A program made the translations under genes and the position numbers. The notes under the pieces were generated by a model that did no database searches, was not told the DNA's origin, and saw only the letters and a program-made list of their open reading frames with translations. Below are positions 1-64,000 of a DNA stretch of 64,000 bases, piece by piece. The first letter of the stretch is position 1; every line of letters begins with the position of its first letter. Origin of the DNA: Sediminibacterium sp. Gen4 (GTDB lineage: Bacteria > Bacteroidota > Bacteroidia > Chitinophagales > Chitinophagaceae); contig NZ_JACBFI010000001.1 in the NCBI RefSeq assembly GCF_013391385.1, positions 159,961 to 223,960 of the forward strand, read 5' to 3'.

Positions 1-2
1 CA

Positions 3-296
3 CAATTTGCCGGTGGGCATTTCAGAATAAAAAAATGGGGGCGTGTCAAAATCGTCTATGCCTTGAAGCAAAAAAGAGTGAGTCCGGTCAATATTAAATC
101 TGCCTTAAAAGAGATTGATGAGGAAAATTATAAGGCAATTTTAATGAAGCTGGCTGAAGCCAAATGGAAATTATTGAAACATGAACAATATTTAAATCGA
201 CAAGCAAAGACTTCTCAATACTTAATGAATAAGGGATATGAGCCAACCTTGGTTCAGGAAACAATTCAACAAATTCGTCGTGCTGCAAAAGATTAA
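3..296 (+). CDS. recX: RecX regulatory protein, 5'-truncated by the window edge
   Basis: The frame is open from base 3 and reads QFAGGHFRIKKWGRVKIVYALKQK...KTSQYLMNKGYE. This matches the RecX motifs WG..KI...LKQK and YL..KGY. Confidence 0.9.
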   Translation, partial: QFAGGHFRIKKWGRVKIVYALKQKRVSPVNIKSALKEIDEENYKAILMKLAEAKWKLLKHEQYLNRQAKTSQYLMNKGYEPTLVQETIQQIRRAAKD

Positions 297-332
297 TTTT
301 ATCTTAGTAGTATCCTCTTTTGAAAACACTCT

Positions 333-1265
333 ATGCGCTTTTTGTTTTTGTTTATATGGCTTGTCTTATCCTGTCTTACGCATGCACAGGAAAAAAGATT
401 CTTGCGCAAGGAACTTTCATTTACAACTGATAACGATGCCTTTTTACTGAAAAAAAAGGACGCTTATTATACCAATGGTTTTTTTGTACAGTATCGCTTT
501 GCCGATACTGCCACTGTTCGTAAAAAAGTACATGCATGGGAAATCGGACAGATGATTTTTACGCCCTTGTCGAAAAAAGAAACCATTGCTGATATTGATC
601 GTCCGTATTGTGGTTACTTATTCGCCCGGTATAGTCAAACGATTGCTAGCACTAATGACGCAATATTACAGTGGCATGGTACTTTGGGTGTAATCGGTAG
701 TGCATCACTGGCAGAAAAATTGCAGAATGAATATCATAAGTTATTGGGGTTCCTTCGCTTTAAAGGATGGGAGTATCAAGTAAGAAACGCCATTGGCTTA
801 GATGCAGGTATCTCGTATGCTTTTACTGCTCTTTCGTTTAATGATATGTTCAAAATTGTTCCCATCGCACAAGCAAATTTGGGCACCACATTCACCAATG
901 CTAAAATAGGTATGGTTTTGTCTGCAGGAAGTTTTGAAAAAAACAACAGCAGCATTCTTTTTAATACAAGAGTGAACAATGGAACTGCAGCACCTCAAAA
1001 GAAAACAGAAATTTTTCTATACGCCTATCCATCCATTACTTACCAGGCATACAATGCTACTTTACAAGGCGGGCTATTACATAAAGGAACTGGCGCTGTA
1101 CTCGCAGACCCCAAACCTTTTGTATTGGAACAGCGATATGGCATAGCATACGCTGAGGAAAGAATCAGTACCAAAATTGAATTGATCTATCAATCAAAAG
1201 AAACCGACAGACAAACACGTGCTCAGGTTTATGGTTCTCTTCAAATTGGTTATCGCATGTTTTAA
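333..1265 (+). CDS. Lipid A deacylase LpxR-family (DUF2219) outer-membrane beta-barrel protein
   Basis: Signal peptide, the ND...D.YYTNG motif, GQMIFTP and DRPYCGYL, GWEYQ, and a terminal Phe. Confidence 0.8.
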   Translation: MRFLFLFIWLVLSCLTHAQEKRFLRKELSFTTDNDAFLLKKKDAYYTNGFFVQYRFADTATVRKKVHAWEIGQMIFTPLSKKETIADIDRPYCGYLFARYSQTIASTNDAILQWHGTLGVIGSASLAEKLQNEYHKLLGFLRFKGWEYQVRNAIGLDAGISYAFTALSFNDMFKIVPIAQANLGTTFTNAKIGMVLSAGSFEKNNSSILFNTRVNNGTAAPQKKTEIFLYAYPSITYQAYNATLQGGLLHKGTGAVLADPKPFVLEQRYGIAYAEERISTKIELIYQSKETDRQTRAQVYGSLQIGYRMF

Positions 1266-1293
1266 AACAGCAGTTTCTAGTTAACTTGCATAC

Positions 1294-2085
1294 ATGTCAT
1301 CACTTCATATCTCTTTGATACAAACCCAGCTTTTTTGGGAAGACAAAGCTGCCAATTTATTGATGTTGGAAGAAAAGATCAACAGCATTTCACAAAAAAC
1401 GGAGATCGTTGTATTACCTGAAATGTTCAGTACCGGATTTAGCATGAATCCATCTGCCTTGGCGGAAACCATGGATGGACCTACGGTTCAATGGATGAAA
1501 AAGATGGCTGCTGAAAAAAAAATTATTCTGACAGGAAGTGTCATCATTCAAGAAAATAATGAGTTTTTTAATCGGTTATTGTGGGTATTACCCAATGGTA
1601 CCATTGGTCATTATGATAAGCGACATCGATTTGCTTTTGCCGGAGAAGACCAACATTATTCCAACGGACATAAAAGACTCATTGCACAGGTAAAAGGATG
1701 GAAGATCAATTTACAAATCTGTTATGATCTACGTTTTCCGGTTTGGGCCAGACAACAATCAGATCATGAACCGGAGTATGATGTGCTTTTGTATGTAGCC
1801 AATTGGCCTGAAAGAAGAAACCATGCCTGGAAAACATTGCTTACTGCGCGTGCCATCGAAAACCAAGCCTATGTAGTAGGCGTGAATCGAGTAGGTGAAG
1901 GCGGCAATGGCATTTATCACAGTGGTAATAGTATGGTGGTTGATCCACTTGGTGAAGTATTATACCACAAAGAACATGAGGAAGATATTTTTACCATCAT
2001 ACTTGAAAAAAATACATTGACTGAAATAAGAAACAAATTTCCTTTTTGGAAAGATGCAGATGATTTTCACATCACTCAAGACTAG
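1294..2085 (+). CDS. Nitrilase-superfamily amidohydrolase (YafV/omega-amidase-like)
   Basis: Catalytic E-K-C motifs LPEMF, YDKRH and ICYDLRFP. Confidence 0.9.
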   Translation: MSSLHISLIQTQLFWEDKAANLLMLEEKINSISQKTEIVVLPEMFSTGFSMNPSALAETMDGPTVQWMKKMAAEKKIILTGSVIIQENNEFFNRLLWVLPNGTIGHYDKRHRFAFAGEDQHYSNGHKRLIAQVKGWKINLQICYDLRFPVWARQQSDHEPEYDVLLYVANWPERRNHAWKTLLTARAIENQAYVVGVNRVGEGGNGIYHSGNSMVVDPLGEVLYHKEHEEDIFTIILEKNTLTEIRNKFPFWKDADDFHITQD

Positions 2086-2088
2086 ACC

Positions 2089-3189
2089 ATGGCAGAACGC
2101 AATACTTATTATGCAAACCGATTATTTACAGGAAGCAAATGGCTGAATCAATATGTAGTCGTTACGGAACGTGGTGCTATTATTGATATTCTTCCTGCTA
2201 CTGCTATTCATGAACCATACACTGCTCAGTTCTCATTGATGGCACCGGCATTCATGGATATTCAGATTTACGGAGCTTATGATCGTTTACTTGCTGTGTA
2301 TCCGGAAGTAACTTCACTGGAACGTCTATACGAGTATTGCAAAAAAGGGGGTGCTGCTTATTTTCAACCTACCGTTGCCACTAATAGTTACGAGGTATTC
2401 AAAAAATGTATTGATGCCGTTCGTGCTTACAAACAAATGGGTGGTAAAGGCTGTATCGGTTTGCATGTAGAAGGTCCGTGGATCAATCCGGTGAAGAGAG
2501 GAGCACATCAAGAGCAATACATTCATGCTCCCACATTGGAACAAGTACGTGAACTACTGGAATATGGAAAAGGTATTATCACCATGATCACACTTGCGCC
2601 GGAGGTTTGCAGTCAGGAAGTATTATCGCTGATTCGTTCTTATGGTATTGTGATCTCTGCCGGACACAGCAACGCTACTTATGAAGAAAGTATGTTAGCA
2701 TTTAAAAACGGAATAGGCGCGGCAACTCATTTATTCAATGCCATGAGTCCTTTACATCACCGTGAGCCTGGATTGGCAGGTGCTATTTTAGACCATGAAA
2801 CAGTGATGTGCAGTGTGGTACCCGATGGTTATCATGTTGACTTTGCCGCCATTCGTATTGCCAAAAAACAAATGAAAGAAAGGTTGTTTGCCATTACAGA
2901 TGCTGTTACCAATACAACTACCGGCCCCTACCCACATACACTCAAGGGCGATTATTATGAATCCGATGGCGTATTAAGTGGGTCTGCCTTGAATATGGTG
3001 AAGTGCGTACAAAATCTGGTACATAAAGCCAATATTCCACTGGAAGAAGCTTTCCGAATGGCCAGCCTCTATCCCGCACAGGTAATGGGCTTGGCTCACA
3101 GAAGCGGAAGAATTGAAAAAGGATACAATACAGCATTGACAGGCCTTAGTGAAACGTTGGATGTAATTGAGGTTGTTGATGGTCCATAG
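2089..3189 (+). CDS. nagA: N-acetylglucosamine-6-phosphate deacetylase
   Basis: GLHVEGPWI, SAGHSNAT, THLFNAM, HHREPG and TDA motifs. Confidence 0.93.
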   Translation: MAERNTYYANRLFTGSKWLNQYVVVTERGAIIDILPATAIHEPYTAQFSLMAPAFMDIQIYGAYDRLLAVYPEVTSLERLYEYCKKGGAAYFQPTVATNSYEVFKKCIDAVRAYKQMGGKGCIGLHVEGPWINPVKRGAHQEQYIHAPTLEQVRELLEYGKGIITMITLAPEVCSQEVLSLIRSYGIVISAGHSNATYEESMLAFKNGIGAATHLFNAMSPLHHREPGLAGAILDHETVMCSVVPDGYHVDFAAIRIAKKQMKERLFAITDAVTNTTTGPYPHTLKGDYYESDGVLSGSALNMVKCVQNLVHKANIPLEEAFRMASLYPAQVMGLAHRSGRIEKGYNTALTGLSETLDVIEVVDGP

Positions 3190-3239
3190 TCCATGGTCGA
3201 TAGTCTATGGTCCATAGCAAATGGTTCATGGCAAATGGT
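3177..3239 (+). repeat. Degenerate 7-bp tandem array (CCATAGT/CCATGGT family), 9 units
   Basis: tgatggt ccatagt ccatggt cgatagt ctatggt ccatagc aaatggt tcatggc aaatggt. Contains the nagA stop codon. Confidence 0.9.
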
Positions 3240-3241
3240 TA

Positions 3242-3286
3242 AAAAGGAAGAGGCAGTATCAGACTTTGATACCGCCTCTTCCTTTT
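3242..3286. terminator. Bidirectional hairpin terminator between convergent genes
   Basis: aaaaggaagaggc...gcctcttcctttt inverted repeat with A and T tails. Confidence 0.8.
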
Positions 3287-3349
3287 ACTATGGACTATAA
3301 GCCATCAGCCATTTGCTATGAACTATCAACCATGGACTATCGACTACTA
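3287..3349 (-). repeat. Inverted copy of the 7-bp array, 9 units
   Basis: actatgg actataa gccatca gccattt gctatga actatca accatgg actatcg actacta. Contains the stop of the S41 peptidase. Confidence 0.9.
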
Positions 3350-4815
3350 TCTATCATCCTCCTCACTTCACGCAACTTAATATCATAGCCCTCACGAATG
3401 GCTTGTGAAGAGGGTTTGATGGTTATATCCGGCATAATGCCTCTTCCTTTAAGTCGACTTTTGTCGATCACCAAACGATACAAAGGCAAACTCACTATAA
3501 GTCCGGAGTTGGGTAATGTGATCTTAGGAATATGCATGGCTGAATTACCATAATATCCACCGCCACTTTCTTCTCCCAACACTTTTACATTCGATTGTCC
3601 TTGTAAGTGCGATATGAACATGGTAGCGGCAGAAAAAGTATACCCACCTTGTATCAAATACAATTTACCATCATAATGATGTTTGGTAGCCGGTTTATAC
3701 TGATGTTGCTCATACCTGCGGTAATGAATTTTTCCATCTTTCATTTTCTTTCCGCCAAAATTCATCGCTAACCAATAAATAAATGAGGGTTTGATGTATC
3801 GGCTGTATTGCATTCGTCTACTGAATGCCACAATGCTATCGCCTACTTTAAAAGGCTTGTTGATAAGGTATCTGGTTAAATCAATACTATTATTAACATT
3901 ACCACCGCCATTCTCTCTCAAATCTATCACCAAGTTGGCAATGGAAAGACGATTCAGGGTTTTAAAACTTCGTCTGAAAAATGTTTTAAGTCTTCCTCCT
4001 GAAAAAGTGGTTAGACGAATAAAAGCGGTACTATGTAAAGTATCAATCAGCATCGAACGCTTATTCAACAAGCGCAGTTTTCTAATTTCTCGTCTCGTCA
4101 ATGTTGGTGTTGTATCGCGTATTTGTTTTTTTATTGTATCTTTTATCGGACGATATGCTTTGATACTGGCCTCTCTCTCTTGTCCAAGTGAATCTAGGTA
4201 TTGGATAACATATATCGAATCGCCATCACCCCAAATGGTTTTATACCAACCGGGAAAATTACCACTAATGACCTGACTTTTATGATTGGTGATATACCCA
4301 TCCGTACTGATATACTGATAAAGGGTATCTAAAATTTCTACAGGTGATCTTCCATTGATAGCTGTTACAATGGTTCCTCTTTTGAAAATTGAATCATTGT
4401 TATAAGCACTCCCCAATACTACCAAGCTATCATCCCAGGCCTTTAATGCCAATGGAAATTGAGGAAAGCGGTAGCGGTTGGCTATTTTACCATATGCTTT
4501 AGAAAATCGAACGGTGGTATGTCCGCAGCGAATGGTTGCGATCAATTTAGACAATCGGTTTTTATACTCTACTTCGTTCAGAGAATCGGTAATATTTGCA
4601 ATGGTTGTTTCAAAATAATAATCGATACTGTCTTTAGACGTGTACCAATATAAACTTGGGTGATTGGCTTCCAGCACTTTTTTAAGAATACGAATATCTT
4701 CCTTTAAATCTGCCACTGCCATTTTGGGAAGTGGAGGATAAAAATTTTGCGCAGGTACTGATGCTGAAACAATCAGCATAAAAACAACTGGTATAAATCT
4801 TTGGATAAAATTCAT
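3337..4815 (-). CDS. S41-family peptidase, secreted
   Basis: Signal peptide, HPSLY, RCGHT, LVIDLRENGGG, TFSAA catalytic Ser region and GEESGG. Confidence 0.85.
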   Translation of the reverse strand: MNFIQRFIPVVFMLIVSASVPAQNFYPPLPKMAVADLKEDIRILKKVLEANHPSLYWYTSKDSIDYYFETTIANITDSLNEVEYKNRLSKLIATIRCGHTTVRFSKAYGKIANRYRFPQFPLALKAWDDSLVVLGSAYNNDSIFKRGTIVTAINGRSPVEILDTLYQYISTDGYITNHKSQVISGNFPGWYKTIWGDGDSIYVIQYLDSLGQEREASIKAYRPIKDTIKKQIRDTTPTLTRREIRKLRLLNKRSMLIDTLHSTAFIRLTTFSGGRLKTFFRRSFKTLNRLSIANLVIDLRENGGGNVNNSIDLTRYLINKPFKVGDSIVAFSRRMQYSRYIKPSFIYWLAMNFGGKKMKDGKIHYRRYEQHQYKPATKHHYDGKLYLIQGGYTFSAATMFISHLQGQSNVKVLGEESGGGYYGNSAMHIPKITLPNSGLIVSLPLYRLVIDKSRLKGRGIMPDITIKPSSQAIREGYDIKLREVRRMIDSSR

Positions 4816-4821
4816 AGACTT

Positions 4822-5856
4822 CTACTGCTGAAAAGCATTCCATCCCTGTGCAGTAATATCAAAACTGTTTCCTCCTTTGGTCAATAGCTTGCAACCCTCT
4901 TCGAGTTCAGCCATATAACCAATTACACTGATGTCTTCATTGAGTGTAATTTTATCATAGTCCTCTTGTTTGAGTGTAAAGATGAGTTCATAGTCCTCGC
5001 CTCCATTCAATGCGCAAACAGTAGGATCTAAACCAAATTTGAAAGCTGCTTTTCTACTATCTTCTGCAATAGGCAATTTTTCCTCATAAATACGACAACC
5101 CAATGCACTTTGTTTACAGATATGTAAAATTTCACTGCTGATGCCGTCGCTTACATCCATCATAGCAGTAGGAACGATATTATTTTGTTCAAAAAAGTCA
5201 ACGATCTCTTTTCGAGCTTCCGGTTTTAATAATCGCCCTACGATATAACTTTCATTCTCTAGATCAGGTTGAATTTTTGGATTTTCAAGATAAATCTTCT
5301 TCTCTCTCTCCATTAAAGTAAGTCCCAGATAAGCGCCCCCCAAATCGCCACTCACGCAAATCAAATCACCTTTTGAAGCAGTACTCCTTTTTACAAATTT
5401 TTCTGGTGCCACTTCTCCAATAGCAGTGACTGATATAACAAATCCTTTTGTAGAGGAAGAAGTATCGCCACCAATCAGGTCTACTTTATGTTTTTCACAA
5501 GCAAAGTGAACGCCTTCATAAAATTCAGTAATTGCTTCCAAACTAAAACGATTACTGATACCAATGCTCACGGTAATCTGCGTTGGTGTTGCATTCATAG
5601 CATAGATATCACTCAGATTCACCATTACTGCTTTATATCCCAAATGTTTTAATGGTGTATACATCAAATCAAAATGAATGCCTTCCAGTAATAAATCGGT
5701 AGTAATCACTGTTTGCTTCCCAAAATGATCGATCACAGCTGCATCATCACCTACACCCAAAATAGTTGACGCATTATGCGTTTCAAAATTCTTGGTGAGG
5801 TGTTCGATCAATCCAAATTCACCCAAACTCGCTATCTCTGTTCTTGTTTCACTCAT
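4822..5856 (-). CDS. thiL: Thiamine-monophosphate kinase
   Basis: LGEFGLIE, GVGDDAAV, EGIHFDL, NLSDIYAM, GGDT, DVSDG and GGEDYEL motifs. Start placed at MSETRTE (5856) rather than 5904. Confidence 0.95.
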   Translation of the reverse strand: MSETRTEIASLGEFGLIEHLTKNFETHNASTILGVGDDAAVIDHFGKQTVITTDLLLEGIHFDLMYTPLKHLGYKAVMVNLSDIYAMNATPTQITVSIGISNRFSLEAITEFYEGVHFACEKHKVDLIGGDTSSSTKGFVISVTAIGEVAPEKFVKRSTASKGDLICVSGDLGGAYLGLTLMEREKKIYLENPKIQPDLENESYIVGRLLKPEARKEIVDFFEQNNIVPTAMMDVSDGISSEILHICKQSALGCRIYEEKLPIAEDSRKAAFKFGLDPTVCALNGGEDYELIFTLKQEDYDKITLNEDISVIGYMAELEEGCKLLTKGGNSFDITAQGWNAFQQ

Positions 5857-5901
5857 AAAAAGGTAATTAATAATGAATATCGAATCATTGTTGTCCGGTG
5901 A

Positions 5902-6110
5902 CATCAGCTATGAGCTGCGAGCCTTGAGCTATGAGCCTTTTAATATTGAATTTGAAGCTTCAAATAGCATAGTTGCAATGATCAAATACTTCTTTATACA
6001 AATATTTTCCAAAAATTATTTTGCAAGCCCCACCATTTATTCCATTTATAGCAGATAGTCTACAATAACCAGCAATCATAGCTCGGAGCTCGTGGCTCAT
6101 CGCTCACAGC
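5902..6110. repeat. Inverted pair of 7-bp arrays (TGAGC family) at 5902-5936 and 6074-6110
   Basis: catcagc tatgagc tgcgagc cttgagc tatgagc ... aatcata gctcgga gctcgtg gctcatc gctcaca gc. Confidence 0.85.
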
Positions 6111-6893
6111 CTATTTTCCAACCGGACCTCCATTTACAATCGCTACAAGTTCGTCATGTATTTTGCCGTTGGTGGCTATGATATGTGGCTGGTAGGGCGA
6201 GTAATGATCACCTTTAAAGTCGGTCACTTTACCTCCCGCTTCTTCTACCATTAAAAATCCGGCTGCACTATCCCAGGCTTGTAATTTATGTTCATAGAAC
6301 CCATCAAAACGTCCGGCAGCAACCCAACATAAGTCAATAGCAGCACTACCCAGTCTTCTTACCGGAACACCTTTGCGGATCAGCTTTTCAAATACTTGTA
6401 ACGGACCGTTTTCCATATCCAGATAAGTATATGGAAATCCTGTTACCAAACAGCTTTTAATAACTTCCGTTTTATCACTCACCTGAATTTTTCTATCATT
6501 CAGTGTGGCACCAAATCCTTTTTGAGCAAAGTAAAATTCATTGATGAACGGATTGTATACTGCACCCAGTATCATTTCACCATCTTGTTCAATACCAATA
6601 CTCACACAACAAATGGGAATACCATTTGCGAAATTTACAGTACCATCAATCGGATCAATGATCCATTTATAAGAAGAGTCTTGAATGATTTCTCCTGTTT
6701 CTTCACTCAGAATAAAATGATCTGGAAAGTCTTGTCTGATCACTTCAAAAATGGCTTTTTCAGCAGCATGATCTGCCTCTGTAACCAGATTATTGATGCC
6801 TTCCTTATTGCTGATGGTAAATTGTCCGTTGAAAAAGTGTTGTAATTGTGCGGCTCCCGCCTCAGTAGCTTTGATAAGTGTTTGTTTCAACAT
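6111..6893 (-). CDS. suhB: Inositol monophosphatase family protein (SuhB-like)
   Basis: LVTEAD, SEE, WIIDPIDGTVNF, RRLGSAAIDL and WDSAAG motifs. Confidence 0.88.
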   Translation of the reverse strand: MLKQTLIKATEAGAAQLQHFFNGQFTISNKEGINNLVTEADHAAEKAIFEVIRQDFPDHFILSEETGEIIQDSSYKWIIDPIDGTVNFANGIPICCVSIGIEQDGEMILGAVYNPFINEFYFAQKGFGATLNDRKIQVSDKTEVIKSCLVTGFPYTYLDMENGPLQVFEKLIRKGVPVRRLGSAAIDLCWVAAGRFDGFYEHKLQAWDSAAGFLMVEEAGGKVTDFKGDHYSPYQPHIIATNGKIHDELVAIVNGGPVGK

Positions 6894-6897
6894 GGGG

Positions 6898-6905
6898 CAA
6901 AAATA
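6898..6905 (-). promoter_or_regulatory. Bacteroidota -7 promoter box TATTTTTG, 4 nt before the suhB ATG
   Basis: Exact match to the TAnnTTTG consensus on the minus strand. Confidence 0.6.
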
Positions 6906-6923
6906 ACGAACCTGCGGTTAAGG

Positions 6924-6958
6924 GACAAGAAACATGACACAAGACACAAGTAACGAGA
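6924..6958 (+). repeat. 7-bp array (CACAAGA family)
   Basis: gacaaga aacatga cacaaga cacaagt aacgaga. Confidence 0.7.
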
Positions 6959-7004
6959 GTGAATACAGTGCTTCTGAGTATTATTGCATATTGAAAACCA
7001 TCAT

Positions 7005-8156
7005 TTGACACTCAGTATCATCATAGTCAATTACAATGTGCGTGCTTTTTTGGAGCAGTGTATACGTACTGTATTGATGGCGTCCCAGAATATCGATACA
7101 GAGATCATTGTAGTGGATAATGGTTCTTCCGATAACTGTATTCCCATTTTACAGCCCTTGTTTCCGAAAGTACAGTTTATCAGATCAGATACCAATCTGG
7201 GTTTTGCCAAAGCCAATAATCTGGCACTGCAAAAAGCTTCAGGGTCGTTCATCCTTTTTTTAAATCCTGATACGCTGTTACCCCCTTCTGCCTTATCAAC
7301 CTGTTTGCAGCATTTTGCCACGCATGAACAAACCGGGGCAATAGGTATTCGGATGATCAATGGATTTGGTGAATTTTTACCGGAAAGTAAAAGAGCTTTG
7401 CCTTCACTCTCAACCGCATTCTTTAAGTTAAGTGGCTTGGCACGCATTTTTCCTTCGTCAGGTGTATTCAATCGATATGCACTCGGACATCTTTCTCCAT
7501 CGCAAAACCATCAGGTAGAAGTCTTAGCTGGTGCTTTTATGATGGTTCGGAAAAACATTTTGGATATGCTTGGTGGATTTGATACTGATTATTTCATGTA
7601 TGGTGAAGATATTGATCTGAGTCTACAGATTTCCAAAACAGGTTATACGCTGCAATACATAGGAGAGCCTGCCATCGTACATTACAAAGGACAAAGCTCA
7701 AAACACAGAACTGTTTTTCACACGGCTATCTTTTTTCAGGCCATGAAAATCTTTGTGCAAAAAAATTATCGTCTGGGTTGGATGCTGATCCCTTTTATTC
7801 AGTTGCTGAGTGTATGGACACAATTCAAGAAAAAGATTTCAAAATCCGGTTCAACGGAGACCTTATTGCAAGAGCATAAAAACTTATTGGTTATCTGTAA
7901 GGAAGAACACGAATCTGATATCCTTACTATTCTAGAGCAACAAAACAGGTCTCACTGTTATTTGTCCAGCTTATATCTCCATCAACAATCCATCCATATG
8001 CTGTCTAATGAAATCAGGAAGTGTAAAGCGGAACAAATATTGATCCGTATCCCTGATATGGATATGTCAGATGCCATCAGTTTGATGGAAAAAAATAAAG
8101 GGATATTTTTTCGCTTTATTTTTGCCGATTCTGCTACCATTAGCTTTAACAATTGA
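7005..8156 (+). CDS. Glycosyltransferase family 2
   Basis: SIIIVNYN, VVDNGSSD, NLGFAKANN, LNPDT, GAFMM and YGEDID motifs. TTG start at 7005 is preferred over 6984. Confidence 0.9.
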   Translation: MTLSIIIVNYNVRAFLEQCIRTVLMASQNIDTEIIVVDNGSSDNCIPILQPLFPKVQFIRSDTNLGFAKANNLALQKASGSFILFLNPDTLLPPSALSTCLQHFATHEQTGAIGIRMINGFGEFLPESKRALPSLSTAFFKLSGLARIFPSSGVFNRYALGHLSPSQNHQVEVLAGAFMMVRKNILDMLGGFDTDYFMYGEDIDLSLQISKTGYTLQYIGEPAIVHYKGQSSKHRTVFHTAIFFQAMKIFVQKNYRLGWMLIPFIQLLSVWTQFKKKISKSGSTETLLQEHKNLLVICKEEHESDILTILEQQNRSHCYLSSLYLHQQSIHMLSNEIRKCKAEQILIRIPDMDMSDAISLMEKNKGIFFRFIFADSATISFNN

Positions 8157-8217
8157 GCGCTCTGTTTTTACAAGCTTTTGATGTAGTTTCGTATATTCAC
8201 TTAACCCGAGTCTGACG

Positions 8218-9753
8218 ATGGCCATTTTCGATATCAAACTTCCCAATAGAATTCTTAAAGCATTAAGGCTGCCGCAAAACAATCCGCGCAGACAGCAGAT
8301 CAGGGTATTAAAAAAGTTATTGCGGAAAGCCCGATTTACTGCTTTTGGTCAACAATATCGTTTTGATGAGATCTTATTAAGCAAGCATCCTGGAAAAAAG
8401 TTTCAGGAACTGGTTCCTACTTTCAACTACAATAAAATACATCAGGAATGGTGGCATAAAACACTGGAAGGGATTCCTGATATCTGTTGGCCGGGTAAAA
8501 TCCGCTATTATGCTTTGAGCAGCGGTACCAGTGAGGCAGCCAGTAAATATATTCCTGTTACCAATGATTTATTGAGTGGCAATAAACTCGTAATGATTCG
8601 TCAGCTTTTTAGCTTGAGGAATTATGAGAATATTCCTTATAGTTCTATCGGTAAGGGTTGGTTAACCTTGGGCGGTAGCACTGATCTGCAAAAAGAAGGT
8701 CCGGGTTACTATGCAGGCGACTTAAGCGGTATTACCCAGAAAAAAGCACCTTTTTGGTTTCAGCCATTTTATAAGCCGGGAAAAAAGATTGCCAAACAAA
8801 AAGACTGGAATAAAAAATTAGAAGAAATCGTTGATAAAGCTCCTGATTGGGATATTGGTTTTATTGTAGGTGTGCCTGCATGGATTCAAATGTGTATGGA
8901 GATGGTGATTCAACGATATAAGTTGAATCATATTCACGAAATGTGGCCCAACCTTGCCTTTTTTGTGCATGGTGGTGTAAGTTTTGAGCCATATAAAATA
9001 GGTTTTGAAAAACTACTTGGTAAGCCCATCACTTATATTGAAACTTACCTGGCCAGTGAAGGTTTTATTGCTTATCAGGATCGTCAGTTTGCAAAAGGGA
9101 TGAAACTGGTGACCAGTGAGCATATTTTTATGGAGTTTGTTCCATTTGATGATACCAATTTCAATGCAGATGGTGAAATGATTGATAATCCTGAAGCCTT
9201 GATGATTCATGAAGTGGAAGAAGGAAAAGATTATGCATTACTGATTAGTACTTCTGCAGGTACCTGGCGCTATCTCATTGGTGACACCATTCGCTTTGTA
9301 GACAAAGACCGTTGTGAAATTGTAATTACCGGCAGAACCAAGCATTTTCTAAGTTTGGTTGGAGAACATCTCAGCGTCGACAATATGAATAAAGCGATTC
9401 AATTGGCTAGTGAAAAGATGAATATTTCTATTCCTGAATTCACAGTGGCCGGTGTTCCTTATGAAAGCTTTTTTGCACACCACTGGTATGTAGCCTGCGA
9501 TGATACTGTTGATAAAAAACAATTATTACAATTGATTGATGGCGCACTTAAAGAATTGAATGATGATTATGCTGTTGAAAGAAAAAGTGCTTTAAAAGAA
9601 GTCTTTTTGGATGTGCTCTCTGAACATCAATTCATGGAATTCATGCGCTCCAAAGGAAAAGTGGGTGGACAACATAAATTCCCTCGGGTTTTAAAAGGAA
9701 AGATGTTGGAAGATTGGCAAGCATTTTTAAAAAATGAATTGGTGACTGAATGA
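8218..9753 (+). CDS. GH3 (auxin-responsive promoter / acyl-acid amido synthetase) family protein
   Basis: SSGTSEAASKYIP, ETYLASEGF, YLIGDTI, GRTKH and QHKFPR motifs. Confidence 0.9.
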   Translation: MAIFDIKLPNRILKALRLPQNNPRRQQIRVLKKLLRKARFTAFGQQYRFDEILLSKHPGKKFQELVPTFNYNKIHQEWWHKTLEGIPDICWPGKIRYYALSSGTSEAASKYIPVTNDLLSGNKLVMIRQLFSLRNYENIPYSSIGKGWLTLGGSTDLQKEGPGYYAGDLSGITQKKAPFWFQPFYKPGKKIAKQKDWNKKLEEIVDKAPDWDIGFIVGVPAWIQMCMEMVIQRYKLNHIHEMWPNLAFFVHGGVSFEPYKIGFEKLLGKPITYIETYLASEGFIAYQDRQFAKGMKLVTSEHIFMEFVPFDDTNFNADGEMIDNPEALMIHEVEEGKDYALLISTSAGTWRYLIGDTIRFVDKDRCEIVITGRTKHFLSLVGEHLSVDNMNKAIQLASEKMNISIPEFTVAGVPYESFFAHHWYVACDDTVDKKQLLQLIDGALKELNDDYAVERKSALKEVFLDVLSEHQFMEFMRSKGKVGGQHKFPRVLKGKMLEDWQAFLKNELVTE

Positions 9754-10373
9754 GAATATTATTCATCTTATTATTAGCAGTTTGTTTGCAAGCGCAGGCA
9801 CAAGTACCAAAAGATGCATTGCTAAAAAGAAAAGCACCAGAAAGTTTTCAGGTACTCTTCACAACTACAAAAGGTTATTTTATTTTAGAAGCGTATAGAA
9901 GGTGGTCGCCCTTAGGCGTAGACCGATTGTATCAGTTGGTGCTCAGTGGTTTTTACAACAACAATATGATCTACCGTGTAGAACCTAATTATGTGGTACA
10001 GTTTGGCATATCTGATAAATTCGAATTGAATTTTTTCTGGGATCAAAAAAAAATTACTGATGAGCCTGTGTTATATCAACATAAAAAGGGAGTCGTAGCG
10101 TTTGCCCGTGATGTTGCTAACAGCAGGGCTACACAGCTTTTCATCAATATGGTTGACAATCCAACACTCGATACCACGGTTCGTTCCGGTGTCAAAGGGT
10201 TTTCTCCTATTGGTAAAATCATCAAAGGAATGGAAGTGGTGGCAAAATTCAATTCCAAATACGGCAGACGCATAGTCCCGATACAAGATTCCATTTATCT
10301 CTATGGTAATGCATACCTGGAAGAAAATTTTCCTGGTCTGGATTACATTATTGCAGCACAGATTATTCGCTGA
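9750..10373 (+). CDS. Cyclophilin-type peptidyl-prolyl isomerase, secreted
   Basis: FTTTKG, YRVEPNYVVQFG, RATQLFIN and FSPIGKI motifs. Start overlaps the GH3 stop (ATGA). Confidence 0.85.
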   Translation: MRILFILLLAVCLQAQAQVPKDALLKRKAPESFQVLFTTTKGYFILEAYRRWSPLGVDRLYQLVLSGFYNNNMIYRVEPNYVVQFGISDKFELNFFWDQKKITDEPVLYQHKKGVVAFARDVANSRATQLFINMVDNPTLDTTVRSGVKGFSPIGKIIKGMEVVAKFNSKYGRRIVPIQDSIYLYGNAYLEENFPGLDYIIAAQIIR

Positions 10374-10449
10374 GTTGATCCACTGATCAAACATTCTTCT
10401 GATTTTACAATTTTAGCCGTTATTTTCGGCATTTAACCGATACCCCTTC

Positions 10450-11103
10450 ATGATTGCCCCATTTTTAAAAGGAATATTGCTGGGTCTTATCCTTAGTATC
10501 TCTGTAGGACCTGTGATCTTTGCCATCATCAAGCAAAGCATTAATAATGGCCATAAAGCAGGTTACTTATTTGTTGCAGGGGTTTCGGCGAGTGATATAT
10601 CACTGGTGTTGATCTGTAATTTTTTTACTTCCTTGTTCAATACTGCCATATCCCATAAAACATCTATTGCGATTGCGGGCAGTATTTTCTTAATCGCCGT
10701 TGGTATCTATACTTTGTTCTTTAAAAAAGTACATACCGATGAAGAAAATAATATTGCCGATAAAAAATTCAGGAAAAGAGATTATGCTGCTATTTTTTTA
10801 TCCGGTTATTTCATGAATACACTGAATCCGGGTGTTTTTCTTTTTTGGTTTGCCTGGACTGCTGCGATACTGGCTGATTCACAAACTGCTGAGCACCCGA
10901 ATGAATACCGGCTGATTGTTTTTGGTACCTGTTTGGTCTTTGTTTTGGTTTCTGATATCCTGAAAGTAGTATTGGCCGGTAAACTACGTTCCCGATTAAC
11001 CGCTAAGAATCTACATTACATCAATAAATTATCAGGATTGATACTCATTGGTTTTGGTATCGCCTTGTGTTGGGGTGCTATTTCTTTATTGAAACAGGTT
11101 TAA
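10450..11103 (+). CDS. LysE-family translocator
   Basis: GLILSISVGP N-terminus, NTLNPG motif and a multi-TM pattern. Confidence 0.85.
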   Translation: MIAPFLKGILLGLILSISVGPVIFAIIKQSINNGHKAGYLFVAGVSASDISLVLICNFFTSLFNTAISHKTSIAIAGSIFLIAVGIYTLFFKKVHTDEENNIADKKFRKRDYAAIFLSGYFMNTLNPGVFLFWFAWTAAILADSQTAEHPNEYRLIVFGTCLVFVLVSDILKVVLAGKLRSRLTAKNLHYINKLSGLILIGFGIALCWGAISLLKQV

Positions 11104-11150
11104 CAATTCTGCAATTTGGGGAACTTGTTTTCTGATTATCTTTCCTGAAC

Positions 11151-11708
11151 ATGAAACTGCTTTGTGCCTTCCTTTTACTGCTATGCATGGAGAAAACAAA
11201 CGCTCAATCCAACATTCTTGTTTTTAAAGAAAAGAACAGAAATGTAAAAAGTTGGGTGAAAGACGACTTCATTCATTTTCAATACGTAACTACACAATGG
11301 ATGGATGGTAAGATCAAAAAAATTACGTCCGACTCAATCTATATCAATTCTTATGTATTGAGGCAAATTCCCAATCAGTTTGGATTTCCAACTATTGACA
11401 CTTCCTGGTTTGGTTTAATGGGTATTCATCTATCTGAAATCATTGGTATGCCCGGCAATCAATATAGGAGTGGCATTATTGGTAACGGCACATTGTTTCA
11501 GATTGGGGGGTCGAGTTATATTTTACTCAATGTACTGAACAGTATCATTAAAAGTGACAACGTATTTCGTAGTGCCAATATTACCAGCATCGGTATTGCA
11601 GCAGGTATTGTTCTCATTGGTAAGTTGCAATCTCTTAAATACCGACCTTATATCCGCATTCGAAAAAAATATTCCATGCAGATCATTTCTACGCAAACGG
11701 TTAAATAG
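11151..11708 (+). CDS. Hypothetical exported or membrane protein
   Basis: 185-aa ORF with a signal peptide and two hydrophobic segments, co-oriented with mtgA. Confidence 0.7.
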   Translation: MKLLCAFLLLLCMEKTNAQSNILVFKEKNRNVKSWVKDDFIHFQYVTTQWMDGKIKKITSDSIYINSYVLRQIPNQFGFPTIDTSWFGLMGIHLSEIIGMPGNQYRSGIIGNGTLFQIGGSSYILLNVLNSIIKSDNVFRSANITSIGIAAGIVLIGKLQSLKYRPYIRIRKKYSMQIISTQTVK

Positions 11709-11717
11709 TATCTTGTA

Positions 11718-12446
11718 TTGATGGTCGAAAAAAAATCATTTTGGAAAAAATGTCGCCGTATCATTTGGCGAACAACTGTATTTCTATTTTTAAGTTCATT
11801 GGCATATATCATCATCTGCAGATGGGTGATGCCCCCTATTACCATTACGCAGATTGCCAATAGCTTTTCATACGGACTCAAACGTGATTATATCTCTTGG
11901 GATCAGTTACCCTATAATATCAAACTTGCTGCTATAGCCAGTGAAGACCAAACTTTTCCGGATCATAGCGGATTCGATTGGGATGCAATTGAAAGAAGTA
12001 TGAAGCCCAAGAAAAAAGGGAAGAAAACAAAAATTCCACTAGGCGGTGGCGCCAGTACCATTACACAACAAACGGCTAAGAACGTTTTTTTATGGCAGGC
12101 AGGAGGTGTTGGACGATATATCAGAAAAATCCCTGAACTCTATTTTACAAAAATGATTGAATGGATCTGGGGCAAGCAGAGAATTTTGGAAGTATACCTC
12201 AATGTTATTGAAACAGGACCTGGTATTTTTGGCGTAGAAGCTGCTTCGCAAAAGTATTTTGGTAAACCCGCTTCAAAACTATCGAGAGCAGAAGCAGCCA
12301 TGATCATAGCCAGTTTACCCAATCCCAAAAAATTCACACCCAAACCCATGAGCAGAAGGGTGAGTTGGCGTTACCCACAAATATTGAAACAGATGCAGAA
12401 TATTGAAGATGATGCTGATTTACAACAATTGCTCAAAGGAAAATAA
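11718..12446 (+). CDS. mtgA: Monofunctional biosynthetic peptidoglycan transglycosylase
   Basis: ASEDQTF, GASTITQQTAKNVFLW, K.RILEVYLN and GVEAAS GT51 motifs. Confidence 0.93.
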   Translation: MMVEKKSFWKKCRRIIWRTTVFLFLSSLAYIIICRWVMPPITITQIANSFSYGLKRDYISWDQLPYNIKLAAIASEDQTFPDHSGFDWDAIERSMKPKKKGKKTKIPLGGGASTITQQTAKNVFLWQAGGVGRYIRKIPELYFTKMIEWIWGKQRILEVYLNVIETGPGIFGVEAASQKYFGKPASKLSRAEAAMIIASLPNPKKFTPKPMSRRVSWRYPQILKQMQNIEDDADLQQLLKGK

Positions 12447-12448
12447 AC

Positions 12449-13036
12449 CTACTTACGTATAGCATCTACAGCAGCAATCGCCTGTCGTAGGCGCTGATCA
12501 TAATCGCCACTGATCTCTACCCAGGGAGTTTGTTGATTCATCATGATATCTCTGTAAATATGATAGAGCTCTTGTCTGGGTTTTTCATCCGGATATTCGC
12601 GTAATTCATCTTGTACCCAAGGAAGATCCGGTTTGCATAAAAGATATAGATCGTATTGTCGATTCACAATTTGATCTAAAATATACTGATGACATTTCTG
12701 AAACACGTACTCGCACCACACTTTCATCACATACATATCTGTATCAATAAAAAGAAGAGGACGCCGTTCAGATGTTTGCATTGTTCTTGAATTCACCCAA
12801 ATACTATTGACCATGGACCATGGACCATGGACCATAGAAATAAACTCATCTTCCAAAGCCAGTTGACCCTTCGCAATGGTGAGTAGATCTTCAAATTTAT
12901 AAGCGGTTCCATTCGTCAACAGATATTCCCGCGCAAATTCAGGGCACCAGGCTGTTGCATAGTGCTGCGCCAGCAACTCACACAATGTGCTCTTGCCGGT
13001 AGACTCGGGACCAAGTATGACGATCTTTTGAATCAT
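12449..13036 (-). CDS. NadR-type AAA_28 ATPase/kinase
   Basis: Walker A GPESTGKST, PEFAREYL, LFIDTD, YDLYLL and WVQDELRE motifs. Start MIQKIV at 13036. Carries an in-frame repeat insertion. Confidence 0.88.
   Translation of the reverse strand: MIQKIVILGPESTGKSTLCELLAQHYATAWCPEFAREYLLTNGTAYKFEDLLTIAKGQLALEDEFISMVHGPWSMVNSIWVNSRTMQTSERRPLLFIDTDMYVMKVWCEYVFQKCHQYILDQIVNRQYDLYLLCKPDLPWVQDELREYPDEKPRQELYHIYRDIMMNQQTPWVEISGDYDQRLRQAIAAVDAIRK
12803..12837 (-). repeat. 7-bp array inside a coding sequence
   Basis: Plus strand actattg accatgg accatgg accatgg accatag, encoding SMVHGPWSMVNS. Confidence 0.9.
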
Positions 13037-13053
13037 GAGTACCAATACTCCGA

Positions 13054-13129
13054 GCAACTCTGCGTAAACCTCTGTGACACGCTGTGGTTAATTTACCACA
13101 GGGGTACACGGAGTTTGGCACGGAGTTGC
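13054..13129. repeat. Imperfect palindrome of ~9-bp units (CTCTGTG/CACAGAG family)
   Basis: Left arm gcaactctgcgtaaacctctgtgacacgctgtggt pairs with right arm accacaggggtacacggagtttggcacggagttgc. Confidence 0.75.
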
Positions 13130-13139
13130 ACAGATTTTT

Positions 13140-13760
13140 TTACCGCGCTCTTTTTTTCCATTCTATTAATCCTGCAATGGCAAGAATCAACAAAATCAGA
13201 AACTGCACACTAGTAAATACATAACCTTTCACAAAATACAACGGAATAGAAGCAATATTTGTTGCGATCCACCAGATCCAGCTTTCTGTTTTTTTTCTGG
13301 CCATTAACCACATCCCTGTATATGCCGAAGCACTGGCAAAAGCATCAGCCCAGGGAATAGCTTCTGGTGCAAAACCAGACTGTAACCAGCTTAAGAGTGT
13401 AAACAATAACAAATAGAAAAAAGCAAAAAACAAAAGTTGTTGTATCCACTCTTTACGATTGCTATTCGTAATGTGTAAAACGAATTCGTTTTTTACAGCA
13501 TCTTTTCTGGTCCAAAGAAACCAACCATAAATACTCATGACAGAATAATAAACATTGACACTAGCTTCTCCGAATAGTTGTCCTTTAATGCTCAGATAGA
13601 TATAAATCAATGTATTGATCAATCCAATCGGATATACCAGTATGTGTTCTTTTCTGCTAAACCATACACTAGCGATACCCGCCAATACAGCTACAAACTC
13701 AAGAAGCGATGTTTGTCTAATACCTTGAATAAACTGATCAATGAATACTTGGATGCTCAT
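13140..13760 (-). CDS. pnuC: Nicotinamide riboside/vitamin transporter PnuC
   Basis: Multi-TM protein with YSVMSIYGWFLW, DAFASA and WLMARKK.ESW.WWIA.N motifs. Adjacent to the NadR-like gene. Confidence 0.88.
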   Translation of the reverse strand: MSIQVFIDQFIQGIRQTSLLEFVAVLAGIASVWFSRKEHILVYPIGLINTLIYIYLSIKGQLFGEASVNVYYSVMSIYGWFLWTRKDAVKNEFVLHITNSNRKEWIQQLLFFAFFYLLLFTLLSWLQSGFAPEAIPWADAFASASAYTGMWLMARKKTESWIWWIATNIASIPLYFVKGYVFTSVQFLILLILAIAGLIEWKKRAR

Positions 13761-13804
13761 AAAGAAGAGCAAAATACAGATTCAGACTTGAATACCATCA
13801 ATTC

Positions 13805-14476
13805 TCAATTCTCCGGAACGATGAATTGCAATAAAAGTTCCTGATCGCGGAATAATTGAAGATTGTTGCCTGATAATTGGTATCGATTTACTGCAGTGAG
13901 ATGTTTCAGGTACAGCGACTCTATTTCCATATCCGTACAAGCCATCTGTGTAGAGCCTACTCCGGAAATAAAAATGCGCTGTTGATCAAAACTTACTTTA
14001 CCGAAATAACGGTTACATCCTGCTTTACCGGAGATCCTTCCATTTCTTTTATCAAAAGAAATACTAGGAACAACGTTGTTGTCTACGATTTCCATTTTCC
14101 CACTTTTACTGATACGCACCAATGAAAGTGGGCGCTGATCAGGAATCGGCGTATTTTTTAATGTATAATTTTTTGATCGTTCTTTACTGATAATATTTAT
14201 CAGGTAATAATTATAAACACCTCCATCTGCCGGTGGACGTTCTTTTTTAACACGCATCACTTCCAGCTTGTAATGATAGCCTTCTTCGTAAGAAAATCCT
14301 TCTATACCGGAATAAAACAATGCATAGGGTTCATCCGGTTTTTCTTTTATCTGTAAGCATAATCCCTTTCCTACTCCATAACAATCGCCCTTTGTATCAG
14401 CCACATAGAAAATCATTCGCTGGCTAAAAGCAAAAGACGAGAATAGAAATAATAATAAGGTGAACCTGATTTTCAT
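13805..14476 (-). CDS. DUF4377 + META (HslJ-like) domain exported protein
   Basis: VAD...DC.GVG...CLQ.KE and IEGF.YEEGY.Y.L (DUF4377); G..GCNRYFG and ST.MAC (META). Confidence 0.82.
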   Translation of the reverse strand: MKIRFTLLLFLFSSFAFSQRMIFYVADTKGDCYGVGKGLCLQIKEKPDEPYALFYSGIEGFSYEEGYHYKLEVMRVKKERPPADGGVYNYYLINIISKERSKNYTLKNTPIPDQRPLSLVRISKSGKMEIVDNNVVPSISFDKRNGRISGKAGCNRYFGKVSFDQQRIFISGVGSTQMACTDMEIESLYLKHLTAVNRYQLSGNNLQLFRDQELLLQFIVPEN

Positions 14477-14548
14477 AATAGTATAACAGTAGCAAAGGTC
14501 ATACCATAACAAATATTATTCGCATCTTTTAACAGATGGCTGTTCTTT

Positions 14549-15082
14549 TTAATTCAATGAAACCAGTCCGTGCTCTATACTTTTCCCGTGATGAGAAGCA
14601 TGATACGCTGTAAAATACAGCATTTCACGAAGTGTTAATTTTCCCAGTAGTGGATGAGGTAATATATATCTGTCTAACGACAATTCACTTTGTCTCAATG
14701 TTTTTCGCACGAGTTTTTGTACCAGCCACTGAAGCTTTTTTAGTAAGACTTCTTTATCTGCCAGACTTATCTGCAAAGGGGGTACAAATGCCCCGGAAGC
14801 TCTACCACCGGCTTGCAGTTTAATGTGATACCGATCTACCAGTGCATCATAGCTACGGGAAGGTCTGTTTGCAATTCCAAATCTCCAGCTGAGCACAAAT
14901 TTAGGTAACCCCATGGCCATGTTAACCGGTGCTACACTTTTGATCAGATGATCTAACTGTTGTAGTGCATTCCACTTGTCCTTGGGAGCGTATAACAATT
15001 CACGATCACTCAGATTGCGTATTTGGTCGATAACGTGCAGATAATTTTGTTGCAGCAACTGTGCAAGCGCTTCTTTTTCCAT
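14549..15082 (-). CDS. DinB-family protein
   Basis: KWNALQQLDHL and PHPLLGKLTLREMLYFTAYHASHH motifs. Start placed at MEKEA. Confidence 0.85.
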   Translation of the reverse strand: MEKEALAQLLQQNYLHVIDQIRNLSDRELLYAPKDKWNALQQLDHLIKSVAPVNMAMGLPKFVLSWRFGIANRPSRSYDALVDRYHIKLQAGGRASGAFVPPLQISLADKEVLLKKLQWLVQKLVRKTLRQSELSLDRYILPHPLLGKLTLREMLYFTAYHASHHGKSIEHGLVSLN

Positions 15083-15172
15083 GTTAGTTGATTGCAGGGT
15101 TGTACCTGAGAACAAATATAGTTTCCATCTACTATATCACAATGATAACGGCTAAGTCGGGCAATTACCCGC

Positions 15173-15207
15173 AAAAAAAAGCGTTGTACCCATCCAGATA
15201 CAACGCT
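15173..15207 (-). terminator. Intrinsic terminator after the NifU-family gene
   Basis: agcgttgta/tacaacgct stem with an 8-A run that reads as U8 on the minus strand. Confidence 0.7.
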
Positions 15208-15228
15208 CCAAAAAACCCAACACTTCAT

Positions 15229-15828
15229 TTATTCGGCCTCGGCCACTACTTCTTTAACTTCTGGGATCATTCGCTTCATCATTCCTTCAATACCAGCTTT
15301 CAGCGTAATCATCGATGAAGGACATCCACTACAACTTCCCTGTAACATCAGGTTCACAACACCATCATTATAACTCTTGAACTGAATAGCACCGCCATCC
15401 ATTTCAACAGCAGGCTTCACATAATTCTCTAATAATTCTTTTACGCGCTTTACAATATCATCATCGTCTGCACTCACCGTATTACTGGCTTCCTGCTTCA
15501 CTTTGGCTACTTCTTCTTCATTTACTACAACGCCACCATTCTCCAGATACTCTTTTAAGAATTCTTTGATGGTAGGAATTACATCCTGCCAATCTTCTGT
15601 ATCAGAGGTCTTAGTAAGAGTCACAAAATTGCTGGCAATAAATACGCTTTTGATAAATGGAAAGCTGAACAATTCTTTTGCCAATGGTGATGGACCCGCC
15701 AAAGCTTCTTCAGCGAAATCGATACTCTTACCGGGATATAACAGCTTATTTGCCACAAACTTCATGGTTTCCGGATTGGGGGTCATCTCTGTATAAATGC
15801 TGATAACGGGATTGCCTGTTTTAATCAT
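15229..15828 (-). CDS. NifU/Nfu-type Fe-S cluster carrier (Nfu_N + NifU C-terminal domain)
   Basis: TPNPETMKF, SPLAKELF, VKPAVEMDGG and QGSCSGCPSS (CxxC) motifs. Confidence 0.92.
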   Translation of the reverse strand: MIKTGNPVISIYTEMTPNPETMKFVANKLLYPGKSIDFAEEALAGPSPLAKELFSFPFIKSVFIASNFVTLTKTSDTEDWQDVIPTIKEFLKEYLENGGVVVNEEEVAKVKQEASNTVSADDDDIVKRVKELLENYVKPAVEMDGGAIQFKSYNDGVVNLMLQGSCSGCPSSMITLKAGIEGMMKRMIPEVKEVVAEAE

Positions 15829-15845
15829 ACCTGTTCATTTAAGCA

Positions 15846-15877
15846 GTGATAAATTATTTATCACCCCACAAAAATAA
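15846..15877 (-). promoter_or_regulatory. -7 box TATTTTTG (15870-15877) followed by the palindrome GTGATAAA-N4-TTTATCAC
   Basis: Consensus promoter box with a perfect 8-bp inverted repeat directly downstream, upstream of the nfu ATG. Confidence 0.55.
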
Positions 15878-15907
15878 TCAAAATACGAGGGCAATCAGGT
15901 GCTTGTA

Positions 15908-15935
15908 GCGGGTTTTTCGGATATCGAAAACCCGC
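15908..15935. terminator. Hairpin, probable terminator
   Basis: gcgggtttttcg...cgaaaacccgc. Confidence 0.55.
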
Positions 15936-15941
15936 AAACCC

Positions 15942-16172
15942 TTACCAAAGCTCAAAACGAGCTGAACCTTCCAGAATCGATACCGTTGTCGGCTTGGTAT
16001 CTTTCTGTTGTGTGAAATAAGGACGTTCTTTTACACAAGACGGTCTGGAAAAAAGCTTTGCTCCGTCATTTTTAATGGGGTGTGAAAGAAGTGTTGAATG
16101 GGTGGGGGCAGCCAATACAACACTTGCTGTACAGAGCAAGTAGAGTACTAAATTTTGTAATGCTGCTTTCAT
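15942..16172 (-). CDS. Small hypothetical protein with a possible signal peptide
   Basis: 76-aa ORF with an N-terminal hydrophobic stretch ending in VLA. Co-oriented with its neighbours and not overlapping any other gene. Confidence 0.4.
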   Translation of the reverse strand: MKAALQNLVLYLLCTASVVLAAPTHSTLLSHPIKNDGAKLFSRPSCVKERPYFTQQKDTKPTTVSILEGSARFELW

Positions 16173-16355
16173 GTTTTATGAATTACCCGACAAAAGTATT
16201 CCCGTTTCTGCCGCTTTGCAACCACACAAATATGTGAAATGCATGAATTTGCAGGTTTTTATGTCGGATTTTTATCACATAAAAAAGCCCCGATCTATTG
16301 ACCGAGGCTGGGTTCACACAGGGTTATTCTCTATAACTAACTGATTTTCAAATAA

Positions 16356-17180
16356 TTAATATTGAAATGTGGTGGTGGTTACTTCATCTGCCATACCTGT
16401 TTCCTTGGTCACCGTTTTACGGGTCAATGGGTTTCCCTGGTCATCATAGGTATAAGTATGGGTTAAAGTAGCATACTGGTGACCTGCTTTATCATAATGC
16501 TTTTCGGTCAATGGATTATTCGGTACCATCAACAGCAAAGGGATATATGGGTTATTCTCAAACAGTAAGCTGGTATTATGCTTAGTATCATAGGTTTCGA
16601 TCTCGTATACATATGATTTCTCTAATACCCCACTGGTATAATCCTGATACCAGGTAGTCATAGATTTGATATTCCCATTGGCATAATATGCCAGATCAAA
16701 ACGCATATTGGGCGTATTACTGATGGTTCCCATCATGCTTCCATATGCATCTGTTCGTACCAAACGTCCATCCTGATAAGTATATGCATAATAGGCAATG
16801 ACTACATTATTCGGTGATACAATCTCCACTTTTGTAACATTTGCACCTGTATACGTGTACTTATATTTAGTTCCATCTGTTACTTTCATTTCAACCAACT
16901 TATCACCATTGTAGGTTAGTGTATAAATATTGGTATTATCGCCCCCGCTATTCTTCTGAAGGTCTGTAATCTTTATCGGCTTGCCTTCGGCATTGTATTG
17001 AATAGACATATAACTACCATCATCATAACTGATCTTACTCAGTTTTTTGGTATTCCCGGGTGTAGCTGGATTGTTATCCGGAAGATCCGCTTCAAATTCT
17101 TTTGTACATCCTGCTATCAATACAATCGTTGTGATCAATGCCAATAAACGGCCCATCCATTTGTGCATACCCTTTTTCAT
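16356..17180 (-). CDS. Lipoprotein with a beta-rich repeated Y.Y...G domain (DUF4595-like)
   Basis: Lipobox IAGC and repeated YTY.G.L..... strands. Confidence 0.75.
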   Translation of the reverse strand: MKKGMHKWMGRLLALITTIVLIAGCTKEFEADLPDNNPATPGNTKKLSKISYDDGSYMSIQYNAEGKPIKITDLQKNSGGDNTNIYTLTYNGDKLVEMKVTDGTKYKYTYTGANVTKVEIVSPNNVVIAYYAYTYQDGRLVRTDAYGSMMGTISNTPNMRFDLAYYANGNIKSMTTWYQDYTSGVLEKSYVYEIETYDTKHNTSLLFENNPYIPLLLMVPNNPLTEKHYDKAGHQYATLTHTYTYDDQGNPLTRKTVTKETGMADEVTTTTFQY

Positions 17181-17188
17181 CTATTTAG

Positions 17189-17824
17189 TTATTGTTTAGT
17201 AATCTTGATTTCATTCGGTGGAATAGGAGCAGGAACACGGTTATTAATAGCTGGTAATGACATCAGATAAGTATAAACCGAGCTGAGGTCTTCATCAGTC
17301 ATTTTAGAAACCATTTCCCACGGCATCGGCGGCATTACCGGTCTGCCACCTTCTTGTCCGAGGTGCTTTCCTGTTCTGAGTGTTTTTATAAATACCTGTT
17401 CTGTCCAGTTGCCGATACCTGTTGCTTCATCAGGTGTGAGGTTGGCTGCAAAACTCATCCCCCATGGACCGGCGAAAGCTGTAACATCTTGCGACATTTT
17501 CACCCAATTTTGATCTTTTGCCAATGCACTACTCAAAGTAGGAATTCCATTCTCTACCGGGAAACCAGATAAGAGTCTACTAGAATCCAATATCGGTCCC
17601 TGAGCTGTCATAATTTTTGGAGAATGACAATCATGACAAAGTGCTATCGTAACTAAATACTTACCACGAGCAATCAATTCATCTTTCTCTTTTTTGCGAA
17701 TAGTAGAGATATCGTCTTTTTTGGTCTCTTTATCATTGCTACTTGCTTCGCTACAAGCGGCAATGACTGCGATTACCGATAATACTACCACGGTAATCTG
17801 CAAGGTTTTGCTTTTCATGTTCAT
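17189..17824 (-). CDS. c-type cytochrome lipoprotein
   Basis: Lipobox IAAC, heme motif CHDCH, and NLTPD..TGIG.W and PPMPW motifs. Start placed at MNMKSK. Confidence 0.85.
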   Translation of the reverse strand: MNMKSKTLQITVVVLSVIAVIAACSEASSNDKETKKDDISTIRKKEKDELIARGKYLVTIALCHDCHSPKIMTAQGPILDSSRLLSGFPVENGIPTLSSALAKDQNWVKMSQDVTAFAGPWGMSFAANLTPDEATGIGNWTEQVFIKTLRTGKHLGQEGGRPVMPPMPWEMVSKMTDEDLSSVYTYLMSLPAINNRVPAPIPPNEIKITKQ

Positions 17825-17960
17825 GTTTGTTGGTATTAAGTGTTTCGTTGGTGATCTACAGAAAACAACCTGCTTTATTGCGATCACGGGGCAAACATAA
17901 AACGGCAAAATCCTGCAGCCAATCACACAAAAATGTGGTTGGGATGGAAGGAAGGAGAGG

Positions 17961-18199
17961 GCTGCAAGCGGTAAGCAGCAAGCTACAAGTGGGTTGTAGG
18001 ATCATTAACCTACTTATAAAAACAAAAATACCCGGCAACTACAGCCGGGTATTTATAATGATGTTCTTCTTTTTTGGAATTGGCCTTACTATAGCAAAGT
18101 CGACTTCTCCTGAATTTTCTCGCCGGACTTTAGTCCGGCGCTATTTAAAATTGAAGCTTGTTGCTTGTCACTTTCTCGTGTCTTGTTACTTTGTTCTTG
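17961..18199. repeat. Inverted 7-bp arrays (17961-17988 and 18151-18199) enclosing two hairpins
   Basis: gctgcaa gcggtaa gcagcaa gctacaa ... ttgaagc ttgttgc ttgtcac tttctcg tgtcttg. Inner hairpins at 18026-18054 and 18121-18140. Confidence 0.8.
18026..18054. terminator. Hairpin terminator
   Basis: aaatacccggc...gccgggtattt. Confidence 0.65.
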
Positions 18200-18206
18200 C
18201 ACCTTC

Positions 18207-18839
18207 CTACACAATCTTATTTCTAAACGCTTTTGCAACAGCCTCACTCTTACTATTTACATGCAGCTTCTCATAGATTTTCTTAATGTGTGAACGAACC
18301 GTATCGATGGCGATAAACATTTCAGAAGCAATCATCTTATAACTATAGCCATTCACCAATAATTGCAATACTTGTTTCTCTCTTTCAGATAAATCATAGT
18401 CTTCCCCTTTTTCATTATTGAGGGAAGAAAACATTCTCAATACTTGTGTAGCAATTGAAGATGTCATGGGTGCCCCACCGGTTTGTGCTTCTTGAATGTA
18501 TTCCAATAAACGGGCAGGTGGTGTTTTCTTGAGTACATATCCATTTGCACCATTGCTGATGGCATCAAAAACATTTTTGTTATCATCGAAAACCGTCAAC
18601 ATCAGGATTTTTACATCGGTATCAATTTCACGGATTCTTTTCAATCCTTCAATACCATTGGTTCCCGGCATATCAATATCCATCAATATTACATCGGGTT
18701 TGAATGCACGTACTTCGTCTTCTACATTGTTGCAATTCTTAAAGGCAGACAATACTTCAAATCCATCTGATCCGTTGATCAACATGGTTAGACCTTCACG
18801 TAGCTGGGGGTTATCTTCGTAAATCAATAATTTGGTCAT
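18207..18839 (-). CDS. NarL/LuxR-family response regulator
   Basis: Receiver motifs DVILMDIDMP, MLT and GYVLK; HTH motifs LSEREKQVL and IYEKLHV. Confidence 0.93.
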   Translation of the reverse strand: MTKLLIYEDNPQLREGLTMLINGSDGFEVLSAFKNCNNVEDEVRAFKPDVILMDIDMPGTNGIEGLKRIREIDTDVKILMLTVFDDNKNVFDAISNGANGYVLKKTPPARLLEYIQEAQTGGAPMTSSIATQVLRMFSSLNNEKGEDYDLSEREKQVLQLLVNGYSYKMIASEMFIAIDTVRSHIKKIYEKLHVNSKSEAVAKAFRNKIV

Positions 18840-18911
18840 AACGTTCTTTTACTGCATCAAAACTACCGGCTATTACTTTGTTAGCCAACCGCATAATAAT
18901 GTTAGGGTAGT

Positions 18912-19027
18912 CTATAGCTTATGGCGAATGGTTCATGGCGAGTAGTAGAAAAGACGTTTAGGGAAGAGTAATTATCTGTTTCCCATAAACGGGCTATTCG
19001 CCATGAACCATTCGCTATGAACCATGG
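18912..19027. repeat. Inverted 7-bp arrays (CCATGGT family) around an inner hairpin
   Basis: ctatagc ttatggc gaatggt tcatggc ... cgtttagggaa..ttcccataaacg ... gctattc gccatga accattc gctatga accatgg. Confidence 0.85.
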
Positions 19028-19280
19028 TCTATTAAAGTTACTACTCTAAGCCCCTGATTCAAAATATTTACACCGAAAACCACATACTTATGTGATGTGA
19101 TTTTTAACAGCAAAATCAGGCATTTCACTGACAGACGGTGATTAATGCGGATAGAAAGTGGTGAATGTTAAAACTAGCAGACTGCTCCACAACTTAGTTG
19201 CTGTTTTTCACATGGAAATGCGGTTGAATAAGGGTTTTTATCGATGCATTTTTGCAGCATCAAATTAAAACAATCAGCAC

Positions 19281-19358
19281 ATGAAAGGAAAATTCATCAC
19301 TACCGCATTGATCATAGCAGTGATCGCCGGTGGTAAGAAATCAACTTCACTCGCATAA
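19281..19358 (+). CDS. Putative small hydrophobic peptide, 25 aa, below the ORF-track cutoff
   Basis: MKGKFITTALIIAVIAGGKKSTSLA*. Preceded by catttttg and an A-rich leader, followed by a strong hairpin at 19437-19467. Confidence 0.45.
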   Translation: MKGKFITTALIIAVIAGGKKSTSLA

Positions 19359-19436
19359 GGCGAGAACAACCCTGGTAAGGGTTTTTAAATAAGGCAAGTT
19401 TGGGTTTTTTATAAGCAGTATGTTAGAAGCAGAGCA

Positions 19437-19467
19437 AACAGGTTACACAACAAGTGTGTAACCTGTT
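19437..19467 (+). terminator. Hairpin closing the small-ORF unit
   Basis: Perfect 12-bp stem aacaggttacac/gtgtaacctgtt. Confidence 0.6.
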
Positions 19468-19524
19468 CTCATTTTAGCTCCTGCTAAATACATCAAATAA
19501 AACTTCTTACATACTATTTTGAGT

Positions 19525-19558
19525 AAAAAAATAGAGCCCGATAAGACTACCGGGCTCT
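19525..19558 (-). terminator. Intrinsic terminator after the 19641 gene
   Basis: agagcccg/cgggctct stem with an A run. Confidence 0.6.
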
Positions 19559-19640
19559 TCCCTTGGCAGGGAACCTATAGAAAACAAGAATAAAAAAATC
19601 ACTTCATCATTCAATATTCTTTATTCGACGTTCATCATTC

Positions 19641-20489
19641 TCAAAGCCTGATACCGGCAGAAAGATTCAGATAAAACATGCTTTTTCCGCGCTCTGAAAG
19701 ATCTGGTCTTCCTGCCGTGGTTATCAGGTTTTGTGGCATTACATAGGATGGTGTAATGGCCAAATTGCATTTACCCTTGACAAATACAATGGGCATGGCT
19801 ATTTCATAGGAAAGTATATTGAATTGGGTAATATTCTCCGTAGTTCTCTGCGTTACAGGAATACCCAATACGTTTTTTCTTTCGAGATAGGTATTGCTAA
19901 ATTGTTGTGTCCCTAAATTGGCAGTGAAAGAAGGTGCTAATGCAATAGCTGCATTGTTCATCCCTTTATTAATAAGAAACAAATGATCTACTCCCAAACT
20001 GGCATTGACATCTGTTTTATCACTGAATAATAAATTCAATCCGCCATTCAAGTTCAATATTTTATTTAGGTAACTAAGGTTAGCTCCCGTTTGTGATTTA
20101 ATGGCTGATTGTACCAATGTACTCTCATCTTTGTACAAAAAGCGAGAGAAAAATAGATTACCGGAAAAATGATCTGTCTCCGGAAAACGATACCCGGCTT
20201 CAATCGTAGCACCCGTATAAGCCGTCGATTGCATACTGTTCTGAACAAAAATGAAAGTTCCCTGTGTATAGAATCCCCCTTTGAGTTGAAAACCTAACAT
20301 GGGAAATAAACCACTGCTTCGCAAGCTATCGGTTCGACCAAAAAAGTGCAAGGCCGATTGATAATTCATAGATGCAGTGAATTCATTTTTTTGCTTGGTT
20401 TCATCTCCGGCTTCTTGTGCCAGCATGAATAAGGGACAAAACATTGCCAGCAAAAGCAATGTGCTGCTTTTGAACTTTTTCATAACCAT
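19641..20489 (-). CDS. Hypothetical outer-membrane beta-barrel protein
   Basis: Signal peptide, alternating amphipathic strands and C-terminal YLNLSAGIRL. Confidence 0.7.
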   Translation of the reverse strand: MVMKKFKSSTLLLLAMFCPLFMLAQEAGDETKQKNEFTASMNYQSALHFFGRTDSLRSSGLFPMLGFQLKGGFYTQGTFIFVQNSMQSTAYTGATIEAGYRFPETDHFSGNLFFSRFLYKDESTLVQSAIKSQTGANLSYLNKILNLNGGLNLLFSDKTDVNASLGVDHLFLINKGMNNAAIALAPSFTANLGTQQFSNTYLERKNVLGIPVTQRTTENITQFNILSYEIAMPIVFVKGKCNLAITPSYVMPQNLITTAGRPDLSERGKSMFYLNLSAGIRL

Positions 20490-20561
20490 AAAGTTTTAGT
20501 ATGTTTTTATCGACGGCTTATGAGGGTACTATCTACGATTTAGGTATCGTAATACTGTTTT

Positions 20562-21167
20562 TTAGCTGCCAGACTTCGCTGATCCTTTCGCTTTTACTTC
20601 ACCTGATGCTGATACAGAAGGCTTTACTTCTTTCGCTTTTGTTTTAGCTTCCGCAGCTTTGTTCAAGCCTGCTTCTTTTGCAGCTTCTGCCTTCGCTTTA
20701 GCATCTACTACTTTTTCTTTTGCCATGTCTTTTTGCTCATCCGCCATTTCTGCTCCTTCACGGAAAGGAATTTTAGCATTGGCATTGGCATTCACATCAG
20801 CTTCAGAACGAGAAGAAGCGCGTATCAGTCCTCTTTCTTCTCCACCCGCATTGCTGTTCAGCTCTGCCTGACTAGATGCTTTTACACTCGCATTGGCATT
20901 CACATCAGTATTAGTAGTTACACGTTTTACTGATCCTACTGTAGCGGCAGTGGTAGCACGTGTAGCATTCACAGTAGCAGCTGTTACTTTACCGGTAGCT
21001 GCGGTTGCTCTTACAGCTGCGTTACTGGCTACTGTAGTAGCACGTGTAGCATTAACGGTAGCCCTGGTAGCTGTACTGGTGGTTGCCCTTACACCTAATT
21101 GTGCTTCTGCGGTCTGTAAAAAGAAAAGACCCGCTAAGGCTGCTGTTGCTTTCATCATTGTTTTCAT
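20562..21167 (-). CDS. Secreted low-complexity Ala/Thr/Val-rich protein
   Basis: Signal peptide ending in AEA, internal repeats ATVNATRATT x2 and DVNANA x2, and a K/A/E-rich C-terminus. Confidence 0.75.
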   Translation of the reverse strand: MKTMMKATAALAGLFFLQTAEAQLGVRATTSTATRATVNATRATTVASNAAVRATAATGKVTAATVNATRATTAATVGSVKRVTTNTDVNANASVKASSQAELNSNAGGEERGLIRASSRSEADVNANANAKIPFREGAEMADEQKDMAKEKVVDAKAKAEAAKEAGLNKAAEAKTKAKEVKPSVSASGEVKAKGSAKSGS

Positions 21168-21212
21168 GATAAATAGATTTTGGTGAATAATCGGATTTCT
21201 ATTTCTTCCTTT

Positions 21213-21227
21213 TCAAGTACTGTGCCA
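21213..21227 (-). promoter_or_regulatory. Putative sigma-54 (-24/-12) promoter
   Basis: Minus strand TGGCACAGTACTTGA has the correct GG-N10-G spacing and lies ~45 nt upstream of the 21167 ATG. Confidence 0.55.
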
Positions 21228-21420
21228 AAAATTTATTTTCGTCTGAAATCCTTTATTATCAAGGGTTATAGAATCAAGCAAAATTTCATATGTACGATAT
21301 CGACAAAATTTTAGATTGCAAAGACCTTTAAATTTTTAGGTTGTGAAATTTTTAAAAACATATTTTTAAACAAAATCAGGAAGCCAATAAGTATTAAATT
21401 GGATCGACTAAAACCACTGT

Positions 21421-21924
21421 ATGAAAAAATTATTCATTGCCTTTGCTTGCCTACTTTCTACTTACTCATTTGGTCAGTACCAAAATGATGTGAGTTCTGA
21501 AGATGCTATTATTAAAGCGCTCTATGATGTGATTTCTGGACCCAGTACACAGAACCGCGACTGGGATCGCTTTAGAAATCTTTTTACAAAAGAAGCACGA
21601 ATGATAACAGTAGCAGTGCATAAAGACAGTGGTAAAGTAGTACGTACCATCACGCCGGAACAATACATTGAAAGAAATGGAAAAAGATTACAAGAGATTG
21701 GTTTTATTGAGGCAGAACTCAATCGCATTACAGAGAGCTATGGTGCAGTAACGCATGCTTTTTCTACCTATAAATCTGATTATACAGTGAATGGTAATCC
21801 CATGAAAGCACAGGGTATCAATAGCATTCAGTTATTCAATGATGGGAAAAGGTTTTATATCGTTTCTGTGTATTGGGATGGAGACAGCAAACTTGTGATG
21901 CCTAAAAAATACCAAGGACAATAA
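21421..21924 (+). CDS. NTF2-like/SnoaL-fold exported protein
   Basis: Signal peptide, LYDVISGP..RDWDRFR.LF and GINSIQLF.DG.R.YIVS.YW motifs. Confidence 0.78.
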   Translation: MKKLFIAFACLLSTYSFGQYQNDVSSEDAIIKALYDVISGPSTQNRDWDRFRNLFTKEARMITVAVHKDSGKVVRTITPEQYIERNGKRLQEIGFIEAELNRITESYGAVTHAFSTYKSDYTVNGNPMKAQGINSIQLFNDGKRFYIVSVYWDGDSKLVMPKKYQGQ

Positions 21925-21974
21925 TCAATACTATATCTATTATAATAATATCCTCACCCTGAACTGCTTTTCTC

Positions 21975-22673
21975 ATGAATCCGAATAAAAAAAGATCTGT
22001 TCTCATCTTTATATTACTATTGGCTATTGCTGCTATAACAGTATGGTGGAGTCAATCTCTTGCTGAAACAACGGATGGCATACGTGTTTGGCAATGGAAC
22101 AGTTGGCTTATTTTATTAGCTGGTCTTCCTTTTATTCTTATACAAAAAGAAGCGGGTTTACCTGAATTATATGATCCTTCCATTCCTAATAGACAGCGTA
22201 TCTGGTATCCTTTATTGATCGGTTTTCTTTTTGCCATTCCTGATGTGATTATTGTTGGCTTTTTGATGCATCCGGAACCTTATACTACAATGCCTCCCTT
22301 TTTACAACCTTTCCCGTATTCATTATCATTATATAGCTCAGGAGCACTGGAAATAGAAATATTTTATCGCCTTATTCCAATAACATTATTACTTTGGCTT
22401 GTTTCAGAAAAGCTACTTAAAGGTAAATACCGAGACATCATTTTTTGGTCAGTAGCCATCCTCACCGCTGTTCGAGAACCGCTTGAGCAATGGCCTTCAG
22501 GTAACATTTGGTTCATGATCTATGCTACCGGTTCCGGTTTTGCTATGAATCTCTGGCAAGCATACCAATATAGAAAAGCGGGATTTTTGGGTGCCCTGAT
22601 GATCCGTTACGGACACTATCTTATCTGGCATATATTACTGGGGGTTTATATTGAATTCGTTGTATTGAAATAA
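21975..22673 (+). CDS. Membrane protein, possibly CPBP/Abi-like
   Basis: About 6 TM segments. EIEIFYR resembles the EExxFR motif, and HYLIWH is near the C-terminus. Confidence 0.6.
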   Translation: MNPNKKRSVLIFILLLAIAAITVWWSQSLAETTDGIRVWQWNSWLILLAGLPFILIQKEAGLPELYDPSIPNRQRIWYPLLIGFLFAIPDVIIVGFLMHPEPYTTMPPFLQPFPYSLSLYSSGALEIEIFYRLIPITLLLWLVSEKLLKGKYRDIIFWSVAILTAVREPLEQWPSGNIWFMIYATGSGFAMNLWQAYQYRKAGFLGALMIRYGHYLIWHILLGVYIEFVVLK

Positions 22674-22690
22674 TCACACTGTATTAAATA

Positions 22691-23425
22691 ATGAGTCAAA
22701 ACAATGTTGGTCATCCATGTATACTACCTTATAACTGTTATAGTGTAGGTGACCATGCATTAACTTTTTCATTCGGTGATCGCATGGATACCACCGTTAA
22801 TGAATACATACTGCAATTGTTTCATCGGTACAATAATTTTCCCTGGCCCGGTATCAAAGACTGTATTCCCGCATACACTACCATTACTTTTGTATATGAT
22901 GCCTTGTATTTTCTTAACAGAAAAATAGACCCTATTGATACCATTCAATCGCTAGTAGATGAATTATTGATTCCCAATACATTTACGCACAAGAAAAAAA
23001 CAAACAACATCATTCGCATTCCAGTTTGTTATGAAACCAGTTGTGCACCTGATCTTGCATCACTTGCAGCCATCAAACAAATCACTGCCAGTGAACTGAT
23101 TCAACTTCATTCATCTGTTACTTATCGTGTGTTCATGAATGGCTTTTTACCCGGTTTTGCTTACATGGGTAAAGTAGATGAAAAGATCAACGCACCGCGA
23201 TTAACATCACCTCGACAAAAAGTTCCTGCCGGCAGTGTGGGCATTGCCGGAGATCAAACAGGGATCTACCCCATGGAATCTCCGGGCGGATGGCAGTTAA
23301 TCGGTCGGACCCCCCTTTCAATTTTTAATACCAACGCTGTGAAACCTTGTTTACTAGAACCCGGTGATCAGGTTCAGTTTTATCCGATTTCATGGAATGA
23401 ATTTCAAAACTGGTCTGTCCAATGA
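22691..23425 (+). CDS. pxpB: 5-oxoprolinase subunit B
   Basis: PAYTT, IPVCY, GFLPGFAY and SPGGWQLIGRT motifs. Confidence 0.92.
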   Translation: MSQNNVGHPCILPYNCYSVGDHALTFSFGDRMDTTVNEYILQLFHRYNNFPWPGIKDCIPAYTTITFVYDALYFLNRKIDPIDTIQSLVDELLIPNTFTHKKKTNNIIRIPVCYETSCAPDLASLAAIKQITASELIQLHSSVTYRVFMNGFLPGFAYMGKVDEKINAPRLTSPRQKVPAGSVGIAGDQTGIYPMESPGGWQLIGRTPLSIFNTNAVKPCLLEPGDQVQFYPISWNEFQNWSVQ

Positions 23426-24378
23426 GTATCCGCGTTATCAAAAAAGGAATACTCGATACCATTCAAGATGAAGGTAGGTATGGATACCAACACTTGGGTA
23501 TTCATCCATCCGGAGTAATGGATTCTGTAGCGATGCGTATGGCCAATACATTACTAGGAAATGCTATTCAAGAACCTGTTTTGGAAATTCATTTTCCGGC
23601 TCCCACTCTTTTGTTTGAAGAAGATGCATTGATTGCCATTGGCGGCGCAGATTTTGATGCAAGATTAAATCGTGATTTATCAGTTCCGATCAATCGATGT
23701 ATTGCCATCAAAGCAGGTACAGAATTGTCTTTTCAACAAAAGATCCGTGGAGCACGTGCTTATATTGCAGTTCGTGGTGGTGTTCAAAGCGCTCTTTGGC
23801 TAAACAGTGCTGCTACTCCCGTTGGATTTACTTCCATTGGTACACAATTGCAAAATGAAATGATTCTTCCTTTCAAGAACAATGATTTTCAGGTTGCTGA
23901 AAATAAAATATTCTCTTGGACCGCCCTCTCACCCGTAAATTATCAGGATACAATCATTCGTTATACTGCAGGACATGAAATCAGCCGATTGAATGATGCA
24001 ATGCAAACATTAGTAGACGACAGTACTTTTATAATCGACAAAAGCAGTAACAGAATGGGATATCGATTAGTAGGACCTTCCATTATCCCAAATACCCACA
24101 CCGAAATACTTTCTACTGCCGTTACACGAGGCACCATACAATTACTTCCTAGTGGACAACTTATCATTTTAATGGCAGACCACCAGACCACAGGCGGTTA
24201 TCCAAGAATGGGTCATATTATCACTGCAGATCTTCCAAAACTTGCACAGCGCAATGCCGGAGAAAGTTTTCAATTCAAGCGCGTTTCTCTTCATGAAGCA
24301 CACAAAGCATTACAAGCGCAGGAATTACATTTGAAACAATTGGAAACAGGTTGTAAATTACGAAGTGTGATTTTTTGA
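23422..24378 (+). CDS. pxpC: 5-oxoprolinase subunit C (biotin-dependent carboxyltransferase family)
   Basis: TIQDEGR.G, GVMD, GARAYIAVRGG, SNRMGYRL and D.QTTGGYP motifs. Confidence 0.92.
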   Translation: MSIRVIKKGILDTIQDEGRYGYQHLGIHPSGVMDSVAMRMANTLLGNAIQEPVLEIHFPAPTLLFEEDALIAIGGADFDARLNRDLSVPINRCIAIKAGTELSFQQKIRGARAYIAVRGGVQSALWLNSAATPVGFTSIGTQLQNEMILPFKNNDFQVAENKIFSWTALSPVNYQDTIIRYTAGHEISRLNDAMQTLVDDSTFIIDKSSNRMGYRLVGPSIIPNTHTEILSTAVTRGTIQLLPSGQLIILMADHQTTGGYPRMGHIITADLPKLAQRNAGESFQFKRVSLHEAHKALQAQELHLKQLETGCKLRSVIF

Positions 24379-24450
24379 TTTTTTGATCTGGGAAAAATTG
24401 ATCAATACTTAGTAAAATCAAGAAATCAAAGATCAAAAAATCAAAGATCA
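24368..24450. repeat. Inverted arrays of 7-8-bp units (TGATTTT/AAAATCA family)
   Basis: tgattttt tgattttt tgatctgg ... aaaatcaa gaaatcaa agatcaa aaaatcaa agatca. Spans the pxpC stop and the pxpA start. Confidence 0.75.
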
Positions 24451-25193
24451 TGGTAGTTGATATCAACTGCGACTTAGGCGAGGGTATGCCGAATGATGCT
24501 GCACTGATGCCTTTTATCAGCAGTGCGAATATTGCCTGTGGCTTTCATGCGGGTGATGAAGAGACCATGCGTCGAACCATTGCATTGGCAATTGAACATG
24601 ATGTGGCCATCGGAGCACATCCGGGTTTCCCTGATAAAGAAAATTTCGGTAGAACAGAAATGGATTTTCCGGAAGAAGATATTGTATCCATTGTATCGGA
24701 GCAGATCTATATTATGCTGGATCTTGTTTTTGCGATGGGCGGAAAATTGCAGCACGTAAAACCGCATGGTGCTTTGTACAACATGTCTGCAAGAGATCTC
24801 TCTTTGGCAAACGCCATTGCCAACGCCATAAAGGACATTGATGAAAACCTCATTCTGTTCGGACTCAGTGGCAGTAAGAGTATTCAAGCAGCGGAATCCA
24901 TTGGATTGCAAACAGCCAATGAAGTATTTGCTGATAGAAGCTATTCCTCGGATGGAAACCTTATATCCCGTAAAGAAAAAAATGCACTGATCAGTGATGT
25001 AAGCAGAATGGAAAAACAAGTATTACAAATGATCCAGGAACAACAAGTGACCAGTGTTGACGGAAGTATTGTTCCATTAAAAGCAGATACCATTTGTATC
25101 CATGGGGATGGAGAACATGCCATTGTTTTTGCGAAACAATTACATCAACTATTACACAACCATCATATCACCCTTCAATCTTTCAAGCGTTGA
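24450..25193 (+). CDS. pxpA: 5-oxoprolinase subunit A (LamB/YcsF)
   Basis: DINCDLGEG, SANIACGFHAGD, GAHPGFPD, HVKPHGALYN and DTICIHGD motifs. Confidence 0.95.
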   Translation: MVVDINCDLGEGMPNDAALMPFISSANIACGFHAGDEETMRRTIALAIEHDVAIGAHPGFPDKENFGRTEMDFPEEDIVSIVSEQIYIMLDLVFAMGGKLQHVKPHGALYNMSARDLSLANAIANAIKDIDENLILFGLSGSKSIQAAESIGLQTANEVFADRSYSSDGNLISRKEKNALISDVSRMEKQVLQMIQEQQVTSVDGSIVPLKADTICIHGDGEHAIVFAKQLHQLLHNHHITLQSFKR

Positions 25194-26365
25194 AACAACT
25201 GAAGAAGAACAGCGCTATCACAGGTGCAGCATTTTTGATGGCTACTTCAGCAATTGGTCCGGGCTTTCTGACACAAACCACTGTATTTACACAAAGCCTA
25301 CTCGCTAGTTTTGGTTTTGTGATCTTAATCTCTGTTCTTCTAGACATCATTGCTCAACTCAACATCTGGCGCATACTCGCTGTTACCGGTAAACGTGCGC
25401 AGGATATTGCGAATGAAGTAGTACCGGGATTGGGTTATGTTTTGTCGTTGCTGATTGTTCTGGGTGGACTCGCGTTCAACATCGGTAATATTGGTGGATG
25501 TGGCTTAGGTTTAAATGTATTAACGGGTTTGCCCAATACCACAGGAGCCCTCATCAGTTGTGGCATTGCGTTGTTTCTTTTCTGGATGAAAGAATTCAGT
25601 AGCCTGATGGATAGTTTCACCAAAGTATTGGGCATACTGATGATTCTACTCACTTTATATGTAGCGATCAGTTCTACCCCACCGGTGATGGATGCTATAC
25701 AACATAGTTTTATTCCTGAACAAATAAATGCCAAAGCCATCGTAACATTAGTAGGTGGTACTGTTGGTGGATATATTTGTTTCGCAGGTGGACATCGTTT
25801 ACTGGATGCAGGATTAAGCGGTGTAAGCTCCTTACCACAAGTAAGCAAAAGTGCGGTAACAGGAATTTGTGTGACGGCAGTAATGCGTATTGTTTTATTT
25901 CTGGCTGTACTGGGAGTGGTAAGTAAAGGATATTTACTTGATAGCACAAATCCACCGGCCTCCGTTTTCAAAATTGCAGCGGGGGAGTTGGGATATCGAT
26001 TTTTTGGTGTGGTGATGTGGTGTGCTGCTATTACTTCTGTTGTGGGGGCAGCTTATACCTCTGTTTCTTTTCTGAGGACTTTTCATTCTTGGATTGAGAA
26101 AAATTATCGGGTACTGATCAGTGTATTTATTGTTTCCTCTACAATGATTTATATAAGCATAGATAATCCAGTGAGTATTTTAGTAACAGTAGGGGCTTTG
26201 AACGGATTGATACTTCCTGTTGCCTTAGCGGTAATGCTTATTGTGATAAAACGTAAACCAATAATGGGTTATAAGCACTCACAATGGTTAAGTATAAGTG
26301 GTTGGATGGTAGTACTAGTGATGATTTATTTCAGCATAGTGACAATAAAAAATGGAATTTTTTGA
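25190..26365 (+). CDS. NRAMP-family transporter (YcsG-like, probable 5-oxoproline uptake)
   Basis: GAAFLMATSAIGPGFLTQT, AFNIGN and GGTVGGY motifs. TTG start at 25190 overlaps the pxpA stop. Confidence 0.88.
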   Translation: MKQLKKNSAITGAAFLMATSAIGPGFLTQTTVFTQSLLASFGFVILISVLLDIIAQLNIWRILAVTGKRAQDIANEVVPGLGYVLSLLIVLGGLAFNIGNIGGCGLGLNVLTGLPNTTGALISCGIALFLFWMKEFSSLMDSFTKVLGILMILLTLYVAISSTPPVMDAIQHSFIPEQINAKAIVTLVGGTVGGYICFAGGHRLLDAGLSGVSSLPQVSKSAVTGICVTAVMRIVLFLAVLGVVSKGYLLDSTNPPASVFKIAAGELGYRFFGVVMWCAAITSVVGAAYTSVSFLRTFHSWIEKNYRVLISVFIVSSTMIYISIDNPVSILVTVGALNGLILPVALAVMLIVIKRKPIMGYKHSQWLSISGWMVVLVMIYFSIVTIKNGIF

Positions 26366-26376
26366 GAAATGGCTAC

Positions 26377-28566
26377 TTATACATCCCCGGTTTCATATGG
26401 TAACTTCAATTCAATTCTAGCCCCTTTTTCCATATCAATAATATTGATTGTTGCATTTGCCTTTTTCATCTTATTTAAAAGTAGAATTCGTTCTCGTGTA
26501 ATTTTCATTCCCAATGAACGGCGGATTGACTGATCAGAACTTTGCTTGTTAAAACCAACACCATTATCTTCAACAATGCAATTTAAAAACTCATTTGTAT
26601 GAGATATTTCAATGCGAATCATACCTCCCGAAGAATAAGAAGCTATTCCATGCCAAATACTATTTTCAACAAAGGGCTGAAGAATTAATGGAGGAATCAT
26701 TGTCTGCTCCGGATCTATATCTGGATGTACTTGTATTTGATAGTTAAAGTTATAAGCCATTCTTTGCGACTCAATATCCATATACATTTTCAACATCTCT
26801 AATTCTTTAGATAAAGGGATCTCTCTAAATTCTGAATTCTCAAGAGTTGCACGTATTAGTTTTGCAAATCTGGTTAAATAATAATCAGCTTTATCTTTTT
26901 CATTCATTTGGATATAATGAGAAATAGAATTTAAAGCATTAAAAATAAAATGAGGATTCATTTGTAGCCTCAGTATCCTCATTTCTATATCAGCCATAGC
27001 TACTTTGTTTTCAAACTCAATTTTTTGTTGTAGAATATCTCTTTTACGCTTATAAATTAATAGTATAACACTTAAACTACTTATTGCTATAATTGCTATT
27101 ACTAGGATGTTTTTTCTTGCTGCTTTTTCTTTTAGAATATCTTTTGAAATGGCTTCTCGATCTTTTTCAGCAAAATATTCCATCTCTTTTCTAACAACTT
27201 CTGATCTTTTATCTTCAGCCTGTAAAGAGTCTTTTAGCATAATGAGTTTCTCTTGAATAGCCGAAAGTTGATAATAATTTTTTTGTTTTTTATACAAAGA
27301 AATCAATTGATTATAACACTCTGATTCACCAACGATGTCTTTTGCAGATTGAAAATATTCCATTGCTTCTATACAGAGCGCCTCCGCTCTTTTTAAAGGA
27401 TCTGGATAGCCGGTGATAGATAAAGCTTCGCTAGGGTTTAGAGATATCATAATTTCTGCCTTCTTTACCCTGCCGTATGCCAATGATCGATTGATAGATT
27501 GCTCACTGGCTAGTTTAATCAATTCCGTAATCATGAGGTAGGCTTCTTTCTTTTTTCCAGCATCTAATAAATTCCCACTTTTGTTAACTAGTACTCTAGA
27601 TATATCTTGCCACTCGTTTTGTCTTCGAAAAATTTGCAAGGCACTATCATATAATGAATCCGCTTTTTTATATTCTTTTTTCGTATTATAAATATTAGCT
27701 AGAGTAGCCCATGTATTAGCATGGTAATAAGTGGTAATTTCATTTTTCCCAAGACGTGTATATTGTAATGCTTTTAAATAGTACTCTTCTGCTTTTATAA
27801 TATTATTCTGGTTTTTATAAATAATACCTACAGCATTGTATAATAAGGATATCATATTGCTGTCTCTTACGGCTTCTGCAAGCTTTAAAGAAGCAAGTCG
27901 ATATTGAATCGAACGATCAAAATCTGAAACTAAAAAATAGAGGGCTCCAAAATCGCTCAATATAGTCATCTGTATAGCAGTATCATTACTCTGCTGTGCC
28001 CATTTATTTGACTTATTAAAATATTCATACGCTTTTGTGAGTTTCGATTCATTTTGTTCTATAATACCTAGAATACGATACGATTTCGCAGCGAAAGCAT
28101 GCTCTTTAAGTTCTTCAAAATTTTTAGCGGATTGTAAAATCACTTTTCGTGCAGAATCTGTTTTATTCAGATAAACAAGTGAAACTCCATAATATTGCAT
28201 CGATAAACTTTCTCTTTTTTTATCTTTTGCGATCTGATATTGTTGAATACTTTGAACATACCATACTACCGCTGAATCATAAATACTATAGTAATAAAAT
28301 ATATCAGCCTTTGTTTTATAACATAGACCTGAAAAAGAAGGATATCTTATCCGACCAAGCATTGAAATAGCTCTATTAATGGCTTGTAGAGCTGCATCCT
28401 TATTCGTCTCAGTATTTTTTTCTGCTATTGATACCAGTTTTTTGATCTCAAGCGTATCGTCTTGCTTGAGCTGCTTTGTTTCACTACCAATTTTTTGTCT
28501 ACCAAGATCTTGGGCATGAATATTATGGTAGTGAATCAGGAATAGTAGGGTGAATATGTATCGCAT
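26377..28566 (-). CDS. TPR-ectodomain LytS/YehU-type sensor histidine kinase
   Basis: Signal peptide, TPR-like helices, one TM segment, and LRLQMNPHFIFNALNSI, LQPFVENSIWHG and DNGVG motifs. Confidence 0.88.
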   Translation of the reverse strand: MRYIFTLLFLIHYHNIHAQDLGRQKIGSETKQLKQDDTLEIKKLVSIAEKNTETNKDAALQAINRAISMLGRIRYPSFSGLCYKTKADIFYYYSIYDSAVVWYVQSIQQYQIAKDKKRESLSMQYYGVSLVYLNKTDSARKVILQSAKNFEELKEHAFAAKSYRILGIIEQNESKLTKAYEYFNKSNKWAQQSNDTAIQMTILSDFGALYFLVSDFDRSIQYRLASLKLAEAVRDSNMISLLYNAVGIIYKNQNNIIKAEEYYLKALQYTRLGKNEITTYYHANTWATLANIYNTKKEYKKADSLYDSALQIFRRQNEWQDISRVLVNKSGNLLDAGKKKEAYLMITELIKLASEQSINRSLAYGRVKKAEIMISLNPSEALSITGYPDPLKRAEALCIEAMEYFQSAKDIVGESECYNQLISLYKKQKNYYQLSAIQEKLIMLKDSLQAEDKRSEVVRKEMEYFAEKDREAISKDILKEKAARKNILVIAIIAISSLSVILLIYKRKRDILQQKIEFENKVAMADIEMRILRLQMNPHFIFNALNSISHYIQMNEKDKADYYLTRFAKLIRATLENSEFREIPLSKELEMLKMYMDIESQRMAYNFNYQIQVHPDIDPEQTMIPPLILQPFVENSIWHGIASYSSGGMIRIEISHTNEFLNCIVEDNGVGFNKQSSDQSIRRSLGMKITRERILLLNKMKKANATINIIDMEKGARIELKLPYETGDV

Positions 28567-28706
28567 AGTTGGTTAAAGTAATAGCAAATAAGTTGGTATT
28601 TCTACGGAGAAACAGTATATCTATCAAGTCTCGCATTTAATCAATCATAAGGGTCATTTAATAAACACCCATTGCTGTACTCTAGCTATGCAACTACCTT
28701 GTATTT

Positions 28707-29285
28707 ATGCAGTATGTTCCTACCAAAAAGAATCATTCGCGACTCATTATATTATTATTGTTTTCTAGTATTCTACTCTTTCATTTAGGCGTATTTACCG
28801 AATACGCAACAAGTTCTAATGGTGCATCTACATTAACAGGATTAGATTTTTTATACAATCACTCAAATAATGTTCGCCCATTAGAAATACCGAACATCTG
28901 GATCATAGTTTCTTTAAGCGCTGCATTGGGGGGCATGTGTATGTATTTATACAGTAAGCAAGAAAGGGGATACGGCTTTCTTTTTGGATTAGCGGGTTTT
29001 ACAGGATTGATCTTACTACAAAGCAGTGCTTCTAACAGCATTACAGGCCCTACAAACAACGTAGTAATCTTACATTTTACATGGGGGTATTGGGTATCGG
29101 TGATTCATTTTGCTTTGGCGGCTTGTATCAGCTTTATTCAACAGTCTAATAATCAGCGGTTTCAACAAGAATCGCCTAGACAATTACACATCAACATTAT
29201 ATCATCATCTGAAATACCCGGATATCCACTCAATGAAGATAGTTCAGGTTCAACCGATAAAAAATCTCCTTTCAATAATCAATAA
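28707..29285 (+). CDS. Hypothetical 4-TM membrane protein
   Basis: 192-aa ORF with four hydrophobic segments and a polar tail. Confidence 0.65.
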   Translation: MQYVPTKKNHSRLIILLLFSSILLFHLGVFTEYATSSNGASTLTGLDFLYNHSNNVRPLEIPNIWIIVSLSAALGGMCMYLYSKQERGYGFLFGLAGFTGLILLQSSASNSITGPTNNVVILHFTWGYWVSVIHFALAACISFIQQSNNQRFQQESPRQLHINIISSSEIPGYPLNEDSSGSTDKKSPFNNQ

Positions 29286-29317
29286 TCACACAAACTATCA
29301 AATTAAAAACTACAAAA

Positions 29318-30019
29318 ATGGAAAATCAACAACAACCGGAAATGCTTCCTCTGCAGGAGGCCCAAACAACAAATGGCAGTTTTGATAAAGAGAAAATTGC
29401 CAGATTTTATAAACAAGGCCTACCGGCGCTTCTAAAAAAATTCTTTTATGAGCCCATCAATGGTACACAGACTATTCTATCTGAAAAAAATGAATCGTCA
29501 TATTTCAATGCGATAATTTTAATGGCAAGCACAATGGTACTATACATCATTCTCCCTTACATCATGATAGGTGAGATGAGAGAATATGTGGGGTTTGGTA
29601 AGATGTTCAAAGTTGGGCTTACAATTTTATTACTCATGCTGGTAATTAGTCTGATCGTATTTGGCATAAAATCTATTTCGGGAAAACCCATATTTAAGAA
29701 TGAATTACTTACCGGAGCTATCTGCGGTATCCCATTATCGCTTTTACTGATTTTTATTTTTGTACTTCAACTATTCGCTAAAGACAGTCTTCAACTCGAC
29801 CGTATCTCTTCGTCATTCGAGGCCATAAGCTCGTTCCAGAATGTTGGTATGATTGCGGCTCTAGTAATGCTGTATGTATTTCTCTTTTTGCTCAACATCG
29901 TTCAACAATCACTGAAATCAGCCGGAACTAAAGATGCGTACGCATGGTATTTATCACCAATAACCATTCTTATTTCCTTTTATATCACCACAAAAATTGC
30001 TGAGGGCCTATTCAACTAG
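29318..30019 (+). CDS. Hypothetical multi-pass membrane protein (Yip1-like topology)
   Basis: FFYEP followed by ~5 TM segments. Confidence 0.65.
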   Translation: MENQQQPEMLPLQEAQTTNGSFDKEKIARFYKQGLPALLKKFFYEPINGTQTILSEKNESSYFNAIILMASTMVLYIILPYIMIGEMREYVGFGKMFKVGLTILLLMLVISLIVFGIKSISGKPIFKNELLTGAICGIPLSLLLIFIFVLQLFAKDSLQLDRISSSFEAISSFQNVGMIAALVMLYVFLFLLNIVQQSLKSAGTKDAYAWYLSPITILISFYITTKIAEGLFN

Positions 30020-39335: not shown

Positions 39336-39343
39336 CAAAAATA
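39336..39343 (-). promoter_or_regulatory. -7 box TATTTTTG, 7 nt before the EamA ATG
   Basis: Exact TAnnTTTG match. Confidence 0.6.
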
Positions 39344-39360
39344 AGAGAGGCGAGGTCGAT

Positions 39361-40440
39361 TTAAGAAGAAGCTTTTACAGATACTGTTGTCATGAGTCTT
39401 TGTAAGTCTGCATCTTCAAAAAATTGAAAAGAAGGAAAAACAGCATTCGATTGATCTGCTTTTGTTAATACATCATTTAAGTTCAGTTTAGATTGATCAA
39501 CATACATTGCATAACCCTTTTCTGCACATCGCTTCGCTAAGTATTCTTGCTCTGTTTGTCCGGGTGTGGGTATTAAGAGGGTCTTGCATCGTAAGCGCGA
39601 AAAATCCATCAAACTACTATAACCACTTCTGGCAATCACCAGTTTAGTTTTCAATAATTGTTCCTGCAAATTGGCTGCCGAAAGATGGTTCACCAGTTTC
39701 ACATGCGGTGGTACATTGATTGAAGAAGTATCTGCAGGTAATCCTCTTACCAATACTACCGGTTTTGTGAATGTTGACAATTGCGATACTATTTTTTCTT
39801 CCAATATGGTTCTTTGCGGTTCAGGACCGGATAGTAAAATAGTGATTGCTTGTTGGTCGGCATGATTTCCTTGCTCGAAACGCGACAGTAATCCCATATA
39901 AGTAACCGGAATGGCTGGTTGCTTACTAGGGTGTGAAAGTGTTCCTGCCAATCCACCCCTTTGCTCCTGATCAGGTACCCAACAAGTGGTAAACCGATTG
40001 ATAAACCGATAATGAAGCCAACGAATGATTGGCTCTAGTAGTGCAGGGGCTTTGATGTTCAATTGATGGGTAATAAAAACCGATGGACATTTTTTACTCC
40101 ATAGTCCATAGCGGTTATCCGATATCACCAGATCGATACCATATTGTTCAATCGCATCATCCAACCAGCGGTGTTCCCATTGAACAATACGTAGTAGGGT
40201 AGGCAATTGTTGCATTATTTTGAAAGGCAGCCAACCTTTGGTTCGACTGTAACGTACCTGATAACCGGGGAGTTTGATAAAACGATGATGAGGAAACTCT
40301 TGTTCTAAAAGGGTTTGTTGAGGTCCATCGGTAGCTATGAAAACCTTGTAACCCGCATTTTTCAAAGCGCGGATCAATGGAATACAACGTGTAGCATGAC
40401 CAAGACCCCAGTCCAGTGGTGCGATGAGTACGTTTTGTAT
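39361..40440 (-). CDS. GT28/GT1-like glycosyltransferase; start codon non-canonical or uncertain
   Basis: The conserved APLDWGLGHATRCIP lies upstream of the track's TTG (40377). Also SDNRYG, SGPEPQR, RSGYSSLMD and PTPGQTEQEYLA. Candidate starts are ATA 40440 or CTG 40458. Confidence 0.85.
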   Translation of the reverse strand: MQNVLIAPLDWGLGHATRCIPLIRALKNAGYKVFIATDGPQQTLLEQEFPHHRFIKLPGYQVRYSRTKGWLPFKIMQQLPTLLRIVQWEHRWLDDAIEQYGIDLVISDNRYGLWSKKCPSVFITHQLNIKAPALLEPIIRWLHYRFINRFTTCWVPDQEQRGGLAGTLSHPSKQPAIPVTYMGLLSRFEQGNHADQQAITILLSGPEPQRTILEEKIVSQLSTFTKPVVLVRGLPADTSSINVPPHVKLVNHLSAANLQEQLLKTKLVIARSGYSSLMDFSRLRCKTLLIPTPGQTEQEYLAKRCAEKGYAMYVDQSKLNLNDVLTKADQSNAVFPSFQFFEDADLQRLMTTVSVKASS

Positions 40441-40507
40441 GTTAAAATCGGTAGGCAGTGCTGATGGGTTTATGATGATATGATCGAAAGCTGTATTTTA
40501 GATCATT

Positions 40508-40633
40508 ATGAAACTCAAAATAAACCAAATATTCGTTCTGCTGTTACTTATTACCATGGCCAGTTCCTGTGGTATATTCCAGAAAGGAAGGAATGGCAGA
40601 GGGGGCTGTAACTGTCCCAACAATGTTCGTTAA
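40508..40633 (+). CDS. Small 41-aa lipoprotein missed by the ORF track
   Basis: MKLKINQIFVLLLLITMASSCGIFQKGRNGRGGCNCPNNVR*. Basic N-region, hydrophobic core, lipobox ASSC. Ends 11 nt before the next gene. Confidence 0.7.
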   Translation: MKLKINQIFVLLLLITMASSCGIFQKGRNGRGGCNCPNNVR

Positions 40634-40644
40634 ACCGTTGAGGT

Positions 40645-40893
40645 ATGAAAGACATGAACCGTGATCTCTGGCTGCTCTGTAAGCATGATTACATGACACA
40701 GTCTGAACTCGATCGTCAGGTGAGCCTGTTGAATACCCTTTTATACCATGCTGAGAATTGGAATAATTTCTGCTCCTCCCACGAGATCCTCGACATCAAC
40801 CGACGCAAAATCATCCGCAAGCCACATCTGATGCAAAGTATTTTGCATGAAAGAAGATTGAAGGCTTTTGTGTTTGTGAACAATCTAAATTAA
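40645..40893 (+). CDS. Small hypothetical protein, 82 aa
   Basis: ATG after an A-rich leader, plausible composition, ends in FVFVNNLN. Converges on a repeat/hairpin element. Confidence 0.7.
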   Translation: MKDMNRDLWLLCKHDYMTQSELDRQVSLLNTLLYHAENWNNFCSSHEILDINRRKIIRKPHLMQSILHERRLKAFVFVNNLN

Positions 40894-41025
40894 GCTGCAA
40901 CCGACAAGCCGCAAGCTTCACGTTTGATATCTGATGATTTGAGCTTTTGCTTCTATATCAAGATCAGCGGTTGTTTAATTAGAAAAATACTTGCAGCATG
41001 AAGCTTGTAGCCTGCGGCTCATAAC
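40892..41025. repeat. Inverted 7-bp arrays (AAGCTGC family) between convergent genes
   Basis: aagctgc aaccgac aagccgc aagcttc ... ttgcagc atgaagc ttgtagc ctgcggc tcataac. Confidence 0.78.
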
Positions 41026-42284
41026 AGCTTCCCTAAAGCACCTTCCAACTTCTCCAACATCTCCCCAATCTCTTCTTTCTTACACGTACCCACACTTAAA
41101 CGATACCATGGACTATTGGCTCCGGCGCCGAAGGCTGAGAAGGGTACCACTGCTAGTTTGGCTTCTGCAAGAATGTAAGACGTTACGTCTGATTGTGTTT
41201 CAAGTTTTTTTCCGTCGGCTGTGGTTTTACCTACCAGGTCTATTTTGATGGTGAGATAGATGGCCGCTTGTGGTGCAACGGCATCAACAGGATAGCCTTT
41301 TTGTTTGAGGGCAATAAAACCATCATGAATATTTCTCAAACGCAATTCCACTTCTGATTTGAAATGGGTGAGGTAGCGTTGAATATTTTCTTTCTGCAAT
41401 AAATATTGAGCCACAGCTTTCTGTTCTGCCATGGGTGCCCAGGCACCTACATGACTTAAAATCGCTTTCATCTTAGCAATCACTGTGCTAGGACCCAATG
41501 CCCATCCTACACGTACACCGGTAGCAGCAAATACTTTAGAGATACCATCAATGAAAATGGTGTAGTCTTTCATCGCAGGTCTTAAGTGCAGTGGATTGTA
41601 GTGAACAGTAGTGCCATAGGTGAGTGTCCAGTACATTTGATCAAACATCAAATAACATTTCTTTTCACCTTCCCCTCTTTTTGCATTCTCTTCCAATATC
41701 AGATCACAAATAGCTTCCAGACTTTCTTTTTTGAGTGTGGTGCCTGTAGGATTTTGTGGTGTACAAATACAAATAAGTGTAGCGCCACTGATATTTTTTT
41801 TGATGTCTTCTACAGTAGGCATGAAATCATTCTCTACAGTACACTCAACCACACAATGCACTGCATCGGTCAAGTGTGTATAATGATTGTTATTCCAGGA
41901 AGGAACACCATAGATCACTTTATCGCCTTTGTCAACGATGGCTTTGAACAAAGTATAGATCAACGGACGACCACCGGCTGCTATTTGAATTTCATTGGGT
42001 TCAAAACTTAAGCCTTCCCATTCTTGAATGAATGCTGCTACAGACTTACGCAGATCCAACACGCCTTCTGCTGCAGGATAGCTGGTATTTCTTTTGCGAT
42101 AAGAATCGATAATGAGTTCTTCCAACTCTGTAGGAATAGGGAATACAGAAGGATCAAAATCACCAATAGTGAGGTTATAGATCTTTTCACCATTGCGAAT
42201 ACGCTCACTGATGGCATTACCCAGTTTCACGATCTCACTGCCCGATAAGGTTTCTGCTAAATGACTCAGTTTCGGCGTACTCAT
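41019..42284 (-). CDS. Class I/II PLP-dependent aminotransferase
   Basis: LTIGDF, PQNPTG, DQMY and DGISK.FAATGVRVGW (PLP-binding Lys) motifs. Confidence 0.92.
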   Translation of the reverse strand: MSTPKLSHLAETLSGSEIVKLGNAISERIRNGEKIYNLTIGDFDPSVFPIPTELEELIIDSYRKRNTSYPAAEGVLDLRKSVAAFIQEWEGLSFEPNEIQIAAGGRPLIYTLFKAIVDKGDKVIYGVPSWNNNHYTHLTDAVHCVVECTVENDFMPTVEDIKKNISGATLICICTPQNPTGTTLKKESLEAICDLILEENAKRGEGEKKCYLMFDQMYWTLTYGTTVHYNPLHLRPAMKDYTIFIDGISKVFAATGVRVGWALGPSTVIAKMKAILSHVGAWAPMAEQKAVAQYLLQKENIQRYLTHFKSEVELRLRNIHDGFIALKQKGYPVDAVAPQAAIYLTIKIDLVGKTTADGKKLETQSDVTSYILAEAKLAVVPFSAFGAGANSPWYRLSVGTCKKEEIGEMLEKLEGALGKLL

Positions 42285-42306
42285 ACTAAAGGTTTTGTTC
42301 CGGCGG

Positions 42307-42314
42307 CAAAATTA
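42307..42314 (-). promoter_or_regulatory. -7 box TAATTTTG for the aminotransferase
   Basis: Exact TAnnTTTG match 22 nt upstream of the ATG. Confidence 0.55.
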
Positions 42315-42341
42315 AGTTTTTCCAATGGAGAATGAGGGAAA

Positions 42342-42376
42342 TATTGAATGTAGAATAATGAATTATGAATATCGAA
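42342..42376 (+). repeat. 7-bp array (nnnnGAA family)
   Basis: tattgaa tgtagaa taatgaa ttatgaa tatcgaa. Confidence 0.7.
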
Positions 42377-42407
42377 GAGAAATTGACGGTTGGGTGACAT
42401 GAGAATG

Positions 42408-42464
42408 ATAAAGCCGCAGATTCGCAGATTAATTCAACTAAAATCTGCGAATCTGCGGCTTTAT
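42408..42464. repeat. Perfect 23-bp inverted repeat with CGCAGAT units
   Basis: ataaagccgcagattcgcagatt-N11-aatctgcgaatctgcggctttat. Confidence 0.85.
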
Positions 42465-42489
42465 ATCATACTAAGTAACTTTTGGAAAG

Positions 42490-42954
42490 TTATCGATCAA
42501 ACCACGCTTTTTGAGGTCTGGTTTTTGGATAACCCTTTTCAGCGCGAAACTTTTTTCGTTCTTCTGTAAAGTCCCACCATTTTTTTTGCATGTCATGTGT
42601 GTTTGCAAAGTTCACGACCAATCTAAATTGGTCTTCCACACAAGGGTCAACCCAATACCCTTTTTTCTGTTCGTATTCGTCTGTGAGTTGAGCGCCGTCT
42701 TTTTGTTTGAGCTCCTTGAGGGAATAATAACCCAAAAACACAAGGTCTTCAGCAAACTTTATTCCGATTGAAGGAACCGTTTGAAATTCTGCTAACGCAT
42801 AAATTTCTTTGGCTCGTTCATTGGTAGCGTTTAATAACACTTCCAATTCGTCGGGTGCGAAATCGAGAATATTGGCAATTTTGATTTTATGCTTTCGCAA
42901 ATAAGCTTTCTCTATTTCAGTTAACGGAAGTTTTATGTTTGTCGTATTTTTCAT
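42490..42954 (-). CDS. Helix-hairpin-helix protein (Cdd1/mitomycin-resistance-like)
   Basis: VPSIGIKFAEDL..LG..SL.EL and G...DPCVED.FR.VV.FA.......WW motifs. Start at 42954 or 42990. Confidence 0.78.
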   Translation of the reverse strand: MKNTTNIKLPLTEIEKAYLRKHKIKIANILDFAPDELEVLLNATNERAKEIYALAEFQTVPSIGIKFAEDLVFLGYYSLKELKQKDGAQLTDEYEQKKGYWVDPCVEDQFRLVVNFANTHDMQKKWWDFTEERKKFRAEKGYPKTRPQKAWFDR

Positions 42955-43018
42955 CCTAACCAAAAGTTCTCGATCATTAATGACTTCCATGGGTATCTAA
43001 AAATGTGATTTCGAAATG

Positions 43019-43768
43019 TTATGTTTTGTTTATTTTGTCTAGATAATAAGTATGAAACCATTTTGGGGCGACTGTATTTTTTTCATATTCTACTTTTTCC
43101 CCGTTTATTATCTCAGCGAATAAATAAGATTCTATATATTAATTATCAAACAACATTGATTTGCTAGAATTTTTTATTGCATCATATAGATTATTCATGG
43201 TCTTATGATATCTACGAGTGATTGTATCAGCAGGTACATCATGTCCGCCAAGCCTTACTCTTTCGCTTACCCTGCTCGTATTTACTTCTGGACTATTTGT
43301 AGCTATGAAAAAAAGGCGAACCTTATAACCCAAATTAAGTGCATGTTTCATAAACTGTACTTTGTCAGGATTACTCATTACTGTTTCAAAACTAAAAGAA
43401 AAGCCGTTTTGAAGTAGTTGAGTTCTTATCAGAGAAGCAATGCCACCCGCCAAATAAGACCCTTTAATGTTTTTGTTTTCTTTAATAAACAAAACATTAT
43501 TTTCTAAAGAAATCAGCTCCCATAAATCTGTTTCGTTTCTTTCCTGAATTATTTGTTTAGATTTTTCATAATACTGTTTGAGTATTACATCCGTAATTGA
43601 GATTTCGTATTTATCAAAAGAGATACAAGCGCTTGAGATTAATTCTGATTCGATATCATCTGCATTAACATAAATGCTGGTACTTGTATTATTATTCATT
43701 TGTGAATAGATCGTTGATTTTCCCGAACCATTCGGACCTGCAAAAACGTTTAGCGCTTTTGAACTCAT
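43019..43768 (-). pseudogene. Zeta-toxin-like P-loop ATPase interrupted by an in-frame TAA at 43139-43141
   Basis: Walker A AGPNGSGKST, YVNADDI, FETVMS and RV..RV..GGH.VP motifs. After FDN* the same frame continues for 39 codons (YIESYLFAEI...APKWFHTYYLDKINKT*). Confidence 0.78.
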
Positions 43769-43808
43769 ATCAATGTTTCTTTATTTCTTCTAGAGATCGT
43801 TTTGCAGG

Positions 43809-44141
43809 CTAATTTTCATTTTCGCCTATGATGGTTTCGACACCATTTTCATCGATTTGAATCAACTTGTCATCCTTCATCATTATCATAGGTATCTTAT
43901 TTTTTCGCGCATTAAGGTACGCATTACGAGTAGCGAGTTTCGCCGCTTTGGCTACGGCTTTTGAATCATCTAAATCAATCGGCTGTTGTTCTTCACGTTC
44001 CACAACAGCGCCTTCTTCTTCCTTTGGAAAACCGGTCTTCGATTTTGTAAACACTACACTTCCAAGAGCCATTCCCACAGCTAACAGTTTTTTAATTGCA
44101 AAAACGTTTTTTATGTTTTTCTTTTCACTTTCATTTTCCAT
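43809..44141 (-). CDS. Putative antitoxin/partner of the zeta-like ATPase
   Basis: 110-aa ORF directly upstream and co-oriented. Its C-terminal half (AAK.A...A....KIP....KD.KL....ENG) resembles the small partners of such ATPases. Confidence 0.55.
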   Translation of the reverse strand: MENESEKKNIKNVFAIKKLLAVGMALGSVVFTKSKTGFPKEEEGAVVEREEQQPIDLDDSKAVAKAAKLATRNAYLNARKNKIPMIMMKDDKLIQIDENGVETIIGENEN

Positions 44142-44194
44142 ATACCAAATATAATTAATTTGATTGGCACTTGCAAGAGGATTGAATCACACCC

Positions 44195-44227
44195 AAAAAA
44201 AGGGCTGCAGTTCTTTGCAGCCCTTTT
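44195..44227. terminator. Bidirectional terminator
   Basis: aaaaaaagggctgcag-ttctt-tgcagccctttt. Confidence 0.75.
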
Positions 44228-44246
44228 ACTATCAATCAAATAGCTT

Positions 44247-47200
44247 TTACTCGATCGCCTTATAATCCTTAAACAACTTCAACTCAATCTTATCTGCCAC
44301 TGCTCTAAATGCTTTCCATTGATTATCAAACAATGCATTAGCGCGGGTGATGACTTCTGAGATTTTATCTTCCGCTGTTTTCATCAGTCTTTCTTCCTGC
44401 TCACCCGGTACTATTGTTTTACCGGTGATGTTTGAACGCGCTTCATTCAGATAGCCATTGATGGTTACCTGTGGTATATTACCATAGCCCTGCTTGGTTT
44501 GTGGTTTACCATTCAGTATTTCACGAATGGCTTGTATTTCTTCACGAATGGGCTTCATGGTTTTGCGGATCGTATCTGCTTGTTTCGCATCGATATCACG
44601 CAAAGCTGTTTCTACTTTATTCATGATGCCTTCTGCATCACTGAAACGCTCATTCAATGTACCCAGTCTGATCGAACTCTTATTCAAGCGATCTACCGCT
44701 TTGCGTAATGCATCACGTACTGCTTTTGGTGTTGGTGCATATGGATCATCATTCACTACAATTGTGGTACTATCACTGATATTTCTTCCAAGATTCATCA
44801 CCACTTTGTAAGTTCCCGGATCAACAGGTAATCCTGCAGGTTCTGCAGTAGCTCCACCGCCACCACCAAAACGTCCGCCACCGCCGCCTCTACCACCAAA
44901 ACCTCCACCACCGGGTATTCTCACACCTCTTCCTTCCATGCCCCAGTAGTAACGGTTCAATCCGGTATCCGCTTTAGCAGTAAGAGTTCTTACGAGTACA
45001 TTGTTCGCATCATAAATGCGCATGGTTACTGTATCGCTCAATTTGTTGCGTCCAGTATCAGCTGCTGTTTTATTTACAAAGAAAGTGATCGGGGCTCCTG
45101 ATCTTCTGTTCTCACCTTCATAAGTGCCCCATACACTATACTCAATACCCGATGCATTTTTACGCTTGGCCTGATAACCATCAGGTAATGCAAAAGCAGT
45201 CAGTTTATTGCTGAACACTTGTCCTTTATTCGCTGCCAATTTGCGGAGCGGACGAATATCATCCAATATCCACAATGCACGTCCAAAAGTTGCGATCACC
45301 AGATCAGCCTCTCTCTCTTGAATCACCATATCATAAGTAGATACAGATGGATATCCATTTTTGAATTGCTGGAAACTGGTTCCATAATCCAAGCTGATGA
45401 ACAAACCTTGCTCTGTACCTACAAAGATCAAATTCGGTTCCGTTGGATCTTGTACTACACACAAAGTATAACCGGTCACTTTTTTCTCATCTACCAAATT
45501 CGTCCAGGTTTTACCATAATCGGTTGTACGGAATAAATAGGGTTTGTTATTACCGCGACGATAATCATTCACTACTACATATGCTTCACCGCCATTATGT
45601 CTAGATGCACGGATCTGTGGAACCCACGCACCTGTTGGCATTCCGGGGATCTTACCGCGGAAATTGGTCCAGGTTTTACCACCATCTCTCGTGAGTTGAA
45701 CATTGCCATCATCGGTTCCTACCCATATCACTCCTCTTTCTTTTGCAGAAGGTTCAATAGCAATAATGGTACAATGGTTTTCTGCGCCCGTAATATCTAC
45801 CGATAAACCACCATTATTACTTTGATCAATTTTTGCACTATCGTTGGTTGTAAGGTCACCAGAGATCTGTGTCCAAGAAGCACCTTTATCTATGCTCATG
45901 TTCACCATCTGACTTCCATAATAAATAGTCTTCTTATCAAATGGATCTTGCGCGATTGCAGCATTCCAGTTGAATCGCTGACGAACGCCACTCGCAGTTG
46001 TTGGCGGACGAATGCTCCATCTTTCTCCGGTAGCAATATTGTAACGTCCAACATTTCCACCCTGACTCATACTGTACACCCAGTTTTCATCTTCCGGATC
46101 AGGCATTACATCAAAACCATCACCACCACCTACAGCTTCCCAAAATGCATTGCGGATACCACTTTGTCTCCATACATACGCAGGACCATGCCAGCTACCA
46201 TTATCCTGTAAACCACCCATAACGTTGTAAGGAATTTTGTTGTCTACATTGATATGATAGAATTGTCCGAGTGGTAATTTCTCATCAAACTGCCAGTTCT
46301 TTCCGCGATCGCGTGTAATAGCAATACCACCATCATTACCATCAATGATAAAATTGCCATCTTTCGGATGAATCCAGAATGCATGGTGATCAGGATGGAT
46401 ACCTGCATAAGGGATCACTGTCTTGAAAGTTTTACCCGCATCTTCACTCACGGTAATGATCTGATTGATATTGTACAATCTGTTTTCATTGGTAGGATCC
46501 ACTGCGATATCCTGAAAATAAAAAGCACGATTCGTCACCACTGCTGCATCACTGTTCACCAGTTCCCAATTATTACCACCATCATCACTTTTATACAATC
46601 CATTTTTAGTGGCTTCTACCAATGCATATACACGTTTTGGATCATTGCGTGCAATGGTAATACCAATACGACCATAATCACCATCAGGCAAACCATTGGT
46701 CTTGCCCAGTTTGGTCCAGTTTTTACCGCCATCATAGGTTACATAAAAACCACTGCCCTTACCACCGCCTTGTAAACTCCAGGGAGTACGCTGATGCTGG
46801 TACATGTTCACAAACAATTTATTCGGATTGGCAGGATCCATCACCATATCACCTACACCCGAAGTATCATTGGTGTACAAAATTTTATTCCAGGTAACAC
46901 CACCATCTGTTGTTTTATACACACCACGCTCAGGATGTGCAGCGAAAGGATTTCCTATCACGCCAACATACACTACATCCGGATTATTAGGGTCGATGAT
47001 GATGCGGTGGATGTTACTGGTTTTTTCCAGTCCCATCATTTTCCAGGTCTTACCGCCATCAATGCTTTTGTAGATACCGCCACCTAAACTAATAGAGTTA
47101 CGCGGATTACCTTCTCCTGTTCCGGCCCATACTACACTAGGATTACTTTGTGTGATGGCCACAGCACCAATATTCAAAATGGGTTGATCGTCAAAGATCG

Positions 47201-47435
47201 ATTCCCAGCTAGCACCACCATTCTCTGTTTTCCATACACCACCGCTCGCAGTTCCAAGGTAAATGATGTTGGGATTGGTCCATACTGCATCGATTGCAGT
47301 TACGCGTCCACTCATACCGGCCGGACCGATATTGCGTGGTTTCATGTTTTTAAAGTGTTTTGAAAGATCTGCCTGTTGGGCAAAAGAAAGAATTGCAGTG
47401 CCGAATAGCATTGCAGCAAACAGTAGTTTTCTCAT
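44247..47435 (-). CDS. Large secreted VPS10/sortilin-like BNR-repeat beta-propeller (glycosyl hydrolase-like)
   Basis: Signal peptide at MRKLLFAAML (47435), RNIGPAGMSGRV, and many S/T-x-D-G-G-x-T-W Asp-box repeats. Confidence 0.9.
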   Translation of the reverse strand: MRKLLFAAMLFGTAILSFAQQADLSKHFKNMKPRNIGPAGMSGRVTAIDAVWTNPNIIYLGTASGGVWKTENGGASWESIFDDQPILNIGAVAITQSNPSVVWAGTGEGNPRNSISLGGGIYKSIDGGKTWKMMGLEKTSNIHRIIIDPNNPDVVYVGVIGNPFAAHPERGVYKTTDGGVTWNKILYTNDTSGVGDMVMDPANPNKLFVNMYQHQRTPWSLQGGGKGSGFYVTYDGGKNWTKLGKTNGLPDGDYGRIGITIARNDPKRVYALVEATKNGLYKSDDGGNNWELVNSDAAVVTNRAFYFQDIAVDPTNENRLYNINQIITVSEDAGKTFKTVIPYAGIHPDHHAFWIHPKDGNFIIDGNDGGIAITRDRGKNWQFDEKLPLGQFYHINVDNKIPYNVMGGLQDNGSWHGPAYVWRQSGIRNAFWEAVGGGDGFDVMPDPEDENWVYSMSQGGNVGRYNIATGERWSIRPPTTASGVRQRFNWNAAIAQDPFDKKTIYYGSQMVNMSIDKGASWTQISGDLTTNDSAKIDQSNNGGLSVDITGAENHCTIIAIEPSAKERGVIWVGTDDGNVQLTRDGGKTWTNFRGKIPGMPTGAWVPQIRASRHNGGEAYVVVNDYRRGNNKPYLFRTTDYGKTWTNLVDEKKVTGYTLCVVQDPTEPNLIFVGTEQGLFISLDYGTSFQQFKNGYPSVSTYDMVIQEREADLVIATFGRALWILDDIRPLRKLAANKGQVFSNKLTAFALPDGYQAKRKNASGIEYSVWGTYEGENRRSGAPITFFVNKTAADTGRNKLSDTVTMRIYDANNVLVRTLTAKADTGLNRYYWGMEGRGVRIPGGGGFGGRGGGGGRFGGGGGATAEPAGLPVDPGTYKVVMNLGRNISDSTTIVVNDDPYAPTPKAVRDALRKAVDRLNKSSIRLGTLNERFSDAEGIMNKVETALRDIDAKQADTIRKTMKPIREEIQAIREILNGKPQTKQGYGNIPQVTINGYLNEARSNITGKTIVPGEQEERLMKTAEDKISEVITRANALFDNQWKAFRAVADKIELKLFKDYKAIE

Positions 47436-47507
47436 TCCATTGGTTTTTTGGGATCGGGAATTTCTGCAATTAATGGGGGATTGCCAAATTAGATGGATAA
47501 TTGGGTG

Positions 47508-47542
47508 AGAAAGCTGTGAGCTACGAGCTTTGAGCCATGAGC
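47508..47542 (+). repeat. 7-bp array (TGAGC family)
   Basis: agaaagc tgtgagc tacgagc tttgagc catgagc. Same family as 5902-5936. Confidence 0.8.
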
Positions 47543-47565
47543 TGGAAGGTGTTTTATAACAGCTC

Positions 47566-47718
47566 ACTGTGTTCCTCTGTGCCATACTCTGTGTAACTCG
47601 GTGGTTTTTCGCCAAAGACTTTCTCAAGTATTCAAGAATAACGGAGTATTTCTGTGGACTTCTGTGTCTTCAGTGGCAATTAATCGGCAAAAAAATATTG
47701 CCACTGAAGACACAGAAG
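47566..47718. repeat. CTCTGTG-type units plus a perfect 22-bp inverted repeat (47659-47718)
   Basis: cttctgtgtcttcagtggcaat-N16-attgccactgaagacacagaag, with ctctgtg units upstream. Confidence 0.8.
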
Positions 47719-47741
47719 AGCACTGAGGTTTTGGCGGGAGT

Positions 47742-49031
47742 TTGCCTATATTTATTGCAAACAACCAACACTTGAATACAAAATCAGTTTTCAAAGGCTC
47801 GCCCATACAAATAGGTATCTATGCTGCAGTAGCCGCTTTTCTTACGTATACCATGATCTTCGGTTTCCGTAAATCATTCACTGTTTGCACTTTTGATGGA
47901 ATGACCGTTGGTTCTTTGAGTTATAAGACCGTATTGGTACTCAGTCAAATGATGGGTTATCTCATGGCCAAGTTTTATGGTATAAAATTCATCTCTGAAC
48001 TGAAACGCTTTGGCAGAAATAAAATCATTCTCTTGTTAGTAGGCATTGCATGGATGGCCTGGTTGTGTTTTGCTTTGATTCCCGCTCCTTATAATATCAT
48101 CTTTCTCTTCATCAACGGTTTTCCATTGGGCATGTTATGGGGTGTCGTCTTTTCATATGTAGAAGGCAGAAGAAGTACTGATTTTATTGGAGCTGCATTG
48201 GCGGTGAGTTTTATTTTCTCCTCCGGTTTTGTAAAGTCGGTGGGAGGATGGTTGATTCAATTAGGAGTTACTGAATTCTGGGTGCCGTTTTGCACAGGAT
48301 TGGTTTTTGCATTACCACTGTTATTATTTATTTATTTGATGGAACGCATTCCAGCGCCAGATGCTGAAGATGAAGCGGCACGAATGAATCGAACACCCAT
48401 GAGTGCTGAGCAACGTAAAGCTTTTGTTCGCTCTTTCTTACCGGGTATTATTGCTTGTATTTTTATTTATGGTTTTGCCACCATTTTCCGCGATATCAGA
48501 GATAATTTCAGTGCAGACATGTGGAAGGAAATGGGATACCTGAATCAGCCTGCTATTTTTTCCAAAACAGAAACGCCTATCACACTTGTGATACTCGCAC
48601 TCATCGGTAGTATGGTCATCATCAAAAACAGTTTCAAGGCATTGATGATCGCACATTTGTTTATTGCCATTGGATTTATCATTGCAGGTGTGAGTACTTA
48701 TTTGTTCACCCTTGGAATGGTAGCGCCTATTTGGTGGATGACATTGGTTGGACTCGGATTGTACATGGTATACATTCCTTTTAACTCTGTATTCTTTGAA
48801 AGAATGATTGCAGCTTTTCGCTTCACAGGCAATGTGGGATTTCTGATTTATCTCGCTGATTCATTCGGATACCTAGGTAGTGTGAGTGTCTTATTAAGCA
48901 AAGAAATCTTCAAAGTGCAACTAAATTGGGTTCAATTCTTTTCAAACAGTGTGATGATATTATCTGTAGTGGGTGTTGCAATTACGGTATATGCGGCTTG
49001 GTATTTTTATCAGAAGAAAAAGGCTGTTTGA
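47742..49031 (+). CDS. DUF5690-family MFS-like membrane protein
   Basis: About 12 TM segments with Y.F.FRK.F, GY..AKF.GIK.ISE, LEGRR-like YVEGRR.T and FRDIRDNF motifs. Exact start uncertain. Confidence 0.8.
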   Translation: MPIFIANNQHLNTKSVFKGSPIQIGIYAAVAAFLTYTMIFGFRKSFTVCTFDGMTVGSLSYKTVLVLSQMMGYLMAKFYGIKFISELKRFGRNKIILLLVGIAWMAWLCFALIPAPYNIIFLFINGFPLGMLWGVVFSYVEGRRSTDFIGAALAVSFIFSSGFVKSVGGWLIQLGVTEFWVPFCTGLVFALPLLLFIYLMERIPAPDAEDEAARMNRTPMSAEQRKAFVRSFLPGIIACIFIYGFATIFRDIRDNFSADMWKEMGYLNQPAIFSKTETPITLVILALIGSMVIIKNSFKALMIAHLFIAIGFIIAGVSTYLFTLGMVAPIWWMTLVGLGLYMVYIPFNSVFFERMIAAFRFTGNVGFLIYLADSFGYLGSVSVLLSKEIFKVQLNWVQFFSNSVMILSVVGVAITVYAAWYFYQKKKAV

Positions 49032-49045
49032 TTTTGCGGAGGATG

Positions 49046-49172
49046 GAACGCAGATTTTTTCCCAGGAATCCTTTGGATATGATGATCATGATTTGCGCAG
49101 ATGAGTTACAAAAAATCATGACGTATCATGACAATCATATCCAAAGGACTCTGGCGGAGAAAATCCGTGTTC
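49046..49172. repeat. ~125-bp nested palindrome (CGCAGAT/ATCATGA family)
   Basis: Perfect core arms tcctttggatatgat (49069-49083) and atcatatccaaagga (49134-49148). Outer arms gaacgcagatttt and aaaatccgtgttc. Confidence 0.8.
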
Positions 49173-49179
49173 AATTTCA

Positions 49180-49497
49180 TTAATGTTGCCAACAATAGTT
49201 TCTTCCAGATTGCGCATTTCTGCTACACCTAGTTCCTTTTTTTGTTTTTGCGATACATTGACCAGATGATTTTTCAATGACTGGTTTCTTTTCCGCGACA
49301 GGCTTTCTTTTAACAGTACATACACCACAGCTTCCTCCTGATGTACAATATTTACAGCTCGAACAACTACTACACGCTCTACAGGTAGCACTTCCGGTAC
49401 ATTTACCAGAAGCCGTCATGCAACATGAGTCTTTTTTAGCAAATACATTGAAGAGGAAAAACAAAAAGTAGATAAATATTAGTCCCCTCTTTTTCAT
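49180..49497 (-). CDS. Small secreted Cys-rich protein (13 Cys; C-terminal CCCH knuckle, DUF5763-like)
   Basis: Signal peptide, CC..C..C..CxxCxxCxxC..CxxC block, then QC.AKTKKGTRC......YCWQH. Confidence 0.75.
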   Translation of the reverse strand: MKKRGLIFIYFLFFLFNVFAKKDSCCMTASGKCTGSATCRACSSCSSCKYCTSGGSCGVCTVKRKPVAEKKPVIEKSSGQCIAKTKKGTRCSRNAQSGRNYCWQH

Positions 49498-49574
49498 ATA
49501 GAAAATTTTCTACATGAATATAGAAAATGCATTTCGCATGTGCAAGTTTTGATTCGAATAATACATGAATTGAA

Positions 49575-49656
49575 ATGGGACGCAGATTATTATGATTGAT
49601 TATGACCTAGGCAGATAAAATATCATCATAACCCATCATAATAATCTGCGTCCCAT
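49575..49656. repeat. Perfect 22-bp inverted repeat (CGCAGAT family)
   Basis: atgggacgcagattattatgat ... atcataataatctgcgtcccat. Confidence 0.85.
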
Positions 49657-49692
49657 CCTTCGCATAAAAATATTCATAACAAATAGTGAATC

Positions 49693-49727
49693 ACCATTTG
49701 CCATGAACCATCAGCCATACACTACTA
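49693..49727 (-). repeat. 7-bp array (CCATGGT family) containing the msrB stop
   Basis: accattt gccatga accatca gccatac actacta. Confidence 0.8.
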
Positions 49728-50306
49728 ACCCTTCTTCCCTTCCTCGTATTTCTTCTTCGCGGCTTCTGCTTTTTCAAAATCAAGGATCACGCCATTGATA
49801 CAATAACGCAAACCGGTTGGGGGCGGACCATCTTCAAATACATGTCCTAAATGACTTTTACATCTTCCGCATTGCACTTCTGTTCTTACCATACCATGTG
49901 TGTTATCTGGTAGGTAAATAATCGCACTCTTGCTAATCGGTTCATAAAAACTTGGCCATCCGCAGCCGCTATCAAATTTGGTATCGCTTTTAAACAATGC
50001 ATTACCACAAGCCGCACAATAGTATGTTCCTATTTCCTTGAAGTTCTCAAACTTGCTGGTCCACGGACGCTCAGTTCCTTTTTGTCGTGCTATATAATAT
50101 ACATCAGGCGAAAGAATTTTCTTCCACTCATCTTCTTTCAAATTCACTTTTGCCTTGTCGGTTCTCGAATACACCGGATTGTTCTTTTCTGTACTATCCA
50201 TTTTTACTTCTTTCTGTTTTGTTTGTTGTGAATAACAGCCCTGCACTATTAAAGTTGCGAGGAGCAACATCTTAAAACCCTTCATATGCCAATGCTTTTG
50301 ATACAT
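49725..50306 (-). CDS. msrB: Peptide-methionine (R)-S-oxide reductase with an export signal/lipobox
   Basis: [31 protein letters not shown] and RYCING motifs. Confidence 0.95.
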
Positions 50307-50432
50307 TAAAATTACGTTTATCGTGGGTGAATAGTTTACTGTTAAACTGACGAACAGTCGTTTTTTCCCTTACAATTTGCAGTTATTCAAGGTTTTAATG
50401 TGTTGTTAAATGTTTTTTTAAACGATCAGGCT

Positions 50433-50440
50433 TATATTTG
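50433..50440 (+). promoter_or_regulatory. -7 box TATATTTG for adk
   Basis: Exact TAnnTTTG match 25 nt upstream of the ATG. Confidence 0.6.
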
Positions 50441-50465
50441 TTCTTCACGTAAGGTTAGTTAGTAC

Positions 50466-51044
50466 ATGTTTAATATTATTCTGTTTGGACCTCCGGGCAG
50501 TGGAAAAGGAACGCAAAGCGAAAAATTGATCGCTGCTTACGGACTGAAGCATTTATCTACCGGTGATTTATTAAGAAGTGAAATTGCAGCTCAAACCCCA
50601 TTGGGACTGGAAGCCAAGTCTATTATGGACAAAGGTCAGCTGGTGCCCGATGAAGTGGTGGTGGGTATGATCAGTTCTGCATTGGACCAAAATCCTCAGG
50701 CCAAAGGCTTTTTGTTTGATGGTTTCCCAAGAACCGAAGCCCAAAGCGTTGCGCTGGATAAGCTCCTAAAGCTGAAGAATACCGAGATTGGAGTGGTGCT
50801 GGCATTGGATGTAAGCGAGGAAGAACTGGTAAGCCGTTTATTGAATCGTGGTAAAACCAGTGGCAGAAGCGATGATACCAATGAGTCTGTGATCCGCGCC
50901 CGTATTGCGGAATACAAGGCCAAAACTACTGTGGTAGCTAATTATTACAGCACTTTTGACAAAGTAGTGCATATCAAAGGCGAAGGTTCTGTTGACGAAA
51001 TTTTTGAATCGTTACGCAGCGAGATCGACAAAAGAATGTCTTAA
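50466..51044 (+). CDS. adk: Adenylate kinase (short LID type)
   Basis: GPPGSGKGTQ, STGDLLR, GQLVPD, DGFPR and R.DD motifs. Confidence 0.96.
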   Translation: MFNIILFGPPGSGKGTQSEKLIAAYGLKHLSTGDLLRSEIAAQTPLGLEAKSIMDKGQLVPDEVVVGMISSALDQNPQAKGFLFDGFPRTEAQSVALDKLLKLKNTEIGVVLALDVSEEELVSRLLNRGKTSGRSDDTNESVIRARIAEYKAKTTVVANYYSTFDKVVHIKGEGSVDEIFESLRSEIDKRMS

Positions 51045-51085
51045 TCTAATTATATATAAGAGTTTAACAACCAATAACCAACTGC

Positions 51086-51115
51086 ACCCGCTCTGTTTTT
51101 TGAGCGGGTTTTTTT
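51086..51115 (+). terminator. Intrinsic terminator after adk
   Basis: acccgctc/gagcgggt stem followed by a T run. Confidence 0.8.
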
Positions 51116-51213
51116 ATGCCTGATGGCTGTCAAGATGCTGTTAAAGCTGAACGATCACTACAACCCCTTTCATTTTACACCCTTAGTTTTGCCCTCCCCC
51201 GTGTTGAAGTGGC

Positions 51214-51933
51214 ATGGAACAAATGTGTATGATCAGCAAAAAAATTCAACTCGTTCTATTCTGTCTGGTAATAGCTACCGGTTTTTCTTTCAAAGAGAAA
51301 TCAACAGCTATTACAAACAAGCATATATCAACTTCGTATGTTAATGCAGCCACTGCCATCTATGAAAACCTGGATCTCGCGTCACTCGGACTTTCCAAAA
51401 AAGCCTATGAATGGGCATTAGCGGGTTATGAACGTTTAAAGTCGGGCGGACAAATTATGCAAGAGCATATTTTATCCGTAGTTGATTTTAGTCTGCCTTC
51501 TAATCAGAAAAGATTATTTGTGATTGATGTATTGAAAGGCGAATTGCTCTTTCATACCTATGTATCACATGGAAAAAATTCCGGTAAGTTGATGGCCAAA
51601 AAATTCTCGAATAAAGCCAGCAGTTTTCAGAGCAGTATTGGTTTCTATACTACCGGAGAGCCTTATCAGGGAAAACATGGCTTATCACTTCGTTTGATCG
51701 GGAAAGAAAAGGGCATTAATGATAAAGCATTGCAAAGGGGTATTGTAATTCATGGGGCGGATTATGCAGAAGAAGGCATTGCAGCCAGACAAGGTTATTT
51801 GGGAAGAAGCCTGGGGTGTCCCGCAGTACCTCAATCTATTCATCGCGAATTGATCGCTACCATTCAAAATGGAAGTTGTTTTTTTATCTATGCACCGATA
51901 CTCGGCTACTCCAAACGGTCAAAATTCATTTAA
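51214..51933 (+). CDS. Murein L,D-transpeptidase catalytic domain (YkuD_2) protein
   Basis: VDFSLPS..KRL, VSHG.NSG, FSN...S..SS.GF and IVIHGA.Y...GRS.GCPA motifs. Confidence 0.88.
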   Translation: MEQMCMISKKIQLVLFCLVIATGFSFKEKSTAITNKHISTSYVNAATAIYENLDLASLGLSKKAYEWALAGYERLKSGGQIMQEHILSVVDFSLPSNQKRLFVIDVLKGELLFHTYVSHGKNSGKLMAKKFSNKASSFQSSIGFYTTGEPYQGKHGLSLRLIGKEKGINDKALQRGIVIHGADYAEEGIAARQGYLGRSLGCPAVPQSIHRELIATIQNGSCFFIYAPILGYSKRSKFI

Positions 51934-52004
51934 TCATTTGTTCCGACCGTACAACCTATTTTAACAGCTATTTGCCCTTATGAGCTGTCTATCTTTATTA
52001 TAAG

Positions 52005-52856
52005 GTGCAACACGTAGAATTTTTTCATACCGACCATTTCGAACAGAACTACAGACGACAGAGGGCGGCTTCGTCTATTTCGTATTTCATCGACTTTTTC
52101 TGGGAAACAGATTTTGATCACCTGTGGGACTTGTATCCCAAGGGTTTTTCAGATGCCCTATTCCCAAATACCGGCTACACCTATCTGATCAATTTGGGTA
52201 CTCCTTTTGTAATGCAGGTAGGAGAAAAGCGTTTTGACATGAAGACCGATGGTTTTCTTCCCAGACATCGCGCCATTGAATGCTTCCATCAAAAGGGAAA
52301 TAAACTCTTTGGTATCAAGTTCAAAATATCACCTGTGATTTTTGAGAAGAAAATCAACTTCTCAGAATACCGAGAATATATTTTCCCCTTAAGTTATTTG
52401 ATGGACTCTGGTATGTTGAGTAAAATAAAAATCTGTTCTTCATTTGATGAGCGGGTTTCTATTCTCACTGATTATTTTGAAAAGATCATTGATCAATATT
52501 CCGGCTCTTTAAAGCCTATTGAAATTGTTTCGAAAATATTGGCACATTGTGAAACCAAGAGAGATTTTATAACACCGGTTGAAGATTTTGCCAAACAATA
52601 CAATATCTCTTCCCGAACATTACAGCGCTACTTTGAAACAGCTACCAGCATCAGTACCAAAACAGCTATTCAAATCATGCGCATCAGAAAAGCCACTGAA
52701 CATCTGGCTATTGATCCGGACACGTTTAACAGTGCAGACTATGGCTACTATGATCACAGCCATTTCTACAAACACCTCAAAAGTTTCCTCCAAAAAAATA
52801 CACTTAAAAAATTACAGCCTCATTTGAAGTTGTTGGAGAAGTTGCATGGGAGATAG
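52005..52856 (+). CDS. AraC-type HTH regulator (DUF6597-like N-terminus)
   Basis: LSxYIxxFW-like N-terminus, ISSRTLQRYF, and C-terminal GYYDHSHF.K..K.F. Confidence 0.8.
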   Translation: MQHVEFFHTDHFEQNYRRQRAASSISYFIDFFWETDFDHLWDLYPKGFSDALFPNTGYTYLINLGTPFVMQVGEKRFDMKTDGFLPRHRAIECFHQKGNKLFGIKFKISPVIFEKKINFSEYREYIFPLSYLMDSGMLSKIKICSSFDERVSILTDYFEKIIDQYSGSLKPIEIVSKILAHCETKRDFITPVEDFAKQYNISSRTLQRYFETATSISTKTAIQIMRIRKATEHLAIDPDTFNSADYGYYDHSHFYKHLKSFLQKNTLKKLQPHLKLLEKLHGR

Positions 52857-52931
52857 TTAATAGCTAATGGTCCATAGTCCATAGCAGAACCCATATTCTT
52901 CTTGCTATGGACTATGGACTATCGACTATGT
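52851..52931. repeat. Inverted 7-bp arrays (CCATAGT family) between convergent genes
   Basis: agatagt taatagc taatggt ccatagt ccatagc ... gctatgg actatgg actatcg actatgt. Contains the AraC stop. Confidence 0.88.
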
Positions 52932-52939
52932 ACAAACCC

Positions 52940-55402
52940 CTAGTTCCCCGCCCTACTTCTTTCTTCTTCCGACGCCGTTGTTCTTCTGCGGGCGGCTTGT
53001 ACGGTGTTTTTACCGAAGCGATAAGTGAAAGTTAAGTTGGCTACTCGTGTTTCACGATACGCTCTCCATATTTCGATATAGTTATTATAAGTGATGGTTG
53101 CACGTGGTAGATTGGTCCAGAAAATATCTGTTACATTGAAACGGATAGTTCCTTTTTTATTCAAAATAGATTTCTGTACACCCAATGCCAAACCCCATTG
53201 CGGGCGCGCTACCATGAAACCGTATTGTCCACCGGAATTATAATTCACATTCAATTCACTGAGCCATCCGTTACCCATCGTGAAACTGTTATTGGTTCTG
53301 ACATCAAAAGCAGGTTTACCATTGTTCAATGTGGTACTGCCCAATTTTCCATTGAAGTGATTATAAAATACATTTCCATTATTCACCATATTCCACCAGC
53401 TATTGATACGGAAGGGTGCAGACACGGTTAGTCCATAATAATCCTGTGAACTCAGATTGATCGGTATCTGTACGGTAACATTATCATTGGATGGTAAATT
53501 CGGGAACACATCTTTAAATCGTGCAATGGCTATGTTTTGGTTTTGTTTGGTATGACTATAACCAAAAGTGAAATTGATACTCTTCATCGTATAACTCAAT
53601 TCATACGACCAAGTGAGTTGCGGTAGCAGTCCGGGTCTACCGGTAGAATAGGTTGTTACATCAATCAAAAACAAGAATGGATTGAGCTGTCCATAACCCG
53701 GACGATCAATTCTTCTGCTTACAGATACACCAAGTGTTTGGTCTTCCTTCAACTTATAATTGAAGAAGGCGCTGGGGAATAATTGAAAATATGAAGAATC
53801 AAATTTTTGATTGCCCTTGATCTGGTGTGTATTGATCTTGGTATGCTCTCCCCTTAAACCCAGTTGAATATTAAACTTTTTAAACTCCTTACTAAAGTTT
53901 ACATATGCGGCGTTATTGTACTCGTTGTACTTAAAGCGGTTGGTTTTATTCACATCATCTTGCGGAATGCCGGTACTCATATCAAAGAACTTCGCATCAT
54001 TATCTGCTGAGACATAACTGGTTTTTGCACCCACTTCAAATCTGCCTCCGTCTTTTAATGGATTGGCATAATCGATCTTAGCCGTACGCAAGATCAGTTT
54101 ACCTTCCTGATCACCATCTAAAATATAATCTGGTTGCAACGGCGTTCCATTGAGGTTATAATATTTGGTAGCCACTCTCGAAAGTGAGGAAGAATTGTAT
54201 TCACCGTAATCAATATCGGCTGTTAATTCTTTACCATTAGTATTGAATGCATGTTTGAAATTGATATTGGCAACAATATTCTGCGCATCATCATTATTAT
54301 TGGCGAGTGTAGCAAAAGTGGACGCTTTTTGTTTTTGAGCATCTATTACATCAGATGCATTGATTGTTTTTCTTGAAAAATTGTTGAAGTTCGCACTTAC
54401 TACTGCTCCAATGATCGTTTTCTTTGATGGAAACAGATCAATTCCAAAACGTGTATTGTGAAAATGAAAGGGTGCAGTAGTGTAATTATCTTTTAAGTCA
54501 CCTCCACTATAGACTTTATTATCATCGAAGAAATTTCTATCCAGAATTAAATGATTCAGGTTCTTACGATATCCATAGGTATAATTACCGAAGAGATTTA
54601 TTTTCTTATTCCGGTGATTGAACGTTAACCCTGCGTTTGATTTAGGGTATACCCCTTGTCCATAACCAAGTGTCATGGTACCATTGGTTCCTAAACGCTG
54701 GTCCTTTTTCATTCGAATATCAATGATACCCGAATTCCCGGCGGCATCATATTTGGCAGATGGATTGGTGATGATATCAATCCGCTCAATGGTATTAGCA
54801 GGTAAACCTCTGAGGTAGTTGGCTAAATCAGCACCCGACATGGGTGTTGGTTTACCATCGATCATAATGATCACGCCTTGTCTGCCTCTTAATCCAATTA
54901 CATCATTTTGATCTACCGTCACTCCAGGTGAACGTTCGAGTACTTCCAAAGCAGAACTTCCTGCACTCACAATGCTGCTTTCAACATTTACTACAATACG
55001 ATCGGTAAGTTTCTGAATAAAGGGTTTACGACTGGTAACGGTTACGTCGCTCATACTGTTGACTGCCGTTTGTAAAGTGATCGTACCAACATTTACTTCC
55101 TTTGCAGATTCATCAATAACAATAGATCCTGAATACAAAGTGGTATAACCTACCATAGAAATACGGATCCGATAATTACCCGTAGCTAAATTTTCGAAAA
55201 CGACGGCTCCTGTTTTATCGCTGATTGCCGCTTTTAACAATGAAGAGTCTTTAAAACGCAATAATTCAGCGGTTGCATTTTCTAAGAACTGTTGTTGCTC
55301 ATTGCGAATGCTGACATTTATTTTCCCGTTTTTTGATGACTGCGCAATAGATGTGATACTCAAAAAGACCAAGGCCATTAAAAACAGATACCCTTTTTTC
55401 AT
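52940..55402 (-). CDS. TonB-dependent receptor / outer-membrane beta-barrel family protein
   Basis: Carboxypeptidase-like N-domain, plug motifs LERSPGV and ITNPSAKYDAAG..GII.I, RRIDRP, and C-terminal LTFTYRFG. Start placed at MKKGYL. Confidence 0.9.
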   Translation of the reverse strand: MKKGYLFLMALVFLSITSIAQSSKNGKINVSIRNEQQQFLENATAELLRFKDSSLLKAAISDKTGAVVFENLATGNYRIRISMVGYTTLYSGSIVIDESAKEVNVGTITLQTAVNSMSDVTVTSRKPFIQKLTDRIVVNVESSIVSAGSSALEVLERSPGVTVDQNDVIGLRGRQGVIIMIDGKPTPMSGADLANYLRGLPANTIERIDIITNPSAKYDAAGNSGIIDIRMKKDQRLGTNGTMTLGYGQGVYPKSNAGLTFNHRNKKINLFGNYTYGYRKNLNHLILDRNFFDDNKVYSGGDLKDNYTTAPFHFHNTRFGIDLFPSKKTIIGAVVSANFNNFSRKTINASDVIDAQKQKASTFATLANNNDDAQNIVANINFKHAFNTNGKELTADIDYGEYNSSSLSRVATKYYNLNGTPLQPDYILDGDQEGKLILRTAKIDYANPLKDGGRFEVGAKTSYVSADNDAKFFDMSTGIPQDDVNKTNRFKYNEYNNAAYVNFSKEFKKFNIQLGLRGEHTKINTHQIKGNQKFDSSYFQLFPSAFFNYKLKEDQTLGVSVSRRIDRPGYGQLNPFLFLIDVTTYSTGRPGLLPQLTWSYELSYTMKSINFTFGYSHTKQNQNIAIARFKDVFPNLPSNDNVTVQIPINLSSQDYYGLTVSAPFRINSWWNMVNNGNVFYNHFNGKLGSTTLNNGKPAFDVRTNNSFTMGNGWLSELNVNYNSGGQYGFMVARPQWGLALGVQKSILNKKGTIRFNVTDIFWTNLPRATITYNNYIEIWRAYRETRVANLTFTYRFGKNTVQAARRRTTASEEERSRAGN

Positions 55403-55569
55403 CGTTTTCCTTTTAACAGTCAAATATGAAATTGTTCGTAGAAACGACCTTCGGTTTTCATTTGAACAGTCAAACAAGAACAATGAGTGGAACTTCGCTA
55501 GAAAAACATCGTCTGATTTTTACATTGATTCTTTGCGGTCTTTATTAAGCTGCGCTCATAATCCCTTTT

Positions 55570-55577
55570 TATATTTG
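55570..55577 (+). promoter_or_regulatory. -7 box TATATTTG, 4 nt before the hydrolase ATG
   Basis: Exact TAnnTTTG match. Confidence 0.6.
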
Positions 55578-55581
55578 TCAG

Positions 55582-56271
55582 ATGCAACCATTACTACTTT
55601 TACACGGTGCTATTGGATCAATGGATCAACTGATTCCGCTTAGAGATGAACTCAGTACAGAATTCGATGTGTATAGTTTCAACTTCCCCGGGCATGGTGG
55701 CACAGAACCTTTTGAATCCTTTTCAATGGATGCTTTTGCTAAAGCAACCGCTGATTTCATAAAAACACATCAACTCAAAAATCTACCGGTATTTGGTTAC
55801 AGTATGGGTGGTTATGTTGCGTTATACCTAGAGTCCATGTATCCAAGTACTTTTCAAAAAGTGATTACACTGGGAACCAAATATGAATGGAGCGAAGAGA
55901 TTGCCGCGAAAGAAATCAAAATGCTGCGACCAGATGTTATCGAACAAAAATTACCTGCATTTGCTCAGCAATTGGCCAATAGACATGGTGCTATGGAATG
56001 GAAAAATGTGCTAGATAAAACCGCTGCTATGCTATTAGGCTTGGGTAAACATCCATTACTTTCTTCTGCTGTTTTACAAAAGATTACCTGTCCAACACTT
56101 GTTTTATTAGGAGAAAAAGATAATATGGTTTCAACAGAAGAAACACAAAATGCTGCAGCGGCTTTGGTTAATGGACAGTATGAGCTTTTACCCAATACCG
56201 CACACCCCATAGAACAAATAAGTGTAAGCACATTGGCAGAAAAAATCAAAGATTTTTGCTTGCGTCATTGA
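55582..56271 (+). CDS. Alpha/beta hydrolase
   Basis: LLHGAIG, nucleophile elbow GYSMGG, G.KD and terminal HP. Confidence 0.9.
   Translation: MQPLLLLHGAIGSMDQLIPLRDELSTEFDVYSFNFPGHGGTEPFESFSMDAFAKATADFIKTHQLKNLPVFGYSMGGYVALYLESMYPSTFQKVITLGTKYEWSEEIAAKEIKMLRPDVIEQKLPAFAQQLANRHGAMEWKNVLDKTAAMLLGLGKHPLLSSAVLQKITCPTLVLLGEKDNMVSTEETQNAAAALVNGQYELLPNTAHPIEQISVSTLAEKIKDFCLRH

Positions 56272-64000: not shown

Follow-up and report, generated by a model that had tools for sequence, protein, structure and literature searches.

The heptamer arrays dispersed over this locus raise the question of how they originated, why many of them are arranged as inverted pairs, and whether they act in the RNA of the adjoining genes. 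The window, i.e., the whole stretch of 64,000 nucleotides analyzed, belongs to a freshwater bacterium of the genus Sediminibacterium (Chitinophagaceae, Bacteroidota), as reflected by its Pfam content (OMP_b-brl_3, CarboxypepD_reg, and BNR/Sortilin) and by its best-matching loci, all of them from Sediminibacterium/Chitinophagaceae; an earlier framing of this DNA in terms of cyanobacteria and their STRR sequences was therefore mistaken. Loci from relatives (labeled L001–L069) were compared with the window, and approximately 1.2 Mb of related DNA was searched for shared array sequence.

Number, location, and unit structure of the arrays

Arrays were called at lag 7 where 28 nt contained at least 19 self-matches. 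Using this threshold, 13 period-7 arrays were detected in the window, whereas 30 dinucleotide shuffles gave 0.47 on average and never more than 2. The neighboring lags 5, 6, 8, and 9 yielded between zero and two arrays each, lags 14 and 21 were likewise elevated, and the program TRF reported the same array positions. At lag 7, the window thus contains long simple-sequence repeats (units of 1–11 nt, beyond chance for the composition). Lowering the threshold to 18 resulted in 16 arrays, 11–12 of them located within the non-coding 9% of the window, and approximately 22 arrays were recognizable by eye. Hence, the original prediction of about 20 degenerate heptamer arrays, including the period-7 excess, was confirmed within the window, and the arrays are dispersed and mainly intergenic, as is characteristic of STRR sequences. 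No match to Rfam 15 was obtained in the window at the gathering score. The following features were identified:

3177..3241, + strand: ATRGnnn (CCATRGT) array of nine units; the amidohydrolase gene (2089..3189) ends within the second unit (stop codon TAG, 3187-3189)
3242..3286, no strand: central G+C-rich hairpin, 20-nt arms, 95% complementary, A and T runs on either side
3285..3353, - strand: partner array of the ATRGnnn family, in sense on the - strand; overlaps the S41 peptidase stop codon (gene 3337..4815)
5857..5885, - strand: GAAnnnn/nnnATTC array remnant immediately upstream of the true thiL start
5902..5940, + strand: TGAGC (nnnGAGC) array, arm 1, enclosing with 6070-6110 a unique 131-nt spacer (5941-6069)
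6070..6110, + strand: TGAGC array, arm 2 (reverse complement), adjoining the inositol monophosphatase gene stop (6111)
6913..6963, + strand: ACAAGnn array without partner, in a divergent intergenic region
12801..12840, - strand: (ATGGTCC)4 array in the coding sequence of the nadR-like AAA_28 gene, yielding MVHGPWSMV in translation
17959..17992, + strand: AAGCnnn array, upstream of the cytochrome c gene 17189..17926, weak inverted partner at 18155-18206
18026-18054: terminator-like hairpin between the arrays 17959..17992 and 18155..18206
18155..18206, + strand: CAAG-core array, sense on the - strand, adjoining the response-regulator gene stop (18207)
18908..18945, + strand: ATRGnnn array, first arm of a pair located upstream of the response-regulator gene
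18994..19031, - strand: ATRGnnn array, arm 2
19603..19640, - strand: GAAnnnn array, no partner seen, immediately after the stop of gene 19641..20489
24368..24402, + strand: TGATTTT array, stop TGA (24376-78) of the CT_A_B carboxyltransferase gene within a unit
24414..24450, + strand: AAATCAA array, reverse complement of 24368..24402, running into the LamB/YcsF gene ATG (24450)
38343..38396, + strand: TGATCTT/TTTGACT array, stop TGA (38350-52) within a unit
40891..40922, + strand: AAGCnnn array beginning at the stop TAA of ORF 40645..40893, first arm of a weak pair flanked by convergent genes
40991..41023, - strand: second arm (AAGCnnn array), located at the aminotransferase gene stop (gene 41019..42284)
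42336..42380, + strand: single GAAnnnn array
47512..47544, + strand: single TGAGC-family array
49693..49724, - strand: single ATRGnnn array adjoining the SelR gene stop (49725)
52846..52887, + strand: ATRGnnn array, arm 1, HTH_18 gene stop TAG (52854-56) inside the array
52902..52931, - strand: second arm (ATRGnnn array), separated by 8 nt from the TonB-dependent receptor gene stop (gene 52940..55483)

The start of thiL, previously placed at 5904, was corrected to the ATG at 5856 (MSETRTEI). Likewise, the array noted earlier at 12803 spans 12801-12840 and is translated within the nadR-like gene as part of an insertion of approximately 17 residues missing from more distant Sediminibacterium.

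Regarding unit structure, runs of up to nine units retain AT[AG]G and positions 6–7 carry 0.1–0.2 bits, the pattern of fixed core and variable flanks described beforehand; since the core served to select the units, only the contrast between core and flanks counts. A fixed 4-nt core at exact 7-nt spacing also suits periodic binding sites for a protein reading one unit per 7 nt and regulating translation or transcription of the adjoining genes. On single-stranded RNA or DNA, the reader could be a protein of the cold-shock-domain or S1 type, as has been put forward for TAACTGA repeats; on duplex DNA, it could be a nucleoid protein or the pentameric four-helix-bundle protein. Some arrays reach start codons (24414-24450, and the GAAnnnn arrays before thiL and nadR), CspB binds heptamer repeats with one protein per unit (as cited in PMC4679880), and the four-helix-bundle relative 2RLD is a PDB entry with five chains. 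However, at least eight unrelated cores would demand as many specificities, and the four-helix-bundle proteins encoded between such arrays in other loci (see below) are 60–100% identical though their flanking units differ completely. We consider such binding sites scarcely probable.

Inverted pairing, folding, and orientation relative to genes

A repeat search of the window revealed five clear inverted array pairs, given here with the match between arms and the RNA-fold z value relative to shuffles:

3165-3239 / 3294-3368: 75 nt, 71%, z = -12.4
18908-18945 / 18994-19031: 82%, z = -8.0
52849-52886 / 52903-52940: 76%, z = -7.4
24374-24402 / 24417-24445: 79%, z = -5.1
5906-5934 / 6076-6104: 79%, z = -3.3

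For these five, the predicted inverted pairing held, with complementary arms folding beyond shuffles. For two further pairs that had been proposed, 17961-18199 and 40892-41025, the CAAG/AAGC cores are in opposite orientation but complementarity is weak, and folding of 40885-41030 gave z = -2.0. Since the heptamer arrays are mostly inverted pairs, they allow a transcript, or DNA in single-stranded form, to fold into an extended imperfect stem. Single arrays, the two barely complementary pairs, and one-armed expansions in relatives (see below) indicate that pairing is not strictly maintained.

Terminator-like hairpins were located inside some pairs (3242-3286, 18026-18054, and 19533-19558), whereas the arrays themselves do not have the intrinsic-terminator form of a G+C-rich hairpin followed by a U run. 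The hairpin 3242..3286 forms the tip of a long stem and resembles a bidirectional terminator; it was found in the window, L001, L012, and L002 and is missing from L003–L005.

Arrays fill the interval between the stop codon on their upstream side and the start codon on their downstream side, an arrangement that is also typical of cassette flanks. Stop codons fall within the first units of several arrays (3187-3189, 24376-78, 38350-52, and 52854-56). As claimed for the CCATRGT family, orientation relative to transcription is largely constant: among ATRG-type arrays adjoining a stop codon, 20 are in sense and 4 in antisense orientation, counted over the window and close relatives, where orthologous copies are not independent.

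Turnover among relatives and comparison with known repeats

Array densities between 1 and 5 per 10 kb were determined for L001–L012, L058, L062–L067, and L069. Most other Chitinophagaceae loci, including those of S. salmoneum, S. ginsengisoli, and Sediminibacterium sp. C3, contain no arrays; some more distant loci are also array-bearing. The arrays are thus essentially restricted to one Sediminibacterium subclade, a few more distant loci aside.

Presence/absence and replacement polymorphism, proposed as a check on the arrays, turned out to be abundant, the same intergenic site in close relatives containing other heptamer families, other copy numbers, or nothing (0–35 nt). The spacer between IMPase and thiL comprises 0–35 nt in most loci, and elsewhere TGAGC, GAATATC, AACAGAG/AATAAGG, or GTGAACC arrays, or, in some loci, TACGAAG or GATTTAC arrays around a four-helix-bundle ORF; architecture persists at this site while sequence turns over. 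The TGAGC pair 5902-6110 occurs only in the window and L001. At the 24414..24450 site, L065 carries the family of the window, and L062–L064, L066, and L069 hold another one (GATGTCT/GATCGCA). The 18908/18994 pair is filled in the window, L062–L066, and L069, with an empty site in L068. L064 and L065 carry the array and hairpin module at 18155..18206 (hairpin 18121-18140) as a tandem duplication.

Array units were gained and lost between the window and L001, and the copy number of perfect units varies in a VNTR-like manner among L062, L063, L064, and L069 (GATCGCA in five, four, and two copies, GATGGCA in seven), the fivefold GATCGCA expansion being one-armed, without a partner. In view of these copy numbers, the earlier statement that slippage would not easily give such arrays was too strong. 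One could go further and regard the arrays as functionless by-products of a lineage prone to 7-nt slippage, tolerated only under weak selection in intergenic DNA or a protein loop, with no special tie to four-helix-bundle cassettes (see below). Inverted pairs would then arise because quasi-palindromic units (CCATGG+N, GAATTC-like, AGCT, and GATC cores) and terminator palindromes seed both arms. In agreement with this, unit indels separate near-identical strains, one array lies in the coding region of the nadR-like gene, many cores are palindromes of 4–6 nt, and the 'pair' of L004 and L005 is one continuous quasi-palindromic array of 3–4 units. Heptanucleotides were moreover reported as the most abundant long simple-sequence class in many bacteria, with polymerase slippage invoked (Mrazek 2007, as summarized in PMC4679880 and PMC4692102). 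However, neutral slippage leaves unexplained why, at a given site, unrelated families adopt one and the same inverted architecture from species to species, why the core is fixed and the flanks are free, why polarity by stop codons is constant, and why inverted arrays are strongly enriched on both flanks of one gene family over three phyla. We regard neutral slippage as rather unlikely.

Filled and empty sites are also what non-autonomous mobile elements of the REPIN or MITE type would leave, i.e., hairpin units copied by a transposase encoded elsewhere (e.g., RAYT/IS200-like), with the arrays as terminal inverted repeats. The arrays are intergenic and hairpin-forming, as in REP/BIME, and composite stretches recur at unrelated sites: 19 nt are identical between the ATRGnnn arrays at 3221-3239 and 49693-49711, and 24414-24437 equals the reverse complement of 38348-38371 over 24 nt. 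Nevertheless, such elements are very unlikely here. Spacers and loops are unique, matching only their own orthologues within the approximately 1.2 Mb of related DNA searched for conserved internal sequence, unit families are many and unrelated, and no transposase linked to the arrays was found among 20 window ORFs scanned against Pfam. No target-site duplication can be seen, since each replacement spans precisely the interval between stop and start codon, and this pattern fits allelic exchange by homologous recombination.

Proteobacterial REP, BIME, and REPIN sequences are imperfect intergenic palindromes, often at 3' ends or between convergent genes, occurring as inverted doublets and with strain-specific presence or absence (PMC3116915). 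In these respects they resemble the window's pairs, but they consist of one conserved 20–40-nt sequence per family, spread by RAYT, whereas the window's stems are built from tandem 7-nt units of many families. Assignment to REP/REPIN (one conserved palindromic unit in many copies) was rejected, the unrelated families sharing only stretches of 19–24 nt, as was assignment to MITEs, in view of the orthologue-restricted spacers and the junctions without visible duplication.

The arrays also resemble other heptamer repeats. STRR (short tandemly repeated repetitive) heptamers were reportedly described in heterocystous cyanobacteria by Mazel and colleagues in 1990. Their canonical units are CCCCAGT, TTGGTCA, and CAACAGT. 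The window's arrays share with them tandem 7-nt units in several dispersed, intergenic, strain-hypervariable families, and the cyanobacterial four-helix-bundle genes examined are likewise bracketed by heptamer arrays. They differ in their host, which belongs to the Bacteroidota and is not a heterocystous cyanobacterium, in the dominance of inverted pairs, and in far more degenerate units (4-nt core plus three free positions, often with a 14-nt super-period). Neither the canonical STRR units nor TAACTGA occurs in tandem in the window. Three tandem heptanucleotides are known from Calothrix PCC 7601 (as cited in PMC4692102).

Mrazek, Guo, and Shah (2007) found 7-nt tandem repeats over-represented between the genes of scattered bacterial lineages and attributed them to slippage (via PMC4679880 and PMC4692102). 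The intergenic 7-nt excess and the tolerance within genes at total lengths that are multiples of three agree with the window; according to these summaries, direct arrays were treated statistically, and neither a core/flank structure nor inverted pairing nor a tie to any gene family was described. MacGregor (2015) described TAACTGA direct repeats in Beggiatoaceae, Cyanobacteria, and five Bacteroidetes, among them Flexibacter/Bernardetia litoralis, Gramella, Aequorivita, and Paludibacter (PMC4679880). These also adjoin start or stop codons with orientation bias, and spacers of close relatives are shorter and repeat-free, but a single unit sequence is involved, nearly always as direct repeats upstream of start codons (1 of 170 inverted; PMC4679880). 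Similarly, the GGGAATC / GGGGA(T/C)T repeats of Xanthomonas and Nostoc PCC 7120 (Rehm et al. 2015; PMC4692102) are intergenic heptamers, some in inverted pairs between convergent genes, varying in length and sequence at the same site between close species; they are G-rich, quadruplex-forming single families, whereas the window's units are A+T-rich to mixed and of many families. As bacterial heptanucleotide repeats, a few in Bacteroidetes included, are published (PMC4679880, PMC4692102), the term 'undescribed system' was overstated for the arrays alone.

Four-helix-bundle cassettes and a possible role of the stems

The earlier suggestion that heptamer arrays flank four-helix-bundle genes proved correct, both in relatives of the window and in cyanobacterial plasmids. 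The ORF of L015 was identified as TIGR02436 (E 8e-17) and PF05635, and the relatives' loci contain 16 HMM matches to this family, nearly all flanked by inverted heptamer arrays. The same flanks were observed in three other Chitinophagaceae contexts and in all ten plasmid-borne homologues examined (from Nostoc, Anabaena, Planktothrix, Dolichospermum, Aulosira, Bernardetia, and Monoglobus). Arrays on both flanks were found for 14 of 20 four-helix-bundle genes compared to 21 of 444 control genes (Fisher p 3e-13; p 1e-9 with 12 independent sites counted), an enrichment spanning three phyla. We found no paper linking heptamer arrays to the TIGR02436/PF05635 family.

As stated in the original prediction, the gene is absent from the window: no ORF of at least 50 aa matched TIGR02436/PF05635, and neither tblastn nor hmmsearch on fragments of at least 20 aa detected a remnant, so that the window's pairs are gene-less. 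The palindromic leader motif GCGTATTTATACGC(TA), located ahead of the ORF in Sediminibacterium cassettes and present in seven loci, had no match in the window allowing up to three mismatches. Families around the gene in the sampled relatives are GAAnnnn, TACGAAG, and GATTTAC, the window's commonest being ATRGnnn, TGAGC, and AAGC; the link between cassettes and the window's pairs therefore consists of architecture and neighborhood only. The architecture is the same as that of the inverted arrays bracketing Avd-like, 23S-rRNA-IVS-type cassettes, which were seen in relatives and other Chitinophagaceae, in Bernardetia, on a Monoglobus plasmid, and in many cyanobacteria.

The suggestion that such pairs are remnants of a small element was verified in relatives at a single site. 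Between the pnuC-like gene and nadR, intact genes, frameshifted genes, and arrays without gene form a decay series, and L003 and L004 have lost the ORF and retained the arrays and the leader motif; a gene-less pair is here the leftover of a decayed cassette ORF. No pair of the window could be demonstrated as such a remnant, and its own gene-less pairs may have the same origin.

Intervening sequences with a PF05635 ORF interrupt the 23S rRNA of Leptospira and others, their stem serving as an RNase III site. Such stems are not known to consist of heptamer arrays. The PF05635 entry in CDD/Pfam describes 23S rRNA IVS proteins (as quoted in PMC10053308). Common to these elements, to the Avd ORFs of DGRs, and to the cassettes is a small Avd-like four-helix-bundle ORF in the loop of a long inverted-repeat stem within a transcription unit; IVS elements, however, sit in rRNA, the window's pairs are without ORF, and no reverse transcriptase or DGR repeats were found nearby.

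On balance, the window's arrays appear to be lineage-specific, STRR-like heptamers, remodeled by slippage and recombination, which share the cassette-flank architecture and probably act as RNA stems. Remodeling by slippage and spacer replacement is apparent from the comparison of relatives; slipped-strand mispairing makes and constantly remodels the arrays, and recombination replaces whole spacers. Paired arrays may form a double-stranded RNA stem isolating the content between the arms, i.e., a four-helix-bundle ORF, a terminator hairpin, or nothing. Like the RNase III-cleaved stems of rRNA intervening sequences, the stem would probably function in processing, termination, or insulation. Such isolation could make inserts tolerable inside operons. 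The cassettes found lie inside operons (cas2/cas1, hsdS/hsdR, drmD/pglX, and IMPase/thiL). As the conserved 4-nt core pairs in any 7-nt register, it would persist when units are gained or lost, and the three positions flanking it would be free to drift; the account does not extend to why the unit is 7 nt long. RNA-seq contigs cross the pairs 5902-6110 and 52846-52931 uninterrupted, evidence against efficient termination at these two pairs provided that the libraries contained no carried-over DNA.

More tentatively, inverted heptamer arrays and the TIGR02436/PF05635 gene might together represent one previously undescribed class of intervening-sequence-like cassettes with RNA-processed stems, occurring in Cyanobacteria, Bacteroidota, and at least one Bacillota plasmid, and inserted between operon genes, those of defense operons included. 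STRR-type arrays and the window's gene-less pairs would then be its flanks and footprints. The cassette link provides a testable lead on the origin of the long-puzzling heptamer repeats.

Comparable hairpins with repeat units of 8–11 nt were also observed in the window at 13058-13139, 42408-42464, and 47651-47726.

Heptamer arrays and inverted pairs in the window

The array finding in the window is real. When positions whose base recurs 7 nt ahead were counted in stretches of 28 nt, 13 arrays with at least 19 of 28 matches were detected, compared with 0.47 arrays on average and never more than two in 30 dinucleotide-preserving shuffles, which bears out the excess of period-7 signal over shuffled DNA in the original prediction. 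At lags of 5, 6, 8, and 9 nt, between zero and two arrays were obtained, and lags of 14 and 21 nt were raised as harmonics. Tandem Repeats Finder (TRF) reported period-7 and period-14 arrays at nearly every location where arrays had been proposed, and approximately 22 arrays were readable directly in the sequence. At a threshold of 18 matches, 11-12 of 16 arrays were intergenic, the intergenic part of the window amounting to 5.7 kb (9%).

The units follow the proposed pattern of a fixed core with variable flanks: AT[AG]G is invariant in runs of up to nine units, and positions 6 and 7 are close to random. The purine in position 3 frequently alternates between units, which explains the 14-nt super-period reported by TRF. 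The proposed pairing of arrays with their reverse complements was upheld for five inverted pairs with arms being 71-82% complementary, but at 17961-18199 and 40892-41025 the two arrays of each pair have a common core, oppositely oriented, and weak complementarity only (z = -2.0 for 40892-41025).

Inverted pairs obtained by inverted-repeat search of the window (arms; fold compared to shuffled sequences)
3165-3239 and 3294-3368; z = -12.4
5906-5934 and 6076-6104; z = -3.3
18908-18945 and 18994-19031; z = -8.0
24374-24402 and 24417-24445; z = -5.1
52849-52886 and 52903-52940; z = -7.4

Hairpins with arms of tandem 8-11-nt units are also present (13058-13139, 42408-42464, and 47651-47726), and neither Rfam families nor tRNAs were found in the window by the corresponding scans. 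A restriction-site reading of the cores CATG, AGCT, and GATC was dropped, because their observed/expected ratios across the window (0.83-1.08) were unremarkable.

The cyanobacterial frame in which the repeats had been placed was corrected to freshwater Bacteroidota, and a cyanobacterial origin of the window was rejected, both on the basis of gene content and best-matching loci. The 20 window proteins scanned include a TonB-dependent receptor with CarboxypepD_reg and OMP_b-brl_3 domains and a BNR/Sortilin protein. Searching species-representative genomes with the S41 peptidase yielded 61 syntenic loci, all from Sediminibacterium or other Chitinophagaceae, the best featuring 94-95% amino-acid identity. 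At the DNA level, the closest relative among metagenome contigs is L063, with about 95% identity to the window.

Placement at gene borders and turnover among relatives

The arrays were shown to be lineage-restricted, to extend from stop to start codon, to form strong stems, and to change by unit slippage as well as by replacement of whole spacers. Their density amounts to 1-5 per 10 kb in the subclade of the window (L001-L012, L058, L062-L067, and L069) but most other Chitinophagaceae loci, among them those of S. salmoneum, S. ginsengisoli, and Sediminibacterium sp. C3, have none. Arrays start at or within the stop codons of adjoining genes.

Stop codons in contact with arrays
3187-3189 and 52854-52856; TAG inside an ATAG unit
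24376-24378 and 38350-38352; TGA inside a TGATnnn unit
40891; TAA opening an array
3337, 6111, 18207, 19641, 41019, and 49725; stops abutted by arrays

Other arrays reach start codons, such as 24414-24450, which runs into the ATG at 24450. The true start of thiL is MSETRTEI at 5856, preceded by a remnant of the GAAnnnn family, and that of the nadR-like gene is the ATG of MIQKIVILG. Mechanical ORF calls overrun both (5857-5904 and 13043-13057, respectively), because the arrays are open in frame; arrays also cause miscalled start and stop codons, as seen for the thiL start and for variable C-termini.

The constant orientation proposed for the CCATRGT (ATRG) family was recovered. The first arm in the transcript is always ATRG-sense, and arrays beside stops in the window and its close relatives were sense in 20 and antisense in 4 cases (binomial p 0.0015, orthologous copies being non-independent). 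In this polarity, TAG occurs in all three frames within three units. The array (ATGGTCC)4 at 12801-12840 is translated as MVHGPWSMV within the nadR-like AAA_28 gene; the segment of approximately 17 residues holding it is shared by the array-bearing clade and a few neighbours but lacking in more distant Sediminibacterium. Arrays hence grow at the DNA level, and this growth can strike coding DNA too when the length fits. A perfect (ACTGTCA)x3 was observed at 37534-37553 within the overlapping ORFs 36691..37818 (-) and 37301..37861 (+), and this TGACAGT-type array was also seen in L063 and L065.

Both presence/absence and replacement polymorphism, as anticipated for the arrays, were detected among the relatives. 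The spacer between the IMPase and thiL genes measures 0-35 nt in most loci. L012 and L002-L005 possess a compact palindromic GAATATC array, L006-L011 and L058 AACAGAG/AATAAGG arrays, L022 a GTGAACC pair (z = -8.8), and L015 and L032 TACGAAG and GATTTAC pairs, respectively; the TGAGC pair with its unique 131-nt spacer is confined to the window and L001.

The spacer between the S41 peptidase and amidohydrolase genes comprises 8 nt in L004 and L005 (a short CCATGG-centred palindrome), 15 nt in L003, 106-113 nt in L002 and L012, and 147 nt in the window and L001, the long versions featuring a terminator-like hairpin in their centre. Between the window and L001, single units were gained and lost in these arrays. 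The same spacer was also observed to be an insertion hotspot: L008/L009 carry inserts of 3.6-3.8 kb (11460-15300), L006 several small accessory ORFs (11450-13415), one of them common to L058, and L011 a nucleotidyltransferase-like ORF with two adjoining ORFs (11492-12283), by eye an MNT/HEPN pair. Arrays also break assemblies; in L058, whose spacer lies at 11450-12205, an assembly gap (a run of N) falls exactly between the two array arms.

At 24379-24449, between two pxp-type genes, the TGATTTT family is common to the window and the distant L065, and the 95% identical L063 possesses a GATGTCT/GATCGCA family instead. Perfect GATCGCA units number five in L063, four in L064, and two in L069, and L062 harbours seven GATGGCA units; this copy-number variation is VNTR-like slippage in one arm only. 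The pair upstream of the response regulator gene was found in six relatives with differing loops and inner units; other families take its place in L065 and L067, and L068 lacks it. Downstream of this gene, two tandem copies of an array-plus-hairpin module are present in L064 and L065. At strain level, the arrays are hypervariable markers.

Replacements extend exactly from stop codon to start codon, at times including the last or first few codons, a pattern more consistent with allelic exchange through recombination than with transposition. A reading of the pairs as MITEs was rejected, since blastn of each spacer or loop against the window and the 61 loci matched orthologues only. Spacers and loops are unique sequences, yet identical composite stretches of 19-24 nt are common to arrays at unrelated sites. 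A common gene partner beside the arrays was likewise discarded for the relatives, where the inserted ORFs (in L011 and L006, CorA-like in L062, and of 225 aa in L065) are ordinary accessory or housekeeping genes.

Four-helix-bundle genes between inverted heptamer arrays

The same inverted architecture was shown to bracket an Avd-like four-helix-bundle gene in three phyla and to be able to outlive this gene. In L015, the IMPase/thiL spacer contains an ORF of 122-138 residues matching TIGR02436 (E 8e-17) and PF05635 (23S rRNA IVS protein), with inverted TACGAAG arrays as its flanks; in L032, a comparable ORF, interrupted by a stop codon, is enclosed by GATTTAC arrays. The nearest relatives of these two loci share at most 81% nucleotide identity, so that comparison with empty sites was uninformative about the target site. 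An iterated HMM applied to every ORF of 141 loci and the window gave 16 matches, none of them in the window.

In 12 loci, the gene is located between a pnuC-like gene and nadR, in the order upstream stop, (GAATnnT)n, palindromic motif GCGTATTTATACGC(TA), approximately 50 nt, ORF, (AnnATTC)n, and downstream ATG. Homologues from other Chitinophagaceae, found in three unrelated contexts, are flanked by inverted arrays alike. Furthermore, tblastn against 72,556 plasmids returned 22 records (20 cyanobacterial, one Bernardetia, and one Monoglobus), and inverted heptamer arrays touch the ORF in all ten plasmid homologues examined.

Plasmid cassettes and their flanking arrays
Nostoc punctiforme; (CAATTCG)4 / (CGAATTG)4
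N. flagelliforme and Aulosira; (AATTCAA)4 / (TTGAATT)4-5
Dolichospermum; (TAATTCG)4(GAATTTG)7 / (TTACGAA)4
Nostoc HK-01; (GAGGTCG)4 / (CGACCTC)3
Planktothrix; AATCCCC/AATCGTA
Anabaena cylindrica and Nostoc TCL26-01; GTAAAAA, both between cas2 and cas1
Bernardetia; looser inverted arrays
Monoglobus; looser inverted arrays, between hsdS and hsdR

Several plasmid cassettes lie between genes of defence operons, namely in L158 and L162 (cas2/cas1), L164 (hsdS/hsdR), and L159 (drmD/pglX), the surrounding types being CRISPR adaptation genes, type I restriction-modification, and DISARM/BREX.

Arrays on both flanks (at least 18 of 28 matches on each side) were detected for 14 of 20 four-helix-bundle genes versus 21 of 444 other genes from the array-rich loci (Fisher p 3e-13; 1e-9 with 12 independent sites each counted once). 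Together with the plasmid homologues, these counts confirm the original prediction that heptamer arrays flank TIGR02436 genes. PF05635 represents a family resembling the DGR accessory protein Avd (PMC10053308), and among solved structures 2RLD, whose entry lists five chains of an uncharacterised protein, is the nearest. In L073 (15560-16300), the palindrome CCCGCC(C/T)(A/G)GGCGGG occurs in both cassette arms at mirrored positions; the two arms have therefore changed together.

At the pnuC-like/nadR site, the cassette gene is intact in L064-L067, L006, and L009, frameshifted in L005, L012, and L069, and deleted in L003 and L004, where both arrays and a recognisable leader motif are kept. In the window, L001, L063, and L010, an 82-100-nt hairpin built from 11-nt units with a CTGTG core takes up the entire spacer instead. 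This decay series implies that gene-less array pairs can be cassette remains. The proposal that array pairs are element remnants accordingly holds for L003 and L004, but the pairs of the window lack gene, remnant, and motif. As originally stated, no four-helix-bundle gene was found in the window; iterated HMM, relaxed tblastn, and hmmsearch on short fragments revealed no pseudogene either, and a motif search for the leader GCGTATTTATACGC(TA) gave no match there.

Known heptamer repeats, possible working, and neighbouring hairpins

Heptamer repeats were reportedly described in cyanobacteria in 1990, where they are termed STRR. The window extends this phenomenon to a freshwater member of the Bacteroidota, where it takes a richer form with inverted pairs. 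According to later summaries, heptamers were the commonest long SSR in a 2007 count covering many bacteria (PMC4679880, PMC4692102). TAACTGA repeats occur in Beggiatoaceae, Cyanobacteria, and five Bacteroidetes (PMC4679880), and GGGAATC repeats in Xanthomonas and Nostoc, some of which form inverted pairs between convergent genes and differ from species to species (PMC4692102). A Haemophilus 5' UTR contains 7-nt repeats that act in concert with RNase III (PMC12721329). No published unit was found in tandem in the window. In the literature searched, inverted pairs of several families were not described for Chitinophagaceae, and no paper tied TIGR02436/PF05635 genes to heptamer arrays, a link that a database comment may record, to judge from the original prediction; the Sediminibacterium genome paper does not mention the repeats.

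Heptanucleotide repeats themselves are an already published class. The link to the gene cassette is the part worth pursuing. It provides a checkable rule, namely that a widespread uncharacterised Avd-like family, first seen in 23S rRNA intervening sequences, is bracketed by inverted heptamers, and, together with the decay to bare pairs, it makes the old heptamer question testable.

The two arms may pair in the transcript into a long stem isolating whatever lies between them. Stems of rRNA intervening sequences are cleaved by RNase III, and such sequences carry the founding members of the Avd-like four-helix-bundle family; by analogy, the array stem could act as a processing, termination, or insulation element. 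Isolation by the stem would account for cassettes being tolerated inside operons and for the hairpins resembling terminators that some pairs have at their apex, and it would explain why a short core able to pair in every 7-nt register persists as the flanks drift. RNA-seq contigs from runs containing the strain of the window, lacking ends, cover 5590-6362 and 52382-53489 and cross the pairs 5902-6110 and 52846-52931. This counts against an efficient terminator role, DNA carry-over being possible.

A second dispersed hairpin family consists of CTGTG/CAGTG-core units with a 9-11-nt period and a loop such as GGTAAATTAACC or GGCAATTAAT..GCC. It was observed in the window at 13058-13139, 47563-47600, and 47651-47726 and in relatives at L010 1700-1800, L021 1-200, L067 ~6250-6330, and before nadR in L008 and L058, and it can fill the same spacer as the four-helix-bundle cassette. 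A 37-nt stretch at 47569-47605 has matches in an unrelated position in L010 and L007. CGCAGAT(T), present in near-perfect hairpins at 42408-42464 (twice in tandem), 49575-49656, and 49045-49170 (arms of 23 nt, 100%; 31 nt, 94%; and 38 nt, 79%), may represent a third repeat family.

The palindromic motif CCAACCACATTTTTGTGTGATTG lies at 17920-17943 (caatcacacaaaaatgtggttggg), immediately upstream of 17189..17926, a cytochrome c gene. It is conserved even in the array-less distant relatives L068, L070, and L073 and is probably a regulator binding site. The 800-nt non-coding stretch at 18840-19640 features terminator-like hairpins (19533-19558 and 19437-19467) as well as a small ORF whose product resembles a signal peptide (MKGKFITTALIIAVIAGGKK...); its equivalent is ~880 nt longer in L062, L065, and L066, the extra part in L065 containing an uncharacterised 225-aa ORF. 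Finally, no close metagenome relative has the ~10.5 kb at 26314-36795, a strain-specific insertion or island; in L062-L066 and L069, ~36796 is joined directly to ~26313-26350.
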